A stretch of 64,000 nt of DNA from an uncultured Oscillospiraceae bacterium (GTDB lineage Bacteria > Bacillota > Clostridia > Oscillospirales > Acutalibacteraceae). Below are positions 1-64,000 of this stretch, in pieces. Both the position numbers and the translations under genes were made by a program. The notes under the pieces are model-generated. The model had not been told where the DNA came from. It was given only the letters and a program-made list of their open reading frames with translations, and ran no database searches. Numbering within the stretch: position 1 is the first letter of the stretch; each line of letters opens with the position of its first letter. The stretch is from the NCBI GenBank assembly GCA_900546265.1, contig URCA01000015.1, positions 1,542-65,541 of the forward strand, given 5' to 3'.

Positions 1-204
1 GTAGCTGCCGGTGACCAGATTTTGGCTGGCCACATCCCCCAGCTGCTCGAAGCCCTGTACGTCGTCCCCCTGCCAGCAATGCAGCGATATGGGGATTTCC
101 CGGAACTGCCGCAGCGCCTCGTCGGTATCCACGCCAAACCCACGGTAAACCCGCTTGGCCTCCTCATAGGCCTTCAAAATTTGCTCGGTATCCGTCGGAT
201 ACAT
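1..204 (-). CDS. rhaA: L-rhamnose isomerase, N-terminal 68 codons only (the gene continues past the left edge)
   Basis: ATG at 204 is preceded by GGGAGGAAAA. The translation MYPTDTEQILKAYEEAKRVYRGFGVDTDEALRQFREIPISLHCWQGDDVQGFE carries the conserved RhaA N-terminal motif (E. coli RhaA has LPVSMHCWQGDDVSGFE). Confidence 0.8.
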   Translation of the reverse strand, partial: MYPTDTEQILKAYEEAKRVYRGFGVDTDEALRQFREIPISLHCWQGDDVQGFEQLGDVASQNLVTGSY

Positions 205-268
205 CCTGGTTTTCCTCCCTTGCATCATCGATTTTATATAGGGCAGCCCTATCGCCCTTCATTTCGTG

Positions 269-1273
269 TCATGCCTCTTTTACTACTTTTGTCGCATACT
301 CCCGCAGCAAACGGAGATATATCCGGTAATTCTCCAGGCTGACATCCGGCGGGGTCTGGTGATCGACACAAGGGACATAGCAGCCGCGTTTCATTGCCGG
401 ATAGATCCGTTCAAACTCCCGCCGCATCGCTTCCTCCCCGTCTTTCATCACGGTTTTATCGAAGCCGCCGATAAACTTAAACGTGGGGTATTGCTCCGTC
501 AGACGGTTGATGTCCACGCCGGCCATGCGTTCCAGGGGCAGAATGCCATCAAAGCCGCACTCCACCAACCATGGCAGGATGCTTTCCACCATGCCGTCGC
601 TGTCGTAAATCACCGTTTGCCCCAGCGCTTTCATCTCTTTCAGGAACGCCAGGTAGTACGGTTTCAAAAATTCATCCCACATGGCCTTGCCTATCATGGG
701 GCCATGATTGTAGGACATGTCTTCCCCAAGGAGGATAAAGGCGGGAGAAGCCTGCTCCAAGAACCGCTTTACCGCCGTGATGTTGTAGGTCAGCAAATCC
801 CGGCAAATGCGGTGGTATAGCTCCGGCTGTTCATAGAAGGCGACCAAGTGGTTTTCTATTCCCAGCAGGGTGCGGGGCCACCAGAAAAAGCCGTTCAGAT
901 TCAATTCGAACAGGTAGTCCCCGCAATCGCTTTCCTCCTTGCGGGCCAGAACGAAATCCCTCACCTTTTCGAAGGGATCGGCGGGATAGATACAAGGGAG
1001 CAGCGCCTCATATTCCTCCTCGCTATAAATGACCGGAGCCCCATGAGGCGGTTCCTTCCATCCCTCTCCTCTGGGATCGATGGTGGTATACCAAAGCGGA
1101 TCCAGCCCCATGAGCGCCTGAATCCGGTCAGGCTCCAGCGCATTGTCCAGCCCTTCCGCGTACCATCTCTCCAGCGTCTGATCCCAGTAAGGCGCATATT
1201 CAATCAGGGGCATACGCTCGATATGCTTGTTATGGCGGACAAAGTATGCATCAAAGATTTCCCGCTTGTTCAT
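269..1273 (-). CDS. Uroporphyrinogen-decarboxylase (URO-D/MtaA-like) superfamily protein, function unknown in this sugar context
   Basis: 334-aa ORF with ATG at 1273, 17 nt downstream of the GH38 stop. The length and C-terminal pattern (GFDGILPLE...FIGGFDK...PCVDHQTPPDVS) fit the URO-D-fold proteins often annotated in carbohydrate loci. I did not see an H-x-C zinc motif. Confidence 0.6.
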   Translation of the reverse strand: MNKREIFDAYFVRHNKHIERMPLIEYAPYWDQTLERWYAEGLDNALEPDRIQALMGLDPLWYTTIDPRGEGWKEPPHGAPVIYSEEEYEALLPCIYPADPFEKVRDFVLARKEESDCGDYLFELNLNGFFWWPRTLLGIENHLVAFYEQPELYHRICRDLLTYNITAVKRFLEQASPAFILLGEDMSYNHGPMIGKAMWDEFLKPYYLAFLKEMKALGQTVIYDSDGMVESILPWLVECGFDGILPLERMAGVDINRLTEQYPTFKFIGGFDKTVMKDGEEAMRREFERIYPAMKRGCYVPCVDHQTPPDVSLENYRIYLRLLREYATKVVKEA

Positions 1274-1289
1274 ATGACCGCCCCACCAA

Positions 1290-3995
1290 TCAATCGGTTT
1301 CCAGCTTATCCAGCCGCAGGGTGGCCAGCTCCTTGGGCTTCAGAGAGAGGGCTATCCGGCCTTCGCCGATGTAGGTCTGTCCCTCTTCGCTCATGGTGGT
1401 CAGGCTGCCGCGGGCCGCCGCCGTCACGACCGCCGTCTGTTCGCTTTCGGAATAGTTGAGAAGCCGCAGGATAAGCCCCTGCCCATCCTCCGCTTTTTTG
1501 AAAGCGGTCACCAGAACGCCCTCCCCCGCGACCTCGACAGCCGGCGTGTTGTCCGCCACGCGCAGGGCCGCGTTGTCGTCCGGAAGATAGAACAGCTCGG
1601 ACAGGCGCGTGTCCTGTACGGCGGTCCGGCCGCCTGAGAATTTCTTGCGATCGCAGGCGGTGGCGTAGGCGAGCAGCGGATTGCGGAACCGTTTGGCAAC
1701 CTGCGGAAGCCCGGCGCGGACATAGCCGCCGGTGTAGGTATAAACGGCCAGGCGGCCCTCCAAGCGGCGCAGGCACTGGTTCTCCGGGCAGTCCCACTGG
1801 CTCCCGCCGATCTGCTCCAGCGTCTCCATGTTGCGGACAATGCTGCCCGTGGAGCGCACCATCGTGAAGGCGAGTGCCTGACGCTCATCCAAATGCTCGT
1901 ACTCATGCAGCCCCTCGGTCAGCACGGCAAAGCCCGCCTCCTCATCCTCCAGCAAGGCAAAGGACGTGTTGGGAAACACCGGGCTTTTGGTCGTCGGATA
2001 GCTGTCATGGATGGTGTGCGACACGATGTCGAAGGGGATATCCGCCGTGCTTATCTGCGAGGCGATGCCGGCGTGGAAAACCAGCCGCATCCGGTGATCC
2101 TTCGCGCGGTTGTCCAGCGTGTAGCCGACATGCAGCAGCGCGTCGCCCTTTTCGATGGACAGCGTCAGCTCAACCGTGCAGACGGCCAGCTGCTCCGCCC
2201 GCTTTTTCTGTGAAAAATCGTAGTAGGCGGGGACACACATCTCCCTCGTAATCCGGATCGCCTGCCGGTACGCGTTGTGTTCCAGCACCTCCACCGCAGC
2301 GGGGAAGTCCCGTCCCCAAAAGAAGGGCTCCCCGTTGTTCCAATACATATAGCTGTCGCCGTAATCGGCGGATTCTTCAATATCCAGAATATCCTCGTAC
2401 AGCCGCTCTGTCTTTTTATCGAGCAAATCGACGCGGCCGTCCTCGCCGACGGTTACCCGGATGCAGGCGTTTTCCATCACCGGCTCGCTTTTCTGCAGCG
2501 GCTCGAACAGCGCGGGAGTCCGCTCCGCCCGGCGGATGCGGTATCCCTTCGCCGCAAAGGGCTGCACCCCCTGCGCGTACAGATACAGCGTATACCGATC
2601 CACATCCAGAACGCCGGGGAGGTTTACGGGGGAAAACACGTCCCTTTGGGTGCACTCTTTGGAAAGCAGCGCGTATTCCACGGGGCTGCCCGCCGCGTCG
2701 GTGATGGTGAATCCCGCGAAGTCATCCGAGGCCGGAATGTCGACGACCGCTTTCAAAACGCCGGACTGCTCCGTTTCCGTGGAATTCACCGCCAGCAGAA
2801 TATAGCTGTCGGCGCTCTCCTCCGCCAGCTCCATGTGCTCCGCCAGCTCTCTCAGGCCGCGCGCGAGCATTTCATTCGTCACCTCGGACAACCGGGCGTA
2901 GTTATCCTCCATATGCCGGTGAACCTCGTCGCGGGAACAGCCGCATATGCTGTCGTGCGGGTGGTTCTTCATCAGGTTTTTCCACATGTACCGGAAATGA
3001 TCGAGCGAGTAGCTCTCCGGCGCGGCGCCATAGAGCTGCAGCATGGCGTACAGCGGCTCCAGCCGGCATTCCAGCATGTTCTGCGCGCGGACGTTGGCTG
3101 TCTTCAAGTAGCTGCGGGAGGACAGCGTCCCTTTGAGGAGCTTCAGGTCGCCGCCGTGACGCAGCTCCCCCTTATAGGTCTTCAGGGGAACCTGGTGTTC
3201 CTCAATATACGCCTGCACCTGACGGATATACGCCTCCATATGGTACTGCCGCACCGCGTAATCCTTTTGCAGCGTGTCCAGAATGGGAAGAAGGTTGTCC
3301 TGGGCCTCCAGATGATCCACACCGTTCATCAGCAGCAGGTAGGGGGTGACCGCCACCCCTTCGAACTGCTTTTCCACACAGTCCAGCAGCAGCTTCGATA
3401 CCTCGATGTCTTCGGAAAAGCGCTGGGCGTTGTTATACCAGAACGCCATATGTATCGCCAAAACCCGGCTGCCGTCGGCGCCCTCCCAGATAAACTCCGA
3501 CGGGGTGGTTTTGGTGATCACTTCCCCCTGCGGTCCCACCTCGTAATCCGCCAGCCCCCTGCCGAAAACGAAATTGTCCAGGCCGAAATTGTTCAGGATC
3601 TGCGGCAGCTGAGAGATGTTGCCGAACTGATCCGCCGCATAGCCCACCTTGCCGCAGTTTCCAAAAGACGCGGCGATGCGGCGCCCTTCCAGCAGGTTGC
3701 GGATGGTGGACTCTCCGCTCGTCAGATAAAAATCATTCTGCAGATACCAAGGCCCCACCACCAGCCGGCCCTCGGTGATGTACCGCCGCAGCGTTTCCCG
3801 GCGGGAGGGCCGGTACTCCAGATAATCCTCCAGCACCACCGTCTGCGCATCCAGGTGGAATATATACGCCGGATACTTCTCCAGAGTCGCCAGCAGGTGA
3901 TCGATGAGATCCACCAGCTTGAGCTTAAACCGTTCAAGGGGCATATACCATTCTCTGTCCCAATGGGTATGGGAAACCACACAGAAATACTTCAT
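1290..3995 (-). CDS. GH38 alpha-mannosidase, cytoplasmic
   Basis: 901 aa. The N-terminus MKYFCVVSHTHWDREWY is the GH38 signature (HTHWDREW). There is no signal peptide. RBS GAGGAG lies 8 nt upstream of ATG 3995. Confidence 0.85.
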   Translation of the reverse strand: MKYFCVVSHTHWDREWYMPLERFKLKLVDLIDHLLATLEKYPAYIFHLDAQTVVLEDYLEYRPSRRETLRRYITEGRLVVGPWYLQNDFYLTSGESTIRNLLEGRRIAASFGNCGKVGYAADQFGNISQLPQILNNFGLDNFVFGRGLADYEVGPQGEVITKTTPSEFIWEGADGSRVLAIHMAFWYNNAQRFSEDIEVSKLLLDCVEKQFEGVAVTPYLLLMNGVDHLEAQDNLLPILDTLQKDYAVRQYHMEAYIRQVQAYIEEHQVPLKTYKGELRHGGDLKLLKGTLSSRSYLKTANVRAQNMLECRLEPLYAMLQLYGAAPESYSLDHFRYMWKNLMKNHPHDSICGCSRDEVHRHMEDNYARLSEVTNEMLARGLRELAEHMELAEESADSYILLAVNSTETEQSGVLKAVVDIPASDDFAGFTITDAAGSPVEYALLSKECTQRDVFSPVNLPGVLDVDRYTLYLYAQGVQPFAAKGYRIRRAERTPALFEPLQKSEPVMENACIRVTVGEDGRVDLLDKKTERLYEDILDIEESADYGDSYMYWNNGEPFFWGRDFPAAVEVLEHNAYRQAIRITREMCVPAYYDFSQKKRAEQLAVCTVELTLSIEKGDALLHVGYTLDNRAKDHRMRLVFHAGIASQISTADIPFDIVSHTIHDSYPTTKSPVFPNTSFALLEDEEAGFAVLTEGLHEYEHLDERQALAFTMVRSTGSIVRNMETLEQIGGSQWDCPENQCLRRLEGRLAVYTYTGGYVRAGLPQVAKRFRNPLLAYATACDRKKFSGGRTAVQDTRLSELFYLPDDNAALRVADNTPAVEVAGEGVLVTAFKKAEDGQGLILRLLNYSESEQTAVVTAAARGSLTTMSEEGQTYIGEGRIALSLKPKELATLRLDKLETD

Positions 3996-4027
3996 TTGGG
4001 CGACTCCTCAACTCGAATTTTATTATG

Positions 4028-4963
4028 TCAGCCAACCAGGCCGCTTCGCTCGATGCCCTGAATGATCTTGCGCTGCAGCAGGCAGTAAAACAGCAGCAGC
4101 GGCAGCAGCGCCAGGATGGTCGCCGCGTTGGCTTTGACCATGGTGTAGTACATTTCCTTGTTCCCGATGGACACCGCATTCATGATGGCGATGACATTGG
4201 GCAGCAGCTTGACCTCGCCCATGAGCAGATTCGAATAGAAGGTATCCGTCCACTGCCAGGCAAAGGAAAGGGAGAAAATCACGACAAAAATGGATTTGGC
4301 CATGGGCACCACGATGCGGAAAAAGGTGCGGTAGGTTCCGGAACCGTCCACATGGGCCGCTTCAATGAGCTCATCCGGAATCGAGCGGTAATATTGATAG
4401 GTGAGTATCACGAAGATGCCGGCGCGGAAGCTCAGCGTCGTGGCCGCCAGGATCGCCATCGGCCAGACGGTGTTGGTCAGCTGTACAGCCGATCCGGTCA
4501 GCCCCTCTATCAGCCCGAAGAAATCGAAAAACCGAAAGGAGGAATACAGCGGCAGCGATATGGTCTGAATGGGCATCATCATGGTGAACACCACCACGCC
4601 GATCAGCAGCTTGCTGCCCGGGAAGCGAAACCGCGCCAGCCCGTAGCCCACCAGGGCGGAGGAAACGGTCGCCAGCACCGCCACCACCACCGCATACAAG
4701 GTCGTGTGATAGAAGCCCTGTACATAGTCGGGCGTCTGCAGCAGCCCCCGGTAGATATCCAGCGTCCAGTTCTTCGGGATCAGCATGACGGTGGGATCGT
4801 ACATGTCGTCCAGCGACATGAAGGAGGCGAGGATTTTAAATAAGAAGGGATACAGAATCACATATGCAAAGCCGAGCAGCATCACGAACAGGCCGCATTG
4901 CACGACCAGATGGCCGGCCTTTTTTTCGAGCCGCCGTTTCGTTTTTTGGGACAGCCACGCCAT
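4028..4963 (-). CDS. Carbohydrate ABC transporter permease (MalG-like, CUT1)
   Basis: The track ORF 4028..5236 is trimmed to Met at 4963 (MAWLSQKTKRR...), whose ATG overlaps the upstream TAA by 1 nt. It has multiple TM segments and the EAA loop IEAAHVDGSGTYRTFFRIVVPM. Confidence 0.9.
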   Translation of the reverse strand: MAWLSQKTKRRLEKKAGHLVVQCGLFVMLLGFAYVILYPFLFKILASFMSLDDMYDPTVMLIPKNWTLDIYRGLLQTPDYVQGFYHTTLYAVVVAVLATVSSALVGYGLARFRFPGSKLLIGVVVFTMMMPIQTISLPLYSSFRFFDFFGLIEGLTGSAVQLTNTVWPMAILAATTLSFRAGIFVILTYQYYRSIPDELIEAAHVDGSGTYRTFFRIVVPMAKSIFVVIFSLSFAWQWTDTFYSNLLMGEVKLLPNVIAIMNAVSIGNKEMYYTMVKANAATILALLPLLLFYCLLQRKIIQGIERSGLVG

Positions 4964-5904
4964 TATCGCCCGCCCTCCTTTCGGCTTTTGCGATAGGCCC
5001 TGGTGAAGAGCCAGAAAAGCAGCAGCAGCGCCGCCATCAGCACGGCGATACACAGGAAATGGATCCACGCCATGGCGGAGGAATATCCGTATTTTCCTTT
5101 GGTAAAGGCCACGTATTTCAAATAATCCATCAGCCGGGTATTGTCCCGGGTCAAGCTCTCGATAAAGGTATAGACGACATTGACCAGCACGTAGGGGACC
5201 ACCATCGGCAGCGTGATTTTCCAAAAGGAAGACCACGCCGACGCCCCTTCCACCTTGGCCGACTCATACACCGAAACCGGAATCGACTGGATACCGGCGA
5301 GGAAAATCAGGATCTGCACCCCGCTGCGGTTGACCACGTCGATGATATTGTTGGCGGCGCCGGTGACCCCCTGAATAAGCGCCGGGCTGAAATTGAGCTG
5401 CTGCAGAATCAGCGACGCGTTGCCGAGCGCGCCCAGCACGGTGCTGTCCTGATTGGCAGTCGCGCTGTTCATGACGCTCATGACCATGTTTTCGCTGTCC
5501 ATCATGCTGAGCAGCCCGGTGCAGGCAATGACCGGCAGAAAGAACAGCGCGCGAAACGCGGTTCTTCCCCAAACCTTGGTGTTGAGGACGACGGCGATAA
5601 AGAGGGAAAACACCAGAATGATGGGGGCCGTGGTCACCAGCGACCGCAGGTCCTCCGCCAGATACTTGACAAAGTCGGCGTCCACCCGCAGGGCATAATG
5701 AAAGTTTTCCAGGCCGGCAAAGGTGAACTGCAGACCGTTCTGAACGCTGACGTCGGAAAAGGCAAACCGGACGCCGGAGACCATCATCTGGAGAAAAACA
5801 AAAAGCAGACCGGCCAGGAGAGGGGAAACAAAGACAAGACCCGCCCATTGAACCTTCCGGCGCCTGCCGCGCTTCCCCGCGCCGGCTACAAGTTTATTGC
5901 CCAT
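4963..5904 (-). CDS. Sugar ABC transporter permease (MalF-like, CUT1)
   Basis: 313 aa. AAGGAG lies 7 nt upstream of ATG 5904. EAA loop YESAKVEGASAWSSFWKITLPM and six predicted TM stretches. Confidence 0.9.
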   Translation of the reverse strand: MGNKLVAGAGKRGRRRKVQWAGLVFVSPLLAGLLFVFLQMMVSGVRFAFSDVSVQNGLQFTFAGLENFHYALRVDADFVKYLAEDLRSLVTTAPIILVFSLFIAVVLNTKVWGRTAFRALFFLPVIACTGLLSMMDSENMVMSVMNSATANQDSTVLGALGNASLILQQLNFSPALIQGVTGAANNIIDVVNRSGVQILIFLAGIQSIPVSVYESAKVEGASAWSSFWKITLPMVVPYVLVNVVYTFIESLTRDNTRLMDYLKYVAFTKGKYGYSSAMAWIHFLCIAVLMAALLLLFWLFTRAYRKSRKEGGR

Positions 5905-8521
5905 CGGTATGCTCCTTTTGTAAAACGGTATAGCTCTGCGCTTCCACTCGTATGGCCCCCTGCGCGTAGGCCGTGCGGTTGCAGTTCACGGCGATCTCCG
6001 CCCCGTTTTCGAAGGTGGAGACGGTGACGCCGTCGGCCAGCACCTCATGCGCCACCAGACGGGAGCCCTCCGCGGCCGCCAGCGCGTCGGCCACATAGGT
6101 GTACCCCTCCAGGGCCCGCTCGCGCAGATACTCAAAATCCACCGCGTAGTAATAGCTGTAAGCCGATTGCTTGAGGCGATCCACATTCTTGTACGCCAGC
6201 AGGTAGGTCGGTGACGTGCCACTGGCAATGCAGCGGAGCAGCTCGGTCTGTTTATCCGCCTTGAGATTGATGGGGGCGCTGCTGTAAGCCACGCTGCCCG
6301 AGAGTACCATCTGCACAAAGGGGACCGCGGCGGTTTCGCCGGCATAGCCCGAATGAGTCATGCCCAAATCGGTGACAGCCGCCGCATAGGGCAGGACGTA
6401 GGCGTTGGCCCCGTCAAAGGACAGCTTCAGGCGATCCTTCTGTGCGCCGAGCAGCTGCGCGAGCCGGGCGGCCGTCTGTTCCCGGTTGATCGGCTCCTTC
6501 TGCGAGAAATCGGAATTGAGATACCGGCCCACTTCGCCCAAGACCACCTCGCCGATCTTCTGCTCGCCGCAGTCGGCGAAAAAGCGTTCAAAAAAGCGCT
6601 CATACATTCGTGGGGAGAGACAGTACCGCGGGTTTTCATATTCCAGGGTGTCGGGCTGCATCCGCGAGACGGAGGCCTGTACCCGCTGAAGTGTGCGGGA
6701 GCTGTCCCTCCTGGCGGAAAACCCGTCAAACCATCGATCCTTACCGACAAACAGCATGTTGCTGCGCACCGAGAAGCCCACGTTCTCCGCGGCGCACCAG
6801 TCGAGCAGCTCGGAAAATCCTTTGGCTCCTCCCAGCGCGCCGGATAGCCGCACCCGGTTGGCGGCGCCGCTGTCCAGCCCGTATTTTTCATACCCCAGCA
6901 GGCTTAGGTGAATATCCTCCACACCCCGCTCCTGAAAATAGCGAACCATCTCCATGTTTTCCCGGTAGGAGGTAAATTCCGCGTCCGCCCGATAGCGGAA
7001 GCCCAGCAGGGACGTGGTATAGTCGGCGGTTCCCAGTGTCTGCAGCTGGAAAACCGGGCCGGCCTCCCCCTCTTGTCGCATCCCCTTTTCCAGAAGAATC
7101 GCGCGGTAGACCGCCGCCATCCCCGAATAGGACGCCTTCTCTCCCGTCAGAGGATAAAAAGCCAGCGTCATATCCGATTGGAAGCCATTTTTGTCGCATA
7201 AGTACACCCGGCGGGTCGACCCGTTGGACGCCACCTTGGCCTCCAGCGTCACATACTCCCGGCTCGTCCAGGAAAAGGTATTGTAAACCGTATAGTACCG
7301 GCCGTTCGGCTCCCCCAGCTTGGCGGTGATCTCGCTGCCGGCATCCCCGCTCTCTATGACAGCGAACAGGGCCGTGCGGTTGTTGCGCACGATGCCGAAA
7401 ACGGGCAGATAGTACGGTTCCCCTTCTGTCGGCTCGGTCTGGCTCGCCGCCCCGTCCCGGCCGTATACCTGGCCGGTGATAAGGGGACGGCGGTTGGGGC
7501 TGGGATCCTGCAGGGACAGGATGGCGCCGGAGCCGTCGGGGATGAACAGGTATCCCTCTCCCCCCTCCTGCGGCAGATCCGCGCCGAAATACTCGAGCAC
7601 CGTAATCGAGGCGAGCTGAAAGTGCTCCTCGTCGTAAGACACCGCGTCGTGCGGGAGAGTGACCTGCAGGCCGTCCGGTGTCAGCCGATACCGGATCGTG
7701 AGCTTGAAATTGGCAAATATCTCTTCTTTCACCTCGGTGTGGAACTGCCCGGCGACGGCTTCATACTCCTCACGGGTATAGCCCGCTTCCGCCATATAGC
7801 CGTCGATTTCGTTTTTCTCCTTACGGCTGACGTTGTCGTTGCAGATGTATAACGGCTCCGTCTTCAGCGGCGGGTAGGCGGCCAGCAGCCGCTCCCGTTC
7901 CTGCTCGTCGGACACGCTGGCCAGGTCGGTCAGGGAATAGAACAGGTTCATGCGCCGCTTCGCCCGCGAGCCGAGCTGGCCGGTGATGCGTTCATAGGTT
8001 TCCACCGTAAAGGCCGCCGGTACCAGCAGCTGTTTCTGCTCTTTGCCGATGGACATCTCGAAGGCCACGCCGTCGGGATACAGCTTTGCCGTATATTGTC
8101 CCAGCGCGGCGCAGTCGGGGCCCGACCACAGGGTGGCCGTCTGATTGTTGCTGTCAATGTAATGGATCGCCACCTGAGAAACCAGGCTGCTCTGGATATC
8201 CCCGGTGAAATTGGGATCACGGGCGGCGTTATACGGATTGGAGGTGAACACGGCGCCGGTGCGCTTATCCGCCAGTGCGACGGCCAGCGACTGCGGATGG
8301 AAGTACAGGCTATAGGCCTCGTTTTCCGCCGCCGGCCGCATATCCGCCAGCATGGCCGCCTCGCTTTCGTACGCGAAGCCGGCGGTGTTTTCCGCGCCGG
8401 CAATCGTCTCCAGCGGCGTCTCCATGTCGGCCGCGGCGCCCGTGGCCGCCTGATATCCCGGCGCACCGCCAAGCAGCACGGCCGCCGCCAGCAGTCCGCC
8501 TATCCAGCCTGTTCGCTTCAT
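5894..8521 (-). CDS. Large secreted protein of unknown function (possibly the DUF5696 family, from memory only)
   Basis: Start is set at ATG 8521 (MKRTGWIGGLLAAAVLLGGAPG, signal-peptide-like) with AGGGGGA 6 nt upstream. The track start at 8548 lacks an RBS. 875 aa with no motif I can assign. It sits between the Yip1 protein gene and a permease pair. Confidence 0.5.
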   Translation of the reverse strand: MKRTGWIGGLLAAAVLLGGAPGYQAATGAAADMETPLETIAGAENTAGFAYESEAAMLADMRPAAENEAYSLYFHPQSLAVALADKRTGAVFTSNPYNAARDPNFTGDIQSSLVSQVAIHYIDSNNQTATLWSGPDCAALGQYTAKLYPDGVAFEMSIGKEQKQLLVPAAFTVETYERITGQLGSRAKRRMNLFYSLTDLASVSDEQERERLLAAYPPLKTEPLYICNDNVSRKEKNEIDGYMAEAGYTREEYEAVAGQFHTEVKEEIFANFKLTIRYRLTPDGLQVTLPHDAVSYDEEHFQLASITVLEYFGADLPQEGGEGYLFIPDGSGAILSLQDPSPNRRPLITGQVYGRDGAASQTEPTEGEPYYLPVFGIVRNNRTALFAVIESGDAGSEITAKLGEPNGRYYTVYNTFSWTSREYVTLEAKVASNGSTRRVYLCDKNGFQSDMTLAFYPLTGEKASYSGMAAVYRAILLEKGMRQEGEAGPVFQLQTLGTADYTTSLLGFRYRADAEFTSYRENMEMVRYFQERGVEDIHLSLLGYEKYGLDSGAANRVRLSGALGGAKGFSELLDWCAAENVGFSVRSNMLFVGKDRWFDGFSARRDSSRTLQRVQASVSRMQPDTLEYENPRYCLSPRMYERFFERFFADCGEQKIGEVVLGEVGRYLNSDFSQKEPINREQTAARLAQLLGAQKDRLKLSFDGANAYVLPYAAAVTDLGMTHSGYAGETAAVPFVQMVLSGSVAYSSAPINLKADKQTELLRCIASGTSPTYLLAYKNVDRLKQSAYSYYYAVDFEYLRERALEGYTYVADALAAAEGSRLVAHEVLADGVTVSTFENGAEIAVNCNRTAYAQGAIRVEAQSYTVLQKEHTDGQ

Positions 8522-8558
8522 ATGGTTTCCCCCTTCGAGTCTAAACAATATCTCCCCG

Positions 8559-10685
8559 CTATGTCCGCAGAGAAAGCTCCGTACCGACGGCGGATACCAG
8601 CGAAATCATCCGGCCGATCAGACTGACGAAAATAAACAGCAAAAACAGAATAAACGCCATGCCCAGAACGGTCAGTATCGATACCAGCACATTCTTTCCG
8701 AGCGTGTAATCATGCACCGTGATCATGGAAAAGAAAATCAGCGCCGCCATCCAGATATACGCCACATTGGTGACCATGGCCAGGATCGGAAGCTCCTCGA
8801 GAATCAGGAAATGGCTCACCACCGTACAGGGCAGCACCAGCAGCGTGACCGGGAGGGTCGAGGTGCCCACCGCCACGTACACGTCGCGGAAGGAGCCCTT
8901 GCCGTCCATGAGTGAGGTGAAGCAGGTGTTGGCTATGCACCATAGAAGCAGCGGCGCCAGCAGATTCAGCACGCCGGATCCCACCGAGGCCTCTTCGTCG
9001 CCGCTCAGGAACCCGGAGGCCGCCGCCGCTATCGCCTGTGTCAGACAGGCCAGCGCCAGCAGGATGGTGGCGGAACTCACACCGCCCCGTTTTTCCCCCT
9101 TGAGCGCCCAATAGCCGTTGAACGGATGAAAAATCACATAAAAGCCCAGCAGAAGCGCATCGCGCAGCCCGCCGCCGGCCGAAGACGCGAGCGTTTTTTG
9201 ATTGTGCACGGCGATTTTGCGGAACACCCATACCGCCAGCAGAATCAGGATCAGAACCCCGAGCAGGATCCAGAGGCCCCAGCGCTGCAGGATCTCCTGC
9301 CGGTAAAGGCCGTAAGCCTTGGAATAGTACAGCTTGTTATTGATAAGCTCGAAGTACTTCATGGCGCCGGTAAGGTCTCCCTTCTCCATCAGCGCCTTGC
9401 CGACCCCGAGGTAGGCCAAATCGAAATTGTTGTTCTCGCCCAAAAGCTCGTTCCACAGCCCTTGTGCCTTATCGTACTCCCGGTTTTCCTGATAGCCGAT
9501 GACCTCGTCCAGCAAAGCCCCATAGGCGGTCTTGCGAAAAACCGTAATGGCCCCTGTTTCCGCGTCCAGCGCCAGCAGCTCGTCGCCCCAGGCGGCAGCC
9601 GCCGACAGTCTGGAAAAGAGCCCGAGCGCCTCGCCCTTGCCGCCGAAGGCAAACAGCAGATTGCCGGAGGAATCGTATGTAAACAGCTTATTTCCGTAGG
9701 AATCCAGCAGCATGTACATCCCGTTGTCCAGCAGAATCACCTTGGAAATCTGGGAAGGGCCGACCGCCTCATCCCCGTCATAAGGGCTGAAATTGATGTC
9801 GCCCGCCGGCGGGAAAAAGCCGTTTCGGCGCAGCACGTCGGTGCCGGCCGGGTTGATTTTTTTCACAGGGGCATAGGTGCTGTCCATGCTCCGGCTGTGA
9901 ATTGTGTTGTACAGCTCAAACCGATCGATGGACGAGCAGGTGACGTATACAAAGCCCTTGTGATCGATGGTCAGGCTGCTGTACTCCACCGGGACAAACT
10001 GGACGCTGCGCGCCAGCTGCTCCTCGGTCATAAAGGCGCGCCACAGCAGCTGGGCGGCATTGGACGCCACCCGCTGCGCCCCGATGAACCCCTGAAAGCC
10101 GCCGTCCCCGTCCAAAGCCATGACGCCCATATTGCTGTTTTTTGACACCACATAGAACTGGCCCGCCGCGTTAACGGCCACCGAAATCGGGTTGTATTTA
10201 AAGTTTTCGGGCAATACCTGCGCGGGAGGGCCGTCAATCGTTCGCAGATACCGGTTATCCTTATCGAAAACGACCAGCCGCCCATGATTGGTGTCGGCGA
10301 CAACCAGCCAATCCTCTTCGGTGATGAAAACGCCGGAAGGGCTGTCGAACGTGTCCTCCGTCCCATTGGGAAGGGTGAAAGGGCCGATAGTCCCCGTCAC
10401 CTCAAAATTCCGGTTCAGCAGGACGATACGGTTATTGCCGGTGTCCGCAATGGCAATAAGGCCCCGCTCCTCGTCCACCACCATGTCGCTCGGGTTTTTC
10501 AGAAGCGTCTCTCCAAACGCCGCGATTTTTTCAGCGGGCAGGTAGGCGTTCGGCGTTATCTGGACGCTGCTGTCATACGCAAACACGTACGTTTCATAGG
10601 GGGCCTCCGCCGCCGATACCGTCATCGTCCCGCACAGCACCGCCAGAAGCAGGAGAAACAGCATCCCCATTTTCAGCTTGTTCAT
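8559..10685 (-). CDS. Signal peptide + six NHL-like beta-propeller repeats + TPR-like segment + C-terminal multi-TM Yip1-like domain
   Basis: 708 aa. AGGAGGG lies upstream of ATG 10685. Repeated blades of the type LIAIADTGNNRIVLLN / LVVADTNHGRLVVFD / YVVSKNSNMGVMALD. The TPR-like stretch is EYDKAQGLWNELL...GDLTGAMKYFE. Five hydrophobic helices follow from about aa 470. Confidence 0.7.
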   Translation of the reverse strand: MNKLKMGMLFLLLLAVLCGTMTVSAAEAPYETYVFAYDSSVQITPNAYLPAEKIAAFGETLLKNPSDMVVDEERGLIAIADTGNNRIVLLNRNFEVTGTIGPFTLPNGTEDTFDSPSGVFITEEDWLVVADTNHGRLVVFDKDNRYLRTIDGPPAQVLPENFKYNPISVAVNAAGQFYVVSKNSNMGVMALDGDGGFQGFIGAQRVASNAAQLLWRAFMTEEQLARSVQFVPVEYSSLTIDHKGFVYVTCSSIDRFELYNTIHSRSMDSTYAPVKKINPAGTDVLRRNGFFPPAGDINFSPYDGDEAVGPSQISKVILLDNGMYMLLDSYGNKLFTYDSSGNLLFAFGGKGEALGLFSRLSAAAAWGDELLALDAETGAITVFRKTAYGALLDEVIGYQENREYDKAQGLWNELLGENNNFDLAYLGVGKALMEKGDLTGAMKYFELINNKLYYSKAYGLYRQEILQRWGLWILLGVLILILLAVWVFRKIAVHNQKTLASSAGGGLRDALLLGFYVIFHPFNGYWALKGEKRGGVSSATILLALACLTQAIAAAASGFLSGDEEASVGSGVLNLLAPLLLWCIANTCFTSLMDGKGSFRDVYVAVGTSTLPVTLLVLPCTVVSHFLILEELPILAMVTNVAYIWMAALIFFSMITVHDYTLGKNVLVSILTVLGMAFILFLLFIFVSLIGRMISLVSAVGTELSLRT

Positions 10686-10694
10686 CGTGCCCTC

Positions 10695-11558
10695 CTAATC
10701 CTTCATCCCCGAGGTAGCGACCGTTTCCATCACGTTGCTCTGCGACAACAGAAAAATGATGATGGGAACGACCATCATGATCACCGTGGCGGCGGCAGCC
10801 GTTCCGGTACGGGCGATCCCGCCGGACACGATTTGGGCCAGCGCGTAATTCAGGGTTTTCAGCTGCTCGCTTTGAATAAGCACGTTGGTTCCGGTATTCC
10901 ACAGATTCTGGAAAGAGAAAATGATCAGGGTCAGCCAGGCCGGCTTGACCAGCGGCATCACCATTCTCCAGAACACCACCCATTCGTTCGCCCCGTCGAT
11001 GTGCGCCGCCTCAATAAGGGTGTCGGGAATATTGGTCTCCATAAACTGCTTCATCAGGTACAGCCCGAGCGGCGCCGCGAAGGCGGGCAGAATCAGCGAC
11101 CAGTAGCTGTTGACCAGGGACAGCCGGCACATGATCAGGAAGGTGGGCACAAGCGTCACCGTCGTATTGAACATCAGCGACAGAACGATGATGTTGAAAA
11201 TAACGGCCTGACCCGGGAACCGGTGCTTGGCCAGCGCATACGCGCACAGCGACGAGAGAATCACATGGCCGAAGGTGCCCAGCACCGAGACAAACAGCGT
11301 GTTGAACAAATACCGGGAGAACGGCACCCAGCTGTCCCCCAGCACGCCGAACAGCTCCTTGAAATTGCGCAGGGTCGGGTTTTCCACAAAAAAGCGGGGC
11401 GGAAAATACCAAAGCTCGTTGAGCGGCTTGAGGGCGCTTGATACGGAATAGACCATGGGGAGAATCATGAAAATCCCCATCAGGCTCAGCAGGACAAAGA
11501 TGGCCGCATTTCCCTTGCGGGACCGGTTGAGCATCCGTTTTTTCACTCTGACAGACAA
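10695..11558 (-). CDS. Carbohydrate ABC transporter permease (MalG-like)
   Basis: TTG start at 11558 with AGGAGGG 6 nt upstream. EAA loop IEAAHIDGANEWVVFWRMVMPL. Confidence 0.9.
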   Translation of the reverse strand: MSVRVKKRMLNRSRKGNAAIFVLLSLMGIFMILPMVYSVSSALKPLNELWYFPPRFFVENPTLRNFKELFGVLGDSWVPFSRYLFNTLFVSVLGTFGHVILSSLCAYALAKHRFPGQAVIFNIIVLSLMFNTTVTLVPTFLIMCRLSLVNSYWSLILPAFAAPLGLYLMKQFMETNIPDTLIEAAHIDGANEWVVFWRMVMPLVKPAWLTLIIFSFQNLWNTGTNVLIQSEQLKTLNYALAQIVSGGIARTGTAAAATVIMMVVPIIIFLLSQSNVMETVATSGMKD

Positions 11559-11569
11559 GACTGACCCTC

Positions 11570-12526
11570 CTATTCCCCGACCCTGGATAAAAAGTGCTTA
11601 ATCAGCAGATTGGTGCCGACCATCATGAAAAAGAGAAAAACAGCAATCGCGGAGGCGTACCCCATCTCAAAACGGATGGTGCCGTAATCGGTCAGATGGT
11701 TCATGACCGTGTGGGCGGCATAATCGGTGGTGGGGTAGCCGCACAGCGCGGTGATGACCGGCCCCACGCCAAAGGAGGACGTGATGCTCATGACCGCGCT
11801 GAACATCAGCTGCGGCTTCATCATCGGCAGCGTGATGAACCACAGCTCCTGCCACCGGTTTTTGATGCCGTCCACGGCCCCCGCCTCGTAATAGCTTTTA
11901 TCGATCCCCTGGAACGCGGCGATCAGGGACAGGAAGCCGGTGCCCAAGCTCATCCATAGCGACACCAGAATCACGATGATCAGCACCGTATTCGCGTTTT
12001 GCAGCCATTGCACCGGCTGGTATATCAAGCCGAGCTTCAGCAGCAGGCTGTTGACATAGCCATAGTCGTCCCCGCTGAACAGCACCGTCCAAATCAAATA
12101 CACGTTGCCGGAAATGGAGGGGGCGTAGAAAACCAGCGTGACGAAGGCGCGCACCTTGGGGGTCAGCTCATTGATAAACCAGGCCAGGCACAGGCTCAGC
12201 AGATAACCGCCCGGCCCCAGGATGGCGGCGAGTACAATGGTGTTCTGCAGCCCTTTAATAAAAACCGTATCCTGAAAGAACAGGGTCGAATAGTTGCTAA
12301 AGCCTACAAATTCCGGCGGCTCCAGCACATTGAAAGACGTGAAACTCAAAACCACCGCGATCAAAACCGGCAGCACCGTGAACAGGACAAACAGCAGCAG
12401 GTACGGCGCGACGAACAGATACGACACCTTATGCTTGTTTATCGCGCTGAACAGGCCCTGCGGTTTGGCGCCCGGCCTTGGCAGCGCTTTGCTCGTATTC
12501 AAAGGGCATCTCTCACCTTTCCTCAA
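11570..12526 (-). CDS. Sugar ABC transporter permease (MalF-like)
   Basis: EAA loop YEAGAVDGIKNRWQELWFITLPM. The start is uncertain: TTG at 12526 or in-frame TTG at 12502. It overlaps the end of the binding-protein gene. Confidence 0.85.
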   Translation of the reverse strand: MRKGERCPLNTSKALPRPGAKPQGLFSAINKHKVSYLFVAPYLLLFVLFTVLPVLIAVVLSFTSFNVLEPPEFVGFSNYSTLFFQDTVFIKGLQNTIVLAAILGPGGYLLSLCLAWFINELTPKVRAFVTLVFYAPSISGNVYLIWTVLFSGDDYGYVNSLLLKLGLIYQPVQWLQNANTVLIIVILVSLWMSLGTGFLSLIAAFQGIDKSYYEAGAVDGIKNRWQELWFITLPMMKPQLMFSAVMSITSSFGVGPVITALCGYPTTDYAAHTVMNHLTDYGTIRFEMGYASAIAVFLFFMMVGTNLLIKHFLSRVGE

Positions 12527-15347
12527 ATTCCGCCTGCTTACGGGCCAGCTCGAAGTTCAGCTCCGCAATATAGTCGCCGAGCACCTCCGCCGGTTCCTCC
12601 GCCATGCTCTGGGTACCGGAGGCGTTGTATACCCGGTTGAATGCGAACGTAATGATACGCGGCAGATAGTAGCTTCCCGGCACCTCGGGAACGGTTTTGA
12701 CCTTCTTCAGCTGCGTCGTCAGGGCCGTGTATTCCTCCCGGCTCCACGACATCCGGCCCATGGCCTCCCAATTGGCCGTCGCCACCTTGCCGGCCGGGCC
12801 CAGCACGCTCTCCATCTCCATGGCATAGCGGCTCTGCGTGCCGGTTTCGGTGAACCATTTCAGGAATTCCCAGCCCGCTTGCTGGTTTTGGCTCCCGCGC
12901 AGCAGCATGGCCGCCGTGCCGTTGCCCACCGAATAGCGGCGGATTTCTCCGTTTTCGCCGGGCGTGCCGGGCACCTCCACCATCTTCCAGCGCCCCTTGA
13001 TCTCCGGGGCGAAAACCGTCAGCTGGTTGTATTGGGTGTAATCCTGTACCGCGCAGGGCATCTCTCCCGAGCGGAACCGGTTAGCAAAATCAAAGGTGGG
13101 CGGCAGCCCGTACAGACTGAAAAATTCCGTCAGCTGGATGAAGGAATCGATGGCCGTGTTGGAATTCAAATTGGTCTTTTTAAAGTCCGGCGTATAGAAG
13201 CTGCCTTCGTTCTGATACAGGAACATGGCGTAGCTGTACAGGTCGTGAGGCAGCCCCACCGTCAGACCGTCCTTTTGAAGAATGGCCGCCACTTTGATGA
13301 AATCGTCCCAGGTCTCGGGCGCCGAAAGTCCATATTCCTCAAAGATATCCGTCCGGTAGAAGAACATAAGAAACGAAAAGGTCTGCGGCAGCGCATAGGT
13401 TTTTCCCTGGTAGGTATAAGGAACGCTGGCGCTGGCCGGAAACCGCTGTGCCACCTGCGCATAATCGGGGAACTGCGACACATCGGTCACCGCATTGCGT
13501 ATGGCATAGTTGATGGGCTCGCTGGACGGATTGTCCAGCACCACATCGGGCGCCAGGCCGGCGAGCACCGACTGCAGCAGGGTGCCCTGCGCCACGGTTT
13601 CCAGCTGAACGCCGGTCTGATACTGCGCCGAAAAGGACGAATCGATGAGCCCGCGCAGCACTTCGGCTTGATCGCGTCCGGCCTGTGTCCATATTTTCAG
13701 CGTCTTATCATACTGCGCGTCGCCCATTTGCCCGAGGGAGCTGTAATCCGCCGTGAACGAGTGGAAAAAGCAGGTCAGCCCGAACCAAAGGTCCTGAAAA
13801 AAGCCGTCCCGCGGCGCGGCGTAAGCGTCTTGCCCCTCGATAAAAATCTGATCCAGCAGCAGCGGCTGACTCATGGCGGACAGAAGCCAAGACCCCATCG
13901 CGCCCAGATTAGATTTGAAATTTTCAAGGGTTTTGGCGATTTCCTTCGGCTTTTTCGCCATGCGGTCGAGCTGAAAGATGATTTTCTTCAGCACGGAGGT
14001 ATAGCTGCCGTTGCTCCCGGCCGCCGTATCGATCGCATCCACCGCTTCCTGCAGCTTATCCCGCTGGACAGCCATGGCGGCGATTTCATCGGGAATCAAG
14101 CCCTCAAACCCGTAGTCCCGGTACGGGTCGGGAGAGGTGCCGGTTATCCGGACGATGCGGCGGTAGATGGTGTTGAGCTCGGACACCGAGTCTTCGATTA
14201 CGCCTACCATTTCGGCCACGTCGCCGGCCGTCGCTTCCAGCGTCAGGGTGTGTTCCCCCTCTTCCAGATAGAACAGGTAGGGGGTTCCTCCCTCTCCAAA
14301 CCGTTCCACCTGCCAGTCGGAGGAATAGGCAAAGCGGAGGCGCCCCGCCTGCTCGAACGGCAGCTCATCGTCCAGCAGCAGCTTCCGGCTGGTGAAGATG
14401 CCGTCCACAAAGCTCTGCTGGAATCGCACGCCTATCTGATACAGTCCCGAGGTCTTTACATGAAAGGTCCAGGTGACGCTGTCCCCGATCCGGGCCCAGT
14501 TGTTGCCGCCGAGCGCGTTGAGCCTCAGAACCTTTCCCGACTGCGGCGTGGTGACGGCGGAACTCCGATCGGTGACTGGCAGAATCGTCTGGGCGTTTTT
14601 GTAGCGGAGCTTCTCGGCCTCAATCACAATCGGCTCCGCGCCGCTGGCCGGAGCCGCCCCGGCCTGTCGGTGCTCTTCCAGGTAGTCCTGGTAATCGACA
14701 GGCGGCTGATACGCCGCCAGCCGGACGGAGGCGATGGCGATTTGCCCCTTGGCTCCGGTAAGCTCCAGCGTATGGCTGCCCTGGCTTAACCCGAGAAAAT
14801 ACGGGCTGGTGCGGTATCCCGAAGGATCTGCGAGGCAATAGGTTTTCCAGAGAAACGCCTCTTTCACCTCCGGCTTCTGGTCGTTGCCGGCCGCGTTCGT
14901 CGGGAAATCCTCCTGCGTCTGGGTATAGCTGCGCGGCAGCGACAGCACCGTGACATCCTCAAACGGGGTCTTTCCGTCCAGGCGGAAGGACAGCTCGAGG
15001 TTGCCGCTGCCGGCCTGGGCGGCCATGTACTGGATTTCCAGAACGTAATAGGCGTCTTCCGGCGCTTCCAACGACCAGACCGCCGTTTCGCCCTCGGACA
15101 GAAGCGCCGCCGTTTTGCCCGCATGCTGCGAAACCGTCACACCCTGCGCCGTCTCTATGGCCGGTATAATGGCCGCCTTCGCTGACGGATAGGACGCGAA
15201 CGGCTGCCAATAGGCGGCGTAGCTCTTCCCCGTCCCGGCCGGGGCGGGTTCCGCTGCGGAGGAAACCGGAAGCGTCCCCATCAGCAAAAGAGCCGCGGAA
15301 AGCGCGGAAACCAGCCTGTTTGCTTTACCTCTCAACCTCATGGTCAT
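12513..15347 (-). CDS. Very large (944 aa) extracellular solute-binding protein with N-terminal beta-sandwich (CBM-like) domains
   Basis: Signal peptide LVSALSAALLLMGTLPVSSAAEP. The N-terminal ~400 aa contain two CBM6/35-like segments (VWSLEAPEDAYYVLEIQY..., VTWTFHVKTSGLYQIGVRF...). The C-terminal ~430 aa look like a family-1 sugar-binding protein. It lies directly upstream of a permease pair. An alternative start is ATG 15341. Confidence 0.7.
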   Translation of the reverse strand: MTMRLRGKANRLVSALSAALLLMGTLPVSSAAEPAPAGTGKSYAAYWQPFASYPSAKAAIIPAIETAQGVTVSQHAGKTAALLSEGETAVWSLEAPEDAYYVLEIQYMAAQAGSGNLELSFRLDGKTPFEDVTVLSLPRSYTQTQEDFPTNAAGNDQKPEVKEAFLWKTYCLADPSGYRTSPYFLGLSQGSHTLELTGAKGQIAIASVRLAAYQPPVDYQDYLEEHRQAGAAPASGAEPIVIEAEKLRYKNAQTILPVTDRSSAVTTPQSGKVLRLNALGGNNWARIGDSVTWTFHVKTSGLYQIGVRFQQSFVDGIFTSRKLLLDDELPFEQAGRLRFAYSSDWQVERFGEGGTPYLFYLEEGEHTLTLEATAGDVAEMVGVIEDSVSELNTIYRRIVRITGTSPDPYRDYGFEGLIPDEIAAMAVQRDKLQEAVDAIDTAAGSNGSYTSVLKKIIFQLDRMAKKPKEIAKTLENFKSNLGAMGSWLLSAMSQPLLLDQIFIEGQDAYAAPRDGFFQDLWFGLTCFFHSFTADYSSLGQMGDAQYDKTLKIWTQAGRDQAEVLRGLIDSSFSAQYQTGVQLETVAQGTLLQSVLAGLAPDVVLDNPSSEPINYAIRNAVTDVSQFPDYAQVAQRFPASASVPYTYQGKTYALPQTFSFLMFFYRTDIFEEYGLSAPETWDDFIKVAAILQKDGLTVGLPHDLYSYAMFLYQNEGSFYTPDFKKTNLNSNTAIDSFIQLTEFFSLYGLPPTFDFANRFRSGEMPCAVQDYTQYNQLTVFAPEIKGRWKMVEVPGTPGENGEIRRYSVGNGTAAMLLRGSQNQQAGWEFLKWFTETGTQSRYAMEMESVLGPAGKVATANWEAMGRMSWSREEYTALTTQLKKVKTVPEVPGSYYLPRIITFAFNRVYNASGTQSMAEEPAEVLGDYIAELNFELARKQAEFEER

Positions 15348-15421
15348 TTTCCTGTGGTCCCCTCCGTTATGTTCATTCAGTGTGCGGCCGGCCCGGGTTT
15401 TCCTCCCGAGCCGGCTGGTCG

Positions 15422-16786
15422 TCAGCTCTGCCCGCTCTTTCTCCGGCGCAGGTATACCGCCAATACGGCCGCGCCGCCGCCGAGGACGACAACCGCGATG
15501 CCCACGACAATCCAGATAACCGGATGGCCGGACGGCTGGCCCACGGCCTCCTGTGTGGAGGAGGGATCTTCCCGCGAACCGGTGGTCACCGCGGCTCCGC
15601 TCGTCGTCGGTATGTCCGAGGAAGCCGGTTCCGTTTGCGGCGTCGATTCCGTGGAGGCTTGCGTCGTCGGCGCGGAAACCGGCGGCTTGACCGTCGTCCC
15701 CTTGGTGGGAGCCGTGTCGGTGGCCTTGGTGGTGGCTTTGGTGGTCGGCTCGGTTTTGTAGGTGGGCTTCACATTCGGATCGCCGCCCAGCATCCGCTGC
15801 ACCGCATAAAAGATGGGCTTCGGCTCGCCGATGGTCCCGTCCCGCGAACAGGAGACAAAGCCGAAATGCGCCTCTCTCGCTTCGATATTCTGATCATCCA
15901 GAAAATACAGCTCGTCAAGCAGCTCGTAGTAAATAAACCCGATAATCCGCTCCTCGTTGTAGCAGTAATGCATCCCGGCAAGCAGCCAGTTCCAATCGGA
16001 TAGCGGCGAATGGGTGTTGTCTTCATTCGACTGCACATTGGCCTCGCAAATCAGGAATTCGTGATGCGGGAAGGCTTTCTTCAGCGGATCCATCAGCTTT
16101 TGAAACGAGCCCATGTCCTGGTACCAGTCGGGGCCGACAATGTCCCACTCCAAGCCTCTTTCCAGCAGCGCCAACAGAAAGCCATAGTGGACATAGGAAA
16201 AGCTGACCACCGTTTTGGCATCCTTGTTGACACTGCGGATCGTGGTCAGGGCGGCGTTGAATTTCTCATACCACTCGTCAACCACCTTGGGATCGTAGTG
16301 CTCCGGCTTAGAGCCGTCGTATTTATAGGTGGTGCCGCTCTGCTCGAGCGCCACAATGTCCACCTCGCCGAATACCTGTATGTACTTGATAAAGCCGTAC
16401 TGGCTGCCTTTTTTGTAGCGGCCGGCCACGATCTTGGCCCGGTTGGCCACATCCTGCGGGGTGCCGGACGTATCGTCCATCACCAGCATGACCTCCATGC
16501 CATAGGCCTGGATTTCCGCCACCATCTTGTCCAGATAGTTGAGCATGGACATGTTGGTGGGGTTATAGTTCAGCCGGTAAATGTCGCATCCCATCTGCGC
16601 GGCAAGGCGCACCTGCTCTTTGTACGTGCGTTCCGGGTACGCGGGATAGGCGCTGTTGTGTCCGCCGATGCCCCACTCAAAATCCTCCCGATCCTTAAGC
16701 AGCGCGCCCGCCGATGCCGGAACAGCCGCAAACAGGGAGGAAACCAGCAGCAGGATCGTCAGACAAATGATACTCGCTTTTTTCAT
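15422..16786 (-). CDS. Clan-GH-A-like TIM-barrel hydrolase paralog 1: signal peptide, Thr/Pro-rich linker, C-terminal TM anchor
   Basis: 454 aa. MKKASIICLTILLLVSSLFAAVPASA. Candidate acid/base VFGEVD and nucleophile ICEAN. The tail is ...TKATTKATDTAPTKGTT...VIWIVVGIAVVVLGGGAAVLAVYLRRRK. Its ATG overlaps the upstream TGA (ATGA). Confidence 0.6.
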   Translation of the reverse strand: MKKASIICLTILLLVSSLFAAVPASAGALLKDREDFEWGIGGHNSAYPAYPERTYKEQVRLAAQMGCDIYRLNYNPTNMSMLNYLDKMVAEIQAYGMEVMLVMDDTSGTPQDVANRAKIVAGRYKKGSQYGFIKYIQVFGEVDIVALEQSGTTYKYDGSKPEHYDPKVVDEWYEKFNAALTTIRSVNKDAKTVVSFSYVHYGFLLALLERGLEWDIVGPDWYQDMGSFQKLMDPLKKAFPHHEFLICEANVQSNEDNTHSPLSDWNWLLAGMHYCYNEERIIGFIYYELLDELYFLDDQNIEAREAHFGFVSCSRDGTIGEPKPIFYAVQRMLGGDPNVKPTYKTEPTTKATTKATDTAPTKGTTVKPPVSAPTTQASTESTPQTEPASSDIPTTSGAAVTTGSREDPSSTQEAVGQPSGHPVIWIVVGIAVVVLGGGAAVLAVYLRRRKSGQS

Positions 16787-17724
16787 GCCAAACCCTCTCT
16801 GTTCGGATACTGGTCGCGGATCAGCTCCTGCACCCGATGATACACCGGCTTTTTCTCGCCGATGTGGCCTTCGGCGTCGCAGGTGACAAAGCCGAAGTAC
16901 GCTTCTCTGGGATCGCTGTATCCGCTCAAATACACCTCGTCCAGCAGCTCATAAAAGAGGAAGCCGATCACCTTGTCGTCCTGATAGCAGTCTTCCATGC
17001 CGTCGTACAGCCACTGCCACCGTTCGGCCGGCGAATCGCTCGCATCGTCCCCGGCCCGGATATTCGACTCACAAATGATGTAGTCGTATTCCGGGAACAG
17101 CTCCTTAAGCGGGTCGAGCAGCTCGGAGAACGGCCCCATGTCCTCGTACCAGTCGAGCCCCAGGATATCCCAGGTCAGCCCCCTATCCCGCATGCCGAGC
17201 AGAAAGCCGAAATGCAGATGGGCGATGCTGACCACGATGCGGCTGTCGGTGTTGACCGCCCGGATGGCGTCAATGGTGGCCTTCATCTTCTGATACCAGC
17301 GATCCAGAATCTCCGGCGTAAAGTGCTCCCGCTCCTGCCCGATAGGCGTATCCTTAGGGAAGGATTCGCAAAGCGCGCCGCAGTCCTGTTCGCCGAAAAT
17401 CCGGAAATACCGGATAAACCCATGGGGCGAATCCTTGGTATACCGCGCGGCAATCGGCCCCACCAGCGCGGCGTCCTCTTCGGGGGACAGGCTGTAATTG
17501 TCGGTGATCAGCATGACATCCATGCCCTGCGCCTGCACTTCCGCCACCATTCTGTCCAGATAGGCGAACTCGTCCTCGGTCACCGGGCAGTAGTTGAAGC
17601 AGTAGATTTTGCTTCCCAGCTCCGCAGCCAGCCGGATTTGCTCTTTATAATAGGCTTCCGGATAGGCCTTGTACGTCCGGTTATGCCCGCTGATCCCCCA
17701 CGACCATGCTTTGCTCATTTCCAT
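16783..17724 (-). CDS. Clan-GH-A-like hydrolase paralog 2, with no signal peptide (cytoplasmic)
   Basis: 313 aa, collinear with paralogs 1 and 3 (WGISGHNRTYKAYPE, IFGEQD, ICESN). The start is ATG 17724, or more likely ATG 17718 given GGAGGAA spacing. Confidence 0.6.
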   Translation of the reverse strand: MEMSKAWSWGISGHNRTYKAYPEAYYKEQIRLAAELGSKIYCFNYCPVTEDEFAYLDRMVAEVQAQGMDVMLITDNYSLSPEEDAALVGPIAARYTKDSPHGFIRYFRIFGEQDCGALCESFPKDTPIGQEREHFTPEILDRWYQKMKATIDAIRAVNTDSRIVVSIAHLHFGFLLGMRDRGLTWDILGLDWYEDMGPFSELLDPLKELFPEYDYIICESNIRAGDDASDSPAERWQWLYDGMEDCYQDDKVIGFLFYELLDEVYLSGYSDPREAYFGFVTCDAEGHIGEKKPVYHRVQELIRDQYPNREGLA

Positions 17725-17736
17725 ATTCCTCCGCGT

Positions 17737-20175
17737 TTATGAATTTGTCAGGCAGAAATTGGCCAGGATGACGTTTAACCCGGCGATGCTGGCGTCGAGG
17801 CCGCCTTCCCGATAAAACATCACATTCCGCACGGCGCTCAAATCGCCCGCGTTGTAGACATAGGCGTCTATCGGCAGAACCACATGGTTCCAGCCCATCC
17901 CTTGAATCTGGGAGGAGACACTGTATGGAACGCGCCCCTCCCATCGGTTGGCGCCCGAGGTGAAGTCGATGCGCAGATCGCCCGGGCTGTTGGTCAGAAT
18001 CGAATAATCGGATACAAACACGTCAAACTCCACGTTGTCCGCCTGGGTGAAATCCACGGCGGGAGTCATGCCCTCGAGGCAAAGCCTGTCGAAGGCATAC
18101 AAGAAGGTGGCGCCCGTCTCAAAGGTCTGGTTGATGGTCTCGCCGAAGCGCGTGACAATCCCGGTCGGCTCATCCGGAAGCGTCAGCCGGACGCCGCCCA
18201 CCTGGCGGACGCCCAGCAGCAAGCCGCTCATCTGGGCCGGTGACATGACGGCGCTCCCCTCGAAATAGCAGGACCAAGTGCTGACCGCCGACCAGTCGGG
18301 CTGCTGCCCGTTTGCACCGTTTGTAAAAAACGACTCTCTTTTTACCTCCACCGTGTTCCAGCCGGATTTGGTGATTTGATCGAGAAAACTGACGCTGGCG
18401 CGGCTGTTGGTCCGATTGCCGCTGTCCGAGCCGAGGGTAAAGCGGATGTCGCTGGCCCCTTTTCCCCCGGAAATCCGCTCGGTAAAGGTGGCATAATCGC
18501 TGACGTAAAATTCAAAGGTAATGGTGTCGCTGGTCGAAAGATCCACCGGCGGCAGGCCGCTGCCGTAAAGGGTATCCCACAGCCAGCTGTAAGCCGCTCC
18601 GTCCGGGAAGGTGTACGAGGAAAAATCTTCATCCAGCAGCGTCATGGTCAGCGGCGGATCCATGACGGCGCAGATATTGGCGCACGCCACCTCCACATCG
18701 GCCGCCGCTCCCAGCGATGTATAAATATTGGGGCCAGCGAAGCTGAGCATCCAGGAGGACACCTGGGAAGCATCCAGCGTCCCCGTCCCCACCTGGGTAA
18801 AGGCCGAAAGCGGGAGGACAATATGGTTCCATCCGCTGCCTGTAATCCGGTCAAGGAAGGGGGCTCCCTCGCGGGTGCCATACCGGTTGCCCGGCGTGGA
18901 GCCGAGGAAAAAGAAGAGATCCGTCACGCCGCCGTTCGTGTTCGCCATCGCCGCGGTAAGGGCGGGATAATCGCTGATAAAGAAGTCAAACGCAATCGCG
19001 TCCGCCGCGGTCAAATCGAGCGGGCCGACGCCGTCGTTATACACCGTATCCGCCAGGAAGTGGAACCCCGGCGCCACTCCGCCGTTGCCCAGCAGAGCGC
19101 TGTCGCCGGTTTCGTCCAGAATCGCCGCTTTCAGCGGTATCCCCAGCAGCGACGGCGCGGGCGGTCGGATAGGATACGCCGGCTGTCTCGGCCCTCCGCC
19201 AATCGCTTCCTGTATGTAGGTATAGATAGCCTTGCGCGCCGTCACGTCGCCGGTCTCGGTACCGCCCACCAGTCCGCAGTAGGCTTCGACCGGGTCGGAA
19301 ATGGCCGGCTCATCCATCAGCTCGTAAAAAATCAAGCCCTTCACACGGGGTTCGGCGTATACCGCCGCCATGCCATCCGTCAGCCAGTTCCATGTGGAAA
19401 TCGGCGCATAGGTGTTGTTCCCGGAGGGACGGATATTAGTTTCGGTGATGAGAATATCCTGGGTGAAATTGGCCTTCACGGGAGTCAGCACCCTGGAAAA
19501 CTCCCCCATATCGGCGTACCAGTCCAGCCCGATGATATCCCACTGCAGCCCCTTGTTTTTCAGAGCGGTCAGGAACCCGTAGTGCAGATAGCTGATGCTG
19601 ATCACCGTCTTCGAATCGGTGTTGACCGCCCGAATCGCCCCGAGGGCCGACTGAAACCGGCCGTACCAGTCGTTGATGACGGCGTCGCTGTAGTGGCTGG
19701 GCCGAGAGCCGTCGGGAACATCCGCCGGGTTGGAATCGAGCAGCGCCGGAATATCCGCTTCGCCGAACACCTGCAGATAGCGGATGAATCCATGGGGGCT
19801 CGAGGCCGTGTAGCGGGCCGCCGTGGCGCCGATCCGCTGCGCAATCGCCTCCGGCGTTCCCTGCGCGTCGTCCAGCACCAGCATCATATCCATGCCGTAG
19901 GCCAGCACCTCGGCCAGGACGGTGTCCAAATACGCGAAGTCCTCCTCCGTCACCGGGTTGTAGTTGAAGCGGTAAATCTTGGAACCCAGCTCGGCGGCAA
20001 GCTTCACCTGTGTTTTCAAATTCTTTTCCGGATAGGAGGCATAATGCCGGTTATGTCCGTTCACTCCCCAGGAAAAATCCGAACGGGAGACATAATTTGC
20101 CGTGGAAGCCGACGCGTGCGGCAGGACCGAGAACAGCATGCTGGCGAGAAGTACCAAACAGAGCAGCTTTTTCAA
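17737..20175 (-). CDS. Clan-GH-A-like hydrolase paralog 3: signal peptide + catalytic domain + three ~150-aa beta-sandwich (CBM-like) modules
   Basis: 812 aa. TTG start with AGGAGGGG 5 nt upstream. MKKLLCLVLLASMLFSVLPHASA. Motifs VFGEAD and ITETN. The C-terminal modules each contain F-x-F-(F/Y/V)-(I/V)-SDY ... GWN-x-V. Confidence 0.6.
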   Translation of the reverse strand: MKKLLCLVLLASMLFSVLPHASASTANYVSRSDFSWGVNGHNRHYASYPEKNLKTQVKLAAELGSKIYRFNYNPVTEEDFAYLDTVLAEVLAYGMDMMLVLDDAQGTPEAIAQRIGATAARYTASSPHGFIRYLQVFGEADIPALLDSNPADVPDGSRPSHYSDAVINDWYGRFQSALGAIRAVNTDSKTVISISYLHYGFLTALKNKGLQWDIIGLDWYADMGEFSRVLTPVKANFTQDILITETNIRPSGNNTYAPISTWNWLTDGMAAVYAEPRVKGLIFYELMDEPAISDPVEAYCGLVGGTETGDVTARKAIYTYIQEAIGGGPRQPAYPIRPPAPSLLGIPLKAAILDETGDSALLGNGGVAPGFHFLADTVYNDGVGPLDLTAADAIAFDFFISDYPALTAAMANTNGGVTDLFFFLGSTPGNRYGTREGAPFLDRITGSGWNHIVLPLSAFTQVGTGTLDASQVSSWMLSFAGPNIYTSLGAAADVEVACANICAVMDPPLTMTLLDEDFSSYTFPDGAAYSWLWDTLYGSGLPPVDLSTSDTITFEFYVSDYATFTERISGGKGASDIRFTLGSDSGNRTNSRASVSFLDQITKSGWNTVEVKRESFFTNGANGQQPDWSAVSTWSCYFEGSAVMSPAQMSGLLLGVRQVGGVRLTLPDEPTGIVTRFGETINQTFETGATFLYAFDRLCLEGMTPAVDFTQADNVEFDVFVSDYSILTNSPGDLRIDFTSGANRWEGRVPYSVSSQIQGMGWNHVVLPIDAYVYNAGDLSAVRNVMFYREGGLDASIAGLNVILANFCLTNS

Positions 20176-20229
20176 CGGGGCCCCTCCTATTCTGTCTCCG
20201 AAGGCCTTTCGTCCTTAGTCCTCCGGGCG

Positions 20230-20256
20230 GGGGGATGCCGTCTGCCGGCATCCCCC
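20230..20256 (-). promoter_or_regulatory. Intercistronic GC hairpin (11-bp stem) downstream of the binding-protein gene, with no U-tract
   Basis: GGGGGATGCCG-tctgc-CGGCATCCCCC, between stop 20277 and the next start at 20175. Confidence 0.4.
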
Positions 20257-20276
20257 ACGGAACCGTCTGTCGCTAT

Positions 20277-21896
20277 TTACTTGAATTGATTTACAACCTT
20301 CATCACATCGTTCAGCGCGGCTTCCGCCACGCCCTTGTTGGCCTGGATATACGCCTCCGGTGTGGTTTTTCCATTATACGTCTCATAAATCGCCTTAAAG
20401 GTTCCCGCGTGAATGTTCCAGTCGGCCCCGCCGCCAAAGATGGACACGGGCTCGATCTTGGCGCTGTCCAGGCTCTTGGCGAACATGTCGTACGATTCAT
20501 CGTCGCAGAAATACCGGTCGCGGTATTCCGCCTGCTGCGCCTTGATGCAGTCGTCCGCCAGATAACAGAAAGCCTGCAGGAAGGAGCCCGCGTTGGCCAG
20601 CTCCTGGCCCTTAAGGCCGCCCGACACCATCAGCACCGTACTGTTCCAGTTGCAGGAGGCGACATAGCCGCTGGCCTTGTCCCCCTTGGGGAAGGGCAGA
20701 TAGCCGTACTCGTCTTCCATATCCACGATGTTCTGGGCGTACAGAGTGGCGGCCCCCAGGAAAAGGGACTTCCCTTCCATAAACTCTTTCATCGCGTTGG
20801 CATCCTGCTCGCTGGCGCGGGAAATCCCGGATTTGGCATAGAAATCGACGGCCTCGTTGATATACTTGACAACATTGGCGTCCTGCATGTTGTACTTGAT
20901 GCCGCCTTTGCCGTCCGCCTTGAGCATATCGGCGCCGTTGGCCGACATATAATTGAGCACCGCCGAGGAAGGCCCGTCGCTCTGGATAATGCCGAAGCGG
21001 TCGGCGCTGGTCATGCCGGGCTTGCCGTCCAGATCCTTGCTCGCCTTCTTGGCGATGGTTTTCAGCTGGGAAATGGTCCATTTGTTCTGCTTGACCATGG
21101 TATACAAATCGGTGTCTTTATACCCGATTTCGTTCAGGATGCGTTTGTTGAAGAAATACCCCAGCACAGCCGGATACATGTCCTTGGTCCCCACAAACCA
21201 GACGCCCTTGCCTATGGTGGAGGCCTTGACCGCCTGCCCGCCGTTGAGATAGCTTTGCGTCAGATCCATGGTCGGCACCGTCCTGAGGTTGGTGGCCAGC
21301 CCGGAGGATATGTAGGATACGGCGTTGTATATCGGTGCCTCCATGATGTGGCCGTAGCTTTCGCCCGAAGCCACCGCCGCGAAGGCGGCCGATACCATCT
21401 GATCGGCGGGTACCACCGTCACCTGCACCTTGCACTTAATGGTATCCTGGATTTTGGTCAGCCGATCGGCATAGGCGTTGCCCGTCTGGGATTTCCCCTT
21501 CTGGGTGTTGAAAACGCCGATTTGGTCCTTGGGATAGCTGGTATACACCTTGATGGTGGCGCCCTTCAGATTCACCTTCAGCGGGTCGGTGATGATCGGC
21601 TGGGAAACCGTGGGGACGACGTTGGGAAGTCTCTTTTTGGTGGTTTTGGTATTGGGCTTCGCCGTCGTTTTACCGCCGGAGCTTCCTGTGCCTTTCCCCG
21701 TCTCCGTTGTGCCCGATCCCGCCGTCTCGGTGCTGTCGGCGGAGGGGCCGGTGTCGGCGCTGGTGGAAGCCGTGGATTCCCCTGTGCCGCCTGACACGTC
21801 TGAATTCGGTGTCGGCTCCTTGCCGCACGCCGCCATGGCCAGCATGGAAGCGGCTATCAAAAGTCCGGATAGGATACTGAGCAATCTGTTTCGCAT
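20277..21896 (-). CDS. ABC transporter solute-binding lipoprotein (sugar family)
   Basis: 539 aa. The lipobox is LAMAAC-GKE, followed by a Ser/Thr/Gly-rich linker and then the binding-protein body. There is no adjacent permease; the nearest unpaired pair is 4028-5904. Confidence 0.75.
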   Translation of the reverse strand: MRNRLLSILSGLLIAASMLAMAACGKEPTPNSDVSGGTGESTASTSADTGPSADSTETAGSGTTETGKGTGSSGGKTTAKPNTKTTKKRLPNVVPTVSQPIITDPLKVNLKGATIKVYTSYPKDQIGVFNTQKGKSQTGNAYADRLTKIQDTIKCKVQVTVVPADQMVSAAFAAVASGESYGHIMEAPIYNAVSYISSGLATNLRTVPTMDLTQSYLNGGQAVKASTIGKGVWFVGTKDMYPAVLGYFFNKRILNEIGYKDTDLYTMVKQNKWTISQLKTIAKKASKDLDGKPGMTSADRFGIIQSDGPSSAVLNYMSANGADMLKADGKGGIKYNMQDANVVKYINEAVDFYAKSGISRASEQDANAMKEFMEGKSLFLGAATLYAQNIVDMEDEYGYLPFPKGDKASGYVASCNWNSTVLMVSGGLKGQELANAGSFLQAFCYLADDCIKAQQAEYRDRYFCDDESYDMFAKSLDSAKIEPVSIFGGGADWNIHAGTFKAIYETYNGKTTPEAYIQANKGVAEAALNDVMKVVNQFK

Positions 21897-21926
21897 AAAC
21901 CCATTCCCTTCGCTCGTATTCGCTCG

Positions 21927-21956
21927 GTGTGCGGGGCCTGTCAGCCCCGCACACCT
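21927..21956 (-). promoter_or_regulatory. Intercistronic perfect 12-bp hairpin, with no U-tract
   Basis: GGTGTGCGGGGC-ctgtca-GCCCCGCACACC, between stop 21978 and start 21896. Confidence 0.4.
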
Positions 21957-21977
21957 CTGCTTGTCGATGGATTGTCG

Positions 21978-24425
21978 TTATTTCCCGCGGCGACGGCTGA
22001 CGAGCAGGGCGCCGCCAGCTGCCGCCATGACGGCGAAGGCCGCCGCGCCGGTTGCCGCGCCGGTGCCGGGATTCTCGGATTCCGAGCCGGTGGGATCGCC
22101 CGCAGCTGACGATTCATTCTCCGTCGGGCTGCTCGGATCCTCCGGGGTGCTGGGATTCGAGGGATTCGAGGGCTCCCCGGCATCCAGGCTGCCCGTCACG
22201 CGCAGGTTATCCAGGCGCACGATCAGCTCATCCCCTTCGGCAAAGGCGGAATCCTTGGCGCCGAAGACAAAGCAGCGGATTTTGGACATATCCGCGCCGT
22301 CGTCCTTCGTGAAGCCCTTGGTCACGTCGATCTCCACGCTGTTCCATCCCGGCTTCCAGCTGGTGGTGTCCACGTCCCAGCGGAAATACTTGCTGGTGCC
22401 GCGGTTATCTCCCGTAAGGGAAACCGCGAATTTGGTCTTCGCCATCAGATCCAGATCGTCCACAAACACGTCGAACTTCAGCGTCTTCACTTTGGAGAAA
22501 TCCTTTTGCTCAAATACATAGCGCATGACGTTGGAGGTGTCGGGCTGCTGCATGAACTTCTGCGAAACCGAGGCTTTTCCTTCCGTTTTATAAGTGGTGT
22601 CGATTTGCACGGTGGCAGGGTTCCAGGAATCCCCGTTTTCCTCCACCATCTTCTCGCAGTCGGACAGGTAAATGGCGTCTTTATCCGGCTTCGCGGGCTT
22701 GTCGGGATCGGGCTGCACGAGAACCGGCTTGGCGGTGGCGTAGATGTTTTTGACCGTAATCCGGACATCCCAGGCGTCGCCCACCGGAAGTCCTACGAAA
22801 TTGGGGCCGTTAAAGGAGAAGCCCCAGGTGCACGCCTGCGTCCAATCCAGCGGGCCGGAACCCATGTTTTGGAAGTCGCTCTTTTTCAGCTTCAAATGAA
22901 CCCAGCCGTCTTCGCCCACATCCGCGAGCAAGGGCCAGATCGACGCGCCCCAGCGGTTTGCATACCGATCCCCTTCTTTGGAACCGATGCAGAAAAGCAA
23001 ATCGTTCACCTTGCCGTCGGAAGCGTCCATAACCGACTTAAGGGTTTCATAATCGCTGATGTAAAGATCCAGTTCGACAAAGTCCGCATTGGAAAAGTCT
23101 TTCGCCGGCAGACCGACTTTATACAGAATATCGGAAAAATAATGGAACTGCGCATCTACCTCACCGTTGCCCAGCGTGGCGGACGTCTCTTCCGTGTCAA
23201 AGGTGACGACCGCGTTGGCCGGCGGCGTATCGGGTCCCGGGGTACCACAGATGTTGGCCACACCAAACACTAGATCGCAGGCGTCGCCCAGCGTAAAGCC
23301 CGCGAGGCCTTCCAGTCCGATCATCCAGTTGCTCACACTGCCCCGGTCAAATTCCCCGAGGGGGAAGAGATCCCCAACCGGGACTTTGACGTGGCTCCAA
23401 CCTGCATCGGTCTTCTTCAGCTGATTCTGGAAATCGTAGACCGCCCGGGCTCCATACCGGTTGGCGGGCTCAGAACCCAAGCTGAGCCGCAGTCCGACAT
23501 TCTCTTTGCCTTCAAACAGAGCCATGGTTTTGTCATAGTCGCTGACATAAAAATCGAATTCGATAAACTCCGCCTGAGAAAAGTCCGCCGCTTCCAGATT
23601 CACATTCATGAAAATATCGAATGACCACGCGCCTGTAGCGGAGGGATCGCCCTTACCGAGCGATCTGAAAAATGGCTCAAACTCCAGTACGTCAAGGGCA
23701 CTTGACGGCACGTTGGGCACCGGGCGGAAGAAGGCGGTGCGCAGGTTCTTCACGCCGATCTCCGCGTCAAAGGCGTCGCCGGCCGCGATCTTCGCGACCT
23801 TCTCGCCGAACTGCAGGTTCCAACCGGTAACCTTACCCCAGTTGAAGTTGTCATCCTGGTCCACGCGTTTTTCGTCCGCTTTTATAATGCGGACGTCGGT
23901 CACGCCGTCTCCCTTGATCTGATCGAAGAAGTCGCAGGTCACCGAGCCGCCGCCGACCGACGTGAAGACCAACTGCATGACGCCAGCCTTGGCGTCCGCC
24001 GTAACAGCCGCCGTAACCTGCTCTGTGGTGGCCGCGATGGCTTCGTCGCCCTCGACACCTTTGAGTGCCTCCTTCAATGCATCAGGCAGCTTCTTGTTCA
24101 CCTCAGCGGACACCGTCTCGTCTACCAGCGCCTCGATTTTGTCATAGCCGCTGACAGAAAGCTGAAATTCCACATAGGCCCCGCCGGTGAGATCCGTCTC
24201 CGCCAGTCCCTTTTGGCCGATGAAGAAATCGCCGAGGAGCGCCTCGGCGTTCTCGCCAACGGTGGTCTTCTTCTCTTCTGCGGACAGCATGACGGCCGTC
24301 CTGTTCACCGTTTCCGAGGTCAAATCTTCCGATAAAGACAACGCATTCGTTGATATGATCTGTGCCGAAAGCACGCTGACAAGTGCTATGGATGCTAAGA
24401 CTTTGCGCATGATCTTTGCTACCAC
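21978..24425 (-). CDS. Cell-wall-anchored surface protein built from four CBM-like modules of the same type as in 17737-20175
   Basis: Signal peptide MRKVLASIALVSVLSAQ. Module cores include EFIEFDFYVSDYDK...GWSHVKVP, DFVELDLYISDYET...GWVHLKL and TLKFDVFVDDLD...GWNSVEI. The C-terminus is ENPGTG + hydrophobic stretch + RRRGK, a sortase-type sorting signal. The start is GTG 24425 or ATG 24410; the track TTG at 24443 lies within the RBS. Confidence 0.65.
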   Translation of the reverse strand: MVAKIMRKVLASIALVSVLSAQIISTNALSLSEDLTSETVNRTAVMLSAEEKKTTVGENAEALLGDFFIGQKGLAETDLTGGAYVEFQLSVSGYDKIEALVDETVSAEVNKKLPDALKEALKGVEGDEAIAATTEQVTAAVTADAKAGVMQLVFTSVGGGSVTCDFFDQIKGDGVTDVRIIKADEKRVDQDDNFNWGKVTGWNLQFGEKVAKIAAGDAFDAEIGVKNLRTAFFRPVPNVPSSALDVLEFEPFFRSLGKGDPSATGAWSFDIFMNVNLEAADFSQAEFIEFDFYVSDYDKTMALFEGKENVGLRLSLGSEPANRYGARAVYDFQNQLKKTDAGWSHVKVPVGDLFPLGEFDRGSVSNWMIGLEGLAGFTLGDACDLVFGVANICGTPGPDTPPANAVVTFDTEETSATLGNGEVDAQFHYFSDILYKVGLPAKDFSNADFVELDLYISDYETLKSVMDASDGKVNDLLFCIGSKEGDRYANRWGASIWPLLADVGEDGWVHLKLKKSDFQNMGSGPLDWTQACTWGFSFNGPNFVGLPVGDAWDVRITVKNIYATAKPVLVQPDPDKPAKPDKDAIYLSDCEKMVEENGDSWNPATVQIDTTYKTEGKASVSQKFMQQPDTSNVMRYVFEQKDFSKVKTLKFDVFVDDLDLMAKTKFAVSLTGDNRGTSKYFRWDVDTTSWKPGWNSVEIDVTKGFTKDDGADMSKIRCFVFGAKDSAFAEGDELIVRLDNLRVTGSLDAGEPSNPSNPSTPEDPSSPTENESSAAGDPTGSESENPGTGAATGAAAFAVMAAAGGALLVSRRRGK

Positions 24426-24459
24426 AATACATTCCTCCCTCAATAAATTGAAACGGATT

Positions 24460-25566
24460 CTACCCGCGCGCGGTGGAATTTCTGGCCACGAGCCGGACGG
24501 GGGACAAAATCTGGGTCACCACCGAAGAACCGCCCGCCGCCAGATGCAGGCACATTTTCGCCGCCTCCTTTCCCATTAAATAGAAATCCTGTGATATACT
24601 TGAAAGCGGGACCTTTTGTACCTCCGAAATATCCAGATTATCGAACCCGACGATGGCGACCTGCTCCGGAACGCGTACGCCTCTTTTCAGCAGGGCGTTT
24701 TCTACCGCGATGGCCGTGATATCGTTACGCACAAACAGTCCGTCGATCGGCTCCGGAAGGGACAGTACCCGTTCCAAATACTCGTCAATGAACTCTACAA
24801 ATTGATTGGGATGATGCTCCACATAATCCATACATAAAAATTCCTGCCGGATAGGCATGGAAGCCTCCTGTAAGGCGGTCTTATACCCCAGAAAGCGATC
24901 GGAAAGGGAGCGTATCCGCTCTTCGCCGCCGCCGACATAGCCGATTCGCCTGCAGCCGATGTCGATGAGGTGCCTGGTGGCCAGATAGCCGCCCCGCAAA
25001 TTATCGCTGGAGACAAAGTTGGCGTTGACCCCCAGCGGAGAGCAGTCCGCGAATACCATCGCGCAATTCTTTTTCAGCAGCCGGAAATAGGTGACGGCAT
25101 CCATCCGGATATCCGAATTGAAGATAACGCCCTTCACCTTGTTGCCGATGAGCTCGCATACCTTGTCATAAATGTTATCGTTCTGATTGGAGACCGTATG
25201 CACGGTCAGATAGCAGCCCTGTTCGGTCAGATATTCCTCTGCCCCTTGTATAATTTGGAAGAACTGCGATATGTTCTCGCTTTCGCCCTTATCTACCTTT
25301 ATGTAGGAGATAAAATCCACCTTGCCGTTCTGTCTCCCCTTGTCTCCCAGGAAAATACCACTCCCCTGCCGCTTGTATACGACCCCTTTCAGCTCTAGAT
25401 CGCGAAACACTTTTTGTGTCGTCGTACGGCTTACCTGCAGCATTTCAGAGAGCTCTCTCTCAGTGGGAAGCTTGTCGCCGTCCACCAAATGGTTTTGCTT
25501 TATAAAATCGAAAATATATTCCGTAATCATATCTTGTTTCTTTTTTGGTACGGCCACTGTACTCAC
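24460..25566 (-). CDS. AraR-type transcriptional regulator (GntR wHTH N-terminus + LacI/PBP1 sugar-binding C-terminus)
   Basis: The wHTH is LPTERELSEMLQVSRTTTQKVFRDLELKGVVYKRQGSGIFL. The PBP1-like body contains LRGGYLATRHLIDIGCRRIGYVGG. The start is set at GTG 25566 after AAGGGGGGAGA; the track start is at 25608. Confidence 0.8.
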   Translation of the reverse strand: MSTVAVPKKKQDMITEYIFDFIKQNHLVDGDKLPTERELSEMLQVSRTTTQKVFRDLELKGVVYKRQGSGIFLGDKGRQNGKVDFISYIKVDKGESENISQFFQIIQGAEEYLTEQGCYLTVHTVSNQNDNIYDKVCELIGNKVKGVIFNSDIRMDAVTYFRLLKKNCAMVFADCSPLGVNANFVSSDNLRGGYLATRHLIDIGCRRIGYVGGGEERIRSLSDRFLGYKTALQEASMPIRQEFLCMDYVEHHPNQFVEFIDEYLERVLSLPEPIDGLFVRNDITAIAVENALLKRGVRVPEQVAIVGFDNLDISEVQKVPLSSISQDFYLMGKEAAKMCLHLAAGGSSVVTQILSPVRLVARNSTARG

Positions 25567-25624
25567 TTTGTCTCCCCCCTTATTGGTATGTTCCAATTTT
25601 TCAGCCACTTCTTAATTCACCCAT

Positions 25625-25653
25625 ATTCTAACATTGGCTTTTTTGTATGTCAA
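25625..25653 (-). promoter_or_regulatory. Sigma-70-type promoter for the regulator/operon
   Basis: On the minus strand: TTGACA (25653-25648), a 17-nt spacer, then TAGAAT (25630-25625). Confidence 0.5.
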
Positions 25654-25709
25654 GAGGTTTTTGTGATATTTTTACTATATTTTTTAAATTATTAGATTTT
25701 TTATTGTTT

Positions 25710-25744
25710 AAAAGTGTTCCAATTTGAATAATTGGAACACTTTT
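25710..25744. promoter_or_regulatory. Perfect 15-bp inverted repeat, a candidate operator (or bidirectional hairpin)
   Basis: AAAAGTGTTCCAATT-tgaat-AATTGGAACACTTTT. The 11-mer TGTTCCAATTT recurs at 25589-25599, between the promoter and the regulator start. Confidence 0.45.
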
Positions 25745-25928
25745 GGCGGGATATATTGCTATACCCCAATAATTTAAAAGGCACAACGCCAATTTCTCTG
25801 TTTGGCAAATGCCTGCCGGATGCCCGTCCCCCCCTTGTCATGCCTACTCAATACAAAGCACCACCCGGGAAACGACATCCCAATTGTATACGCCGGCGTA
25901 TGTAACACCGTCTATATACATAAAATAA

Positions 25929-25961
25929 CCGGCATCCTCCGTTTAGCACGGTGGATGCCGG
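25929..25961 (-). terminator. Possible second terminator downstream of the 5S rRNA
   Basis: CCGGCATCC-15 nt-GGATGCCGG, followed on the minus strand by TTATTTTATGT. Confidence 0.35.
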
Positions 25962-26054
25962 CATCTATTTCACCCATTTTGTTTTTGGCCTCTCACCGGG
26001 ATCCCCTTCGGCGGACTCCACACGATTCGTGCAGCATGGCCGGAAATAACACAA

Positions 26055-26082
26055 GCCCCGGAAGTCAAATGACTTCCGGGGC
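26055..26082 (-). terminator. Rho-independent terminator of the 5S rRNA
   Basis: 12-bp stem GCCCCGGAAGTC-aaat-GACTTCCGGGGC, followed on the minus strand by TTGTGTTATTT. Confidence 0.7.
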
Positions 26083-26089
26083 TTGCGAT

Positions 26090-26205
<116 letters not shown>

Positions 26206-26255
26206 TATGGGAACACCGCTTGCACGATGTTCCGTTTGGGTCTCCTTCCGGAGAC

Positions 26256-26316
26256 TGGCTCCCCCTGTTGGACTCGAACCAACGACATTTCGGTTAACAG
26301 CCGAACGCTCTACCAA
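26256..26316 (-). tRNA. 5'-truncated tRNA-Asn(GTT): D-loop through CCA is present, 5' acceptor strand and D-stem are missing
   Basis: The minus strand reads TTGGTAGAGCGTTCGGCTGTTAACCGAAATGTCGTTGGTTCGAGTCCAACAGGGGGAGCCA. It has anticodon stem-loop TTCGG-CTGTTAA-CCGAA, a T-arm and CCA. The sequence 5' of TTGGTA (gtttacgt) cannot form the TCCCCCT acceptor strand or the GCTC D-stem. Confidence 0.75.
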
Positions 26317-26423
26317 ACGTAAACAAAAACTACGGAAAGTCACGCGGCAAAAAAGTGCCACAACAATGTGAACTTCTGAAGTAGTTTTCTCCCTCATGCG
26401 CTTGTGCCATGAAACGCGGTACG

Positions 26424-27700
26424 TCAGCTGGCCGCTGCTCCGGCGGCCTCGTCTATGAATTGCTGGTAATTGATATTGAATACGATATCCAGTTCATAAC
26501 CCCTGGAAACTCTGACCTCCCGCAGCAGCTGACAGGCGATCATCTTCTTCTGCTCAACAGTGGCGCTCTCAAATTCCTCCGCCCAGCTCCGAAATTGGCT
26601 GTAATAGAAATCCAGATCTTTCATCGCGCTCTCTTTGTCGCGAAGAACCTTATCAATTTCCAGAAGCCGTCGTTCATCCTGCTGGATTTCTTTCTTGGCA
26701 TTTTCAATGGCCAAGGAAAGCATCTCCGGCGTGAACGCGCTCTCCCCCATCAACGATTTGGCAATCTCCCCGGACAATTCTACCAGCCGCCGTTTCTTCT
26801 TCTCCAGGGAAACGGCAACCCTTTTCTGCTGCTCATTTGCGGAGGTTATATCTCGCTTGTATCTTCGTTCCAGGGCTTTGTCCCTTGGAGTGACACGGAT
26901 TCTCGCCAGATAACCGCGCAGGATTTCCATGACTGCGTCGTCGACGGTGGCGGCTATATATGCCGCTTGACCGTCGCATTCTCCGCGTTTCTGCGCCTTG
27001 TTGCAGCAGATATACCGCTGCTTGCGGACGCGGTATTCCGAACCGTCGACGCGGGTATACCTGTCCACATAGCTGGTAGCCACCATTCTGGAACCACAGT
27101 GGGCACAGTACAGATTGCCGGACAACAGCGTCTTGCCTTTGGTCGTGCGAGCAATTTGCTGTTTCTCTTTTTCCGTGTTGGCCCGCTGATCGAGGATGTA
27201 TTGCGCTTGAAAGAAAAGTGGTTCTTCAATAATTTGGATGCGTTCTATATGGGGAGATTCGACGTCACCGGCGACAAAATAGCCGCAATACATCCGGTTG
27301 CGCAAAATTCGGTTTATGGTGTTGCATTGAAACTGGCTGCCGTTGTGAGTCTTGATTCCCAATCCATTGAGATAGTCAGCCATGCGGTAGGAGCCGAAAC
27401 CCTCCCGGACTGTTTTTTCAAAGTACCGGCGAGGGCATCCGACACCAGCCGCCCTCGCCAAACCGATCTGTTTTTGTCGTGCACCTATTCGCCAGCCGTT
27501 CAGAGGTTGGTTGACCCCAGGTGCAGGAATCATACGAACCGCTGCCGATTAGCAGCGTCACGGGAATTTCACCCCTCCCAGGATCTCTGCGAGCCGCCCC
27601 CATTGCTTGAATCTATGGCTGGACGGGAGTATCATTGTCCCTCTTGCTTTCATCGCCCCCAGGGAATCACCCTGCTGTATGGACTATAAGATAGAATCGC
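26424..27700 (-). pseudogene. Large serine recombinase, degraded: recombinase + zinc-ribbon + coiled-coil part is intact, catalytic N-terminal domain is lost to in-frame stops
   Basis: ORF 26424..27533 contains YRMADYLNGLGIKTHNGSQFQCNTINRILRNRMYCGY, the Cys cluster CAHCG...CCNKAQKRGECDG, and a long coiled coil. In the same frame upstream I read ...IQQGDSLGAMKARGTMILPSSHRFKQWGRLAEILGGVKFP*RC*. This faintly resembles the QKGDTL...GINF part of resolvase domains. No S-x-x-Q catalytic motif was found. Confidence 0.65.
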
Positions 27701-27889
27701 TTAGAAAAGAAACAGCGGATCCGGAATCATCATCAAGTGCATTCCTATTCGCTTGTTTTTTTCGTCATGGCGCATCCGTCCAGCTGGCTGGCCGTTCGTC
27801 GCGGCCACAAGAGTTAACGTATTCGTATGACGGAATATTCTGTTATCAAAGAGCTTGTCCATCGCTACGAGGCGGGCATAAAATTCAGT

Positions 27890-27931
27890 AAAGAATAACC
27901 CCCTCACTCTCTTAGCCGTTGAGCGAGGGGG
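27890..27931 (-). terminator. Rho-independent terminator after the sigma-like gene
   Basis: 11-bp stem with one mismatch (CCCCCTCGCTC...GAGAGTGAGGGGG on the minus strand), followed by TTATTCTTTACTGAATTTTAT. Confidence 0.55.
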
Positions 27932-27954
27932 CTGGACGGAATTATTTTACTTTT

Positions 27955-28395
27955 CTAGGAGTTTTTTAATTTTTCTAATACTCTAACCTTTTGATCATGC
28001 ATTGTCATGCGAGGAACACCTATTTCTGAGGCCCATTGTCTTTCGGTTTTCTGTTCGAAGTACAGAGCCTGAATAAGCTCGCGTTCCTGCACATCCAGTT
28101 GAGATAAAGCCTGATGCAAAGCATCGCACATAATCGCAAAACAGGCTTCGTCCTCAACATGAACAGACTTGTCGGAAAACTGTTCGCCATTATCATCCAT
28201 GAGCCTGTCCAGCGAATCCTCTCGGGCTGGAACGTATAAAACACTCTCGTTTTTCGCATCCACTCTGATCTTCCTATATTTTAATTCTTTCGCAAAATAC
28301 CGTGCCTTTCTCGCTGTCTTATGATATAGTTCGCACACTTCATCCGATACTGAAATTTGTTTGCCATGAATTAGGATATACTTTTGGACATCCAC
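27955..28395 (-). CDS. Small sigma-70 region-4 / HTH protein of the kind found next to recombinases in Tn916-family and clostridial ICEs
   Basis: 146 aa. GTG start with GGAGGT 8 nt upstream. The C-terminus is LDVQERELIQALYFEQKTERQWASEIGVPRMTMHDQKVRVLEKLK, a region-4 HTH. Confidence 0.65.
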   Translation of the reverse strand: MDVQKYILIHGKQISVSDEVCELYHKTARKARYFAKELKYRKIRVDAKNESVLYVPAREDSLDRLMDDNGEQFSDKSVHVEDEACFAIMCDALHQALSQLDVQERELIQALYFEQKTERQWASEIGVPRMTMHDQKVRVLEKLKNS

Positions 28396-28478
28396 CTTTC
28401 TTTACCTCCGATCTGTTTTGAATCAAAAACAGATCGGAACGGTGGCGATCGACAACAAGGCCGCACACCTGTATGCAA

Positions 28479-28524
28479 GCAAAAAAGGTCAAATTCGCCC
28501 TCATTTTTGAGGGTGAATTTGGCC
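28479..28524 (-). terminator. Strong rho-independent terminator closing the 46.7-to-29.0 kb minus-strand operon(s)
   Basis: 17-bp stem (two G-U pairs) GGCCAAATTCACCCTCA-aaaa-TGAGGGCGAATTTGACC on the minus strand, followed by TTTTTTGCTT. Confidence 0.7.
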
Positions 28525-28983
28525 GCGCGTTTGGGGGAGGCTCGCTATCATTGTTTTCATGGGATGTACCACCGCGACGTGTTTGCCTGGAGCGACAGCG
28601 TTTGGGTGAGTGTAAATTTTTTCTTGTGGCAAGTATATATAGGCGGTAATATGAGTCGGGTTATGGCTATACAAAGTCCTCATCTCTCCAACACGCAGTA
28701 ATCTCATCATTAAGCGCGATCAGCCACAACAGGGAGATTGCCTGCCAAATTCGCTAAGAATTTCTGAGTTTGCCTTTGTACTTGGAGGATAAAATGGTTC
28801 AGAAGTTCTTCCATAGTTTCTTTACTTGAATTAGGTTTATTACTCAATCTGGAATTAGATACTTTTGGGGGATAAGGAAACTCAAAAAGCCTTGCACCAT
28901 CCAACTTTCCGGGTATGAAAAGACGGTTAAAAATCGGTCATTCTAAAAAGAATGTTCCAAAGTTCAACCGTCGTTCATCAGTT

Positions 28984-30327
28984 CTAAAACCCCGCTACCG
29001 TTTGCAGAAGCACTTGGGCATAAACTCTCTGCATATAGTCGTTGGGATGGTTAGTATTGTTGCTCGTTATATCCTGAAACCGCTTGGTTTGCAGAAGATG
29101 CTGAAATACCGACTGCACATCCGCGTGCACCACCGCTTTTCCCTGATCCCGGAATTCCGCGGCAATGCGTTCTAGCACGGACTTGAAAGATGGCTGATAG
29201 CGGCAAATCGGCGCTCCGTCTCCCCAATTTGTGCGAATCTCCTGATTTGGCAGCATGGAGGACACCAGCACGATTTCCGTATCGGACCTGGCAGCTAGGA
29301 TCTGTTTCACAATCGCTTCAATGTTGTCGCTGAAATCCTTAGGCTCAATGCCAGTTCCGTCGTTCATGCCGAAAGCCACAAGGACGAGATCCGGTTTATA
29401 GGCCAGTAGAGACTGAAAATTAACAATCCCGTCCTCCTCAAAAAGCGGCCAACGAGTCGTCTTTCCGGCGATAGAAAAATTCCGAAGTTCAATTTTCGCC
29501 TTCTTGTATCGGTTCTGCAAACCAGTTTTGAACAGTTCAACATAGGGCGGCATATGGGGCGCTATATCCACATTCTCATACCCAGAGGCTGTCCAACCCT
29601 GCGTAATGCTGTCCCCCAGACAGGCAATCTTCAGAGTACCGGCCTTATCAGTATCGTTTAGAATACCATTTGTTCTTTTAAGGTCGGCGCTTTGATTTGC
29701 GGGAACACCGCCGTTCCACCTTGCACTATGCCGATAGGTTACGCGCACCTGCCAGCGGGTCATACCCAAGGATCGGGTTTCACCTTCCTTGATAGCCTCC
29801 GTGTAAAGCTGTGCGCCGGTCCCATAGATTTCCGGCATATTGGCCGGATTCGAGGGATCGTAAACGGGGAGATAAAACGCCTCGTGTGCGATGGCGGGGA
29901 TCGCGCCGTCCGCTGCGACCTGCAGCTTTCCGTCTTTCGTCAGGGAGTAATCCCTCCCCTCTTCATACCGGATATCCAGCCCGTAACTGTATACGGACAC
30001 AATTTGTTTAGCAGGGTACAGCAGCGAAATGGGCGCAATGCTTCCGTCTTTTTCTTGCAGAATAAACACGGTTTCACTGCGCGCGATGCCACCGTCGTCC
30101 CAAACCGGCACAATATAATCTGCCGGTCCGAATTTCGCCGCGTCGTACTGACTCAAATCCTCCGATGTTCCATCCGGCCAGTCGGGATTGCCGGCCGGCA
30201 CCGTGTCTTCTTTTTGCTCTGGCACGGAGGCGTCAGCTGCACCGCTCACTTTTTTTTCGCCGGCGCAACCCGCACAGACTCCCAGGAAAAGCAACGTGCA
30301 CATAAGGATGGAAAGCCCTCTCTTCAT
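28984..30327 (-). CDS. Lipoprotein with a C-terminal SGNH/GDSL esterase domain (probable glycan deacetylase)
   Basis: Lipobox LGVCAGC-AGE. SGNH blocks are KIACLGDSITQGW, VLVAFGMNDG and NHPNDY. The N-terminal ~200 aa are unassigned. Confidence 0.75.
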   Translation of the reverse strand: MKRGLSILMCTLLFLGVCAGCAGEKKVSGAADASVPEQKEDTVPAGNPDWPDGTSEDLSQYDAAKFGPADYIVPVWDDGGIARSETVFILQEKDGSIAPISLLYPAKQIVSVYSYGLDIRYEEGRDYSLTKDGKLQVAADGAIPAIAHEAFYLPVYDPSNPANMPEIYGTGAQLYTEAIKEGETRSLGMTRWQVRVTYRHSARWNGGVPANQSADLKRTNGILNDTDKAGTLKIACLGDSITQGWTASGYENVDIAPHMPPYVELFKTGLQNRYKKAKIELRNFSIAGKTTRWPLFEEDGIVNFQSLLAYKPDLVLVAFGMNDGTGIEPKDFSDNIEAIVKQILAARSDTEIVLVSSMLPNQEIRTNWGDGAPICRYQPSFKSVLERIAAEFRDQGKAVVHADVQSVFQHLLQTKRFQDITSNNTNHPNDYMQRVYAQVLLQTVAGF

Positions 30328-30338
30328 TGTATCCCTCC

Positions 30339-32396
30339 TTAGCTAATAAAAAACTTCGCTGTCGCACCTTTGCCGGCGTTGCGTATCAGATAGCTGACTT
30401 CTACCATTCCGTCCCAGTCCTCAGGCGCATTTTTCTTTAGCTCAAATATATAGGTACCGGAAGCACCGTCGCCCATGGGTAGGCACTCATCGGCCGCTTT
30501 TTCCGTGCCAAACGGCACTGTCATGTTGTATGTACGGCCGCCCACCGGCAGATACACACTTTTAGCAAAGCCGTTCTGAGTATGATAATCTACCCGCACC
30601 CCCAGCGCACATGAAGAACTTTCTTGCGGCTCTCCCCAAGTCTCATAGCGAAACGTCAATGTCTCCCTTGTTCCCAGTCCGCTAAGAATGGCGGATACCC
30701 CCGCCTCGCCCGTATCCTCTTCCAGCATACCGACGTAAGCGTTCATACTTTCGTTGAAAATATCGGCGTACGGCTTGCCGTCGCCCCGATCGGTATAATA
30801 GTATTGCTTCTTGACCAACGTGCCGACATCGGCGGTATTATCGGTTTCCGCTCCCTGCGCTTGACTATTAAATTCTATATAATACGCGCCCTTTACCGGG
30901 ATCCTTAGGGTCTCTTTTCCTTTGTTTCCAGGATTTTCTACATCTTTGACTATCTCCGGTGTCGTATCTGACAGTCTTTTCTGATAATAGGCGGGATCGA
31001 TTCGATAGACGGTGCAGCTCTGTGCTTCAAACGGCAGGTCACTCCAGTCGATGGTGACAGTCTGTGCCTTTTTCAGAGAACGATTATAGGCGATGACGCC
31101 GGCCCGCTGCGAATCAGCTCCGGCTATCAGCCCAACCGCTTCATTTTCGGTGGACGCAGGAACCCGATCCACCGGCAGCCTCGCATATGACCAAAGGGCG
31201 TGATAGACGGGATTGACCGCATAGTCTGTCTCATACAGCCCGAATTGCCCGGAACTCAGCCACATGGGCCAGGACACCCGCGTGATATCCGACGCCTCAT
31301 TTATACGCAGAATGGAGTCAAAGAAAGCCCAAACCTGCTCGTATGTATCATTGGGCATGGATTTACCGCCGTTAAAGTCGTTGGATACCGGATGAAATTC
31401 GGTCAAATGCTGCTGCACCCGGCGCAGATCATACTTTTTACCATTGAGTTCCGGAGCGGTACCGTTCTGGTAGGCGTTGAGAGCCTCACGCACCACATTC
31501 AGCTGATAGTTGAAATTGCCGGTCCCGCCCTCGTTGATATAATCCCCCTCCAGATCGCCATCCGAAGGGCCATAATAGTGCCAAGAGAAGCCGTCAGGTA
31601 TCGCCCTCGCCTTTTCGGATGACTCCCAGAAATACTGCCAACCGGTCTGTTGGATGCCGGCTAAGGAGTCCGGCTCCCGGATAAAGGCCAGCGGACGCGC
31701 GATGCCCGCTGAAATCACGGTGGAAAACGGGTTTGCCGCGTAATAGGCACGAGTTCCCGTGACAACCGTATCGATCCATTCCTGTTGGGAACCCAGCCAG
31801 TACACATTGCCCTCGAGATCCGGCTCGTTCCAAGTCTCCAGAATGGCGTACACGCCGCTGCGTTTCAGATAATCCGCGGTATTGTAGCAAAATTCATAAT
31901 AGCGCTTCAAATCCGGTACATTGCGGAAATCGAGATCGTCCCCCGGCTTAGTCGCATAGGATGGGGTTCCCACCATCACCAAATAGGGACTGATTTTATT
32001 GTCTTTGCATTTTTTCAGAAATTGGGACGCCAGACTCCATTCGTCCGCCGACACGCCGGTGAGGCCGCCCCGGCCTATCGGCTTCCCGATGCCGTTCTGT
32101 TCGTTTCCAAACATCATGTCGATACGGAAATTGTCTGCTTTCAGCGCGTTCACCCCAGTGAGTGTGTCCAGCGCCGCGGGATCAAACGTACCGTCCGCCT
32201 GTCCCATGAAAGTCCAGGTCGGGTTGAACATATCAACTTTTTTCAGATTTTGCGGTATGGATCCGTCTTTTTGAGAAAAATTCAGTTTCACGGTTTCTCC
32301 TTTTTCATCACCGCAGGCAGTCAGCAAACTGCACGGTGAGGCAGCCAGCAAGACGCTCAACAGGATCGACAGAAATTTCTTATTCCAGAATTTCAT
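30339..32396 (-). CDS. Lipoprotein glycoside hydrolase, clan GH-A (GH39/GH5-like) with a C-terminal beta-sandwich
   Basis: Lipobox LLTAC-GDE. ILETWNEPDLE is the clan-A acid/base NEP motif, and HLTEFHP is the candidate nucleophile. Confidence 0.6.
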   Translation of the reverse strand: MKFWNKKFLSILLSVLLAASPCSLLTACGDEKGETVKLNFSQKDGSIPQNLKKVDMFNPTWTFMGQADGTFDPAALDTLTGVNALKADNFRIDMMFGNEQNGIGKPIGRGGLTGVSADEWSLASQFLKKCKDNKISPYLVMVGTPSYATKPGDDLDFRNVPDLKRYYEFCYNTADYLKRSGVYAILETWNEPDLEGNVYWLGSQQEWIDTVVTGTRAYYAANPFSTVISAGIARPLAFIREPDSLAGIQQTGWQYFWESSEKARAIPDGFSWHYYGPSDGDLEGDYINEGGTGNFNYQLNVVREALNAYQNGTAPELNGKKYDLRRVQQHLTEFHPVSNDFNGGKSMPNDTYEQVWAFFDSILRINEASDITRVSWPMWLSSGQFGLYETDYAVNPVYHALWSYARLPVDRVPASTENEAVGLIAGADSQRAGVIAYNRSLKKAQTVTIDWSDLPFEAQSCTVYRIDPAYYQKRLSDTTPEIVKDVENPGNKGKETLRIPVKGAYYIEFNSQAQGAETDNTADVGTLVKKQYYYTDRGDGKPYADIFNESMNAYVGMLEEDTGEAGVSAILSGLGTRETLTFRYETWGEPQESSSCALGVRVDYHTQNGFAKSVYLPVGGRTYNMTVPFGTEKAADECLPMGDGASGTYIFELKKNAPEDWDGMVEVSYLIRNAGKGATAKFFIS

Positions 32397-32421
32397 TCAC
32401 TCATAGCCTCCCGACACAATA

Positions 32422-32979
32422 TCACGCAAAGGTAACGGTGATATCCACATGGGTCAAGTCGTTGTCGCTGACGTATCCGGCGTTCAGGACGAAATAGAGA
32501 AAATCTCCTTTTTTGAGCTGTACGGAGAGCTTCTCTTCTGCCGCACTCTCCTCTCCGTTGCCCGTCAGGGACATTTCCGTCAGGGCTTTGCCTGTGTCCC
32601 TGCCATAAACGCTGAAGAGCACACCATCGTCGTCTGTCCGTTGAATCTGCATGAGGTTAACCGTGCAGTGGACAGACGCTTTGCCGCTTTTCGGTGATTC
32701 AAAGCGCAGAATAATATCCTCATTCTGATGCGGCTTCCATTCCGCGCCTACCACAGAGGTAACCGTCGAATTGTAACAACCAGAGTATGCGTTGTATGTC
32801 ATGAAAGTCGGCTGAAAGTTCACTGTGCCAAATAGATAACTCCACCCCATGTGCCCCTGTTGCGCCGCATAGTCGGTCAGGTTGTTAAAAGTTTGAACCG
32901 ATTCTCCGCAACCGCCCGCCGCCAGTATCAGCAGTACACAGAGCAGCGATGCCATCATAGCCGCGCATTTTCTTCTCAT
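32422..32979 (-). CDS. Small lipoprotein, apparently a single copy of the B-type module of the upstream 825-aa protein
   Basis: 185 aa. Lipobox LAAGGC-GES. GWSYLFG...KKGDFLYFVLNAG resembles GWFYAYG...KKGDTVMFTLGTG. ATGA overlap with the upstream gene. Confidence 0.5.
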   Translation of the reverse strand: MRRKCAAMMASLLCVLLILAAGGCGESVQTFNNLTDYAAQQGHMGWSYLFGTVNFQPTFMTYNAYSGCYNSTVTSVVGAEWKPHQNEDIILRFESPKSGKASVHCTVNLMQIQRTDDDGVLFSVYGRDTGKALTEMSLTGNGEESAAEEKLSVQLKKGDFLYFVLNAGYVSDNDLTHVDITVTFA

Positions 32980-35453
32980 GTATGCTCCCTCTTTCTCCTA
33001 CGCAGGATGAGGATACCGGTAACACCACCGGCTGCAGCGCATACCGCGGCGACCGGAAGTGCTATGTACAGGATAGGTACGGTATTGTCTCGAACCGATA
33101 CCGCCATCTCGGTTGTTGACGGATCTTTCTGTATAAGCTCGGCCTCATTCTTGGCCAAACTCAAATATTTTGTTAAACCCTCATTGACCGACCGGTTCTC
33201 TACGCTCAGTTCGTAAATATTGGTGATATAGCTGACACCGTCGCCCGCTTCGCTGTATCTCTCCCCGGCACTCAAGGCAAAGATAATTGTGTCGCCTTTC
33301 TTCACCTTCAGTCGTTGTTCTGGAATCCTGTAATTCTTTTTACCCATGTAATCGCAGGTTTCTCGCCACAGGGATTGACCGTTGAAATACAGGGCCGCGA
33401 CTGCGCCGTCGCCCTCCGTGGCGGTACGGGATACATAGCCGTCCACTGCGATTTCCCCGTCGATATCCGACACCCAGATTTTTAAGTTTTCAAACCTGCC
33501 ATAAGGATGTACGGTGGTCCTGCCGATGAATTGATACGGGTAGTGACTGGCCCACTGGTTTTCTCCATACACATTGTTCCAGGTCATCAGAAGATACTTT
33601 TCCGGATGGCCATATGCATAAAACCAACCGTATTTACCCTGTTCGTTTGAATAACTGCGAATCGGCGCCTTGGAGCAGCCAAGATCCTCCGATAGTTTTG
33701 TATCCGCTGCCCCCGCCGTCCCGGTAAAATCCGCCTGAAAGAGAACAATATTACCGTCGCTGTCATTGCAGCCATTGTTGTTAACAGAAAGGGCAACTAA
33801 ATCACCCGCATGAACCTCTATGCCGCTGAGACTGAATTCCACAGGCTTGTCGTTAGTCAACTCCACATCCACGAGCGATGCATCCAGCACCTGTGCGTCC
33901 GTATAACCGTCGCCGGTAAACGACCGCTTTTCCAGTGAAAACCGAATACCATCCACATCCCGGCTGTCCGCCGCTGTAGCGTCTGTTTTCAACTGTACGC
34001 TCCCGCTCAGATTGACCACACCGTCCGCCGGCGCACGCCAGGCCTTGATGGTATCACCATAGTTGCCGGGATGCAGATTGACGGCCCCTCGGGAACCGAT
34101 CTCCACCTGGGCAAACGTGTCCGTGTCCGTATACCGCCACAGGGTATCGGAATTCTTAAACATTTGAAAATACCGTCCGGAGAAATCGCCATATAGATAA
34201 AACCATTCTCGGGACGCGGGTTCTTCCGTCTCCGGAACCTCGCCGTTCACTTTTAAGAGCTCGGCCTCATTATCCGCTAAATGCAGATACCCTTTCAAAT
34301 CGATGCCGGATCCACGGTTGTCCACGCGCACTTCGTAAATATTGGTGATGAAATCCGTACTGTCGCCCGACTCATTAAACTGCGCTCCCGTTCCTAGGGT
34401 AAACATAACCGTATCGCCTTTTTTTACAGAAAGTCGTTGTTCCGGAATTCGATAGTACTTCCGGCCCATGTAGTCACAGTTCTCTTTCCAGAGGGGTTGA
34501 CCATTGAAATAGATGCCCGCCACCGAACCGTCACCCACGGCGGAATCCCTCGCCACATAACCGTCCACCGCGATTTCTCCATCAAAATCGGATACCCATA
34601 TTTTCAAGTTATCAAACTTTCCATAAGGGTGCATTTTGGTTCGCCCGATGAACTGGAAAGGATTTTTTGAGGTCCATTGATGGTCTCCATAAACATGACC
34701 CCAGTCCATCAGCACATACTTTTCCAGCAATCCATAGGCATAAAACCAGCCGTCTTTCCCCTGCTGGTCGGAAAAACTGGGGATCGGCGCTGCCGAACAC
34801 CCCAAATCCTCCGGCAATTCTGACTCCACAGCCCCGGGCGCTTTGGTAAAGCCGACTTGAAAGGTAACAGAGTTTCCATCGCTGTCGTTGCAGCCGTTGT
34901 TATTCACAGAGAGCGCGATCAAATCGCCGGCGCACACGTCGATGTCGTCAACGGTAAAGTCCACAGGCGTTGGATCGTTCAGGAGTACGTCGTCCCAGGT
35001 CTGATCGACCGCCTGCGCAGGCCCGTAGTTTTTCCCATCAAACGTCCGCTTCAGCAGGGAAAACCGGATGCCGTTGATACTGTCGCTGCCCGCCGCGCGG
35101 GGATCCGACAGCAGTTTCACACTGCCCTTCAGGCTGACCGTTCCATCGGCCGGTGCGCGCCATGCCTTTATAGTGTTTCCGAAATTGCCCGGATGCAAAT
35201 TGACGATATTCTGCTGCCCGATTTCAACCTGAGCAAACGTATCGGCGTCAGTATACCGCCACAGCGTTTCGGATTTCGGGCTCATTTTGAAATACCGGCC
35301 GGAAAAATCCCCGTACAGGTAATACCAATCGCCGTCTGCGCGGATCCCCTCCGCCAAACCGGTGACGCTCGTCCCCCAGCTTCCCATGAGCCATGTGAAG
35401 CTCAGGGCGGCAGTAAGGGCCATCTGCAGAATCCGGCTTCCCTTTCGTTTCAT
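32976..35453 (-). CDS. Membrane-anchored extracellular protein with an internal A-B-A-B duplication, function unknown
   Basis: 825 aa. AAGGAGAG RBS. N-terminal signal/anchor. Two ~374-aa copies begin DWYYLYGDFSGRYFKM... and EWFYLYGDFSGRYFQM.... The C-terminal TM is PILYIALPVAAVCAAAGGVTGILILRRRKR. Confidence 0.55.
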   Translation of the reverse strand: MKRKGSRILQMALTAALSFTWLMGSWGTSVTGLAEGIRADGDWYYLYGDFSGRYFKMSPKSETLWRYTDADTFAQVEIGQQNIVNLHPGNFGNTIKAWRAPADGTVSLKGSVKLLSDPRAAGSDSINGIRFSLLKRTFDGKNYGPAQAVDQTWDDVLLNDPTPVDFTVDDIDVCAGDLIALSVNNNGCNDSDGNSVTFQVGFTKAPGAVESELPEDLGCSAAPIPSFSDQQGKDGWFYAYGLLEKYVLMDWGHVYGDHQWTSKNPFQFIGRTKMHPYGKFDNLKIWVSDFDGEIAVDGYVARDSAVGDGSVAGIYFNGQPLWKENCDYMGRKYYRIPEQRLSVKKGDTVMFTLGTGAQFNESGDSTDFITNIYEVRVDNRGSGIDLKGYLHLADNEAELLKVNGEVPETEEPASREWFYLYGDFSGRYFQMFKNSDTLWRYTDTDTFAQVEIGSRGAVNLHPGNYGDTIKAWRAPADGVVNLSGSVQLKTDATAADSRDVDGIRFSLEKRSFTGDGYTDAQVLDASLVDVELTNDKPVEFSLSGIEVHAGDLVALSVNNNGCNDSDGNIVLFQADFTGTAGAADTKLSEDLGCSKAPIRSYSNEQGKYGWFYAYGHPEKYLLMTWNNVYGENQWASHYPYQFIGRTTVHPYGRFENLKIWVSDIDGEIAVDGYVSRTATEGDGAVAALYFNGQSLWRETCDYMGKKNYRIPEQRLKVKKGDTIIFALSAGERYSEAGDGVSYITNIYELSVENRSVNEGLTKYLSLAKNEAELIQKDPSTTEMAVSVRDNTVPILYIALPVAAVCAAAGGVTGILILRRRKREHT
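33099..35330 (-). repeat. Tandem in-frame duplication (2 x ~1.12 kb) inside 32976-35453
   Basis: Copy 1 is about aa 42-415 and copy 2 about aa 416-785. They are collinear by eye along their whole length. Confidence 0.7.
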
Positions 35454-35497
35454 CCGTGTCTCTCCTTACTACAATCGTTAGCCCGGGAGAAAGTAAC

Positions 35498-37264
35498 TCA
35501 GTCAAAGACCAAACGGCCGTCACTGCCGATCTCGGGTGCCTTGACGAGCTGCCCGTTTTTGAGGGCCGCGTTGTAAGCGGTTGTGATGGCATCCCCTTTG
35601 TATGTCGTGTTCATGGTCTTCACATAACTACTCCAGGCACTGTTGAACGGCTCACTATACTGCTTGAACGTGTCCCACCAGGTATCGGAGGTCTTGGTGA
35701 AATCCGGCTTGGCCGAGGCATAGCTGGTATTGCGTTCCATCAGCGTAAACTCTGTCTGCATTTTGTCGCAAAGGCCCTCAAAATATTCCGTATAGGTTTT
35801 CTCAGTTAACATATAGTAATCGGGATAGCGGTTATACGTTTTGGCCTTTTCCATCGCCTCAATAATTTTGCCGCTGTTGGTCTGCATTTCGTTGTAATAG
35901 TTGGAGGTGATATTGGTGAATAGGCGCAGCGCGCTGAATGTGTCTTTCCCGTCAATCGTCCAGTTCACAGGATGCTCCCCTTCCTGTGCGCCCATCAGGC
36001 TTTCCCGGACAGTTTTCTCGTTATTTTCGCTCTTTTTATAGTGGATCCCCTCTACTCCATAGGTCAATAAATCCACAGCCTCGTCGCTGAGCAGCCAATC
36101 CATCAGTTTCAATGCATCGCCGCGTTTTTTCTCCGACATATCCGCACTCAGGCAAACCGACGTCCAAAAGTTCGGATGACCTTGAATACCGTACTCCCCG
36201 TCAATCCCCTTGGGCGGCGCAAACATGGCAATCTTCTCCGCTGCTTCTTCATAAGACCAGTTTTTTTGGGTAACAAAATAGGAGAGCACCAGGTTGAGCA
36301 TGGCCTGATTTTCGATGATACCCACTTGTCCATTGCCGAAAGCCGCCAGCTTGTCTGAGGCATCATTGGTTGCCCAGCTGGGATCCATAAATCCGTTTGT
36401 CAGTAGATTGTTGACAAAATTAACAATGTACTTATTGCCGTCACTGGTGCCGCTGAATTCATATTTGCCGTCCTTATTGTTATCCTCCATGATGCGGTAT
36501 CCGCCGCCCGCGACATACAGCCAGTTGTCGGAATACATATCCACCGTTGAGGTATAGCCATAGGTATCGTCTTTCCCATTGCCGTCCGGGTCATACAACG
36601 TGAAGGCGCGGCAGAGACGGTAAAACTCCATCAGGTCCTGCGGCACGGTGAATTTGTATGTCTCATATATTGCGTCCGTCATAGAGCTCTCGTTACTGAT
36701 GACGCCATCTTTCACCAGGATTGACGCCAGCTTTTTATTCAGATTTTCGATCCAGTCCATACGAATAAACATGGTGTGTTCCTGCGTCCAGACCGTGGGA
36801 ATCATATACATTTTACCGTTCATGAAATCAATGTTCTTGCTTAAGAACGAATATTTCTGAAGCTGCCGGTAGATGTTTGGATATTCCTTTTCCGAAACGT
36901 AGTCCGATATCGGGAGCAGCGCCTCGGCCTTAATCATCTTATTGAACAGCACCGGGGTTTCCGCCGTCCGGGAGATGAACATATCAGGGAGATTACCTGT
37001 ATTAAAATACTGCTGCAGCTTGGTGTCCGCCTGACCGCCGCCTGCAATCAGGCAGGTAAAATCCACGCCGCAAAGCTCCATGTATTTCTTATATAAATCC
37101 GATTTTCTCTTAATAGCGGTGTTGACGCCGCTGAGATCTGAATAGAACAGCGTCAGCGCTCCATCCTCGCCGGCCTCTTTCGAGCTGTTGCAGCCAGTCA
37201 GCGCCGTAAGGCACATGCCCAGCGCCAGTATGATGGCGGCGCCTTTTCTGAATAATTTTTTCAT
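35498..37264 (-). CDS. ABC transporter solute-binding lipoprotein (large LplA-like sugar-binding protein)
   Basis: 588 aa. Lipobox LTALTGC-NSS. It is followed by two permease genes. Confidence 0.8.
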   Translation of the reverse strand: MKKLFRKGAAIILALGMCLTALTGCNSSKEAGEDGALTLFYSDLSGVNTAIKRKSDLYKKYMELCGVDFTCLIAGGGQADTKLQQYFNTGNLPDMFISRTAETPVLFNKMIKAEALLPISDYVSEKEYPNIYRQLQKYSFLSKNIDFMNGKMYMIPTVWTQEHTMFIRMDWIENLNKKLASILVKDGVISNESSMTDAIYETYKFTVPQDLMEFYRLCRAFTLYDPDGNGKDDTYGYTSTVDMYSDNWLYVAGGGYRIMEDNNKDGKYEFSGTSDGNKYIVNFVNNLLTNGFMDPSWATNDASDKLAAFGNGQVGIIENQAMLNLVLSYFVTQKNWSYEEAAEKIAMFAPPKGIDGEYGIQGHPNFWTSVCLSADMSEKKRGDALKLMDWLLSDEAVDLLTYGVEGIHYKKSENNEKTVRESLMGAQEGEHPVNWTIDGKDTFSALRLFTNITSNYYNEMQTNSGKIIEAMEKAKTYNRYPDYYMLTEKTYTEYFEGLCDKMQTEFTLMERNTSYASAKPDFTKTSDTWWDTFKQYSEPFNSAWSSYVKTMNTTYKGDAITTAYNAALKNGQLVKAPEIGSDGRLVFD

Positions 37265-37284
37265 GTCGTTGCTCCTCTCAATGT

Positions 37285-38163
37285 TCAGGATTTAACAGCG
37301 CCCAGCATAACGCCCTGTACAAAATATTTTTGAAGCGCAATAAAAACGATGGCAATCGGCAGCAGGGAAATCACAATGATAGCGCCGTTTCGGCCCTCAG
37401 CGAATACCTTAGTCATATCGATGATACCGGCCTCGAGATTATCTCCTGTGGCGCTCAGTGCCATTTTCACCTGATAGGCCAGCGGGTACATACGTTCATC
37501 GCTTAACAGCACCATCGGCCAGTACCAGTCGTTCCATTTTCCCACGATAGTAAACACGGAAATGGTTGCGAGTCCCGCCTTAGACAGCGGCAGCAGGAAC
37601 TGAAAAAGGCAACGGAAATCGTTGGCACCGTCAATACGGCAGGATTCCATTACGCTGCGGGGAACCTGAGCGAAGAAGTTGCGTAGCAAAATAATGTTGA
37701 ACGCGGATATGCCGAAGGGGAGGATAAGTCCCAGATAGCTGTCGGTCAGGTGAAGCGAACGGAGGGTCAGCACCGTGGGAATCAGACCGCCTCCGAAAAA
37801 CATCGTAATCAGCAATAGCGTAAAGAAGATTTTCTTGCCCGGCAGGTTTTCCTTGATCAGGGCGTATGCGCCGAAAGACAGCAGGAGCATGGAATACAGA
37901 GTACTGGTGATTGTCACGACAATGGAAATAAGAAAAGAACGCCCGATGCTATCCTGAAACAAAATGAGCTTATACATTTCCAAGTTGAAATGGTGGGGAA
38001 ACACCAGAAACCGGGCATTCAGAAAATCGTCCCGGGAGGAAACCGACAGCAAAACCTCGTACAGCAACGGAAATAAACACGCTGCCATGAATAAAAACAG
38101 GAACAGGTAAATCAGCACTCTCCACACGGTCATGGGAGTCTTGGACAATGCTTTCTTTCTCAT
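37285..38163 (-). CDS. Carbohydrate ABC transporter permease (LplC/MalG-like)
   Basis: EAA loop MESCRIDGANDFRCLFQFLLPL. ATGA-type overlap with the upstream gene. Confidence 0.9.
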   Translation of the reverse strand: MRKKALSKTPMTVWRVLIYLFLFLFMAACLFPLLYEVLLSVSSRDDFLNARFLVFPHHFNLEMYKLILFQDSIGRSFLISIVVTITSTLYSMLLLSFGAYALIKENLPGKKIFFTLLLITMFFGGGLIPTVLTLRSLHLTDSYLGLILPFGISAFNIILLRNFFAQVPRSVMESCRIDGANDFRCLFQFLLPLSKAGLATISVFTIVGKWNDWYWPMVLLSDERMYPLAYQVKMALSATGDNLEAGIIDMTKVFAEGRNGAIIVISLLPIAIVFIALQKYFVQGVMLGAVKS

Positions 38164-39092
38164 GATTCAGCCACCTCGTACATGCCGTAACCGTTGATCT
38201 TTTTCACGACGGCATTTGCCGACAACAGCAAGACAAAATTGATCACCGACTTGAACAGGCCGATGGCCGTGCCCCGTTCATAGTACCCGTTTTCAAAGCC
38301 GGTGCGCATCACCAGCGTATCAATGACATCCGCCACACTGTAAACCGTAGGATTATATATGTTGTAGATGGCATCAAAGTTGGCGTTGAGGATATTGCCA
38401 ACCTGCATGGTAAACATGATAATGATTATCGGCATAATACAAGGCAGGGTGACGTATCGGGCCATGCCCCACCGTTTGCAGCCATCTATGGATGCCGCCT
38501 CATAGAGGGTCGGGTCGATATTAGTAATCGCCGCCGTATAGATAATTGTACCCCAACCTGCATCCTTGATGATACTGGAAATGAGCAAAACCGGATAAAA
38601 CAGGTGTTCGCTGGTGAGGAATTCCACTCGTTGCATTCCCAGAGAGGCAAGAATGTTGTTAAACGTACCTGTGGAGAAATTTAGCAGCGAATTCAGGATG
38701 CCCGCCAAAATGACCCAAGAGATAAAATTCGGGAAATAGATACAGGTTTGGATAAGTCGTTTATACGGCTTGTGGCACACCTCATTGAGTAGCAAAGCCA
38801 GCAAAATGGGGGCCGGAAAGCAAAAAATGAGGCTCAGTGTGCTGATGACGATGGTGTTACGGAACGCACGGGCAAAATCCGGCAGTGCGAATATGTCCAA
38901 AAAATGCTGGAAGCCCACCCATTCGCTGCCGAAAATCCCCTGAGCCGGCTGGTATTCCTTGAACGCCAGCACCAGACCGTACATAGGGTAGTACGAAAAC
39001 AGAAGCAACACAACCAAAACCGGCAGCATCATAAGATACACCTGCTTGTTCTGCCAAACGGACACCTTGAGCCTTTTCCAATCGGTTTTCAT
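38160..39092 (-). CDS. Sugar ABC transporter permease (LplB/MalF-like)
   Basis: EAA loop YEAASIDGCKRWGMARYVTLPC. GGGGGAGAG RBS. Confidence 0.9.
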   Translation of the reverse strand: MKTDWKRLKVSVWQNKQVYLMMLPVLVVLLLFSYYPMYGLVLAFKEYQPAQGIFGSEWVGFQHFLDIFALPDFARAFRNTIVISTLSLIFCFPAPILLALLLNEVCHKPYKRLIQTCIYFPNFISWVILAGILNSLLNFSTGTFNNILASLGMQRVEFLTSEHLFYPVLLISSIIKDAGWGTIIYTAAITNIDPTLYEAASIDGCKRWGMARYVTLPCIMPIIIIMFTMQVGNILNANFDAIYNIYNPTVYSVADVIDTLVMRTGFENGYYERGTAIGLFKSVINFVLLLSANAVVKKINGYGMYEVAES

Positions 39093-39096
39093 GTGA

Positions 39097-40008
39097 TCAC
39101 TCTCCCCCTGCGTTTATATACTTGTTCTGTGCTTTCTCTGCGGCAAACGCCTCGCGGGGATCGGTCCTGGCATATGTATCCCGGAATGCCGACGCCGTCA
39201 TACCCGTGCTTTTTTTGAAATTTCGTGCGAACAGCTTGGTATCCTCAAACCCCGACAGCCTGGCGATATCCGCCACCCTCCGGTTTGTCTGCACCAGCAA
39301 ATCGCAGGCGTTTTTAATACGGATAAAGGTCAGATATTGCTTTGGAGACATTCCCATATCCCGCTTGAATACGCGGTTTAGATAGCTTAAGCTAAGGTTC
39401 AGATTTACACAAATGTCCTCGACGGTAAAATGCGGGTTCATATAGGAGCAACCCACTAGGATCACCGTTTGGTTAACGTAATGCCCTTTATTGAAATCGT
39501 TTTCCGTCTGAAATCCCGCTTTCAAGCGATCAAATAGCAGATAGAACCAGCCCAGTATTTCATAACTGGCCCTAGGCCTCTCCAGATAGGCCCGGTTCAT
39601 CCGCCCAAACAGATCCACGATTTCCGTATGATGACCCTTGCACCGCCCATACACACGTTCCCGGCTCAAGCCGATTTCCTCCAGCATTTCATAGGCTGAC
39701 TGTCCTGCGAGAACCACCCAGTAGTAGCAAAAAGGATCCTCCTTGTCCGCCTTATAACGGATGGCTTCTTTTGGGGGAATGATAAATAAATCCCCCTTGA
39801 CCAGTTCATAACTCTGCCCGCGGTAATACAGCCGGCCTTTCCCACTGACGATGTAGTGAAGCGAGACATAGGTCCGGTTCGGATCTGCCGGCACCTCTTC
39901 TTTTTTATACGGGGAGCACATTTCCCTCAGACACTCGAGGATTTCCGGACGCGAATAGTTGTAAAGAGACCATGTATAAAATTTTTCAATGCCGTTACTC
40001 TTTTCCAT
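39097..40008 (-). CDS. AraC-family transcriptional regulator (cupin sensor + dual HTH)
   Basis: 303 aa. The C-terminal HTH is ...SLSYLNRVFKRDMGMSPKQYLTFIRIKNACDLL...IARLSGFEDTKLFARNFKKSTGMTASAFR. Confidence 0.85.
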   Translation of the reverse strand: MEKSNGIEKFYTWSLYNYSRPEILECLREMCSPYKKEEVPADPNRTYVSLHYIVSGKGRLYYRGQSYELVKGDLFIIPPKEAIRYKADKEDPFCYYWVVLAGQSAYEMLEEIGLSRERVYGRCKGHHTEIVDLFGRMNRAYLERPRASYEILGWFYLLFDRLKAGFQTENDFNKGHYVNQTVILVGCSYMNPHFTVEDICVNLNLSLSYLNRVFKRDMGMSPKQYLTFIRIKNACDLLVQTNRRVADIARLSGFEDTKLFARNFKKSTGMTASAFRDTYARTDPREAFAAEKAQNKYINAGGE

Positions 40009-40029
40009 TCTTCACCCAGCCTATGCCCG

Positions 40030-43000
40030 TTATGGCCGACGGCGCTTCTCCAAGTAAGCCAGCGGCTGCTGCACACCGCTTGAATACGCGATCCCTGTAA
40101 CTGGAAATCCGGTATCGCTCGCCCCGTTGGCGAATATACCGAACGTTTTCACCGCGTCCGCGTTCCAAACCGTCGCTTCATCGAAATCCACATTGTGAAC
40201 CACCTCTTTATAAGAGGTGCTCCGGCTGATCGCTGTCCACGTGCCATTCACGCCCACATGCAGCGTATCGCCAAGACTGACCACCGACAACGCCAGTTCC
40301 TCCTGCCAAGGGATAGCCGTCACATAATCCCGATCGGAACGGTCATCCCAGCCCGTTCCCCGCGTCAGGCGTATCTTGACCGTGTCGTCATCGGCCCGGA
40401 GCAACAGGATTTTGACTGGGCTGGAAGCGCCTTCCGTATAATAGTAAATACCGCTGGTCGATTCGCCCTGATCCATACGCTTGACCTGAAGCGTCACATA
40501 AAAGTCTTTCAGCGCCACACCCGCGAACTGCTCATAATCGTTGTTTTGCAGAATATAGTTTCCGTTCGTCGGTGCATGGCCGCTGGCAAACTTCACCTCA
40601 ATGAACCGTGGCGTTTCCGAAACAGTCAGCTGGCCATCCTTTACCGTGGCTTTAAACTGCACCGATACAAAGCGCGCGCTTTCGAGTACCAGGGTGTGCG
40701 ATCCATCCGGGAGCCGCAAGCCGAACGTTCCGTCGGAAGCCACGGCACTTGTCTCGCCCTCGAGCCATCGCACCGTAACCGCGTCTCCGTCTGCATACAG
40801 ACCTTCCGCGCAGCCATAGCTTCCGCCCACCTCGGCAAACCGAGTATACACCAAGACTTCCATAGCCTCCGCAGCCGTAAACATATAAGTGTTCTCCGCC
40901 TTCGCTGGTATCCGGCGCCCCGCATAGGTGACGATAACCTCACTCCCGGGTTCCATGCCGGAGAGCGTCAGCGTTACCGAATCCGTACCCTTGAGCGCTT
41001 TGGGTTTATCCAGAACTCCTATCACCTTTTCATCGTCGCTGCGGACGGTCAGATTCACATAGCAGGCCTCCTGCGTACCGGCCGCATATCTCACATCCGC
41101 AATAGGGAAGCCCCTATCGCTGGCACCGTTGGCGAACAGTCCAAAGGTTTTCACCGCATCTGCGTTCCATACCGTCGCTTCATCGAAATCCGTATTGTGA
41201 ACCACCTGTGTATAGGAAGTATTCCGACCGATAGCTGTCCATTGCCCCTCGACTCCTACATACAGCGTATCTCCCAAGCTGAGAACCGACAGGGTCAGTT
41301 CCTCCTGCCAAGGGATAGCTGTCGTGTAATCCCGGTCGGAACGATCGTCCCAGCCCGTACCCCGCGTCAAACGTATCTTGACTGTTCCGTCATCGGCCCG
41401 AAGCAGAAGGATTTTGACCGGGCTGGACGCGCCTTCCGTATAGTAGTAAATGCCGCCGGTCGATTCGCCCTGATCCATGCGCTTGACACGGGTCGTGGCA
41501 AAGAAGTCTTTCAGTGCTATGCCTGCGAACGCCTCATAGTCCCCGTTTTGCAGAGTGACGGCACTGTTTGACGTCTCCTTGCCGTCGGTGAATTTCAGCT
41601 CCTTGAACAGACATCTCTCTGGCACCGTGACGACGCCGCTTTCCACGGTAACCGCCAAACGAACCGGTGCAAACCGTGCGCTGGTCAGTGCGAGGCTGTG
41701 GGTGCCATCGGGGAGCCGGATATGGAATTTTCCGTCCGCCGCCGTCCCGGTGATACCCGCCGTCTCCGAGCAGATCGTAACCACGTCACCGTCCGCATAC
41801 AGGCCCGGCGCGTAGCCGTAGGTACCTGTTACCGAATAGGTGCGCGCTATGGTCACGACCACCTCACCGGATTCCGCCGCCGTAAAGGTATAGCGATTCT
41901 CCGCGTCAGGCGTCAGAATCCGTCCTGCGAATGTGACGACGGCCGCGCAACTCTCGTCCATACCGGAGAGCGTCAGCATCACCGGCTCCGTCCCTTTCAG
42001 AACTCTGGTTTTATCTAATGTCCCCGTTACGCTTTCGTCATCGCAGCGGACCGTCAAATCGGCGTAGCACGCATTTTTGATTTCCTGCGTGCCGGCATTG
42101 TAGGCAATATCTGTAATCGGGAAGCCGATCTCGCTGGCGCCGTTGGCGAACACGCCAAAGATTTTCAGCGTATTCGCGTCCCACACCGTCTTTTCATCAA
42201 ATTCCACGTTGTGGACCACCTGCGTATATGGGGTATCACGGCTGATGGCCATCCAATTGCCATCGACACCCACATACAGCGTGTCGCCGATGCTGAGCAC
42301 CGACAGAGTCATCTCCTCCCGCCAGGGAATATTCGTTGCATAATCCCGGTCGGAACGGTCGTCCCAGCCTTTTCCTCTCGTCAAACGTACTTTCACGTTG
42401 CCGTCGTCAGCCCGGAGCGGCAGGATCTTCACCGGGCTTGCCGCCCTCTCGACATAGTAATAGACGCCTCCGGTCGATTCACCCTGATCCATGCGCCGAA
42501 CACGGGCTGTGACGAAAAAGTCCGTCAAGGCTACCCCGGCGAACGGCTCGTATTGATCGTTGAGCAGTGTGACGGCGCCGTTTTTCGTCTCCAGACCGCT
42601 GCCAAACATCAGCTCTTCGAACATTGACACCTCCGGCATATTGACAGCGCCGCCGTTCACGGCAACCTCAAGGTGAACCGGTGCAAACCGTGCGCTGGTC
42701 AGTACGAGGCTGTGGGTGCCATCGGGGAGCCGGATACGGAATTTCCCGTCCGCCGCTGTCCCGATGATACCCGCCGTCTCCGAACGAATGGTAACCGTGT
42801 CGCCGTGCGCATACAGGCCCTGGGCATATATATAGCGGCCCTCCACCGGATAGACACGCGTGATGCTCACTTCAACAACACCTGACTTCGCAGCTGTAAA
42901 GGTGTAGGTGTTGTCCCCGGTTGCGGTCAGCATATGTCCGCCGAATGAGACGGTAGCCGCGCGGGTGTCATCCAAACCGGAGAGCGTCAACGTCACAGGT

Positions 43001-46000
43001 TCAGTCCCTTTGAGTACGCTGGTTTTGTCCAGATGCACCGTCACGCCTTCATCCTCGCAGCGGACCGTCAAATCGGCCATGCACGCATCCCGAGTTCCCG
43101 GTTGATATGCGATCCCGGTAATAGGGAAACCGACCGCGCTGTCACCATTGGCGAACACGCCAAAGGATTTTTCCGCGCCCGCGTTCCAAACCGTCGCCTC
43201 ATCGAAATCCACATTGTGCACCACCACTTTGTGTGGGGTGTCCGGGCCGATAGCCGTCCATTGATCGTCGATGCCCACATACAGCGTGTTACCGACGCTA
43301 AGTACCGAGAGACAGGCTTCCTCCTGCCAGGGGATTGCGGTCGTATAGTCGCGATCCGACCGGTCGTCCCAGTCCAGTCCCCTGGTCAGGCGGATTTTAA
43401 ACATATTGTTGTCCGCTTTTAGCAGAAGCACTTTCACCGGGCTGTTCCCCCCGGCGTAGTAGTAAATACCGCTGGTCGCCTCGCCCTGATCCATGCGCTG
43501 CACACGGGCCGTGGCGAAGAAATCCTTCATGGACACTCCGGCAAACAGTTCATAGCTCTTGGGGGGCAGCGTGATAGCGCTGCCTTTTGTTGTATGACCA
43601 CTGACGAATTTCAAATCTTTAAACTGCTTTTGTTCCTCTATATGGACATTGTCGGCCTTAACAACAATCTCGAATCGCACCGGCGCGAACCGCTCACTAG
43701 TCAGCACTAGGCTGTGGGTACCGTCGGGCAGCCGGATGCGGAATTTCCCGTCGCCCGCCGTCCCGTACAAAGCTGCTGTTTCCGAATAAATACCGACCTG
43801 ATCGCCCGTCGTATACAGACCTGCATCATAACCGTAGCTGCCCTCTACCAAGTAGACGCGGGTAAAAGTTATTGTCACCGTACCGGAGCGGGCGGGGATA
43901 AAGGTATATTTACCGTTCTCATCAGGCGCTATCCGCCGTCCCTCGAAAGTTACCTCAGCCATATAGCGATCATCCACGCCGTTTAGGGTCAGGGTTACCG
44001 GCTCGGTACCTTTCAGCACGTTGGCTTTGTTCAAAACGACTTTTACATTTTTGTCGGCGCAATCCACCGTCAGCGTCGCATAACAGGCGTTCTTAACCTC
44101 CTGTGTGCCAGCCTTGTAGGCGATATCCGTTACCGGAAAGCCCTCGTCGCTCTCACCGTTCGCATACAAGCCGAAAGTTTTTTCCGCTTCTGCATTCCAC
44201 ACAGTCGCTGGATCAAATGCTACGTTTTTGACTACTTCTTTATAAGGGGTGTCCCGGTTGATGGCTGTCCATTTTTCATCAATACCCACATACAGCGTGT
44301 CGCCGTAACTAAGTACCGAAAGCTTAAAAACTTCTTTCCAGGGGATTGCGGTGGCATAATCCCGGTCGGATCGATCGTCCCAGCCTACGCCTCTCATCAG
44401 GCGGATCTTTGTGTTGCCGTCATCGGCCCGAAGCAGCAACACCTTGACGGGACTGGCCCCGCCGGCGTAGAAAAAATCGCCGCTGGTCGCTTCTCCCTGA
44501 TCCATGCGCCGCACGGTGGCCGTGACGAAGAAGTTTTTCAGCGAGACACCGGAAAACAGTTCATAATCGCCGTTTCGCAGTGTATAGTTTCCCCCGTTCG
44601 GCACTTTCCCCACCGCAAACTTCACTTGGGAGAATCGCTTCATATCCGGGATGTCCACCCGGCCGCCGCGCACGGTGACATCGAAACGTATCGATTCAAA
44701 GCGGGCGCTGGTCAAGACGAGGGTATGCCGTCCATCGGGCAGGCGTATACAAAATTTGCCATCGGCCGCCGTTCCATAAATTCCGGTGGTTTGGGAGCGC
44801 ACCATGACTGTATCGCCCTTTGCGTACAGGTCGTCCGCATAGCCGTAACCGCCGGTTACGGGATAGACACGGGTAAGGGACACTTTTACACTTCCCGATT
44901 CCGCGGGTGTAAAAGTATATGTATGATTTCCGCTGGCTGGAATCTGCCGTCCCGCATAGGTGACAGTCACCATATAGCGGTCGTCCGCGCCCTTAAGCGT
45001 CAGTACTACCGGTTCGGTGCCTTTGAGAACTTTCGTCTTATTTAAAACCGCCTGAACGTCTTTATTGGAGCAATCCACCTTGAGCGTCGCATAACAGGCG
45101 TTCCTGACCTCCTGTGTACCGGCCGTGTACGCAATCTCTGTAATCGGAAATCCTACGCCGCTTTCACCGTTGGCAAATACGCCGAAGGTTTTCTCCGCTC
45201 CCGCGTTCCAAACCGTCGCCTCGTCGAAATCCGCGTTTTTGACAACTGGCGTATAGGCTGTTTTCCGATCTATGGCCAGCCAATTGTCATCAATTCCCAC
45301 ATACAGGGTGTCGTCGAAGCTGAACACCGACAGCCGGTATACCTCTTTCCATGGTACAGCGGTCGTATAATCCCGATCGGACCGATCGTCCCAGCCTTTT
45401 CCCCTCGTCAGACGGATTTTTACCGTGTCGTTCTCCGCCTTGAGCAATAGAATTTTGACCGGACTGACCGAGCCTTGCGTATAGTAGTATATGCCACTGG
45501 TGGATTCACCCTTGTCCATACGCTCGACACGCATCGTGGCATAAAAATTCTTCAGCGATACGCCTGCAAACAACTCGTAATTGCCATTTTGCAGCCGATA
45601 GCGGCCATCAGCCGGTACATTGCCGCTCTCGAACTTAATTTGGGTAAATCGGTTGTTTCCGGTCACGCGCACATCCTTTTCCCGCACCGTCACATCAAAG
45701 CCTATTGCTTCAAAACGAGCGCTGGTCAGGATCACGCTGTGCGTTCCCGCGGGCAGGCGAATACGAAACTTCCCGTTCGCTGCCGTGCCGAACAATCCCG
45801 CGGTTTTCGACTGCACCGTAACCTCATCGCCATTTGCATACAGGCCGTCCGCATAGCCGTAATTCCCCTCCACAAGATATGCACGGGTGAAAGTTATCGT
45901 CACATCCCCGGATTCTGTTGCCTTGAACGTATAGGTATTCAGACCGCTGGCGGAAATCTGCCGTCCTGCATAGGTCACCGTGGGTACTAGACTTTCCTCG

Positions 46001-46725
46001 GCCGGCGTCACCGTCAGGGTGACCTCTTGGCCCATCAGGACGGTCGTATCGCTTAAAACCGCCGTGCCGCCGTCTGCGCAGCGGATTGTCAAATTCACCT
46101 GACACTCCTTCAGTTTCTCCTCAACCTGCGCACCGCCGGTCACATTTTCATGTGTTGAGGATCCCACACCGCTGTTTCCAATGCCATATAGCTTTTCTGC
46201 TTTGGTAAAAAAATCATAGTCTCCCTCGGACGAGACCGGCGTGGTACTTCCATCAATGACTGTCCAGTGTCCGTCGATTTGCAGATAATATATGCCATTG
46301 TGGAAAAGTACCTGAATGGTCGCCTGGTGATTCGCGCCCTCAAAAGGAATTTCCGTAGCGTAGGCTCGGTTTGCTTCGCCATCCTTCGTCCGTCCCACCA
46401 TATACACAGTGGCAACTGTAGCGGTAGCGTCCGCTTTGTCGACGAACAAATACGTTTCTCCCGCATCTGTGCGGAAATATATGGTGCCGGCCCGACGTCC
46501 ACGCTCATCCGAACGATAATTCGACAGCACAGTTGTCTTCACCCAAAAATTGGCACTCGGCTCTTCGTTAAGTTGCAGATAATCCCACGCCTGCGTAAAC
46601 GAGGCCGATGCACCTTTCAATACCTTTTTTACAACCGTGGATCTGGGAGTCCCACACGCCGCTGCAAACATACAAAGCACCAGACAAGATAACGCCAGCA
46701 AGAAGTGCCGTTTATAGTTTTTCAT
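40030..46725 (-). CDS. Giant surface lipoprotein (2231 aa): N-terminal LamG-like domain + six ~337-aa repeats
   Basis: ATG 46725 lies 7 nt after GGAGGAA; the track TTG at 46740 lies in the RBS. MKNYKRHFLLALSCLVLCMFAAAC-GT is a lipobox-like signal. Each repeat has an Ig-like part (VLKGTEPVTLTL...VTYAGRQI...YTFT), a CarboxypepD_reg-like part (GTAADGKFRIRLPDGTHSLVLTSARF) and a LamG/ConA-like part (RMDQGESTSGIYYY...WDDRSDRDY...GDTLYVGVD). Confidence 0.8.
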   Translation of the reverse strand: MKNYKRHFLLALSCLVLCMFAAACGTPRSTVVKKVLKGASASFTQAWDYLQLNEEPSANFWVKTTVLSNYRSDERGRRAGTIYFRTDAGETYLFVDKADATATVATVYMVGRTKDGEANRAYATEIPFEGANHQATIQVLFHNGIYYLQIDGHWTVIDGSTTPVSSEGDYDFFTKAEKLYGIGNSGVGSSTHENVTGGAQVEEKLKECQVNLTIRCADGGTAVLSDTTVLMGQEVTLTVTPAEESLVPTVTYAGRQISASGLNTYTFKATESGDVTITFTRAYLVEGNYGYADGLYANGDEVTVQSKTAGLFGTAANGKFRIRLPAGTHSVILTSARFEAIGFDVTVREKDVRVTGNNRFTQIKFESGNVPADGRYRLQNGNYELFAGVSLKNFYATMRVERMDKGESTSGIYYYTQGSVSPVKILLLKAENDTVKIRLTRGKGWDDRSDRDYTTAVPWKEVYRLSVFSFDDTLYVGIDDNWLAIDRKTAYTPVVKNADFDEATVWNAGAEKTFGVFANGESGVGFPITEIAYTAGTQEVRNACYATLKVDCSNKDVQAVLNKTKVLKGTEPVVLTLKGADDRYMVTVTYAGRQIPASGNHTYTFTPAESGSVKVSLTRVYPVTGGYGYADDLYAKGDTVMVRSQTTGIYGTAADGKFCIRLPDGRHTLVLTSARFESIRFDVTVRGGRVDIPDMKRFSQVKFAVGKVPNGGNYTLRNGDYELFSGVSLKNFFVTATVRRMDQGEATSGDFFYAGGASPVKVLLLRADDGNTKIRLMRGVGWDDRSDRDYATAIPWKEVFKLSVLSYGDTLYVGIDEKWTAINRDTPYKEVVKNVAFDPATVWNAEAEKTFGLYANGESDEGFPVTDIAYKAGTQEVKNACYATLTVDCADKNVKVVLNKANVLKGTEPVTLTLNGVDDRYMAEVTFEGRRIAPDENGKYTFIPARSGTVTITFTRVYLVEGSYGYDAGLYTTGDQVGIYSETAALYGTAGDGKFRIRLPDGTHSLVLTSERFAPVRFEIVVKADNVHIEEQKQFKDLKFVSGHTTKGSAITLPPKSYELFAGVSMKDFFATARVQRMDQGEATSGIYYYAGGNSPVKVLLLKADNNMFKIRLTRGLDWDDRSDRDYTTAIPWQEEACLSVLSVGNTLYVGIDDQWTAIGPDTPHKVVVHNVDFDEATVWNAGAEKSFGVFANGDSAVGFPITGIAYQPGTRDACMADLTVRCEDEGVTVHLDKTSVLKGTEPVTLTLSGLDDTRAATVSFGGHMLTATGDNTYTFTAAKSGVVEVSITRVYPVEGRYIYAQGLYAHGDTVTIRSETAGIIGTAADGKFRIRLPDGTHSLVLTSARFAPVHLEVAVNGGAVNMPEVSMFEELMFGSGLETKNGAVTLLNDQYEPFAGVALTDFFVTARVRRMDQGESTGGVYYYVERAASPVKILPLRADDGNVKVRLTRGKGWDDRSDRDYATNIPWREEMTLSVLSIGDTLYVGVDGNWMAISRDTPYTQVVHNVEFDEKTVWDANTLKIFGVFANGASEIGFPITDIAYNAGTQEIKNACYADLTVRCDDESVTGTLDKTRVLKGTEPVMLTLSGMDESCAAVVTFAGRILTPDAENRYTFTAAESGEVVVTIARTYSVTGTYGYAPGLYADGDVVTICSETAGITGTAADGKFHIRLPDGTHSLALTSARFAPVRLAVTVESGVVTVPERCLFKELKFTDGKETSNSAVTLQNGDYEAFAGIALKDFFATTRVKRMDQGESTGGIYYYTEGASSPVKILLLRADDGTVKIRLTRGTGWDDRSDRDYTTAIPWQEELTLSVLSLGDTLYVGVEGQWTAIGRNTSYTQVVHNTDFDEATVWNADAVKTFGLFANGASDRGFPIADVRYAAGTQEACYVNLTVRSDDEKVIGVLDKPKALKGTDSVTLTLSGMEPGSEVIVTYAGRRIPAKAENTYMFTAAEAMEVLVYTRFAEVGGSYGCAEGLYADGDAVTVRWLEGETSAVASDGTFGLRLPDGSHTLVLESARFVSVQFKATVKDGQLTVSETPRFIEVKFASGHAPTNGNYILQNNDYEQFAGVALKDFYVTLQVKRMDQGESTSGIYYYTEGASSPVKILLLRADDDTVKIRLTRGTGWDDRSDRDYVTAIPWQEELALSVVSLGDTLHVGVNGTWTAISRSTSYKEVVHNVDFDEATVWNADAVKTFGIFANGASDTGFPVTGIAYSSGVQQPLAYLEKRRRP
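40033..46098 (-). repeat. Six tandem coding repeats, period about 1.01 kb
   Basis: Protein units start at VNLTIRC / ATLKVDC / ATLTVDC / ADLTVRC / ADLTVRC / VNLTVRS. DNA similarity is locally very high (see the finding at 41661-42820). Confidence 0.85.
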
Positions 46726-46800
46726 ACATCGTTCCTCCAATTCATATGGTAGCCTTACGAATAACTTACGTCTATTTTTACCAATGAACCTTATGTTTCA

Positions 46801-46829
46801 ATTGTATCCACTCCATTTTACCTTGTCAA
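46801..46829 (-). promoter_or_regulatory. Near-consensus sigma-70 promoter for the giant lipoprotein gene
   Basis: On the minus strand: TTGACA (46829-46824), a 17-nt spacer, then TACAAT (46806-46801), about 75 nt upstream of the ATG. Confidence 0.55.
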
Positions 46830-46997
46830 TCGACCAAGCATTGGAAGTGTTCATAAAAGTCCACCTCATTTTATTGAAATAAGTCTGGAGAATTTCCTTT
46901 TGTTTTCTGCACTAATTTTTAAAAATTTATTGAATAGCATTCATACTCTTAACGGAATCACGTCATATTCGTCCACCTATTTGCAAGCCCCAATTCG

Positions 46998-47026
46998 TTG
47001 ACAGGCCTGTTTTGCAACGGTAGTAT
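46998..47026 (+). promoter_or_regulatory. Candidate sigma-70 promoter for the divergent GH78-like/GH36 pair
   Basis: TTGACA (46998-47003), a 17-nt spacer, then TAGTAT (47021-47026). Confidence 0.4.
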
Positions 47027-47080
47027 ATTATACATAGCGGAAAACTTCCCGTCATGTAATTGCAAATAGAGGTTATGAGA

Positions 47081-49363
47081 ATGAATATGCTGTTTCCCGC
47101 CATACAGGCCGACGAGAAAAATGTAACCTACGCGTTTCGTCTGACGATCTCACTTCCTCCTGACAGCCGAATCCGCCTGGCGGCTTCCAACGCTTGTATG
47201 CTTTTTCAGGACGGTGACCTGCTGTTCCGAGGTCCCATGCGCACCGCTCATGGACACAGCCTGCTGTCTGAAATCCCACTGGCTTCCCGTAAGGATTCCA
47301 CGCTGGTTGTAGAGGTGGCCTATTACGGCATCAATGGCTTTTACTGTGTGGAAGAGCCGCCCTTTTTTATATGTACCATTCTAGTCGGAGATAAACCGAT
47401 AGCGAATACCGAAGATTTTCAGGTGTTTCGTTTGGACGACCGAGTGCGGAAAGTCCCTCGATACAGCTTTCAGCGACCCTTTTCTGAAAGCTACCGCATG
47501 GAGAATGATCGCCGCGCACTGTATGTAGGAGAGAATGTGCCCTATCCGCAGGATACTGCCGTGGAGGTTCGTGGAAACACCCTGCATACCAGCGACTTAT
47601 CTCTTCCGATTCTGAACTTAACAGAGCTAACCAATGCGGTGGAACAGGGTACGCTATGTAAAAACCAGCATCCATACCATTTTCGAGACCGCTGCATTAC
47701 GAAAATCGGTGATAAACTCAAGGGATATAGTCTGGACGAACTGGAGGAATTTCCGGTCGAGGAACTGGCGGAAATCGATTTTCATCCCTATGCAGAGGTA
47801 CTAAAAAAGGATGTGTATGAGAATGAATACCTGCTTTTAGACGCGGGTATGAATTATACATCGTTTATTGGAGCCGAACTATGTGCCGAGACCGATGTCA
47901 TTGTCTTTTTTACATTTGATGAAATCCTCTGGCATGAGGCTTTAGATGATATTCACCTACGCACTTTTTTTAACAGCAAAGCGCTTCCTCTGAGTTTTTC
48001 ACGGCTAGAATGCTGCAACGTCATCAAATATAGCCTAAAAAAAGGCGAGTACCGCCTCTGCTCCTTTGAGCCATATACATTCCGCTATTTAAAAATTGCA
48101 GTAAAGGGCCGGATACGTCTAAAACGCGTGTATCATATCCCCTATGAAAATCCCAGCATCCCAAAAGACATATTTTGTACCGATCGACCAGAGTTAAACC
48201 AAATATTCGAGGCCGGTGTGCGAACCTTTGCGCAAAATGCCATCGACGTGCTTACCGATTGCCCGTCGCGAGAACGAGCTGGCTGGCTCTGTGACAGCTT
48301 TTTTACCGCACAGGCAGAAGCATTGCTGACAGGTTGCAATCGGGTGGAAAGGAATCTCCTGGAGAGTTATCGGCTTGCCCCTCCGCTGCCTGAACTTCCT
48401 GCTTCCATGCCACCTATGTGTTACCCGGCCGATCACAACGATGGCCAGTATATTCCCAACTGGGCTATGTTTCTGATCATTGAGTTGGAGGATTACCAAA
48501 GGCGAACGGGCGACGAGGAACTGATCAACGCCTTTGGGGAAAAAATCCGAAGCCTGTTGGACTGGCTGGAGTCCTATGAAAACGAGTACGGCTTGCTGGA
48601 GAATCTGCCTGGCTGGGTATTTGTAGAGTGGAGTAAATGCGCAGACTTTGTTCAGGACGTCAATTTTCCCACTAATATGCTCTACTATCGGGCTCTGTTC
48701 TGCGCCTCTCGGCTGTACGGCGAGGAAGTCTATCGACAGCGCGCCGACAATCTCCGTGCCGTCATTCGCCGCCTGTCGTTCAACGGCCGTTTTTTTGAGG
48801 ATAATCTCCTTAGGAAGAATGGACGGCTCGTGGCGACGGGAAACATTACAGAAACTTGCCAATATTACGCATTCCGGTTTGGGATCGCAACCAAGGACGA
48901 GGATCCCGTGCTTTATCAAACCATGGTGGAACAATTCGGTCCGCTGCGTTCTTCATATGTGCATACCGATATTTTCCCATCCAACGCATTCATCGGCAAT
49001 TTTCTGCGCTATGACTGGCTCAGCCGTTCGGATGAGCGTAAAATCCTGTTAGCGGAATGCCAGGCGTATTTTCTGCGTATGGCCGATCGTACCATGACGC
49101 TGTGGGAAAACAATGAGGCGACCGCCAGCTGTGCACATGGCTTTGCGTCCTATTTGACCGTACTGCTTGCACGCGCCGTTTTTGGATATTGGGGGTTCGA
49201 TCCAGTGAGCAAAACCGTATATTTGACCGAACCCGATTCGTCCATATGCGGAACCGCACGCTTTCCCATAGCGGGACAGACGTTGGAAATTATTCTGGAG
49301 AGAGGTGTTCGCTCGATTATTCTGCCCGATGGTTACCAAACAGGCCGTCCTACCCTACCATAA
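47081..49363 (+). CDS. GH78-like (alpha/alpha)6 six-hairpin glycosidase (alpha-L-rhamnosidase family), cytoplasmic
   Basis: DCPSRERAGWLCDSFF resembles the GH78 DCPxR(D)ERxGWxGD motif. About 760 aa with no signal peptide. The start is probably ATG 47081 (AGAGG 8 nt upstream); the track start is TTG 47060. Confidence 0.6.
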   Translation: MNMLFPAIQADEKNVTYAFRLTISLPPDSRIRLAASNACMLFQDGDLLFRGPMRTAHGHSLLSEIPLASRKDSTLVVEVAYYGINGFYCVEEPPFFICTILVGDKPIANTEDFQVFRLDDRVRKVPRYSFQRPFSESYRMENDRRALYVGENVPYPQDTAVEVRGNTLHTSDLSLPILNLTELTNAVEQGTLCKNQHPYHFRDRCITKIGDKLKGYSLDELEEFPVEELAEIDFHPYAEVLKKDVYENEYLLLDAGMNYTSFIGAELCAETDVIVFFTFDEILWHEALDDIHLRTFFNSKALPLSFSRLECCNVIKYSLKKGEYRLCSFEPYTFRYLKIAVKGRIRLKRVYHIPYENPSIPKDIFCTDRPELNQIFEAGVRTFAQNAIDVLTDCPSRERAGWLCDSFFTAQAEALLTGCNRVERNLLESYRLAPPLPELPASMPPMCYPADHNDGQYIPNWAMFLIIELEDYQRRTGDEELINAFGEKIRSLLDWLESYENEYGLLENLPGWVFVEWSKCADFVQDVNFPTNMLYYRALFCASRLYGEEVYRQRADNLRAVIRRLSFNGRFFEDNLLRKNGRLVATGNITETCQYYAFRFGIATKDEDPVLYQTMVEQFGPLRSSYVHTDIFPSNAFIGNFLRYDWLSRSDERKILLAECQAYFLRMADRTMTLWENNEATASCAHGFASYLTVLLARAVFGYWGFDPVSKTVYLTEPDSSICGTARFPIAGQTLEIILERGVRSIILPDGYQTGRPTLP

Positions 49364-49378
49364 TCAAGGAGAGACGTT

Positions 49379-51571
49379 ATGTTTCAGCTTACAGATAAAC
49401 ATTTGAAGATCGATACGCCGCACACCACCCTGCTGTTTAAGGTGTGTCATAAGGAGATCCAGCCTTACTATACTTACGAGCCGTTTGAGAGCTACCTCAT
49501 GCCGATTCATTATGGCCGGAAGCTCCAGGATGGAGAAGATTTCGACATCCTGTGCAAAAACGAGGCGGGCCGTTTCGCCTCCATTTCCTGCCCTGGAAAC
49601 ACGGACGTTCGGGAACCACTTCTTCTGATTCAAAACGCGGACGGCTCTTATGTCAACGATTTCCGGTTCATGGGTATTCGTGAGGTGGGGGATTATGAAT
49701 CCGATGGTATGCCGAAAGCTCATTCCGTCGCTCAATTGCTGGAAATTCGCTACGTTGACAACCGTACCCAGACGGAATTGTATCAGTATATCGGCTGCTT
49801 TCAAGACACGGATGTCCTAACATCCGCATTCCGACTTGTGAATAAAGGTGAAAATACCATCACCGTGCGCAGATTGATGAGCCTACAATCAGATTTAGTA
49901 GGCGGAGATTACACCGCTTATACTTTCAACGGAGACTGGGGCCATGAACGGATGCGAAAAACGCATCCTCTCAGTATCGGTGTTTTTGTCAACGAATCCC
50001 TCAACGGTATGTCCTCCGCCTTGACCAATCCGTTTATCATGCTGCAACGCAGCCGATATGATGACTGGTACGCCTATAACCTTCTTTTTACCGGAAATCA
50101 CAAGGAGAGCGTGGAACTTAACTATGCCAATAAAACGCGCGTCCTGGTTGGGATGAACGACTTCGCTTTCTCCTGCGAACTGGGTGCCGGAGAGGCGTTC
50201 ACCACACCGCAAGCAGTGCAGGTGTATGCCCCCTCACGGGACGCCATTACCTGTGAGATGCACAAATTTGTTAATCGTCATATTCTGCGCGGTATGTACG
50301 CTCGGGCGGAGCGACCGGTGGTTATCAACAACTGGGAGGCAACCTACTTTGATTTTACCGTTCCAAAAATAGTGGAGCTTGCAAAAAAGGCAAAAAATAT
50401 TGGTGTCGAGCTATTCGTTTTGGATGATGGCTGGTTTTCCACACGCAACAACGATACATCCGGACTCGGTGACTGGTCAGATAACTTAGAGAAAACAGAG
50501 GGGGGCATCCAGGTTCTCGCGGAAAAGATACGAGAAATCGGATTGCAATTCGGCATATGGGTGGAACCGGAAATGGTGAATCCAAACAGTGAGTTGTACC
50601 GTCTTCATCCTGAATGGGCTGTGACTATTGACGGACGCACTCCTATTCAACTGCGCAACCAGTATATTCTCGACTTGGCCAACCCAGAGGTCGTCAACTA
50701 CCTTCTTGAGCAAATCGCAGGGGTTATCGAACGCTGCCGGGCGGACTACATCAAATGGGATTGTAATCGCTTCATGACGGAGTTCTATTCCAGGACACTC
50801 AAAAACCAGGGTATGTTCCTGTATCGCTTTATGCAAGGCTTTTATCGATTAATCGGAACCCTTACCATGCGGTATCCGCAGGTGCTCTTTGAAGGCTGCG
50901 CGGGAGGCGGCGCACGGTATGATTTGGGGCTCATGTGCTTCACTCCGCAGATTTGGACAAGCGACAATACCGACGCGCGGATGCGAACAAAAATTCAGGA
51001 GGGCAGTCTCTACGGCATTCCCCAGAGCGTGATGTCAGCTCATGTGTCCATCGTTCCCAATCATCAGACCGGTAACACCACCCCCTTGGAATCACGATTC
51101 AATGTCGCTGCGGCGGGGATCCTTGGCTACGAATATGATCTGACAAAGGCCTCGGAGGAAGAACTGGCCTGTATGAAAAAACAAATTGCCTTTTACAAGA
51201 AGCATCGTGCCCTGCTGCAATACGGCCAGTACCATTTGATCGATAGCGTTTACGATAACAATTGCGACGGCGTAACGTCTTATATCGTAGTTTCTGAAGA
51301 TAAAAGCGAGGCCATCGCGACAGTAATACAGCACACCTATGAACAGCCGATTCCCGTAAAATTCCACTTGACCGGCCTTGATGACAACTTTCTGTATCAT
51401 ATCTCTATGCGCCAGCAATGCAATATCGACTACATACAGGATTATGTTGTGCGCGGGGATGTACTGAATCACGCCCCCCTGGATTTTGCGCCGCTTGCTT
51501 GGGAACGGGAAAGAGAGCAAAATTCAAACGCCATTTTTTCACGTATGTTTTATATTAAAAAAATTGATTAA
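49379..51571 (+). CDS. GH36 alpha-galactosidase
   Basis: 730 aa with FVLDDGWF, YIKWDCNR, LFEGCAGGGARYD and IWTSDNTDA, the typical GH36 (AgaA/RafA-like) blocks. Confidence 0.9.
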   Translation: MFQLTDKHLKIDTPHTTLLFKVCHKEIQPYYTYEPFESYLMPIHYGRKLQDGEDFDILCKNEAGRFASISCPGNTDVREPLLLIQNADGSYVNDFRFMGIREVGDYESDGMPKAHSVAQLLEIRYVDNRTQTELYQYIGCFQDTDVLTSAFRLVNKGENTITVRRLMSLQSDLVGGDYTAYTFNGDWGHERMRKTHPLSIGVFVNESLNGMSSALTNPFIMLQRSRYDDWYAYNLLFTGNHKESVELNYANKTRVLVGMNDFAFSCELGAGEAFTTPQAVQVYAPSRDAITCEMHKFVNRHILRGMYARAERPVVINNWEATYFDFTVPKIVELAKKAKNIGVELFVLDDGWFSTRNNDTSGLGDWSDNLEKTEGGIQVLAEKIREIGLQFGIWVEPEMVNPNSELYRLHPEWAVTIDGRTPIQLRNQYILDLANPEVVNYLLEQIAGVIERCRADYIKWDCNRFMTEFYSRTLKNQGMFLYRFMQGFYRLIGTLTMRYPQVLFEGCAGGGARYDLGLMCFTPQIWTSDNTDARMRTKIQEGSLYGIPQSVMSAHVSIVPNHQTGNTTPLESRFNVAAAGILGYEYDLTKASEEELACMKKQIAFYKKHRALLQYGQYHLIDSVYDNNCDGVTSYIVVSEDKSEAIATVIQHTYEQPIPVKFHLTGLDDNFLYHISMRQQCNIDYIQDYVVRGDVLNHAPLDFAPLAWEREREQNSNAIFSRMFYIKKID

Positions 51572-51815
51572 TACCTTGTTGCCCTACAACATCTCCCTGA
51601 CATCTTTGGCACTGTCACCGATACCCTTGCTGATGAGCGGCGTCTCTCCGACAATATGCGCACCGTGGAATACTCGTGTGTGCATTTCTCTGACCTCTTT
51701 CAAAAAAGAGTGCGTGTAGCAATACCTATGAAGTTAAAGATGTGTTACCGTCCTATTCATTTTTCTCATCATAGCCCCGCCGTTTTAGAGGTGGCTCTTT
51801 AAAAGTCTGTTTGGG

Positions 51816-52076
51816 TCATTTCCTCAGGCAATACTGCGAGCTGCTCCTGGCTCCACTGGCCCGGTTTCGCGGGATACGTTCCACGAAGCCAGCCTGCTCC
51901 AGTTCGGCCAGCGCCCGGTAGACCGTCCGGGTGGAAATATGCAAATCAGCCGCGATGGTAGATACGGATGGATAGCACCGACCGTCTATGGAATTCCGCC
52001 GCTCCCGCAGATACATATACACCGCCACGGCCCGATGAGGCAGATCGTACTCGTAAAGCAGTCGGTTGTATGCCAT
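51816..52076 (-). CDS. Small winged-HTH protein typical of ICE/plasmid modules
   Basis: 86 aa. AGGAGGA RBS. CYPSVSTIAADLHISTRTVYRALAELEQAGFVERI. Confidence 0.6.
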   Translation of the reverse strand: MAYNRLLYEYDLPHRAVAVYMYLRERRNSIDGRCYPSVSTIAADLHISTRTVYRALAELEQAGFVERIPRNRASGARSSSQYCLRK

Positions 52077-52089
52077 CTATCTTGTCCTC

Positions 52090-53827
52090 CTAATCCGTCT
52101 TAATAACCCTTTTTATAGGAGCCCGCAGGGGATAGTCCTCTGCGGGCTCCTCGTTTGTCTGGGTATACTGCAGAATCGATTCTTCCAGATCGTTTCTATT
52201 CGCATACTCCACTTTTCGCGCCCCCTGTTCCGGCATGGTATAGGCTTTTTCAAAAGCCACGCCCCATTTAAAAAATAGCGGAAGCCGGCACCGCATGGGA
52301 TGGCAACCTGTTTTCATTACGATAAACTGACCTTTGGGCATGGCCTTTAACTCATCTGTGGTCATCAACTGTCTTTTCATCATCTGCAAAGACTGAGAAA
52401 GCGAGCCATTTCCCTGGTTCACACTGCCGGACATCACTGTCCGGCTACCCAGATTTTCGCTCATAGTATCCGCGGTGCTGCTGTTGGGCGCAAAGCCGCC
52501 GAACAGCGTTAACTGGCAGTTGTCGCCTATGATGTCCGCGCCCTCTTTTCCATAGTTGCGCTGCAGTTGGGCAAGGCTTTGGATGATCGCGACCACTGTC
52601 ACCCGGCGGCTGCGGCTGGCGCTGAACAGCATCTCCAGCCCTTGGATCGCCGGAAGTGTGCCGAGCTCATCCGCGTACAGCATCACCCGGTTGGGCAGCT
52701 TCCCGCCGTGTTCGTCCGCCACCATGAGCAATTCCCGGCAGATCTGTTGGAAAATGAGACTGACGATAAAATGCTTGGGCTGGTCTTCCTCCGGCAGCAC
52801 CAGATAGATGGCGGAGGGACGAGTGCAAAACCGTTCCACATCCACACTGGAATCAAAACACAAAACCTGCTCCAATTCTGAGTCTAAAAACCCATTAAGC
52901 CGAGATAGCGCAGTGGACAACACAGAAGCCATGGCTTGATCACTGGTATTGAGCGCAGCACCAGCCAACCAGCGTGCCTTATGCTCAGAAGGCAGCTTCT
53001 CCATCAAGAGCTGAAACTGGTTCTTCCCTTTCACAGGGGAAGGCCCCAGCATATCCTGGATGAGCTTGAAGATTGACACCATATGCCGCTGGGCCGGTTC
53101 GCAAAACTCCGCGACCAGCATCGCAACTGCCGCCAGCAGCCCCTCTGCCGCATCATAAAAAAAGCTGTTCTGCCCATGATCCGATTCCTCCGAATTCGCG
53201 GTGATGATCGTCTTGGCTACGATTTTGGCAAACTTCTCCGCTTTTGCCTTATACGGCAGTTCCCCGGTACTCAGAAACAAATCCATATACTTGTTGACAA
53301 GAAAAAAGCATATTGTAGCCATCCGACCGGGTAGGGTTACGTAGGTCGATAACCGAGCAAGAATAGCCATAATACTTTTCCGCAATGGTGGCCGTGTTTC
53401 GATATACGTCGCCTTTGCTGTCGGTGCAGACGAAGCTCATCCCTGCGGCACAGGCATATTCTATGTTGGGATACAAAAATGCAGCCGTCTTGCCCACACC
53501 GCTGGCTCCGATCATCAGGCAATGAACATCCCCATCGTCGATAAGGGCATTGGTTCGTCCGCCGCGCTGTTCACACCCCACGATCAGTCCTTGTATTTCC
53601 GGCCGGTTCTCTCCTTTTCGCCATTGAGTCGGTGTATAGAGCAGCCGCTTATACGTCTGATGGATCTCCGATTTGGTCGCCCATCGCGCCGTGCCGTGCT
53701 GCCCGTCGCCCACTACCTTGGATTTGATCCGGTTAAGGGAATAATGATGCCTGAAATACACAACAAGGCCCATTCCAAGGAACACCGCCGCACATAAGCA
53801 AAGCAGAAGAACTTGATTTTGCTGCAT
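52090..53827 (-). pseudogene. VirD4/TraG-type conjugative coupling protein, interrupted by a +1 frameshift in a T6 run
   Basis: The N-terminal ORF (start ATG 53827) has a TM segment and Walker A MIGASGVGKTAAF. It ends ...NPTRSDGYNMLF and continues in another frame as LVNKYMDLF.... Removing one A from A6 at 53302-53307 gives an uninterrupted ~579-codon frame. Confidence 0.7.
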
Positions 53828-53837
53828 AGAAATCTCC

Positions 53838-54968
53838 CTATTTCTGATATTCCTGACGCTGTTCAAACGCCTGATCCTCCAGCTGCTCCATTCGGAGCCT
53901 AGCATACAGCTTGGCCGACGCGTCGAATAAAGTTGTCAGTTTGTCGGCGGTCACCCGGTAATCCTCCGGTGAGCGGGCAGCGTGCTCCCCTAAGTCCGTC
54001 ATAACTACCCGTACCGCCCGCTCAAACGCCGTCTGCCGGGCGGTCACCGGGCTTTTGTCCCGGTAGGAGCGGTAGCCCGCCCGGTACTCCCGGCGGAACC
54101 CATCGAAGCCGTCCACACAGTCGGCGCTTACCCCCAACCGGGCGCGGATCAGGCCGACCCCCGTTGCAGCGGTTTCCGCCGTCCGCCGGACGGACTCCAA
54201 ATCACCGGTCTGGCTGTAGTCCTTGTAAAATGTCCAGATCCGCGCTCGTGTCCGTTCCAAGTTGGAACAGGGACGGCACTGCATGGCATCAAGGCTTTCC
54301 ATAAACAAATCCCTGTACACATGGGGAACCGCTGGCTTGGGCGTGCCTCCATGAAGGGCGATAAGATCCTCGTTCCAGTCCTTGCAGCGACTGCGGCCCT
54401 GCCAAATATCCATATACCCGTAATCCCACAGGATGTCCGTTAACCGCTCGGTGGCGTTTAACCCGGCCACGTCGTTGTCCATGCACAGAATCACAGTATG
54501 CAGATGGGGATATTCCTGAAGCCGGCCCAGCATGGCGTGTTCCGCCACGCCGCACAGGGCTACATAGCTATGTTCCTGCCAGTTGTCTGGGTAGAGCGTC
54601 AGATAACTCAACAGGTCAATAGGCGCCTCGAACACAAACAGCCAGCTGCTCGTCCCAATGCGGCAGAAGCTATAGGCTGGGTTGGATCCGTCCGTATTCC
54701 CTTTGTAGCCGGCACCGTAGCTGTTCAGGCTCCGTTTGTGGGCATGCCGCGGGGTTCCTTCCCTGTCCTTCCCCACAAACACCGCGTTGTGGATCTCCCT
54801 TTTCGGTTCACCAAGAAACTCCCGGCTCTCGTACAGTGTGCGCTCATGCGCAAAGTGTGTGATGACCGCCGGGGCGATATGCCGCTGCTTGATGAGGTAG
54901 GCAAACACCCGGCGCATATTGCCGTTGGCCGCCGGCAGATGAAACGCCGGCGACAGTCCATTCTCCAC
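53838..54968 (-). CDS. DUF3991/Toprim-domain protein (primase-like ICE protein)
   Basis: LFVFEAPIDLLSY (Toprim Glu) and ILCMDNDVAG (DxD). 376 aa. Confidence 0.65.
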   Translation of the reverse strand: MENGLSPAFHLPAANGNMRRVFAYLIKQRHIAPAVITHFAHERTLYESREFLGEPKREIHNAVFVGKDREGTPRHAHKRSLNSYGAGYKGNTDGSNPAYSFCRIGTSSWLFVFEAPIDLLSYLTLYPDNWQEHSYVALCGVAEHAMLGRLQEYPHLHTVILCMDNDVAGLNATERLTDILWDYGYMDIWQGRSRCKDWNEDLIALHGGTPKPAVPHVYRDLFMESLDAMQCRPCSNLERTRARIWTFYKDYSQTGDLESVRRTAETAATGVGLIRARLGVSADCVDGFDGFRREYRAGYRSYRDKSPVTARQTAFERAVRVVMTDLGEHAARSPEDYRVTADKLTTLFDASAKLYARLRMEQLEDQAFEQRQEYQK

Positions 54969-55010
54969 TGGATCCCTCCCGATAAAAAGAAAAAGCGCGG
55001 TTTCCCGCGC

Positions 55011-57605
55011 CTATAACCTCAATGACCGTTTCTGTCCTTCCCTATATCCAAGGGCCGCCCTTTTTTCCGCCATTTCCGCCAGCAGCTTGGAATCCGTGTG
55101 AATATCCATCAGCCGCAGGCTTTCCGTCTGACCATCCAACAGCCGCGCCACACCCTGAAGCAACCCCAGCACCGCCGTTTGTGGAGAAACAGACGGTTTC
55201 TTGGTATGCTCCAATAACCGGCTGGCGTATTGGTTTCCCTGTGCAGCGGAACGATGCAGCCAATACAGCGCCCGTTCTCTATCCTCCGGCACATCTATTC
55301 CAAACAGGTACAGCTTGCCAAGCGTGTACTCTGCATACTGGTTTCCCTGTGCCGCTGATCGTTCGAGATAGAATAGGGCCTTGCCCGTGTCTTTGAGCAC
55401 ATCCTCTCCCTTGAAGAACAGCTTGCCGAGCGCGTACTCCGCATACTGGTTTCCCTTTGCCGCCGACCGTTCCAGATAGGTAGTGGCTCTTGCTGTGTCT
55501 TTTGGCACACCTTCGCCCTTTAGATACAATTTGCCGAGGGAGTATTCCGCAAAATCGTGACCCGCGTCCGCCGCTTTTGCAAACCAGAAAGTCGCCTGCT
55601 GCGGATTATAGTCCACATACTCCTTTTTGAGGTAAAGTGTTCCCAAGCCATAGTAGGCATTGACGTTCTTCAGCACGGCGGACTTTCCCAGATAGGTTTT
55701 CGCCAGTTCAAAATTGACAGATGTTCCGATGCCGGACAGGTTCATCCGCCCTAGCCGGTAAGCCAAGTTTTCGTCGCCACGTTCCTGTTCCAAGGCCACA
55801 AAGCGGGTATAAGCGGCAGAATACCATCGCTTCGACTTTGCCGCATCGCGTTCTGTCCCTCTGCCATCTCTATACATACCGCCCAGTTCATACATGGCGT
55901 AGGCGTTGGGCTGTTTTTCATGTTCCGCCGCCATCGAATACAAGGAGAAAGCCTGTGCCTCGTCCTTGTCTACCCCCTGACCGCGATGGTAAAGACCGCC
56001 CAAAGCATACGCCGCAAAAGGATTGTCCTGCTTCACCGCCTTGGCATACCAGCCAGCGGCTTGAGTGTAATCCTGCTCCGTACCATAGCCGAGGGCATGC
56101 ATCTTACCGATGCGGTACTGAATATACCCCTTTTGTTCCGCCTCCATGAAACCGGAAAGCGCCAGCTGGAACCATTGTTGCGCTTCATCTGTGTCTTTCT
56201 CACAGCCATTTCCGTCCAGCCGCATTTTGCCGACGTCATAAATCGCCAGAATATTTCCCCTGCGTGCTTCCGTCAGCATGAGGCCATAAGCCTCCCCTGC
56301 CCTATCGTCACCGCCGTTGTACCAGAGTTTCCGGGCCGCCTTGTATGCATCCGACCACTTTATGGCCGGCTCGTCCGCTTCCACAAGCGGTTCACCCGCA
56401 CAGTCTGACGGAGGCAAATCGGCGTCATCCTGCTCATCTGGCCAGCCGGAATCTTCGTCCCAACCAGATTCGGGCTCTTCCATCGGTGAGTGAGAGGACA
56501 AGGAAAGCGCCGCACGTATGACCATGTTCTGAACGGGACGGAATTCCTTTCGGCTGGACAGAGGCTGAGATTCTCGTTCTGTATCGGAATAGGTTTCCAG
56601 AATCGCTCTACGCTGCTCCTGCCAAATCTTGTACAAGGCCGCGATCTGATCGTTCTCCACCAACCGGTCGACAGCCGTGTTCACCAACCGCTTTACGTCC
56701 GGCGGCAGATATTGATAAATCCGTTTTCCCGGTACATCCTGCAGCCGGTCGCGGAGTTGTGTCAGCATCGTCTCCAGCTGCTCATCTGCATAGTCACCCG
56801 CATCGATACGGTAGGTCAGATCTTTTAGCAGTCTCCCGGCCTTCTCCCGGAGGGCGTCGCGGGCATCCGTCTGCTGATCGTAAAGCTGCTTCAGCGTGTC
56901 CTGAAAAATAACCTTTGCAAAACCACCGCGCATACGTTCAATGCCGGTATTGGTCAAATACCCCTCAGCAGGATCAGAGGAATAGACAAGGAGATGAACA
57001 TGAGGGTGTGAATCCTCATTGTGGTAAGCCGCCACCCACCGCAGGTTTGCCGGATCGATTTTGTGACCCTCAGCCAGCAGGGACAGGCTGTTTCGCAGCA
57101 ATGTCTTATAAGCCGCCTGATTGTCGTAGCCCAGCCTGGCGGCATCCTCGCGCCGCAGACTCAGCACATGCGACCAAACAATACCCTGGTGGCCAGCCAC
57201 TTCGTTCACGATTTTATTCAGAGAACGCGACTTATCTGTCTGGGAAAACAAGCCATGCGCCGCCTGTTTTTCCACGCCGGGCCGCATCCCCATATACCGG
57301 ACAAACTCTCCCCTGCCGACGATTTGATCGGCATACTGTTCCATGACGGTGCTGATGAATTTCGAGGCGCTTTCTCGGTTTGGCTGCTGCTGATATTCCG
57401 CGTACTCCGGTAATGTGGCGACATCCGGCAGTTCACCGCGAAGCCGAGTAATGAGCGCCTGCTGCTTCTCTGTTGCCGGCAGTTCCGGCCACCCCGCCGG
57501 ACACAATTCCACGCCCGGCCGCGTCCCCATGTATTCAACGAGATTTGCCAGCTGGGCAATGGGTGCTTGACTCAGATATCGGCTTGTAAAGATAATCCGT
57601 GGCAT
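55011..57605 (-). CDS. Relaxase (MobL/MOBQ-like N-terminal domain) fused to a long Sel1/TPR-like repeat array
   Basis: N-terminus MPRIIFTSRYL...; histidine motif AAYHNEDSHPHVHLLVYS; acidic linker (EEPESGWDEDSGWPDEQDDAD). About ten repeats of the type AxYxLGxxYxxGxGVxxDxxxAxxWxxxAA follow. Confidence 0.7.
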   Translation of the reverse strand: MPRIIFTSRYLSQAPIAQLANLVEYMGTRPGVELCPAGWPELPATEKQQALITRLRGELPDVATLPEYAEYQQQPNRESASKFISTVMEQYADQIVGRGEFVRYMGMRPGVEKQAAHGLFSQTDKSRSLNKIVNEVAGHQGIVWSHVLSLRREDAARLGYDNQAAYKTLLRNSLSLLAEGHKIDPANLRWVAAYHNEDSHPHVHLLVYSSDPAEGYLTNTGIERMRGGFAKVIFQDTLKQLYDQQTDARDALREKAGRLLKDLTYRIDAGDYADEQLETMLTQLRDRLQDVPGKRIYQYLPPDVKRLVNTAVDRLVENDQIAALYKIWQEQRRAILETYSDTERESQPLSSRKEFRPVQNMVIRAALSLSSHSPMEEPESGWDEDSGWPDEQDDADLPPSDCAGEPLVEADEPAIKWSDAYKAARKLWYNGGDDRAGEAYGLMLTEARRGNILAIYDVGKMRLDGNGCEKDTDEAQQWFQLALSGFMEAEQKGYIQYRIGKMHALGYGTEQDYTQAAGWYAKAVKQDNPFAAYALGGLYHRGQGVDKDEAQAFSLYSMAAEHEKQPNAYAMYELGGMYRDGRGTERDAAKSKRWYSAAYTRFVALEQERGDENLAYRLGRMNLSGIGTSVNFELAKTYLGKSAVLKNVNAYYGLGTLYLKKEYVDYNPQQATFWFAKAADAGHDFAEYSLGKLYLKGEGVPKDTARATTYLERSAAKGNQYAEYALGKLFFKGEDVLKDTGKALFYLERSAAQGNQYAEYTLGKLYLFGIDVPEDRERALYWLHRSAAQGNQYASRLLEHTKKPSVSPQTAVLGLLQGVARLLDGQTESLRLMDIHTDSKLLAEMAEKRAALGYREGQKRSLRL

Positions 57606-57688
57606 ATGTTCTCTCCTGGATCTGCGATTACCCTATGAAATTTTCTTTTCTATTTAGCCCGTTCTCTTTATAGTTGACTATTCACTTT

Positions 57689-57709
57689 CCCCTGACACAG
57701 TGTCAGGGG
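57689..57709. promoter_or_regulatory. 21-bp palindrome upstream of the relaxase gene, a candidate oriT inverted repeat or operator
   Basis: CCCCTGACAC-a-GTGTCAGGGG, with a further TGACAC at 57715-57720. It lies about 85-105 nt upstream of the relaxase ATG (57605). Confidence 0.35.
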
Positions 57710-57770
57710 GACTATGACACGATAAAGATACAGCTCACCCTTGGCGGCGGGATCCCGATCTCTGAGGGCA

Positions 57771-57798
57771 TGAAAAAAGCAGAGCCCTAAAGCTCTGC
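57771..57798 (-). terminator. Rho-independent terminator overlapping the PIN gene stop
   Basis: GCAGAGC-tttagg-GCTCTGC on the minus strand, followed by TTTTTTCA. Confidence 0.65.
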
Positions 57799-58185
57799 TC
57801 CTTCGTATTCAAGAAACTGCGCCACACTCATGCATTTGGGGTGCTCCATGTCGAGACATAAAAAATCCTTATCCCCAGTTAGAATCATATCCACGTCTGA
57901 AACGATCGCGGCGTTCAGGATCGGCTGGTCTTTGGCATCCCGTATCAGCTTTTCCGCGTGGCTTACCGCCGGTATGAGCTCATAGGATAACTCTGCCAGC
58001 AGCACCTCCGCATCCGGCAAACACTGCGGCGCCTTGCGCTTCAAGACCTCTCGCAATTCCATAAGGTTTCTGTCGCACAAAACCATGTCGTGGTGCTGCG
58101 TAATATACAGCAGCGCCTTGGCCACTTTGGAGTTCGGGAAAAGGACGGTGGAAATCAGGATATTGGTATCCACTAAAATCCGCAT
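57787..58185 (-). CDS. PIN-domain (VapC-like) toxin
   Basis: 132 aa. MRILVDTNILIS (first acidic residue) and ILTGDKDF. It lies immediately downstream of the AbrB-type gene. Confidence 0.75.
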   Translation of the reverse strand: MRILVDTNILISTVLFPNSKVAKALLYITQHHDMVLCDRNLMELREVLKRKAPQCLPDAEVLLAELSYELIPAVSHAEKLIRDAKDQPILNAAIVSDVDMILTGDKDFLCLDMEHPKCMSVAQFLEYEGAEL

Positions 58186-58187
58186 AT

Positions 58188-58445
58188 TTACTTGTCCTTT
58201 CCGTACCGTACTTCATCGACAAGCGCCTGCACGTCGTCATCGGTATACACACCGATCTCCTCCGCGACGCCTTCAAAGGCTTTTTGTGCTTTATAAATCG
58301 CTTGGGCGGAAGCATTGTTGATGACAACCTCCCCATTCGGTTTCTGGAAAAACAGGATTTTGTCTCCGGATTTCAAGCCGAGGAGCCGGCGGATTTCAAC
58401 CGGGATGGTAATCTGCCCATTGGCGGATATTTTGGCTAAGTTCAT
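58188..58445 (-). CDS. AbrB/MazE/SpoVT-type antitoxin
   Basis: Trimmed to ATG 58445 (AAAGGGTG RBS). MNLAKISANGQITIPVEIRRLLGLKSGDKILF is a swapped-hairpin AbrB fold signature. 85 aa. Confidence 0.75.
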   Translation of the reverse strand: MNLAKISANGQITIPVEIRRLLGLKSGDKILFFQKPNGEVVINNASAQAIYKAQKAFEGVAEEIGVYTDDDVQALVDEVRYGKDK

Positions 58446-58494
58446 ACTATCACCCTTTCGATGGTATATATAGGTAGCGTCAGCATTCTTGAAA

Positions 58495-58521
58495 TCTAAA
58501 GAATACAAAGAATTCTTTAGA
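58495..58521. promoter_or_regulatory. Inverted repeat upstream of the antitoxin gene, a candidate autoregulatory operator
   Basis: TCTAAAGAAT-acaaaga-ATTCTTTAGA, about 50-75 nt upstream of ATG 58445. Confidence 0.4.
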
Positions 58522-58585
58522 CACTATCAGTATATCCCAAAAGGGCAGAAAAGTAAACCACTTCACCTGTAAATTTTTTGCTTCC

Positions 58586-58993
58586 TCATCCGCGCTGATA
58601 CTTGACTGCGTCCTCCAGCCGCATGATACCGTTTGTACGGCGTACCTCATCTACGCACTTGATGTGCAAACGGCGGAGGGTATCGTCGTCCAGTTCCTGC
58701 ATCACCGCCAACAGATTGGAGGTCTTAGCCTGTTCCACGGCCAACTTGAAAATATTACGAGCCAGCCGTTCTTCGCAGGCCGTCACCGCCGACTGAACGA
58801 TGCTGGTCAGAATGGGAGCCAGAGCCGTCAAGCCATCTTCGCTGGCGAGGTAGCTGAGATAGAACTTCACAGCCTTGATAATAAACTCGTTTTTTGACTG
58901 ACAGTTGTCCGATGCGCAAACGGCATCGAGCCGATCATAAAACGATACCGGAGCATTCAGCGTAAACCTCCGTTTTTTCTCTTTCAAGAGCAT
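58586..58993 (-). CDS. Ribbon-helix-helix (CopG/MobC-like) DNA-binding protein
   Basis: The start is set at ATG 58993 (AAGGAAAGG RBS). KRRFTLNAPVSFYDRLDAVCASDNCQSKNEFIIKAVKFYL fits a beta-strand plus two helices. Confidence 0.6.
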   Translation of the reverse strand: MLLKEKKRRFTLNAPVSFYDRLDAVCASDNCQSKNEFIIKAVKFYLSYLASEDGLTALAPILTSIVQSAVTACEERLARNIFKLAVEQAKTSNLLAVMQELDDDTLRRLHIKCVDEVRRTNGIMRLEDAVKYQRG

Positions 58994-59028
58994 GACACCA
59001 ACCTTTCCTTGATTTGCAGCCATTTTTC

Positions 59029-59042
59029 GCTGTCATGACAGC
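59029..59042. promoter_or_regulatory. Perfect 14-bp palindrome GCTGTCATGACAGC upstream of the RHH gene
   Basis: The core CATGACA recurs at 58991-58997 and 59066-59072. Confidence 0.4.
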
Positions 59043-59342
59043 AGCCTTTTACAATATTCTCCCATCATGACAGCAAGGGTAAATCAACCAAAAACCGCAC
59101 ACCGACTAGGTTCGGCGGGCGTTGTCCGCCGATGTGATAGCAACGCTTTAACCTGCACCCCTGACCGGCAGGGCAGGGGCCTCCCTTGGTGGAATCTCTT
59201 TGTCCAAAGCGCCTATATTCGCTGCCCCAGCCCGTTCGTGCCCACAAAGGCTCACATTTAGCCCACACGCCCTTTGGCCCATTGAATGGTACACGGATGC
59301 CACCTTCCCTTCCATCCCTCGACCTGGGGCCGACAGGAGGCG

Positions 59343-59377
59343 GAAAAGCCCGCTGCCAAAAGACAAGCGGGCTTTTC
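59343..59377 (-). terminator. Rho-independent (potentially bidirectional) terminator after 59394-59867
   Basis: GAAAAGCCCGCT-11 nt-AGCGGGCTTTTC. Confidence 0.7.
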
Positions 59378-59393
59378 AAACGCTCCTGATTTT

Positions 59394-59867
59394 TTAGGTG
59401 ATTTCCGTCATGCCTGACGGTTCCTGATCCTCCGTTTGGTTCAGCCCCAAATCCTCCCTAACATCGCGCAGACCTTTCCAGGACTGTCCACTCTCGAAAT
59501 ACTTCCACTCGCCGTCCCGGTTGAAAATATAGACGTATTCCGTCCAATTTTCCGGATCATCCAGTTCCTCCATTGTCATTATTCGCGCCGCGGCGCCTTC
59601 ATCGCCGCGATCACGGCCATAAAAGACACAGACATCCTTCTGTTGCTCATTAAAATCAAAGCCATGACGACGATCCGGAGCCGGATCGATTTTTTCGCGG
59701 AGAATTGATAAATCTCCCAGTTCCAGCAGTTTCTCCACGCGCGCCCGGTCGTTGTAGTATTCCGTCAGCATTTTACCGTTGTAATCAAGGTATCCGTCAA
59801 AATGGCAGTAGATGGTTTTGTATCGATTGTCGCCGACTTCCATGCAGATGTAGCTTCGTGTACTCAT
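59394..59867 (-). CDS. Hypothetical ICE protein (157 aa, acidic C-terminus)
   Basis: Clean ORF with RBS-like GGGGAGGAACA upstream and terminators on both sides. I recognise no motif. Confidence 0.5.
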   Translation of the reverse strand: MSTRSYICMEVGDNRYKTIYCHFDGYLDYNGKMLTEYYNDRARVEKLLELGDLSILREKIDPAPDRRHGFDFNEQQKDVCVFYGRDRGDEGAAARIMTMEELDDPENWTEYVYIFNRDGEWKYFESGQSWKGLRDVREDLGLNQTEDQEPSGMTEIT

Positions 59868-59898
59868 TGTTCCTCCCCTTTACAGAAAATTTAGGTTG

Positions 59899-59931
59899 CA
59901 AAAAAGCTCGCCTCCAACAAGAGACGAGCTT
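59899..59931 (-). terminator. Rho-independent terminator after 59947-60294
   Basis: AGCTCG-14 nt-CGAGCT on the minus strand, followed by TTTTTTG. Confidence 0.5.
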
Positions 59932-59946
59932 ATTACTATCGCGCAA

Positions 59947-60294
59947 CTATGCCATTATACTATTTTCTTCCGGCGCAACACGCGGCTCCTCTGTCAAATT
60001 CGGCTCCATCACTTCCTCGCCCCGGCTGCATTTTCTTCGCTCACCAGTGGGTCTGCGTGGAGAACTCGGACGTTCTGCTTTGTTCGAAGATAGACCATGT
60101 TTCTTTTCCAGAAAGTTCTGAACCGGAAGCGGGACATTTTTACGGAACAGTCGCTGCAGACGCTGTGCCGCCGCTTCTTCCAGTTCCTCCTCGACAGGCC
60201 TTGCGTCGCTGGGCTGATAGAGCCGCAGGGTATCCAGCTGTTCCTCATCCACCGTCAGCTTGATGATGATTTCCGTTTGATCACTCATAACCAT
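59947..60294 (-). CDS. Hypothetical ICE protein (115 aa)
   Basis: The ORF overlaps the stop of the upstream gene by 14 nt. The composition is plausible for coding sequence. No motif recognised. Confidence 0.45.
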   Translation of the reverse strand: MVMSDQTEIIIKLTVDEEQLDTLRLYQPSDARPVEEELEEAAAQRLQRLFRKNVPLPVQNFLEKKHGLSSNKAERPSSPRRPTGERRKCSRGEEVMEPNLTEEPRVAPEENSIMA

Positions 60295-60655
60295 TGCTCT
60301 CCTTCTCCGTCACATCTTCAAATTTATTTTCCCTGCAGGAGAGGCCGCTCTCCTTAAGATAGTCCGCCAATACACGGCGCATCTCCTGCTCCATGTCCGG
60401 TGCATCGATGTTGACCGGTTGCGTCAGCACGTCATACGCAATCCACTCGCTGTCTGTCGGTGCGGATTTGACATACATGTCATACCCCAGAAAACTGACG
60501 CTTCCGGTATGCTGTATAACTGCCTCCAATTTGACGCAGCCCTCAGTTAGCTGGTACACCACCGTTTCGGTATAGTCCTCGTTATTCTGAGAGAGAATAT
60601 CCCGGACTTGTTCGGAGGAGAAATACGCTATAAAGCACGGTTTACATATTCCCAT
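60281..60655 (-). CDS. Hypothetical ICE protein (124 aa)
   Basis: Trimmed to ATG 60655 with GGAGGTGG 8 nt upstream. The longer track ORF has an Arg/Cys-rich, unlikely extension. Confidence 0.5.
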   Translation of the reverse strand: MGICKPCFIAYFSSEQVRDILSQNNEDYTETVVYQLTEGCVKLEAVIQHTGSVSFLGYDMYVKSAPTDSEWIAYDVLTQPVNIDAPDMEQEMRRVLADYLKESGLSCRENKFEDVTEKESNGYE

Positions 60656-60758
60656 TATAAGACCACCTCCTCTCTGCTGGTGTGACCACACCATAGCGGA
60701 TTTCGCCGCACAGCGCAAGCGATACCAGAGAATACAATTGTAAACGTTTTGATAACGC

Positions 60759-61307
60759 CTAACCAGACGAGGGTGAGGGTGCACAAAGCTCCCGAGCCTG
60801 CCGCAGCGTATCGGCGGACACCCTGTCACCGCAAACGCGGCGCAGGGATTGGATCAGTGTATCCTCATCCGTTTGCGGTTGCACCCCACCTTCCCCATCG
60901 ACCGTGACGAAGCATTCCACAAACGAGGAGAACACTTCATCCGCCGGCTGCGGCTGCCCGAAGTAAAGCGTATAGAATACCGACCTAACCCACCGACCAT
61001 CCAGCTTGTCCGCCCCCAGCTGTTTATCTGCCGCCTCCACGGCGCTGTCCAGCTTGTCGAGGCTTGCCTGCATCTCCTGCACGAACACATTTTGGGCGAA
61101 CTCCGGCGGCACCGATGAACCGCCCCCAAATAGCCAGCCCGCCAGTGATTTGCCAATCCCCGAAACGGCATTGACAATGGTGAATAGCACACCAGTAATC
61201 AGAATGAATATACCTATTGCGAACCCGACCGCTATCTTAAGAATTTTGCGCCCCTTCTTACTTTTCAGCAGAGCAGCAGCGGCTTTCACAGCCGCTGTCA
61301 CCGACAC
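60759..61307 (-). CDS. Membrane protein of the conjugation module (one TM segment, 182 aa)
   Basis: GTG 61307 lies 6 nt after GGGAGGTGA, which contains the VirB4 stop. The TM segment is ILKIAVGFAIGIFILITGVLFTIV. Confidence 0.5.
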   Translation of the reverse strand: MSVTAAVKAAAALLKSKKGRKILKIAVGFAIGIFILITGVLFTIVNAVSGIGKSLAGWLFGGGSSVPPEFAQNVFVQEMQASLDKLDSAVEAADKQLGADKLDGRWVRSVFYTLYFGQPQPADEVFSSFVECFVTVDGEGGVQPQTDEDTLIQSLRRVCGDRVSADTLRQARELCAPSPSSG

Positions 61308-61311
61308 GCCG

Positions 61312-63769
61312 TCACCTCCCGCCGGCTGAGCCGAACAGCCGCGTCTTGTACTCCGGGAAATGCACCTGTAGGTGATACCGCTCATTACCACACTTATACA
61401 GGCAGCAGCCCCGCGCCGGATATTTGATGAGGTCATACTCGCTCTGTTCCAGCTGCAGGGAGTCCATATAGAACCGAGCGTCGGTGTTGCCGGCATTGAA
61501 CAGGAAGACATGCGTGGGAATGGCGAACAGAGGCTTGGTATATTCCCGCACACCCTCGAGATCGAAGTCCTCCAAATTCTGCGACGCGAGCAGCACGGCG
61601 CTGTCCCTTTTGCGCACCCTCTTCATAAAGTTGCGGATATATTCGATGGCGGTCAGGTTGGAGAGGAACAGGTACAGCTCATCCACCGACGCGACGGCGT
61701 TTCCTTTGGTCAGCAGCTCGTTGCTCATGTAGGACAGCACATTGAACAGCATCGCATCCTTCACACACTTGTTGGCTTCCAACAAGCCTTTAACCCCGAA
61801 GCAGATGAACATGGAATCCGTGATATTGGTGTGGCCGTTGAAGAAGCGGCTGTCGCTGCCCACGCACAGGGAGTGGAGGCCCAGCGCCAATTCCTGCAGG
61901 GTGCTTTCAGTGTACAGGTTCTTTTTCTTTTCGTCGTATTGCTTGTATTCTTGCTCAACAAGCCGGTACAGATCCGAAAGGATAGGGAAATTCCCAGAAC
62001 CGCTCCCTTCCCGCACACCGAAATCCCCATACAACCGGAGCAGCAGGATTTCCAGCGTGTCCAGATGGCGCTCCTCCCAGCCGGGTTTATACGCCTTGAA
62101 GAAATCCCGCAGGAAGCTGATATGCTGCGCCAGCCGCGTGGCGGCGGTGAACGCCGCCGGTGCCGGCTGTCCGTCCTCATCCTCAATTCCGTCCGCCCAC
62201 AGCTTGGGTTCCAGCACGTTGATGATGTGCTTCCCTTCCATAAGATCCAGATAGCAGCCGCCCAGGTTCTCCGTCAGCTCCTTATATTCCCCTTCGGGGT
62301 CAAGGGCCAGAGCACGTTTGCCTATTTGCCGAATAATCGTCAACAATCCTTTGAGCAGATACGATTTGCCCTGCCCGCTGTTGCCAAGTATGAGGAAACC
62401 ATTATTGGTTTTATCATCCTCATGTTTAAATGGGTCAAGCAGGATATGGCTTCCGCACGTTTCGCGGCCAATGGGGAAACCATGCGCATCGGTCTTGCCG
62501 GAATAATTCATTGGGAACAGGTTTGCCGCCGAGCCAGCGGGTAGCACACGCTCATACTGAATCCCCAGCGCGTTATATCCCACCGGCCCGGCAGATAAAA
62601 AGCCCTCCTTCTGTCGGAGCAGCAGACGGTCGACTTGGATTTTACACCGAGCCAGTTCGGTCTGCACCTCTGTCTGCAGTTCACGCAGCGCCTCTAGGCT
62701 CCGGGCCGCCATCTCCATATACACAGCCGTGTGTACCAGCGGCTCCTTGTCCCGGTGCATACGGGCAATGAGGGACGCCACGTCCTCCAGGTTGCTCTGC
62801 GCCACCACACTTTGCTTGAGATCATCGGTGCCGGCCACCATCCGATTCTTTTTCGTCGCGCCGGCCAATATTTTGTTTTCCTCCGCCGGCGTTATATGCC
62901 GGATATAGAGGTGCAGGGTGACGCCATCCCGTTCCCCGAGCCCTCGCAGAAGTGCCTGTTCCTTGGTCGATGTCGGATAATCGCGTACCGCCCACACACA
63001 GCGGTACGTATCGCCGCAGATGATGTGGTCGGTGTAGAACCGAATAGCAGCTGGCGTGATGAGGTCGGCAAACGACTTGACGCGGACCTCCGTTGACAAA
63101 ACAGCCAGCCTCTGTTCCGCCTCTATAGCCGGATGAATCCCTCCTTCGACATTGCCCCATGAGCCGGGAAGCGGCTGCATCGAGGCGGGCAGTCTTTTTT
63201 TCTTAAACACCGGCCACCCACCTTTCGCCGTCGATACTGTCAAGCGATCCAACCGGCTGCTGCGTGTAGTATACAGCCAGCAGTCGGCGGAGATCATCCG
63301 GCGCGGCGGCTTCGGCCTCAAAGCCCTGTTCCTTGAGTACCTTTCCCAACCTTTGCGCGTCGTTTTGTTCTCCGCCCGCCTGCTGACGCAGGACGATATA
63401 GAATTCCCGCGCCGTGGCCATGTCCCGTTGGATATCATCCAAATACTGAATGTCCTGCTCACACAATCTTTGGACAGCCGGGTTGTCCTCCTGTTGAATC
63501 CGTTCTAAAAAATATGTTTTGTTGTCCTCAAAGCTCTCAGAAGTGTTCAAACACACAATCTCCACGCTTGGAACAGCGGCCAGTACATTGGCCAGTGCCG
63601 CCTCCTTGGCTTCCATCACGGATGCCGGCAGCACTGCCACGTTTACTGGGCGGATCCGGTAAAACAGCAGTTCCGTATTCTGCCCGACCAGCACACGGTT
63701 GCCCGACACCTCTTGGATGCCGATCAGATCCTGTGCCGACCGTCTTGCTTTAGTAATTTTGGGCTTCAT
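61312..63769 (-). pseudogene. VirB4-like conjugation ATPase, apparently split by a 1-nt frameshift into 188-aa and 632-aa ORFs
   Basis: The N-terminal ORF (ATG 63769, GGAGGTGA RBS) reads MKPKITKARRSAQDLIGIQEVSGNRVLV..., which has the look of a VirB4 N-domain. The second ORF has Walker A LILGNSGQGKSYLL and Walker B-like VASVDELYLF. Deleting one T in GTTTAAG at about 63203-63207 fuses them (…WVAGVKKKRLPASMQ…) into about 820 aa. Confidence 0.55.
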
Positions 63770-63771
63770 AT

Positions 63772-64000
63772 TCACCTCCAGAAAAATAACTGCTGACCGA
63801 TTAGAAAAAAGCAAACAGAGTATCGGATGTAATCCAGGATCGTCATCTCCTCCATACGGATGGTGACGAACGCGAACACAGCCGATACCACAAAAGGAAC
63901 CAGCGTCCCCAGCTGCGCGAACGCCAGCGCCGACAGCAGAAAGCCAGCGCCGATGAACACGATATGGCGTAGTTCCCACAGCCACAGCGTCGGACGGGCT
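63772..64000 (-). CDS. PrgI-family (VirB3-like) small membrane protein, with the N-terminus off the window
   Basis: The frame is open to the window edge (…LWLWELRHIVFIGAGFLLSALAFAQLGTLVPFVVSAVFAFVTIRMEEMTILDYIRYSVCFFL…). The pattern is two TM segments followed by G/R-M-x-x-x-x-(Y/F). It lies directly upstream of the VirB4-like gene. Confidence 0.55.
   Translation of the reverse strand, partial: ARPTLWLWELRHIVFIGAGFLLSALAFAQLGTLVPFVVSAVFAFVTIRMEEMTILDYIRYSVCFFLIGQQLFFWR

Follow-up and report, generated by a model that had tools for sequence, protein, structure and literature searches.

The window, by which we mean the whole stretch of 64,000 nucleotides analysed here (uncultured Oscillospiraceae bacterium, GCA_900546265.1, URCA01000015.1:1542-65541), contains a block of seven co-directional genes, all on the minus strand. 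In order, these encode a giant solute-binding protein of 944 amino acids (12513-15347), the MalF/UgpA-type permease A1 (11570-12526), the MalG/UgpE-type permease A2 (10695-11558), a 708-aa NHL-TPR-Yip1 protein that is a candidate membrane scaffold (8559-10685), a protein of Pfam family PF18952 (DUF5696; 5894-8521), the divergent MalF/UgpA-type permease B1 (4963-5904) and the MalG/UgpE-type permease B2 (4028-4876, starting at the ATG at 4876). The DUF5696 open reading frame spans 5894-8548 and would yield 884 aa if a TTG start were used; near-identical relatives in the databases are 875 aa long, as obtained from the ATG at 8521. The stop of the binding-protein gene overlaps the start of A1 by 14 nt and that of the DUF5696 gene overlaps the start of B1 by 11 nt, which suggests translational coupling. 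The remaining intergenic gaps measure 9-86 nt, and no convincing intergenic terminator was found, terminator-like sites not exceeding shuffled controls. These ORF calls and translations bear out an earlier note on this DNA, which had described the genes as tightly packed and partly overlapping in one transcription unit; the second permease pair it had included exists as well (4028-5904), though it lies below position 5894 and hence outside the range 5894-15347 that the note had given for the cassette.

All four permeases matched PF00528 (BPD_transp_1) and UgpA/UgpE/MalF/MalG models, and EAA-type motifs were present in all four translations. In the first pair, A1 (BPD_transp_1, E 2.4e-8; UgpA-like, E 4e-20) carries the motif YYEAGAVDG...ITLPM and is accompanied by A2 (E 2.4e-9; UgpE-like, E 1.5e-28); in the second, the corresponding values were E 5.5e-6 and E 1.4e-9 (UgpA-like) for B1, and E 4.6e-13 and E 1.2e-20 (UgpE-like) for B2. 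B1 is 26% identical to A1 and B2 is 26% identical to A2, indicating that the two pairs did not arise by recent duplication. The region thus encodes two distinct CUT1 (type-I) ABC importers, neither with an ATPase gene of its own: importer A consists of A1/A2 and the 944-aa binding protein, and importer B of B1/B2. No ABC_tran ATPase was found among the ORFs of the window, a usual situation in those Firmicutes that share one ATPase; in one relative locus (L163), a MalK-like gene lies directly upstream.

The giant binding protein was found to harbor a signal peptide without a lipobox (~81% of its homologues likewise have no lipobox), two beta-sandwich modules, a helical region and a C-terminal SBP_bac_1 domain. 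The latter (PF01547, E 1.8e-19) covers only residues 578-838, and in a PDB sequence search residues 546-908 aligned to the whole of a Listeria sugar-binding protein (5ysb, E 1e-11). A profile of the N-terminal half matched the CBM35 of cycloisomaltooligosaccharide glucanotransferase (5x7g, E 4e-7) and that of CsxA (2vzp, E 5e-3), with weak CBM6 matches, identifying the second beta-sandwich as CBM35/CBM6-like, in agreement with the earlier description of a double-sized binding protein with CBM-like domains; the first beta-sandwich is deduced solely from the repeat-like character of its sequence. A probable receptor for permease pair B is a conventional 539-aa lipoprotein encoded nearby on the minus strand (20277-21896), the translation of which contains the lipobox LAMAAC. 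A Pfam search of this protein gave no match. In 50 of 82 loci the cassette is flanked by relatives of the protein (phmmer, E<=1e-5), mostly placed directly after B2 or directly before the giant binding protein; in other loci such relatives are annotated as SBP_bac_1. Lipoproteins make up 81% of these small binding proteins.

The NHL-TPR-Yip1 protein begins with a signal peptide, behind which comes a six-bladed NHL beta-propeller at approximately residues 41-385. This is followed by four TPR-like helices (387-447) and then by a long helix that includes a single TM segment (451-500), and the protein closes with the five helices of a Yip1 membrane domain (507-707). The Pfam matches to NHL (PF01436, E 1e-12) and Yip1 (PF04893, E 2e-9; residues 516-682, 38.1 bits against a cut-off of 28.6) both exceeded the Pfam cut-offs and that to TPR_16 was weak, and the AF2 model (pLDDT 77) showed a long-helix bundle over 507-707, consistent with the five-helix domain. 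The best Foldseek matches of the propeller were the NHL domains of TRIM71, Brat, Thin and Pizza6 (E 4e-18 to 1e-11, target TM ~0.75-0.79), and the modelled propeller resembles such binding-type NHL domains rather than enzymes. Together these searches upheld the domain calls that the earlier note had made from the sequence alone (NHL propeller, TPR, five-TM Yip1). A loop of the propeller, residues 271-296, is conserved and has low model confidence. In about half of the loci the NHL/TPR and Yip1 parts are encoded by separate genes; that the NHL/TPR-TM and Yip1 parts are found in one fused gene in some loci and in two neighbouring genes in others makes it likely that they associate.

The second embedded protein is secreted and belongs to PF18952 (E 1e-146). 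Its AF2 model (pLDDT 91) comprises a beta-sandwich, a (beta/alpha)8 barrel and a further beta-sandwich, with a helical insert of ~90 aa at 173-259. Foldseek ranked 5opq first (E 1.5e-28), then 5wzp (E 6e-24), followed by GH101, GH36 and GH31, so that the order of resemblance was GH129, GH101 and then GH36/GH31; the GH129 structures (5opq, 5wz*) matched with E 1e-28 to 1e-22 and a target TM of ~0.7. A DUF5696 profile matched GH129 among PDB sequences (E 2e-11), and hhalign against NagBb gave a probability of 97-98% (E 6e-14). A single-sequence search reached only E 0.68, the similarity emerging with profiles only. This confident model and these profiles make DUF5696 a distant GH129/GH101 alpha-glycosidase relative at 11-12% identity. 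The glycosidase-like barrel that the earlier note had proposed looking for is accordingly present, within a three-domain GH129/GH101 fold, and the match to a characterised enzyme family that it had raised as a counter-argument is one of remote homology and not of membership, PF18952 being a separate Pfam family.

We then compared DUF5696 with NagBb at the catalytic positions, which we take to be D435 (Asp nucleophile) and E478 (Glu acid/base); the recovered NagBb sequence does carry D at 435 and E at 478. D435 aligned with G665 or Y667, in a stretch of low alignment confidence, and by this low-confidence alignment the nucleophile position is Gly, Ser, Ala or variable across the family. Of the 83 locus sequences, 58 have Asp and 19 have Asn at the position of the nearby D671, and Asp is present there in at least 90% of the 60 close homologues. 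E478 aligned with D703 or at most one residue away from it, a site that is Asp or Glu in 41/83, and H520-D521 aligned with H741-G742, the Gly being invariant in the family and residue 741 being Ser in the window's protein. The latter has acidic residues at 663, 671 and 703, and its clade departs from most of the family by W544Y, N546K, D730T, H741S and E766A; one sub-clade carries Asn671 together with Lys703. The GH129 catalytic residues thus appear only partly kept, and enzyme activity of DUF5696 is putative. The most invariant residues form the pocket-forming N-domain motifs GY[LIM]F[IVL]PDGSG, YGxD, LPVFG and IExGD, and the alignment shows NagBb counterparts for those that it covers, namely LPVFG and the Glu in IExGD; NagBb GVMIPNS resembles the PDGSG motif by eye. 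These motifs would be consistent with a retained sugar pocket.

The cassette recurred in all 80 genome loci examined, which come from Bacillota and Treponema and were selected from at least 586 hits, and in another 5 loci from metagenomes or genomes, its hosts including Paenibacillus, Cohnella, Bacillus, Lachnospiraceae, Oscillospiraceae and Treponema. The gene order, giant binding protein-A1-A2-NHL/Yip1-DUF5696-B1-B2, is kept wherever the contig allows. In every locus examined the NHL/Yip1 gene adjoins that of DUF5696, with B1 directly 3' of the latter and B2 after it; the giant binding protein and A pair lie upstream of NHL/Yip1 in all loci but three, which lack them at this position, leaving NHL/Yip1-DUF5696-B1-B2 as the strictly invariant core. 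The order matched even around distant DUF5696 relatives of only 21-26% identity. DUF5696 forms 4,304 clusters at 50% identity (E<=1e-30), and in the 85 contexts examined the protein was never seen outside the cassette. The recurrence in Paenibacillus and Clostridia that the earlier note had mentioned was therefore right, far beyond chance, and the co-occurrence on which its proposal hinged is essentially obligate and extends over two phyla. It had also known of no functional description for the two embedded proteins; in the literature we found no paper naming DUF5696 or PF18952, and the NHL-TPR-Yip1 and DUF5696 proteins are without any described role, as is the cassette they belong to. Synteny alone might also reflect inheritance as one block.

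The flanks of the cassette are rich in varied CAZymes and sugar regulators, including cytoplasmic regulators of the GntR/LacI and AraC types. GH38 is the commonest flanking family, yet it occurs in only 7/74 loci, the other neighbours being diverse. In the window, a GH38 alpha-mannosidase-like enzyme with four Pfam GH38 domains is encoded on the minus strand directly downstream of B2 (1290-3995); it has no signal peptide, resembles mannosylglycerate hydrolase (E 8e-145, below the curated cut-off) and is probably a cytoplasmic finishing enzyme. The substrates put forward in the earlier note (mannan, N-glycan, rhamnose) are only weakly indicated.

We propose, giving it an even chance, that the cassette encodes a machine for the surface capture, trimming and import of glycans that is built around the Yip1/propeller scaffold. 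The Yip1/TM part would sit in the membrane beside the permeases, by analogy with YknW and YknXYZ of Bacillus, where a Yip1 protein is reported to modulate the assembly of an ABC transporter complex (PMC4887032). Docking surfaces on the propeller and TPR would keep the DUF5696 protein, which otherwise has no anchor, attached to the cell exterior, and perhaps the giant binding protein as well. With its CBM modules the latter would grip a polymer while DUF5696 trims or cleaves alpha-linked sugars off it, and the resulting two classes of product would enter through the two importers, driven by a shared MsmK/MsmX-type ATPase encoded elsewhere, with breakdown completed by cytoplasmic enzymes, here GH38 and others. 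That the flanking CAZymes vary and that one genome carries several cassettes points to a generic platform, with specificity varying from copy to copy. The coupling of polymer capture or processing to import that had been put forward at the outset is supported in part: the conserved cassette, the CBM-like module and the glycosidase-like fold speak for it, whereas the unconserved GH129 catalytic positions speak against it. Against the proposed machine also count the residues lost from the window's own clade, the lack of an ATPase gene in the window and the three loci where the giant binding protein and A pair are not adjacent. With little variation, the block occurs in hundreds of bacterial species from gut and soil, where its products would work together at the cell surface to capture complex carbohydrates and bring them into the cell.

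A somewhat unlikely alternative is that DUF5696 is a non-catalytic, glycan-binding pseudo-glycosidase that, together with the propeller, acts as a surface receptor or chaperone feeding importer B; importer A would be served by the CBM-bearing binding protein, and cleavage would fall to the variable flanking enzymes. The unconserved nucleophile, acid/base and His-Asp positions of the GH129 type and the sub-clade with Asn671 and Lys703 are what one would expect of such a protein, as are the prominence of the N-domain pocket motifs among its invariant residues, the loss of several family-conserved polar residues from the window's clade while the cassette is still kept, and the many bona fide glycosidases in the flanks. 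However, the alignment near barrel strand 4 is of low confidence and the nucleophile may be shifted, Asp is found at 671 in 70% of the locus sequences and the window's protein retains its three acidic residues. The architecture, furthermore, is that of a complete three-domain enzyme in a high-confidence model, and an 850-aa protein kept in ~4,300 clusters would be costly for a mere binder.

It is also conceivable, if improbable, that there is no machine at all. In that case the locus, being useful, would have been inherited and horizontally transferred as one operon block, and the two ordinary ABC importers, the secreted enzyme and a membrane protein unconnected with them would each act independently. 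Transporter and enzyme genes often share a polysaccharide-utilisation locus although their products form no physical complex, the A and B pairs are old and distinct, each with its own binding protein, and the A half is not beside the rest in three loci; yet order and content are invariant down to ~21% identity and across two phyla, a depth at which utilisation loci normally shuffle and at which the flanks here are completely reshuffled. The confinement of DUF5696 to the cassette, the lack of a plausible stand-alone role in sugar use for a Yip1 domain, and the mostly unanchored state of the secreted components (~60-65% of DUF5696 proteins have no lipobox, 28/82 fitting a permissive lipobox pattern) argue against this reading as well. 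Finally, we consider it very improbable that the NHL-TPR-Yip1 protein has a sensory or regulatory role, its propeller detecting an extracellular glycan and gating or regulating the neighbouring transporters instead of serving as a scaffold for DUF5696. Bacterial NHL propellers do act as extracellular sensor domains, PknD-derived 'Pizza' designs were among the Foldseek matches and the loop at 271-296 could be ligand-responsive, but the protein ends with the Yip1 helices and has no cytoplasmic output domain, and dedicated cytoplasmic regulators are encoded alongside.

Returning to the capture-and-import machine that we favor, its parts can be compared with known systems. DUF5696 shares its three-domain architecture with GH101 and with GH129, the latter including the Bifidobacterium bifidum alpha-N-acetylgalactosaminidase NagBb (5wzn-5wzr) and the Zobellia galactanivorans 3,6-anhydro-D-galactosidase (5opq, 8rzg-8rzk), and has in common with GH129 some N-domain motifs, an invariant Arg (R680, NagBb R454) and a VPxY..H segment; it differs in having ~200 extra residues, including the helical insert, and we know of no report of GH129 enzymes as part of such a cassette. 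YknWXYZ likewise encodes a bacterial Yip1-domain membrane protein with an ABC transporter, but the YknYZ exporter is of the MacB type, has a membrane-fusion protein and confers toxin resistance, whereas the partners here are type-I CUT1 importers; to our knowledge, YknW has no propeller or TPR ectodomain. The Sus-like 'utilisomes' of Bacteroidota, which encode surface glycan capture, surface enzyme and transporter in a single unit, possibly in one complex, offer a functional analogy only: they are outer-membrane and TonB-dependent, while the cassette would operate at the cytoplasmic membrane with ABC importers in a complex that is hypothetical, and no match to a SusC-type TonB-dependent transporter or a SusD-type lipoprotein was found among the cassette or neighbouring proteins. 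Among Gram-positive polysaccharide-utilisation loci, the cassette stands as an uncharacterised variant. Like Gram-positive CUT1 loci (MalEFG/MsmEFG, with a shared MsmK/MsmX ATPase), it combines a binding protein with a MalF/MalG-type pair bearing EAA loops, carries no ATPase gene and has adjacent sugar regulators and glycosidases; unlike ordinary CUT1 loci, it has two permease pairs in a fixed arrangement and a binding protein that is twice the usual size, bears CBM modules and is not lipidated, and adds two obligatory genes, those encoding the NHL-TPR-Yip1 and DUF5696 proteins.

All elements named in the earlier note were recovered by Pfam and NCBIfam scans, within an uninterrupted run of minus-strand genes spanning 269-25608. 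Read in the direction of transcription, this run comprises a regulator of the GntR/LacI type (24460-25608), an 821-aa protein with repeats and a membrane anchor at its C-terminus (21978-24443), a lipoprotein of 539 aa (20277-21896), three glycosidase-like paralogues of 812, 313 and 454 aa (17737-20175, 16783-17724 and 15422-16786, respectively), the 944-aa giant binding protein (12513-15347), permeases A1 (11570-12526) and A2 (10695-11558), the 708-aa NHL/TPR/Yip1 protein (8559-10685), the DUF5696 protein (5894-8521, extending to 8548 if a TTG start is used), permeases B1 (4963-5904) and B2 (4028-4876), a GH38 alpha-mannosidase-like enzyme (1290-3995) and, ending the run right after it, a URO-D (uroporphyrinogen decarboxylase/MtaA-like) family protein (269-1273). 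The elements of the cassette are therefore real, but the second permease pair falls just below position 5894, where the earlier note had the cassette begin. The stop of the binding-protein gene overlaps the A1 start and that of the DUF5696 gene overlaps the B1 start, and the remaining intergenic gaps within the cassette measure 9-86 nt. Terminator-like sites were not commoner in the window than in shuffled sequence, and the promoter and terminator scans stayed at chance level with one exception, a strong promoter-like site at 25625-25653, upstream of the regulator gene.

The three paralogues upstream of the cassette (15422-20175, minus strand) have in common a ~300-aa domain (45-48% identity) with only faint similarity to GH53 and 'Glyco_hydro_cc' (top PDB match a GH53 galactanase, E 0.05), and the 812-aa paralogue carries ~150-aa repeated modules, without a Pfam match, that recur in the upstream membrane-anchored 821-aa protein. 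Genes similar to these paralogues and repeat proteins were also found in a relative locus (L001), one carrying a dockerin and another matching DUF5722 weakly. The stretches 15422-20175 and 21978-24443 possibly encode another uncharacterised glycosidase family and a new binding repeat. Elsewhere in the window, G+C content falls from ~0.57-0.62 at 1-24 kb to ~0.48-0.53 at 24-40 kb, a strong terminator-like hairpin lies at 26050-26087, and 26424-27533 holds a serine-recombinase-like ORF with Recombinase and Zn-ribbon domains and no match to the N-terminal resolvase domain. A second sugar-uptake locus (35498-46740) consists of a 588-aa binding protein, two permeases and an AraC regulator; it adjoins a 2,236-aa protein with CarboxypepD_reg/PEGA-type repeats and a chagasin-like inhibitor domain. 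A GH78-like alpha-L-rhamnosidase (six-hairpin domain) and then a GH36 alpha-galactosidase are encoded on the plus strand at 47060-51571, and conjugative-element genes occupy 52090-63985: 52090-53385 encodes a type IV coupling protein, 53838-54968 a Toprim/DUF3991 primase-like protein, 55011-57605 a MobL relaxase of 864 aa with fused Sel1 repeats, and 61312-63462 a VirB4/TraG-like ATPase.

When one genome per species was scanned by motif, at least 596 stretches came up, 586 of which were confirmed as relatives. The best 80 of these at least 586 loci were taken with 10-kb flanks and their six-frame ORFs searched with the window proteins, the automatic gene-order count being hand-corrected for ORF-boundary artefacts. 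Wherever the contig was long enough, these 80 loci showed the identical order of binding protein, A1, A2, NHL/TPR/Yip1 protein, DUF5696, B1 and B2. The NHL/TPR/Yip1 gene lay directly upstream of DUF5696, and B1-B2 directly downstream of it, in all fetched loci; in about half of them the former is split into two adjacent genes, one for NHL/TPR/TM (~500 aa) and one for Yip1 (~208 aa). The giant binding protein and the A pair were found upstream in all loci but three: two from the same MAG (L034 and L082), which read small binding protein, NHL/TPR/Yip1 protein, DUF5696, B1, B2 and have no giant binding protein or A permeases adjacent, and one (L050) in which two genes are inserted and these components are likewise not adjacent. 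These variants suggest that four genes, from the NHL/TPR/Yip1 protein to B2 (five where the first is split), constitute an invariant core. In 50 of 82 loci the cassette is flanked by a small binding protein (539-aa class). Among the carriers are Paenibacillus, Cohnella, Bacillus, Lachnospiraceae, Oscillospiraceae, Mahella, Defluviitaleaceae and three Treponema MAGs; they range from Lachnospiraceae and Oscillospiraceae of gut and rumen samples to soil Paenibacillus, and several genomes have two cassettes (e.g., L047 and L057). The arrangement is overwhelmingly beyond chance. An exhaustive profile search gave 4,304 DUF5696 clusters at 50% identity (E<=1e-30), and none of the papers in the library searched contained 'DUF5696' or 'PF18952'. 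The host belongs to Anaeromassilibacillus: a 99% identical counterpart of the window's NHL/TPR/Yip1 protein has been annotated in Anaeromassilibacillus sp. SJQ-5, and over 100 assembled contigs carry near-identical copies.

The cassette encodes two distinct CUT1 importers. Each of the four permeases has an EAA-type coupling loop, and the A and B subunits are ~26% identical, by which a recent tandem duplication of the pairs was rejected. No ABC ATPase gene was found within the window; in a distant cassette (L163), a MalK-type ATPase gene (1950-3059) directly precedes that of the giant binding protein and two exporter-type ABC genes (ABC_membrane and ABC_tran) follow the B pair (14132-17840), and such exporter-type pairs are among the commoner flank families (5/74). 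Within the giant binding protein, the SBP_bac_1 match is confined to residues 578-838, and residues 546-908 align with a whole Listeria oligosaccharide-binding protein. A profile of its N-terminal 510 residues, built from 11 orthologues, matched the CBM35 of cycloisomaltooligosaccharide glucanotransferase (E 4e-7), as well as the CsxA CBM35 and, weakly, CBM6; a similar beta-sandwich-like repeat precedes this CBM35-like module and a helical region follows it. Anchoring was assessed by a simple signal-peptide and lipobox screen whose pattern is permissive, so that its percentages are only rough: a lipobox was missing from ~81% of giant binding protein orthologues, which have a cleavable signal peptide in some cases and an apparent N-terminal anchor in others, and was found in only about a third of DUF5696 proteins, while 81% of the small binding proteins scored as lipoproteins. 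Of the two importers, one is equipped with a receptor that bears CBMs and is usually unanchored, and a conventional lipoprotein receptor accompanies the other; between them stand two obligatory genes, one for a membrane protein whose ectodomains are of binding type and one for a secreted protein of GH129 fold.

The fold of this last protein was assigned from an AlphaFold2 model built from 60 homologues (mean pLDDT 91, pTM 0.86). In a Foldseek search against the PDB, GH129 ranked first (the Zobellia 3,6-anhydro-D-galactosidase 5opq, E 1.5e-28, and the Bifidobacterium enzyme NagBb, 5wzp, E 6e-24; TM ~0.7 on the target), followed by GH101 endo-alpha-N-acetylgalactosaminidases, GH36 and GH31. The DUF5696 family profile matched GH129 chains at E 2e-11, and this profile was needed, since a single-sequence search against the PDB gave only a marginal match (E 0.68). 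A profile of the second barrel half alone, aimed at the catalytic residues, found nothing relevant in the PDB, and a 136-aa Zobellia GH129 fragment had 0 matches in a large protein database. Full-length NagBb genes were obtained from gut metagenome contigs with a 68-aa fragment and used in hhalign, which aligned DUF5696 residues 371-854 with NagBb 165-628 (probability 98%) at 11-12% identity, DUF5696 having ~200 extra residues that include a helical insert (173-259). Foldseek, profile and hhalign results agree, which makes DUF5696 a distant homologue of alpha-retaining glycosidases. What the earlier note had listed as an 875-aa unknown now has a fold assignment, any enzymatic activity being at most plausible.

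Conservation of the catalytic residues is ambiguous. The NagBb nucleophile D435 stands opposite G665 or Y667, and since the two hhalign runs differ by two residues in this low-confidence stretch at barrel strand 4, we name no nucleophile; at D671, the closest acid with good conservation, 58 of 83 cassette members have Asp and 19 have Asn. The counterpart of the acid/base E478 is D703, give or take one residue, a position acidic in 41/83, and the H520-D521 motif lies opposite H741-G742, whose Gly is invariant. One sub-clade has N671 and K703 together, and the clade of the window carries the replacements W544Y, N546K, D730T, H741S and E766A at positions with 83-98% conservation elsewhere in the family. 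Invariance is highest in motifs of the N-domain, namely GY[LIM]F[IVL]PDGSG with D329, YGxD356, LPVFG and IExGD. Of these, LPVFG and the Glu of IExGD have aligned counterparts in NagBb, and by eye GVMIPNS of NagBb, outside the aligned region, looks similar to the PDGSG motif. N-domain loops extend into the active site in related families. By these sequence patterns a sugar-binding pocket is probably kept, and hydrolysis is plausible, not established. Because family-level sequence similarity fails and catalytic-residue conservation is ambiguous, we did not class DUF5696 as GH129.

The NHL/TPR/Yip1 protein was confirmed in both its Yip1 and its NHL assignment. Its AlphaFold2 model (pLDDT 77) consists of a signal peptide, a propeller (41-385), four TPR-like helices (387-447), a long helix with a TM segment (451-500) and a Yip1 helical bundle (507-707). 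Foldseek matched the propeller to the six-bladed NHL propellers of TRIM71, Brat, Thin and the PknD-derived Pizza (E down to 4e-18), canonical types that bind ligands or partners. With such binding-type domains as top structural neighbours, a lactonase- or lyase-type enzyme was rejected, and the SGL/gluconolactonase Pfam matches in relatives, weak or faint, lend an enzymatic propeller no support. A segment between propeller blades (252-310) has pLDDT <50; despite this low model confidence, residues 271-296 (consensus ..LN..G.D.L.R.G....GD) are conserved among ~30%-identical orthologues, which would fit a candidate partner-binding loop that becomes ordered on binding. Longer variants of this protein, of DUF5696 and of the binding proteins showed no informative extra domains and no fusions between cassette components. 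The sole bacterial Yip1 precedent documented in this analysis is YknW of Bacillus, which modulates assembly of the YknXYZ ABC complex (PMC4887032).

We propose that the Yip1/TM part would associate with the permeases while propeller and TPR hold DUF5696 and possibly also the giant receptor on the cell surface; the CBMs would grip a polymer as DUF5696 trims alpha-linked residues, importers A and B would take in two product classes under a shared ATPase, and GH38 and other cytoplasmic enzymes would finish degradation. For this reading as a whole, capture, trimming and import with scaffold retention, we regard the chances as evenly balanced, and the earlier note's proposal of surface capture or processing of a polymer coupled to import is supported in part. 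DUF5696 might instead be non-catalytic and serve as a glycan receptor, an option that we consider unlikely; the window clade with its five replacements still keeps a complete cassette.

That independent genes are simply passed on as one block would accommodate the shared order; the same order surrounds relatives at 39%, 26% and 21-25% identity (gene-call tables) and the flanks are reshuffled between loci, and we deem such passive linkage improbable. A sensor role for the propeller protein would suit its ligand-binding propeller type; no cytoplasmic output domain was found in it, and we hold this role to be very improbable. The commonest flank neighbours by Pfam enrichment were GH38 (7/74) and GH43 (6/74), besides AraC regulators, CBM6 proteins, alpha-galactosidases (GH36/27), GH2, GH53 and CE2/esterases, a diversity that ruled out a single substrate. 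Returning to scaffold-retained capture, trimming and import, its boldest form remains tentative and somewhat unlikely: the 7-8 products would form one supramolecular complex of the cytoplasmic membrane, a Gram-positive counterpart of the Bacteroides 'utilisome', in which Yip1 bridges both importers, in a first assigned nutrient-import role for this domain in bacteria, the propeller/TPR arm docks the GH129-derived enzyme and the non-lipidated CBM-bearing binding protein above the pores, and DUF5696 founds a new family of glycoside hydrolases whose catalytic centre is rearranged.

The cassette occurs at no fewer than 586 loci across species-representative genomes and in ~4,300 sequence clusters, yet DUF5696 and the Yip1/propeller protein lack a described function. 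It offers an easily recognised annotation marker for Firmicutes carbohydrate loci. If the proposal holds, it would give a function to the large DUF5696 family, probably as a new CAZy family, and to bacterial Yip1 domains a first physiological role in uptake; a surface machine would also change the picture of Gram-positive glycan foraging, now one of loose secreted enzymes and lipoprotein-dependent importers. DUF5696 is related to GH129 and GH101, but without family-level sequence similarity, and the likeness to Bacteroides utilisomes is one of functional analogy only. The cassette works like the Gram-positive CUT1-based polysaccharide-utilisation loci, but differs from them in its fixed twin-transporter layout, its double-sized, CBM-bearing receptor and its two additional obligatory genes, and is a widespread, uncharacterised form of a known type of system.

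Follow-up and report, generated by a model that had tools for sequence, protein, structure and literature searches.

We describe three adjacent genes of an uncultured human-gut Oscillospiraceae bacterium, coding for the proteins A, B and C, which we consider rather likely to be lineage-specific clan GH-A paralogs of a small GH1/GH53-related family serving a single glycan-utilisation operon, where they would act as successive members of a relay. The window is the whole stretch of 64,000 nucleotides that was analysed, and its interval 15422-20175 holds exactly these three open reading frames, all on the minus strand (Table 1).

The sequence-only reading had proposed three tandem paralogs with a common core of about 300 residues, and pairwise BLASTP bears this out at 46-50% identity: A aligns with B at 47.7% across 298 aa (E 4e-111), A with C at 45.6% across 349 aa (4e-107), and B with C at 50.0% across 296 aa (9e-106), a resemblance that by these alignments is far above chance level. 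The motifs it had listed recur in all three paralogs, namely WG(I/V)xGHN as WGIGGHN, WGISGHN and WGVNGHN, (V/I)FGE(V/Q/A)D as VFGEVD, IFGEQD and VFGEAD, and I(C/T)E(A/S/T)N as ICEAN, ICESN and ITETN. In a neighbour-joining tree A, B and C group together as a clade that has just one close outgroup. The trio is a lineage-specific triplication. The ATG of A overlaps the TGA of B (ATGA). The ATG of B is preceded by a GGAGGA Shine-Dalgarno sequence and lies 12 nt beyond the stop codon of C, which leaves no room for an upstream extension of B. Comparison with a relative from a neighbourhood of the same C-B-A-binding-protein order indicates purifying selection on A (dN/dS 0.17).

Table 1. Features of the trio and of the surrounding operon, in positions of the window
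Feature	Position (nt)	Strand	Basis
Paralog C, 812 aa: signal-like N-terminus, GH-A core, three CBM-like modules	17737..20175	-	
C core, aa ~30-335	19171-20088	-	
C predicted acid/base E139	19759-19761	-	
C predicted nucleophile E245	19441-19443	-	
C module 1 (aa 343-504), CBM11/CBM30-like beta-sandwich	18664..19149	-	alignment, AF2, Foldseek
C module 2 (aa 505-663)	18187..18663	-	alignment
C module 3 (aa 664-812)	17740..18186	-	alignment
Paralog B, 313 aa, core only	16783..17724	-	
B predicted acid/base E112	17389-17391	-	
B predicted nucleophile E219	17068-17070	-	
B segment YCFNYCP, family R42 and N46 both Cys	17584-17604	-	
Paralog A, 454 aa: signal-like N-terminus, core, linker, C-terminal transmembrane anchor	15422..16786	-	
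A core	15782-16690	-	
A predicted acid/base E141	16364-16366	-	
A predicted nucleophile E248	16043-16045	-	
A Thr/Pro/Ser linker, aa ~337-416	15539-15778	-	
A C-terminal transmembrane anchor, aa 417-448, then RRRK	15443-15538	-	
Sigma-70-like promoter, 11/12 matches + TG, by regulator gene	25653-25625		
GntR-HTH / LacI-type sugar-binding regulator, first gene of cluster	24460..25608	-	
821-aa surface protein, C-terminal NPGTG sorting signal, same operon as trio	21978..24443	-	
Four copies of C's CBM-like module in 821-aa protein	23727-24335, 23211-23726, 22674-23210, 22194-22673	-	
539-aa lipoprotein-type substrate-binding protein, ...LAMAAC lipobox, no Pfam match	20277..21896	-	
Downstream conserved block, 944-aa binding protein to DUF5696 protein	5894..15347	-	
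944-aa binding protein	12513-15347		
Two ABC permeases, downstream block	11570-12526, 10695-11558		
NHL-repeat/Yip1 membrane protein	8559-10685		
DUF5696 protein, no hydrophobic segment	5894-8548		
Distal part of cluster, two permeases to URO-D-like protein	269..5904	-	
Two further ABC permeases, distal part	4963-5904, 4028-~4955		
Cytoplasmic GH38 alpha-mannosidase	1290-3995		
URO-D-like protein	269-1273		

The structure prediction and overlay that had been suggested for the core place it among clan GH-A barrels. An AlphaFold2 model of B (pLDDT 84.4, pTM 0.87) displays eight alternating beta/alpha units, with E112 just past strand beta4 (106-110) and E219 within beta7 (214-221), at its C-terminal end; the model and the alignment to GH1 thus agree with the placement of the two Glu residues as beta-4 acid/base and beta-7 nucleophile in the sequence-only reading. 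The further invariant residues H14, Y193, Y258 and E259 lie, like E219, at or directly past the C-termini of strands in this model. A Foldseek search with it recovered 717 PDB matches at E<=1e-3, the best 50 of which are all GH1 beta-glucosidases (TM 0.63-0.70; best E 7.5e-14, TM ~0.68), aligned structurally at 12-16% identity; this search of the PDB found no solved structure closer than TM ~0.70 and 16% identity. A profile of 36 family sequences run against the PDB likewise ranked GH1 (1.8e-17) ahead of GH53 (7e-12), GH2 (9e-7) and GH10 (5e-6). It aligned the family's ifNElD, iicEtN and yRin with tfNEPy, yITENg and YRFS of GH1. Hence, these comparisons identify the predicted core as a clan GH-A (beta/alpha)8 barrel with GH1 and GH53 as its nearest known relatives. 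Of the aligned domains, 158 of 162 keep E112 and 163 of 167 keep E219. As both Glu residues are kept in each copy of the trio, we infer a glycosidase or glycanase that works by a retaining, double-displacement mechanism, making A, B and C candidate enzymes of this type.

The likeness to GH1 extends from the barrel to several active-site elements: the family's N-E corresponds to the TFNEP acid/base, its I-C/T-E-x-N to the I/VTENG nucleophile, its beta2 Arg to that of YRFS, and its Y-E-L-L-D-E...FG to WSLxDN...RFG. In contrast to GH1, with about 450 aa, the core of the trio has only about 300 and therefore lacks the long loops from which GH1 enzymes form their deep glycone pocket; moreover, the glycone-binding Glu-Trp of GH1 (NFEW) is unconserved in the family alignment, Gly rather than Asn precedes the acid/base of the trio, and the GH1 model PF00232 matches neither the trio at E<=1 nor the 36 family members at E<=0.01.

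A second established family that has to be weighed is GH53, a clan GH-A family of comparable size (~330 aa); on this alternative the trio would be divergent endo-beta-1,4-galactanases and the locus would target pectic galactan or arabinogalactan. Its Pfam model, PF07745, is the commonest match within the family (reaching E<=0.01 in 20 of the 36 members, with 5.9e-8 as its best value), the best single-sequence PDB match is the GH53 structure 7osk, NCBI names the relative P0018 a 'glycosyl hydrolase 53 family protein', and two loci with distant members (L006, L007) carry pectin-type genes (GH28, PL22-like and esterases). On the trio, however, PF07745 stays below its cutoff of 24 bits (19.4 for C, 11.4 for B, no match for A) and spans just ~80 residues from beta5 to beta7, the nucleophile included; the PDB matches to GH53 are likewise partial. 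Even P0018 passes with just 28.3 bits over 130 residues, both the profile and the structural matches favour GH1, and the recurring partners are GH38 and DUF5696 rather than GH42, GH2 or other genes of galactan use. We hence deem a GH53 identity improbable. PF11790 ('Glyco_hydro_cc', GH128), another family of small GH-A barrels, is matched by 10 of the 36 members at E<=0.01, mainly in a branch of Bacteroidota and Proteobacteria; on the trio it reaches only 18.8 bits over 54 residues of C (cutoff 21), with no match to A or B, and no GH128 structure is among the 60 best PDB profile matches.

The sequence-only reading could not place the core by eye, and we likewise found no Pfam, NCBIfam or PDB family at threshold on the trio, NCBIfam giving no match at all and the nearest PDB relatives standing at inter-family distance; the contrary outcome that it had named, an unambiguous match to a known family, did not emerge from these three collections. 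Set apart by these comparisons only, the trio represents a candidate new enzyme family. An exhaustive profile search of clusters at 50% identity recovered 621 representatives with E<=1e-3, of which 395 reach E<=1e-10 and 119 reach E<=1e-30, delineating a family that is real but small and found mainly in uncultured gut Clostridia.

Also as described earlier from sequence, Gly rather than the usual Asn precedes the acid/base in A, B and C. Among some 160 aligned members this residue is Asn in 143, Gly in 15 and Ala in 2; the Asn, a clan GH-A feature, is present in the family at large and absent in the window clade, and Gly-Glu is by these counts a derived minority state. Wherever it occurs, another Asn, located where beta5 ends, is lost as well, A, B and C all carrying Gly111/Ser166 (beta4 N to G, beta5 N to S). 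The Asn that precedes the acid/base hydrogen-bonds the glycone 2-OH in GH1 and in GH-A enzymes more widely; loss of the Asn pair points to changed recognition near C2 of the -1 sugar.

B departs further in lacking the beta2 Arg that is near-invariant in the family (R 151, C 6): the changes R42C and N46C give it a CxxxC where beta2 ends. As both the conserved Asn and the Arg are missing, the catalytic competence of B is uncertain, and B might be no hydrolase at all, functioning instead in transglycosylation, in sugar binding or sensing, or as an enzyme with altered catalysis, for instance a thiol- or metal-dependent one. The CxxxC is kept in the B orthologs P0001, P0002 and P0156, and R42 aligns to the Arg of GH1 YRFS, both of which are in line with such a change. 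Nevertheless, B keeps both catalytic Glu residues along with H14, Y193, N221, Y258, E259 and E274, purifying selection on it is very strong (dN/dS 0.09 relative to the L014 ortholog), and signal-less members from other genomes, P0027 for example, retain the Arg. We therefore find a non-hydrolytic B very doubtful and continue to regard it as a candidate glycosidase.

The predicted locations of the three proteins, derived from hydropathy and sequence features, are in accord with those first proposed. In A, a signal-like hydrophobic segment (aa 1-31) and a C-terminal one flank a linker of 88 aa (aa 337-424) in which 21 residues are Thr, 13 are Pro and 10 are Ser, as expected of a secreted, membrane-tethered protein; neither LPXTG nor NPXTG sortase motifs occur in A, which ends in ...GQPSGHPVIWIVVG...LRRRKSGQS, and its anchoring is better described as a predicted C-terminal transmembrane helix than as a sortase signal. 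B has no hydrophobic segment and, comprising only the core without a signal peptide, is predicted to be cytoplasmic. C combines a signal-like N-terminus (aa 1-24) with three repeats of ~150-160 aa, the binding-type modules of the earlier reading. The first of these is modelled by AlphaFold2 as a beta-sandwich (pLDDT 82.8), and its top Foldseek match is the CBM11 structure 1v0a (E 2.3e-5); a PDB profile search gave a weak match to the CBM30 structures 1wmx and 2c24 (E 0.14). The likeness to the CBM11/CBM30 beta-jelly-rolls is nevertheless limited, with TM just 0.42-0.49 and no Pfam match on any of the window's seven CBM-like modules; in relatives' modules only, Pfam CBM30 is matched (31.3 bits) and CIA30 is touched too. 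The 821-aa protein that carries the other four modules scores 21.2 bits against the Rumino_NPXTG model (cutoff 23.5).

Gene neighborhoods place the trio, as far as sequence can tell, within one conserved sugar-import operon. Its genes are closely packed on the minus strand; one codes for a regulator, two for binding proteins and four for permeases. The lipoprotein-type binding protein adjoins family members in L001, L002, L005, L006 and L020; apart from L006, these loci share it together with one or two family members and with the large-binding-protein/permease/permease/NHL-Yip1 block, and, where the contig is long enough, with DUF5696. In L004 and L021, a C-like and a signal-less member occur along with two GH38 genes, module proteins and permeases, and L021 has DUF5696 as well. 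Such operons resemble Gram-positive polysaccharide-utilisation loci built around ABC importers in combining a regulator, a secreted multi-module glycanase, a surface binding protein, binding-protein-dependent import and cytoplasmic exo-glycosidases including GH38. The xanthan locus of the uncultured Ruminococcaceae UCG-13, for instance, has a multi-CBM secreted GH5 and two GH38. Unlike such loci, that of the trio has no lyase, GH88 or GH94 and its endo-acting enzyme has no assigned family; it further adds the conserved 944-aa binding protein, the NHL/Yip1 protein and DUF5696. A role in remodelling the cell-wall or capsular polysaccharide of the bacterium itself, and not in nutrient harvest, might be entertained given the membrane tether of A and the glycosyltransferase or sugar-nucleotide genes adjoining some distant relatives (L009, L010), but it appears highly improbable for a locus that encodes a sugar-sensing regulator, importers and a cytoplasmic GH38 and has no glycosyltransferase, flippase or polymerase genes.

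We posit that in the nutrient-harvest operon the secreted C, with its CBM11/30-like modules, would attack a polymeric glycan, aided by the NPXTG-anchored four-module protein; membrane-tethered A would trim the fragments at the cell surface; two binding-protein-dependent ABC importers would take up the oligosaccharides; and cytoplasmic B would finish them with the GH38 alpha-mannosidase and the DUF5696 protein. Such an outside/surface/inside relay on one glycan is plausible but unproven; the recurrence in other genomes of secreted and signal-less members beside ABC importers makes it more so, these being paired in the window and at least in L001, L002, L004, L006 and L021. Conversely, the paralogs may be active but diverged, cleaving different linkages or sugars of a complex heteroglycan, or different glycans, instead of performing the same chemistry thrice. 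The moderate identity among them, the residue changes in B (R42C, N46C and His at position 169, where A and C have Tyr) and the presence of GH38 and DUF5696, suggestive of a multi-linkage substrate, all fit this alternative. The single clade, the derived Gly111/Ser166 state common to all three and the recurring secreted/cytoplasmic pairs argue against it, and we judge it unlikely, preferring the relay on one glycan.

Taken jointly, these observations also permit the bolder and distinctly tentative proposal that the trio and some 400 clusters constitute a new CAZy-level, minimal GH1-like GH-A family, in whose window clade loss of the Asn pair adapts the -1 subsite to a sugar whose C2 is modified or otherwise configured, such as one that is 2-substituted, 2-acetamido, 2-deoxy or manno-configured. 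The family would, in company with DUF5696, the 944-aa binding protein and the NHL/Yip1 protein, form an undescribed type of Gram-positive glycan-utilisation system directed at an alpha-mannose-containing heteroglycan in uncultured human-gut Oscillospirales. Confirmed activity would found a new glycoside hydrolase family and give a role to a conserved, wholly unannotated operon, including DUF5696 and the giant binding and NHL/Yip1 proteins, of uncultured gut Clostridia of humans, chickens, ruminants and rabbits. The barrel fold, the catalytic machinery and the logic of the locus are conventional, and the gain for carbohydrate enzymology would be incremental, with no conceptual surprise. The Asn-Glu and Gly-Glu forms that occur in nature, to which the state of the beta5 Asn is coupled, offer a ready test of how GH-A enzymes read the glycone 2-position. 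Beyond the pectin-type and glycosyltransferase-containing loci, another distant member lies beside a GH127-like gene (L003), and such unrelated contexts imply that the family as a whole is not tied to one glycan.

Exactly three ORFs were observed on the minus strand within 15422-20175, coding for the tandem paralogs A, B and C. Their common core of about 300 aa shows 46-50% identity (BLASTP E 1e-106 to 1e-111), and all three possess the motifs WG[IV]xGHN, [VI]FGE[VQA]D and I[CT]E[AST]N, just as the sequence-only reading had described. The stop codon of C lies 12 nt 5' of the ATG of B, with GGAGGA upstream of that ATG; because of this layout, B cannot conceal a signal peptide. Since the ATG of A overlaps the TGA of B, translation of B and A is probably coupled. 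The long plus-strand ORFs antisense to these genes (such as 16010-16840, 16837-17742 and 18376-20289) were treated as artefacts of the GC-rich region; the long antisense plus-strand ORFs in general (276-831 aa; 12294-14789, 16010-17742 and 18376-20289) look compositional in origin and are without homolog support.

Hydropathy analysis bears out the distinct locations earlier proposed for the three products. A displays an N-terminal signal-like segment, a linker of 88 aa (aa 337-424) containing 21 Thr, 13 Pro and 10 Ser, and, at the C-terminus, a transmembrane segment with RRRK behind it, and no sortase motif was found in it; hence, it is predicted to be secreted and tethered to the membrane through the Thr/Pro linker. 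B, with its start fixed near the C stop, shows no hydrophobic segment and would lack a signal peptide. C has a signal-like segment and no other hydrophobic segment, and its tail is comprised of three repeats of about 150-160 aa each, consistent with a secreted protein bearing three binding-type modules. The same repeat recurs in the surface protein coded upstream, which ends in an NPGTG sorting signal. The module is modeled as a beta-sandwich (pLDDT 82.8) with CBM11 domains as its best structural matches (E 2.3e-5, TM 0.42-0.49); CBM30 structures gave weak profile matches, and the modules of relatives touch the Pfam CBM30 and CIA30 models. These matches support the label of a binding-type module, if not membership in a particular CBM family or a ligand, and the proteins sharing the module had no partners informative about the ligand. 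Such proteins, 844-1589 aa in length, adjoin family members in four related loci (L004, L006, L007 and L021).

The core, which the sequence-only reading could not place in a CAZy family, falls outside the established families of Pfam and NCBIfam: the trio gave only partial, sub-threshold Pfam matches (GH53, at best 19.4 bits where the cutoff is 24; PF11790, 18.8 where it is 21) and nothing relevant in NCBIfam. Of 36 diverse members, 20 show some match to GH53 (best 5.9e-8) and 10 to PF11790, and none matches the GH1 model. One relative is named a 'glycosyl hydrolase 53 family protein' by NCBI on the basis of a 28.3-bit match over 130 residues, the other named members being 'hypothetical' or called after the unrelated DUF4214 domain, and a single-sequence PDB search returned one marginal match, again GH53 (E 0.053). 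These matches would favor viewing the proteins as GH53 galactanases; the structural comparisons point elsewhere. The AlphaFold2 model of B, built from a 5-sequence alignment, is a confident (beta/alpha)8 barrel (pLDDT 84.4, pTM 0.87), and its best 50 PDB matches in Foldseek are all GH1 beta-glucosidases (best E 7.5e-14, TM 0.63-0.70, identity 12-16%). Likewise, a profile of 36 members matched GH1 structures at 1.8e-17, ahead of GH53 (7e-12), GH2 (9e-7) and GH10 (5e-6). In GH1 enzymes, the TFNEP and ITENG motifs bear the acid/base and the nucleophile, respectively; the profile aligns the family N-E with the former, the family E-x-N with the latter, and the family beta2 Arg with the Arg of the GH1 YRFS motif. 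In the model of B, E112 directly follows beta4 (106-110) and E219 lies in beta7 (214-221), where the strand ends C-terminally, in agreement with the clan GH-A placement first suggested for both; that the two Glu would share one pocket is a claim based on this homology. Based on the Pfam, NCBIfam and PDB comparisons, we conclude that these proteins probably make up a clan GH-A family of their own, about as far from GH1 as from GH53. A literature search for new clan GH-A families found no description matching it.

This family is visible only by exhaustive profile search, to which word-indexed homolog searches are nearly blind (5, 16 and 5 matches). That search shows it to be real but modest in size: with representatives clustered at 50% identity, 621 passed E<=1e-3, and the stricter limits of 1e-10 and 1e-30 left 395 and 119. 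A metagenome scan added only 6 further loci, and the related genomic loci were retrieved with a 5-sequence alignment. Genome matches come from uncultured Clostridia of animal and human guts, including Ruminococcaceae, Acutalibacteraceae, Oscillospiraceae and Candidatus Avimonas, and from a distant Mucilaginibacter branch; contigs from human-gut metagenomes match the window at 98-100%. The exhaustive profile search also detected distant Bacteroidota-type proteins (P0081, P0089, P0121), in some of which the family domain occurs twice in tandem. The first of the two has lost both catalytic Glu residues in P0089 and P0081 (L/K and Q/G), which suggests that it has been turned to a binding or inactive role.

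The Gly-Glu that the sequence-only reading had noted in place of the usual Asn-Glu is a derived state of the window clade: of about 160 aligned domains, 143 have Asn ahead of the acid/base, 15 have Gly and 2 have Ala. The presence of this Asn is correlated with that of a second Asn, located where beta5 ends (position 166 of B). In 148 full-length members having both Glu, the combinations N/N, N/non-N, non-N/N and non-N/non-N number 113, 21, 0 and 14 (Fisher's p 1.6e-10, uncorrected for phylogeny; about five independent lineages); thus, the second Asn is absent from 14 of the 14 members without the first and kept in 113 of the 134 with it. The trio shows Gly111/Ser166. As the beta4 Asn of GH1 and other GH-A enzymes hydrogen-bonds the glycone 2-OH, the coupled loss suggests, by inference, altered recognition around C2.

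B and its orthologs further depart from the family in R42C and N46C (YCFNYCP, 17584-17604), giving CxxxC. At position 42, 151 members keep the beta2 Arg, a near-invariant residue corresponding to the Arg of the GH1 YRFS motif, and its replacement could be taken to mean that B is non-hydrolytic. B, which retains both Glu, is under strong purifying selection despite these substitutions: against a relative keeping the C-B-A order, dN/dS is 0.09 for B and 0.17 for A.

Features of the trio and of the surrounding gene cluster in the window
Order	Feature	Coordinates	Strand	Remark
1	GntR/LacI-type regulator		minus	strong promoter-like site 25653-25625
2	NPXTG-anchored surface protein, 821 aa	21978-24443	minus	four copies of the module seen thrice in C
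3	lipoprotein binding protein		minus	
4	paralog C	17737-20175	minus	812-aa ORF; FGE motif 19753-19770; beta5 motif V[VI]S..H 19582-19605
4	paralog B	16783-17724	minus	313-aa ORF; FGE motif 17383-17400; beta5 motif 17212-17235
4	paralog A	15422-16786	minus	454-aa ORF; FGE motif 16358-16375; beta5 motif 16187-16210
5-8	five-gene block	5894-15347	minus	
5	944-aa binding protein		minus	N-terminal extension of ~550 aa
6	two permeases		minus	
7	NHL-repeat/Yip1 membrane protein		minus	
8	DUF5696		minus	predicted cytoplasmic
9	two further permeases		minus	
10	GH38		minus	
11	URO-D (uroporphyrinogen decarboxylase/methyltransferase-like)	269-1273	minus	closes operon

The trio sits within a long minus-strand gene cluster (table). 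A terminator scan did not rise above shuffled expectation; hence, we claim no internal transcription boundaries. The five-gene block is syntenic in five related loci (L001, L002, L005, L018 and L020), and literature searches found nothing on it and no mention of DUF5696. A faint PDB match of the DUF5696 protein to GH129 (E 0.68) was not used. In L001, L002, L005 and L020, the lipoprotein binding protein is kept with one or two family members, as is the large-binding-protein/permease/permease/NHL-Yip1 block, with DUF5696 following where the contig reaches. In L004 and L021, a C-like member and a signal-less member occur together with a pair of GH38 genes, with module proteins and with permeases; L021 has DUF5696 as well. 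A URO-D homolog (24% identical; L010:12657-13781) lies 1.7 kb from a family member. In a neighbor-joining tree, A, B and C plus one outgroup form a single clade and signal-less members arise in several clades; therefore, the triplication is lineage-specific and the secreted-cytoplasmic pairing recurrent. In a related strain (77-89% aa identity; L015:146-6319), the regulator is followed by a 605-aa protein in which the N-terminus of the NPXTG protein is fused to a B-like core, and then by a piece of A (147 aa), a permease and GH38, reflecting either a large internal operon deletion or low-coverage (2.6x) misassembly.

The best-supported reading, in which the earlier observation and interpretation prove essentially correct, is that the trio are paralogous retaining GH-A glycosidases at three predicted locations in a Gram-positive polysaccharide-utilization operon: C would act on the polymer, A at the cell surface, and B in the cytoplasm beside GH38 and DUF5696. 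The paralogs might instead have divergent specificities, as the cysteines peculiar to B could imply; the shared Gly111/Ser166 state and single clade speak for a common one. Similarly, cell-envelope remodeling would suit the tethered A; the linked binding proteins and permeases are more in keeping with glycan utilization. The recurrent GH38 link weakly hints at alpha-mannosyl residues in the substrate, and the CBM11/30-like modules, equally weakly, at a beta-linked backbone. Distant members neighbor GH28, PL22-like, GH127-like and glycosyltransferase genes, so the family is tied to no single glycan, and predicting the substrate in the window from these heterogeneous contexts was rejected. Fold, chemistry and locus organization are of familiar kinds; the trio is a credible candidate for a new GH family, with an unusual variant of the active site and a place in an operon that is conserved and unannotated.

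Just beyond the regulator, GC content falls from about 0.58 to about 0.50 (24400-40008 region). A minus-strand recombinase ORF (26424-27533) is followed by a second sugar-uptake cluster with a binding protein, two permeases, an AraC regulator, a GDSL esterase (28984-30327) and two large proteins that match nothing in Pfam (30339-32396 and 32976-35453). Further along, a protein of 2236 aa (40030-46740) carries CarboxypepD_reg-like repeats; it is followed by a GH78-like rhamnosidase (47060-49363), a GH36 alpha-galactosidase (49379-51571) and then, up to 64000, conjugative-element genes coding for a type IV coupling protein, a Toprim protein, a MobL relaxase with Sel1 repeats and a TraG-like ATPase.

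Follow-up and report, generated by a model that had tools for sequence, protein, structure and literature searches.

The nearest described layout is that of Tn916 and Tn5397 of Clostridioides difficile and Enterococcus, in which conjugation genes, an accessory gene, a small sigma-like regulator (cf. Orf7) and a terminal recombinase follow one another in this order. Conjugative transposons conferring sugar use are known from lactic acid bacteria, namely Tn5276 (nisin-sucrose) and Tn6098 (alpha-galactoside), and in these, as in the PUL-bearing ICEs of Bacteroides and the ICE analysed here, the accessory region is a carbohydrate-utilisation locus. The cargo of Tn6098 includes an alpha-galactosidase, as does the cargo described below. 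In gut Oscillospiraceae and Lachnospiraceae, for example Faecalibacterium, Tn1549-family ICEs have been reported with modules for ABC/PTS carbohydrate import and degradation, are often located in tRNA genes, and are recognised as a family by their MOBP7 relaxase (PF03432), MobC and topoisomerase III (PMC12084326).

The window, the whole 64,000-nucleotide stretch of DNA analysed, provides a well-documented case of gut Firmicutes exchanging carbohydrate genes on ICEs, but precedents exist. Very probably, the region from 26.3 to 64.0 kb is part of a single ICE residing in tRNA-Asn, which carries a glycan locus in its accessory slot, lost the catalytic half of its integrase by deletion and seems to have moved again afterwards. 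The window holds the right-hand ~38 kb, two thirds of a ~54-kb ICE that extends past its end. For the window's own copy, both the ~54-kb size and a replacement tRNA-Asn and 5S rRNA gene (tRNA-Asn* and 5S*) are predicted from siblings, because the left end is seen only in sibling copies with 95-96% identical backbones (L049 and L029), and on no contig that carries the window's cargo as well. The ICE is resident in a human-gut Anaeromassilibacillus species, an assignment made because the solute-binding protein (SBP, WP_457790683.1) and the 369-aa recombinase (WP_457790675.1) occur in a 3.51-Mb contig of Anaeromassilibacillus sp. SJQ-5. GC content is 58-62% in the host flanks, 53-54% in the ICE backbone and 51.4% in the cargo. 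Annotation with Pfam, NCBIfam and Rfam gave, along the minus strand, the order conjugation, cargo, regulation and recombination, as the initial annotation had claimed. Its central proposal of one ICE bearing the glycan locus as cargo was upheld by empty sites, junctions and relatives of the slot; of the two findings it had named as able to overturn this, neither was encountered: the 23 contigs read with the identical GH36 all had ICE genes beside the 28.9-51.6 kb locus, and no att-like junction lay at the cargo edges.

Site-specific integration is evident from an empty site, an attR in the window and attL junctions in two siblings (L049 and L156). The empty site, which the initial annotation had suggested seeking in related genomes, was found in conspecific genomes and consists of SpoIIR, tRNA-Lys, tRNA-Glu, an intact tRNA-Asn (9235-9310 in locus L039), 5S and GntR, without ICE or glycan genes; the six places shown represent about fifteen contigs read with an identical flanking GntR protein. 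In the window, the 3' 59 nt of this chromosomal tRNA-Asn(GTT) lie displaced by the insertion at 26256-26314 (minus strand), and comparison with the empty site showed element DNA in place of the first 17 nt. Rfam matched model positions 10-63 only (32 bits) and ARAGORN called the remnant through wobble pairs only; the split tRNA gene proposed at 26.3 kb is therefore real. The chromosomal 5S rRNA gene (26089-26205, minus strand, Rfam 91.5 bits) belongs to the tRNA-Lys/Glu/Asn/5S operon; it is not part of the element, and the insertion now cuts it off from the promoter of this operon.

The right element boundary, attR (26307-26330, minus strand), was compared with the empty site, the attL of L049, and the attR of siblings and of a second insertion site (site a, below). 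It comprises a P arm (GTTTTTGTTTACG, 26318-26330), a TTT spacer and a core, GGTAGAGC (26307-26314), the core being common to attR, attB and attL. In L049, which has a 100% identical SpoIIR, the first 25 nt of tRNA-Asn are followed by AATCGTACACAAAAAC, a full-length tRNA-Asn* (65 bits), 5S* (91.5 bits) and a Dam methylase gene. The missing 5' part of tRNA-Asn, expected beside the last ICE gene, was found here, in a sibling copy. The same attL junction and tRNA-Asn*/5S* module were present at a third site, in a sibling with a Dam methylase 78% identical (L156). The window attR bears an arm complementary to that of the L049 attL and the same core, and together attL and attR rebuild a palindromic attP around this core, with 13-nt inverted arms GTTTTTGT(G/T)TACG and CGTACACAAAAAC that match at 12 of 13 positions, or at all 13 with the sibling P arm. 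The inverted-arm attP and a three-domain protein are the marks of a large serine recombinase (LSR) system; all three domains are found in siblings and two in the window, and catalysis is putative. The LSR of this element family would integrate into the D-arm of tRNA-Asn(GTT), with crossover, as reconstructed in silico, within the core. Integration destroys tRNA-Asn and, at the window's site, also separates the downstream 5S gene from its promoter. Just inside attL, two siblings, and probably the window's own copy as well, carry a tRNA-Asn and a 5S rRNA gene, both complete, as replacements, together with a terminator.

The conserved right-hand module begins with a 146-aa sigma-70 region-4 protein (27955-28395, minus strand, Pfam), upstream of which conserved DNA extends to 28454-28757, as judged from the limits of homology to siblings. 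It is followed by a pemK RNA motif (RF02913, 27558-27638, minus strand, Rfam 72 bits), the leader left from a deleted pemK toxin gene, and by an LSR remnant (26424-27533, minus strand) in which Pfam found Recombinase and Zn-ribbon domains and no Resolvase catalytic domain. In siblings L038, L042 and L046 the LSR is intact, with 527 aa and Resolvase, Recombinase and Zn-ribbon domains, and the RNA motif precedes PemK by ~115 nt (~200 nt in the relative L136); a structured leader before the toxin gene is thus found in these copies and not in the window, where pemK is deleted. The stretch 26424-27423 is 98% identical to residues 193-527 of the L038 protein, and the deletion junction was placed at 27421-27423 by blastn. 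The 1,301-bp deletion took pemK, a small ORF and recombinase residues 1-192, so that the entire Resolvase domain is gone and the element encodes no functional integrase; this confirms the recombinase lesion noted initially.

A relaxase, a type IV coupling protein and a VirB4 ATPase are present in one block on the minus strand. Next to the slot, the backbone ends with the gene for an HTH_36 protein (51816-52076, Pfam), which adjoins VirD4 in the relative L128 too. The gene for the VirD4-type coupling protein (52090-53827, Pfam) carries a +1 frameshift (T5 to T6) at ~53307. This lesion is present in the window as claimed, but alignment showed VirD4 to be intact (578-591 aa) in L013, L015 and L016, and the frameshift is limited to one sublineage, the window's. 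The closest VirD4 in PLSDB is only 60% identical and lies in an unannotated record. Beyond VirD4 are a DUF3991-Toprim protein (53838-54968, Pfam), a MobP3/MobL relaxase (55011-57605) with Pfam MobL (PF18555) and 8 C-terminal Sel1 repeats, which scored 321 bits against NCBIfam MobP3 (NF041499, cut-off 150), and an intact pair of AbrB/MazE-type antitoxin and PIN toxin (57787-58508, Pfam). Small ORFs lie between this pair and VirB4. An RHH gene had also been assigned to this module; Pfam detected no RHH domain in the 145-aa ORF at 58586-59023. VirB4, previously described as broken, is encoded by two genes, for a 632-aa ATPase (61312-63210) and a 188-aa N-terminal protein (63203-63769), and the VirB4-like NCBIfam model was matched over positions 183-745 of 752. 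All but one copy read at the locus share the 188 + 632 aa split, the exception being L028 (188 + 215 + 610 aa); in a 76% relative VirB4 has 621 aa. Distant homologues of the 188-aa piece are mostly stand-alone proteins of 185-205 aa, with fusions in 3 of the 150 best. These observations point to a natural two-gene arrangement and not to a break. The window ends at the start of the upstream T4SS/Tad region (63772-64000, minus strand), which runs ~17 kb further. In loci L019-L029 and L049 it contains, in order, an 85-aa gene, GGACT, amidoligase, TrbL/VirB6, DUF3852, a ~980-aa DUF8194/5 protein, Tad pilus genes, SpoVG, YodL, Dam methylase, 5S*, tRNA-Asn* and attL. Beyond the window the backbone would comprise Dam methylase, SpoVG/YodL genes, a Tad-like pilus module, a large surface protein and VirB6/TrbL; within it are the two-gene VirB4, AbrB-PIN pair, MobP3/MobL relaxase, DUF3991-Toprim, VirD4 and HTH_36.

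At site a, occupied in L001, L002, L005 and L006, the same cargo, sigma gene and truncated recombinase are followed by the P arm and core, but beyond the core come the 3' half of another tRNA-Asn and another flank than at the window's site, site b. An occupied site a (L005) and an empty site b (L041) lie on one 1.56-Mb contig. Over 12.1 kb, 9-27 SNPs separate copies at site a from those at site b, a figure inside the diversity of site b alone. Element and cargo appear to move as a unit, and the description of the element as immobilised is doubtful, given that it sits, recombinase-deleted, in two tRNA-Asn genes with almost no divergence. The 1,301-bp deletion would go back to the common ancestor of every copy observed with this cargo, with the virD4 frameshift added in the window's sublineage; because of these two lesions the window's copy would be non-autonomous. 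The deleted element nevertheless seems to have reached a second tRNA-Asn gene, likely by one of two routes: the 98%-identical recombinase of a sibling ICE worked in trans, the att arms being identical, or the element recombined homologously with a sibling that already occupied that gene. It is the population structure that suggests such trans-mobilisation. Alternatively, the element could be a dead, purely vertical fossil that came to its second location through rearrangement of the chromosome or homologous recombination and not by site-specific movement. This is unlikely, but has points in its favour: the catalytic-domain deletion occurs in every copy read with this sigma protein (25 contigs), the loci read showed no intact recombinase in the rest of the element, and siblings 94-98% identical in the recombinase 3' region and backbone could provide homology for cassette exchange. 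However, at site a the junction coincides exactly with the core, as site-specific recombination predicts (homologous recombination with a resident sibling would match too), VirD4 is intact in several copies, and the very low divergence between the two sites argues for recent spread across strains. Later movement of an integrase-deleted ICE remains the preferred reading.

The accessory slot of this ICE lies between HTH_36 and the terminal module of sigma region-4, pemK leader RNA, PemK, small ORF and LSR. Siblings L038, L042 and L046, read over the right-hand ~9 kb only, occupy the same attB and combine the intact LSR, PemK and sigma genes with other cargo (an esterase; an oxidoreductase and isomerase; GH1 and an MGH1-like GH), for which tblastn gave no match in the window. 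In L136 the order is relaxase, Toprim, VirD4, two ABC ATPases, sigma, pemK RNA, PemK and LSR; contigs with a VirD4 identical to that of L136 have a quorum-sensing/radical-SAM cluster in the slot instead, and L128 has RHS-like genes after HTH_36. The search proposed by the initial annotation, for copies of the backbone with other cargo, yielded relatives of the backbone (L136 and L128) and the right ends of the three siblings. Unrelated cargo at the same position in siblings and more distant relatives argues that the slot is real.

The window's cargo (28984-51571, both strands) was characterised by Pfam, PDB sequence search, a lipobox and repeat analysis. Gram-positive PULs (gpPULs) are defined by at least one glycan-degrading enzyme with a transporter and a regulator, and the co-located genes here supply all of these. 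A GDSL esterase (28984-30327, Pfam) is followed by proteins of 685, 185 and 825 aa, an SBP that is a 588-aa lipoprotein (35498-37264), two ABC permeases (37285-39092), an AraC regulator (39097-40008), a 2231-aa lipoprotein with six ~335-aa repeats (40030-46725) and, on the plus strand, a rhamnosidase-like six-hairpin protein (47060-49363) and a GH36 alpha-galactosidase (49379-51571). The 685-, 185- and 825-aa proteins and the 2231-aa lipoprotein gave no family or PDB match in these searches, and the locus contains no ATPase gene. The cargo may enable the cell to capture at its surface a substituted glycan of plant or host origin, to de-esterify it and to import the oligosaccharides, from which alpha-galactosyl residues, and perhaps rhamnosyl ones, would be trimmed inside the cell. 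That this block sits in the ICE through accretion, as an integrative or mobilisable element in its own right and not as passive cargo, is improbable. In relatives with identical VirD4 (L134-L138, L136) the slot starts with a tyrosine integrase gene or remnant, which suggests that cassettes can enter it by their own integrase. Against this, integrase, relaxase and transposase genes are absent from 28.9-51.6 kb, no direct or inverted repeat or att-like junction flanks the block, and it is always found with this backbone, ICE genes adjoining the identical GH36 in 23 of 23 contigs read.

That two unrelated mobile-element remnants, one of conjugation and one of recombinase genes, flank an ordinary chromosomal carbohydrate locus can be rejected as extremely improbable, since, although carbohydrate genes abound in the neighbouring chromosome too (window 1-25.6 kb) and the cargo has no mobility gene, conspecific empty sites lack the carbohydrate block and both modules together, the whole block terminates in an LSR att junction and is found again, with another flank, in a second tRNA-Asn, attL and attR give one palindromic attP, the cargo GC fits the ICE and not the host, and the identical GH36 is always beside ICE genes.

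The single ICE favoured here resembles Tn916 and Tn5397 in layout, with an Orf7-type sigma gene and then the recombination module at its end, and shares with Tn5397 the use of an LSR (TndX). The initial label 'Tn916/Tn5397-style' holds as an analogy of layout only, the relaxase and coupling protein being from other families: MobP3/MobL in place of MOBT/Rep_trans, and a VirD4-type protein (T4SS-DNA_transf/TraG-D_C by Pfam and NCBIfam) in place of FtsK/TcpA. Further differences are the Tad-like pilus module, DUF3991-Toprim and two-gene VirB4, the tRNA-Asn D-arm as target, and 23 kb of carbohydrate genes in place of tet(M). Tn1549-family ICEs are likewise found in gut Firmicutes with a VirD4 coupling protein and VirB4 (PF12846); PF03432, MobC and topoisomerase were not found in the window proteins scanned, and the relaxase matches PF18555/NF041499. 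Assignment of the backbone to the Tn916 or Tn1549 family was rejected on the MobP3/MobL relaxase, VirD4 and Tad-like pilus module. Tn5276, Tn6098 and the Bacteroides ICEs differ in backbone, in their tyrosine integrases and in host, and their loci are much smaller or SusC/D-type. As in the phage and ICE systems of phiC31, A118, SPbeta and TnpX/TndX, the LSR of the window's siblings has three domains, the attP of ~45-50 bp has imperfect inverted arms and a short core, and integration occurs within a gene. Those systems tolerate disruption of the target or restore its 3' end, whereas here the insertion falls in the 5' part of a tRNA gene and a whole replacement tRNA-Asn and 5S rRNA gene is provided.

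An ORF listing and Pfam/NCBIfam scans of the window bore out the gene order claimed for the minus strand in the initial annotation. The series opens with a 188-aa VirB4 N-terminal protein (63203–63769) and a 632-aa VirB4-like ATPase (61312–63210), followed by five small ORFs, an intact AbrB/MazE-PIN toxin-antitoxin pair (57787–58508) that may aid retention of the element, an 864-aa relaxase with eight Sel1 repeats (MobL in Pfam; MobP3 in NCBIfam, scoring 321 bits where the cut-off is 150), a DUF3991-Toprim protein, a VirD4 gene split in two and an HTH_36 protein (51816–52076). The carbohydrate block (28984–51571) has genes on both strands. Beyond it lie, again on the minus strand, a sigma-70 region-4 protein (27955–28395), a pemK RNA motif (27558–27638; Rfam, 72 bits), a recombinase ORF with Recombinase and Zn-ribbon domains and without Resolvase (26424–27533), a tRNA-Asn called by ARAGORN (26256–26328), of which Rfam aligned only model positions 10–63 (32 bits), and a 5S rRNA (Rfam, 26089–26205). 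GC falls from ~58–60% within 1–25 kb to ~50–54% from 26 kb on. The host flank (1–25600) also contains a large carbohydrate locus, with a 944-aa SBP-like ORF, permeases and paralogous 812- and 821-aa proteins of no Pfam family; at 58% GC it is clearly apart from the element cargo. Variants of the element have relaxases of 864, 828, 718 and 677 aa, differing in the Sel1 array, and two of them carry insertion sequences, an IS200-type Y1 transposase in the backbone (L019 3381–3671) and an IS110 beside the VirB4 region (L014 1–54).

Scanning the genome collection for the GntR-type regulator beside the 5S returned distant matches only; exact-sequence look-up of the regulator located ten distinct places. 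Six of these are empty sites with neither ICE genes nor the carbohydrate block, in which SpoIIR and a promoter are followed by tRNA-Lys(CTT), tRNA-Glu(CTC), an intact tRNA-Asn(GTT), 5S, a terminator and GntR, so that the uninterrupted site looked for in relatives does exist. Compared with the empty site, the chromosomal tRNA sequence in the window starts again at GGTAGAGC (26314–26307), and the preceding 17 nt of the tRNA are replaced by element DNA terminating in GTTTTTGTTTACGTTT. The gene is therefore correctly described as a split tRNA. The initial annotation had also predicted the sequence of the missing 5’ part; this came near the mark, the actual sequence being TCCTCCT-TA-GCTC. As a hotspot, the tRNA operon takes in elements of several types. 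In a conspecific contig (L048 10870–20672) the same operon has a foreign AT-rich block after tRNA-Lys. The block comprises its own tRNA-Glu, a 5S, a junction with a 5’ fragment of tRNA-Asn and another tRNA-Asn, behind which come a Schlafen-like helicase and a type II-A CRISPR-Cas9 system (Cas9 of 1328 aa, Csn2).

The left junction was obtained from a metagenome scan with SpoIIR, which yielded a sibling copy (L049) whose SpoIIR is 100% identical to the query. Here tRNA-Lys and tRNA-Glu are followed by the first 25 nt of tRNA-Asn, closing with GGTAGAGC and followed by AATCGTACACAAAAACGATGG, and the missing 5’ part of the tRNA thus lies, in a sibling, beside the last ICE gene as foreseen. About 85 nt past the junction there is another, complete tRNA-Asn whose sequence differs (65 bits, full length), then a complete 5S rRNA (91.5 bits), a terminator and a Dam methylase gene leading into the ICE backbone. 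When the element sides of attR and attL are joined, the rebuilt attP reads GTTTTTGTTTACG-TTT-GGTAGAGC-AAT-CGTACACAAAAAC, with 13-nt inverted arms matching at 12/13 positions, or 13/13 using the P arm of the siblings. Judged from its sequence, this has the anatomy expected of a large-serine-recombinase (LSR) attP. The signature of attL would then be TCCTCCTTAGCTCAGT(C/T)GGTAGAGC joined to AATCGT(A/C)CACAAAAAC, with the element-borne tRNA-Asn, 5S and Dam methylase following; the attL core pattern had no match in IMG/VR.

A third, independent junction (L156), reached by Dam-methylase homologue search, closes an rRNA-type context (tRNA-Lys, 5S, tRNA-Asn), where the core is identical, the P’ arm has one mismatch and an element-borne tRNA-Asn and 5S follow. 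Given that the Dam methylase of this sibling is only 78% identical, the tRNA-Asn/5S module is a conserved part of the ICE lineage. It occupies L049 3787–4008 and L156 611–806, both sibling left ends equivalent to sequence beyond 64 kb of the window. The element-borne and host 5S are nearly identical, whereas the tRNA-Asn differs in the anticodon stem; together they appear to rebuild the tRNA-Lys/Glu/Asn/5S operon cut by integration and would functionally replace its disrupted end. A 72% relative with a different left flank (L150), found by the same search, has neither tRNA nor 5S. In one low-coverage contig from that search (L160 1–500), tRNA-Lys and a single 5S are joined straight to Dam methylase, most likely because the assembly merged the two 5S copies, chromosomal and element-borne, that L156 shows.

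The leftward extent was traced by exact look-up of the 188-aa protein and by walking through homologues. Past 64 kb lie an 85-aa gene, GGACT and amidoligase genes, then TrbL/VirB6, DUF3852 and a ~980-aa DUF8194/8195 protein, a Tad-like pilus set (DUF4320, TadB/C-like, T2SSE ATPase, RcpC, prepilin peptidase) and, leftmost, DUF6133, two SpoVG genes, YodL and the Dam methylase. The walk by TadB homologue search reached the Dam methylase and not the junction; attL was seen in sibling copies, not on a contig holding exactly the cargo of the window. Chained from copies 95–96% identical to one another, attL would be placed at about window-equivalent 80.7 kb and the element would measure about 54 kb.

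At three of the ten GntR places (L038, L042 and L046) the same attB is occupied by siblings with an intact 527-aa recombinase (Resolvase, Recombinase and Zn-ribbon), upstream of which are a 61–63-aa ORF, a PemK toxin and a 149-aa sigma protein; in L046 a HipA-like gene is added between this ORF and the recombinase. A pemK RNA lies ~115 nt upstream of PemK, which has no obvious PemI partner in siblings and is followed there by an ORF of 46–63 aa. Sibling DNA is 94–98% identical to the window from the tRNA through the 3’ part of the recombinase, homology resumes over the pemK leader and sigma gene, and it ends at 28454 (L038), 28757 (L042) or 28593 (L046). The slot then contains an esterase/S9-like 810-aa protein and an 828-aa protein without family assignment in L038, an AP_endonuc_2 isomerase and a GFO_IDH oxidoreductase in L042, and GH1 and MGH1-like glycoside hydrolases in L046, none of which matched the window by tblastn. 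For the left border, distant relatives were found via intact VirD4. One of these (L136) has relaxase, Toprim, VirD4, two ABC ATPases, sigma, pemK RNA, PemK, small ORF and LSR; contigs with an identical VirD4 have a tyrosine integrase, an agr-like quorum-sensing set and a radical-SAM/S8 peptidase cluster; another relative (L128) has VirD4, HTH_36, a transposase and RHS/YD-repeat genes. Relatives of the backbone with other cargo, for which the initial annotation proposed a search, are present, and the differing genes between VirD4/HTH_36 and sigma in siblings and relatives define a genuine variable slot. Among the contigs sharing that VirD4 (L134–L138 11981–13087 and equivalents), the slot opens with a tyrosine integrase gene or its remnant; there are hints that some cassettes enter as self-integrating modules.

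In the window, the slot (28984–51571) is filled by a GH36, a rhamnosidase-like six-hairpin protein (E = 2.5e-13 against RhaB in the PDB), a 2231-aa lipoprotein, an AraC regulator, two ABC permeases, a 588-aa SBP, a GDSL esterase and proteins of 825, 185 and 685 aa without family. The predicted lipoprotein (40030–46740, minus strand) has the lipobox FAAAC and six tandem repeats of ~335 aa, each with a CarboxypepD_reg-like domain, and no match in NCBIfam. Internal duplication is evident in the 825-aa protein (32976–35453, minus strand), with DNA repeats 1122 nt apart and 71–89% identical. The 825-, 685- and 185-aa proteins had no match in Pfam or NCBIfam, and searches of PDB sequences with the 825- and 685-aa proteins and the lipoprotein, the 185-aa protein not being among the queries, gave none; a single-sequence AlphaFold model of the 685-aa protein reached a pLDDT of 36. 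An identical GH36 adjoins HTH_36/VirD4 in 23/23 contigs read. No repeats bracket the cargo, only gene-internal ones being found, and its GC (51.4%) is nearer to that of the backbone (53–54%) than to the host flanks (58–62%). The cargo would act as a Gram-positive PUL, with AraC-controlled surface capture and de-esterification, then ABC import and trimming by alpha-galactosidase and the rhamnosidase-like enzyme. A variant (L013 15031–16941; L146 1758–3668) has an extra gene for a 636-aa GtaA-like six-hairpin protein between the rhamnosidase-like gene and the large lipoprotein.

The initial annotation considered the recombinase, coupling protein and VirB4 all broken, which held for the first two. 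By blastn, window 27421–27423 joins positions 6841 and 8143 of L038, a 1,301-bp deletion that begins 21 nt into pemK and stops at recombinase codon ~195, with loss of the catalytic domain; the 369-aa remnant is 98% identical to residues 193–527 of the intact protein. The deletion is present in all 25 contigs read with an identical sigma protein, at both insertion sites. The pemK RNA hit is the orphaned leader of the deleted pemK, no such gene standing behind it; the RNA may serve as a leader or as an antitoxin-like element. The virD4 lesion is a lineage-specific frameshift, with one extra T (T5 to T6) at ~53307 that is common to two contigs (L011 and L012) and absent from three (L013, L015 and L016), where VirD4 is 578–591 aa. 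A VirB4 frameshift was rejected, the N-terminal piece being mostly stand-alone in homologues. The 632-aa protein spans positions 183–745 of a one-piece CD1110-type model, and the 188-aa protein is therefore the N-terminal domain of VirB4. The 188 + 632 split is found in all copies read but one (L028, 188 + 215 + 610), and the VirB4 of a relative with 76% VirD4 identity is 621 aa long. Of the 150 best-matching cluster representatives for the 188-aa protein, those aligned over the full length are mostly stand-alone (~185–205 aa) and only three are N-termini of 712–814-aa proteins.

Look-ups with the sigma protein recovered the same order of cargo, sigma and recombinase in two settings. As in the window, 5S/GntR flanks it in L003, L004 and L007–L010 (site b); in L001, L002, L005 and L006 (site a) it is flanked by GH172, oxidoreductase and fucose-isomerase genes, without 5S. 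An assembly with the element at site a is GCA_964261755.1 (contig CAXVQW010081115.1, around 1.16–1.24 Mb). At site a the P arm and core run into the 3’ half of another tRNA-Asn (ATGCGGCTGTTAACCGCAGG...), which places the break at the att core and not further downstream. An element at site a (L005) and an empty site b (L041) lie on one 1.56-Mb contig, so both sites are hosted by the same species. Over 12.1 kb, 9–27 SNPs separate two copies at site a (L001 and L002) from those at site b, inside the spread of 0–38 SNPs among the site-b copies themselves. By cluster look-up, the SBP (WP_457790683.1) and recombinase remnant (WP_457790675.1) lie on a 3.51-Mb contig of Anaeromassilibacillus sp. SJQ-5; the other occurrences fetched were mostly gut or unlabelled metagenome assembly contigs. 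Because the deleted copy occupies two tRNA-Asn sites, the earlier term ‘immobilised’ is too strong, and the data show a non-autonomous element. Movement after the deletion would have proceeded via a sibling integrase in trans or by homologous exchange with a resident sibling. The initial observation was thus largely right, as was its main interpretation, the exceptions being this term, the VirB4 lesion and the family label considered below. In silico, the lineage has an LSR-type att system in tRNA-Asn, insertion as a unit and a variable slot.

Both junctions, the empty site, second and third insertion sites and siblings with other cargo together form a sequence-level case of how gut Clostridia swap whole glycan-utilisation loci on conjugative elements. 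Tentatively, and with the odds rather against it, sibling ICEs of one gut Clostridia species could share a serine integrase and tRNA-Asn att system, each with a different carbohydrate cassette in one slot and its own tRNA-Asn and 5S, the member lacking integrase and pemK moving via the integrase of a sibling; this would constitute cooperative ‘plug-and-play’ exchange of glycan genes, with rRNA and tRNA genes in the mobile backbone. The catalytic-domain-deleted copy at two sites is a natural experiment on trans-mobilisation between related ICEs. Compact attP/attB sites, a near-identical LSR family and a conserved tRNA-Asn target are candidate integration tools for hard-to-engineer gut Firmicutes. 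The element-borne tRNA-Asn and 5S would offset insertional damage. They also make an rRNA gene part of a mobile element, a point to weigh when 5S/tRNA copy variation in metagenome bins is interpreted.

Conjugative elements with carbohydrate cargo include Tn6098, Tn5276 and the Bacteroides PUL ICEs; transfer of glycan loci on such elements is well documented in Bacteroides and only recently catalogued in Oscillospiraceae. The element resembles Tn916/Tn5397 in its sigma-like regulator and terminal recombinase, but lacks the MOBT relaxase and FtsK-type coupling protein that define the family, and the initial assignment to that family is not upheld. The Tn1549 family is reported as the dominant ICE type in Faecalibacterium and as a carrier of carbohydrate import/degradation modules there (PMC12084326); such cargo is known on both ICEs and IMEs of Faecalibacterium. 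The defining markers of the family are a PF03432 MOBP7 relaxase, MobC and topoisomerase III (PMC12084326), none of which was found among the window proteins scanned. PLSDB gave no DNA match for the relaxase-Toprim region and remote matches only for VirD4, with no named relative found there, and a literature search on the backbone (MobL/DUF3991) and pemK motif returned nothing specific. Gut metagenomes contain very many VirD4 and TadB homologues, and the backbone type is therefore common but apparently unnamed. Among top-ranked titles and abstracts, no matching precedent was seen for serine-recombinase integration into tRNA-Asn. Against known systems, the unusual features are serine-recombinase integration in the 5’ part of a tRNA gene, apparently offset by a whole replacement tRNA and 5S gene; siblings with different glycan-related cassettes and one att system in one species; and an integrase-deleted member at two sites.
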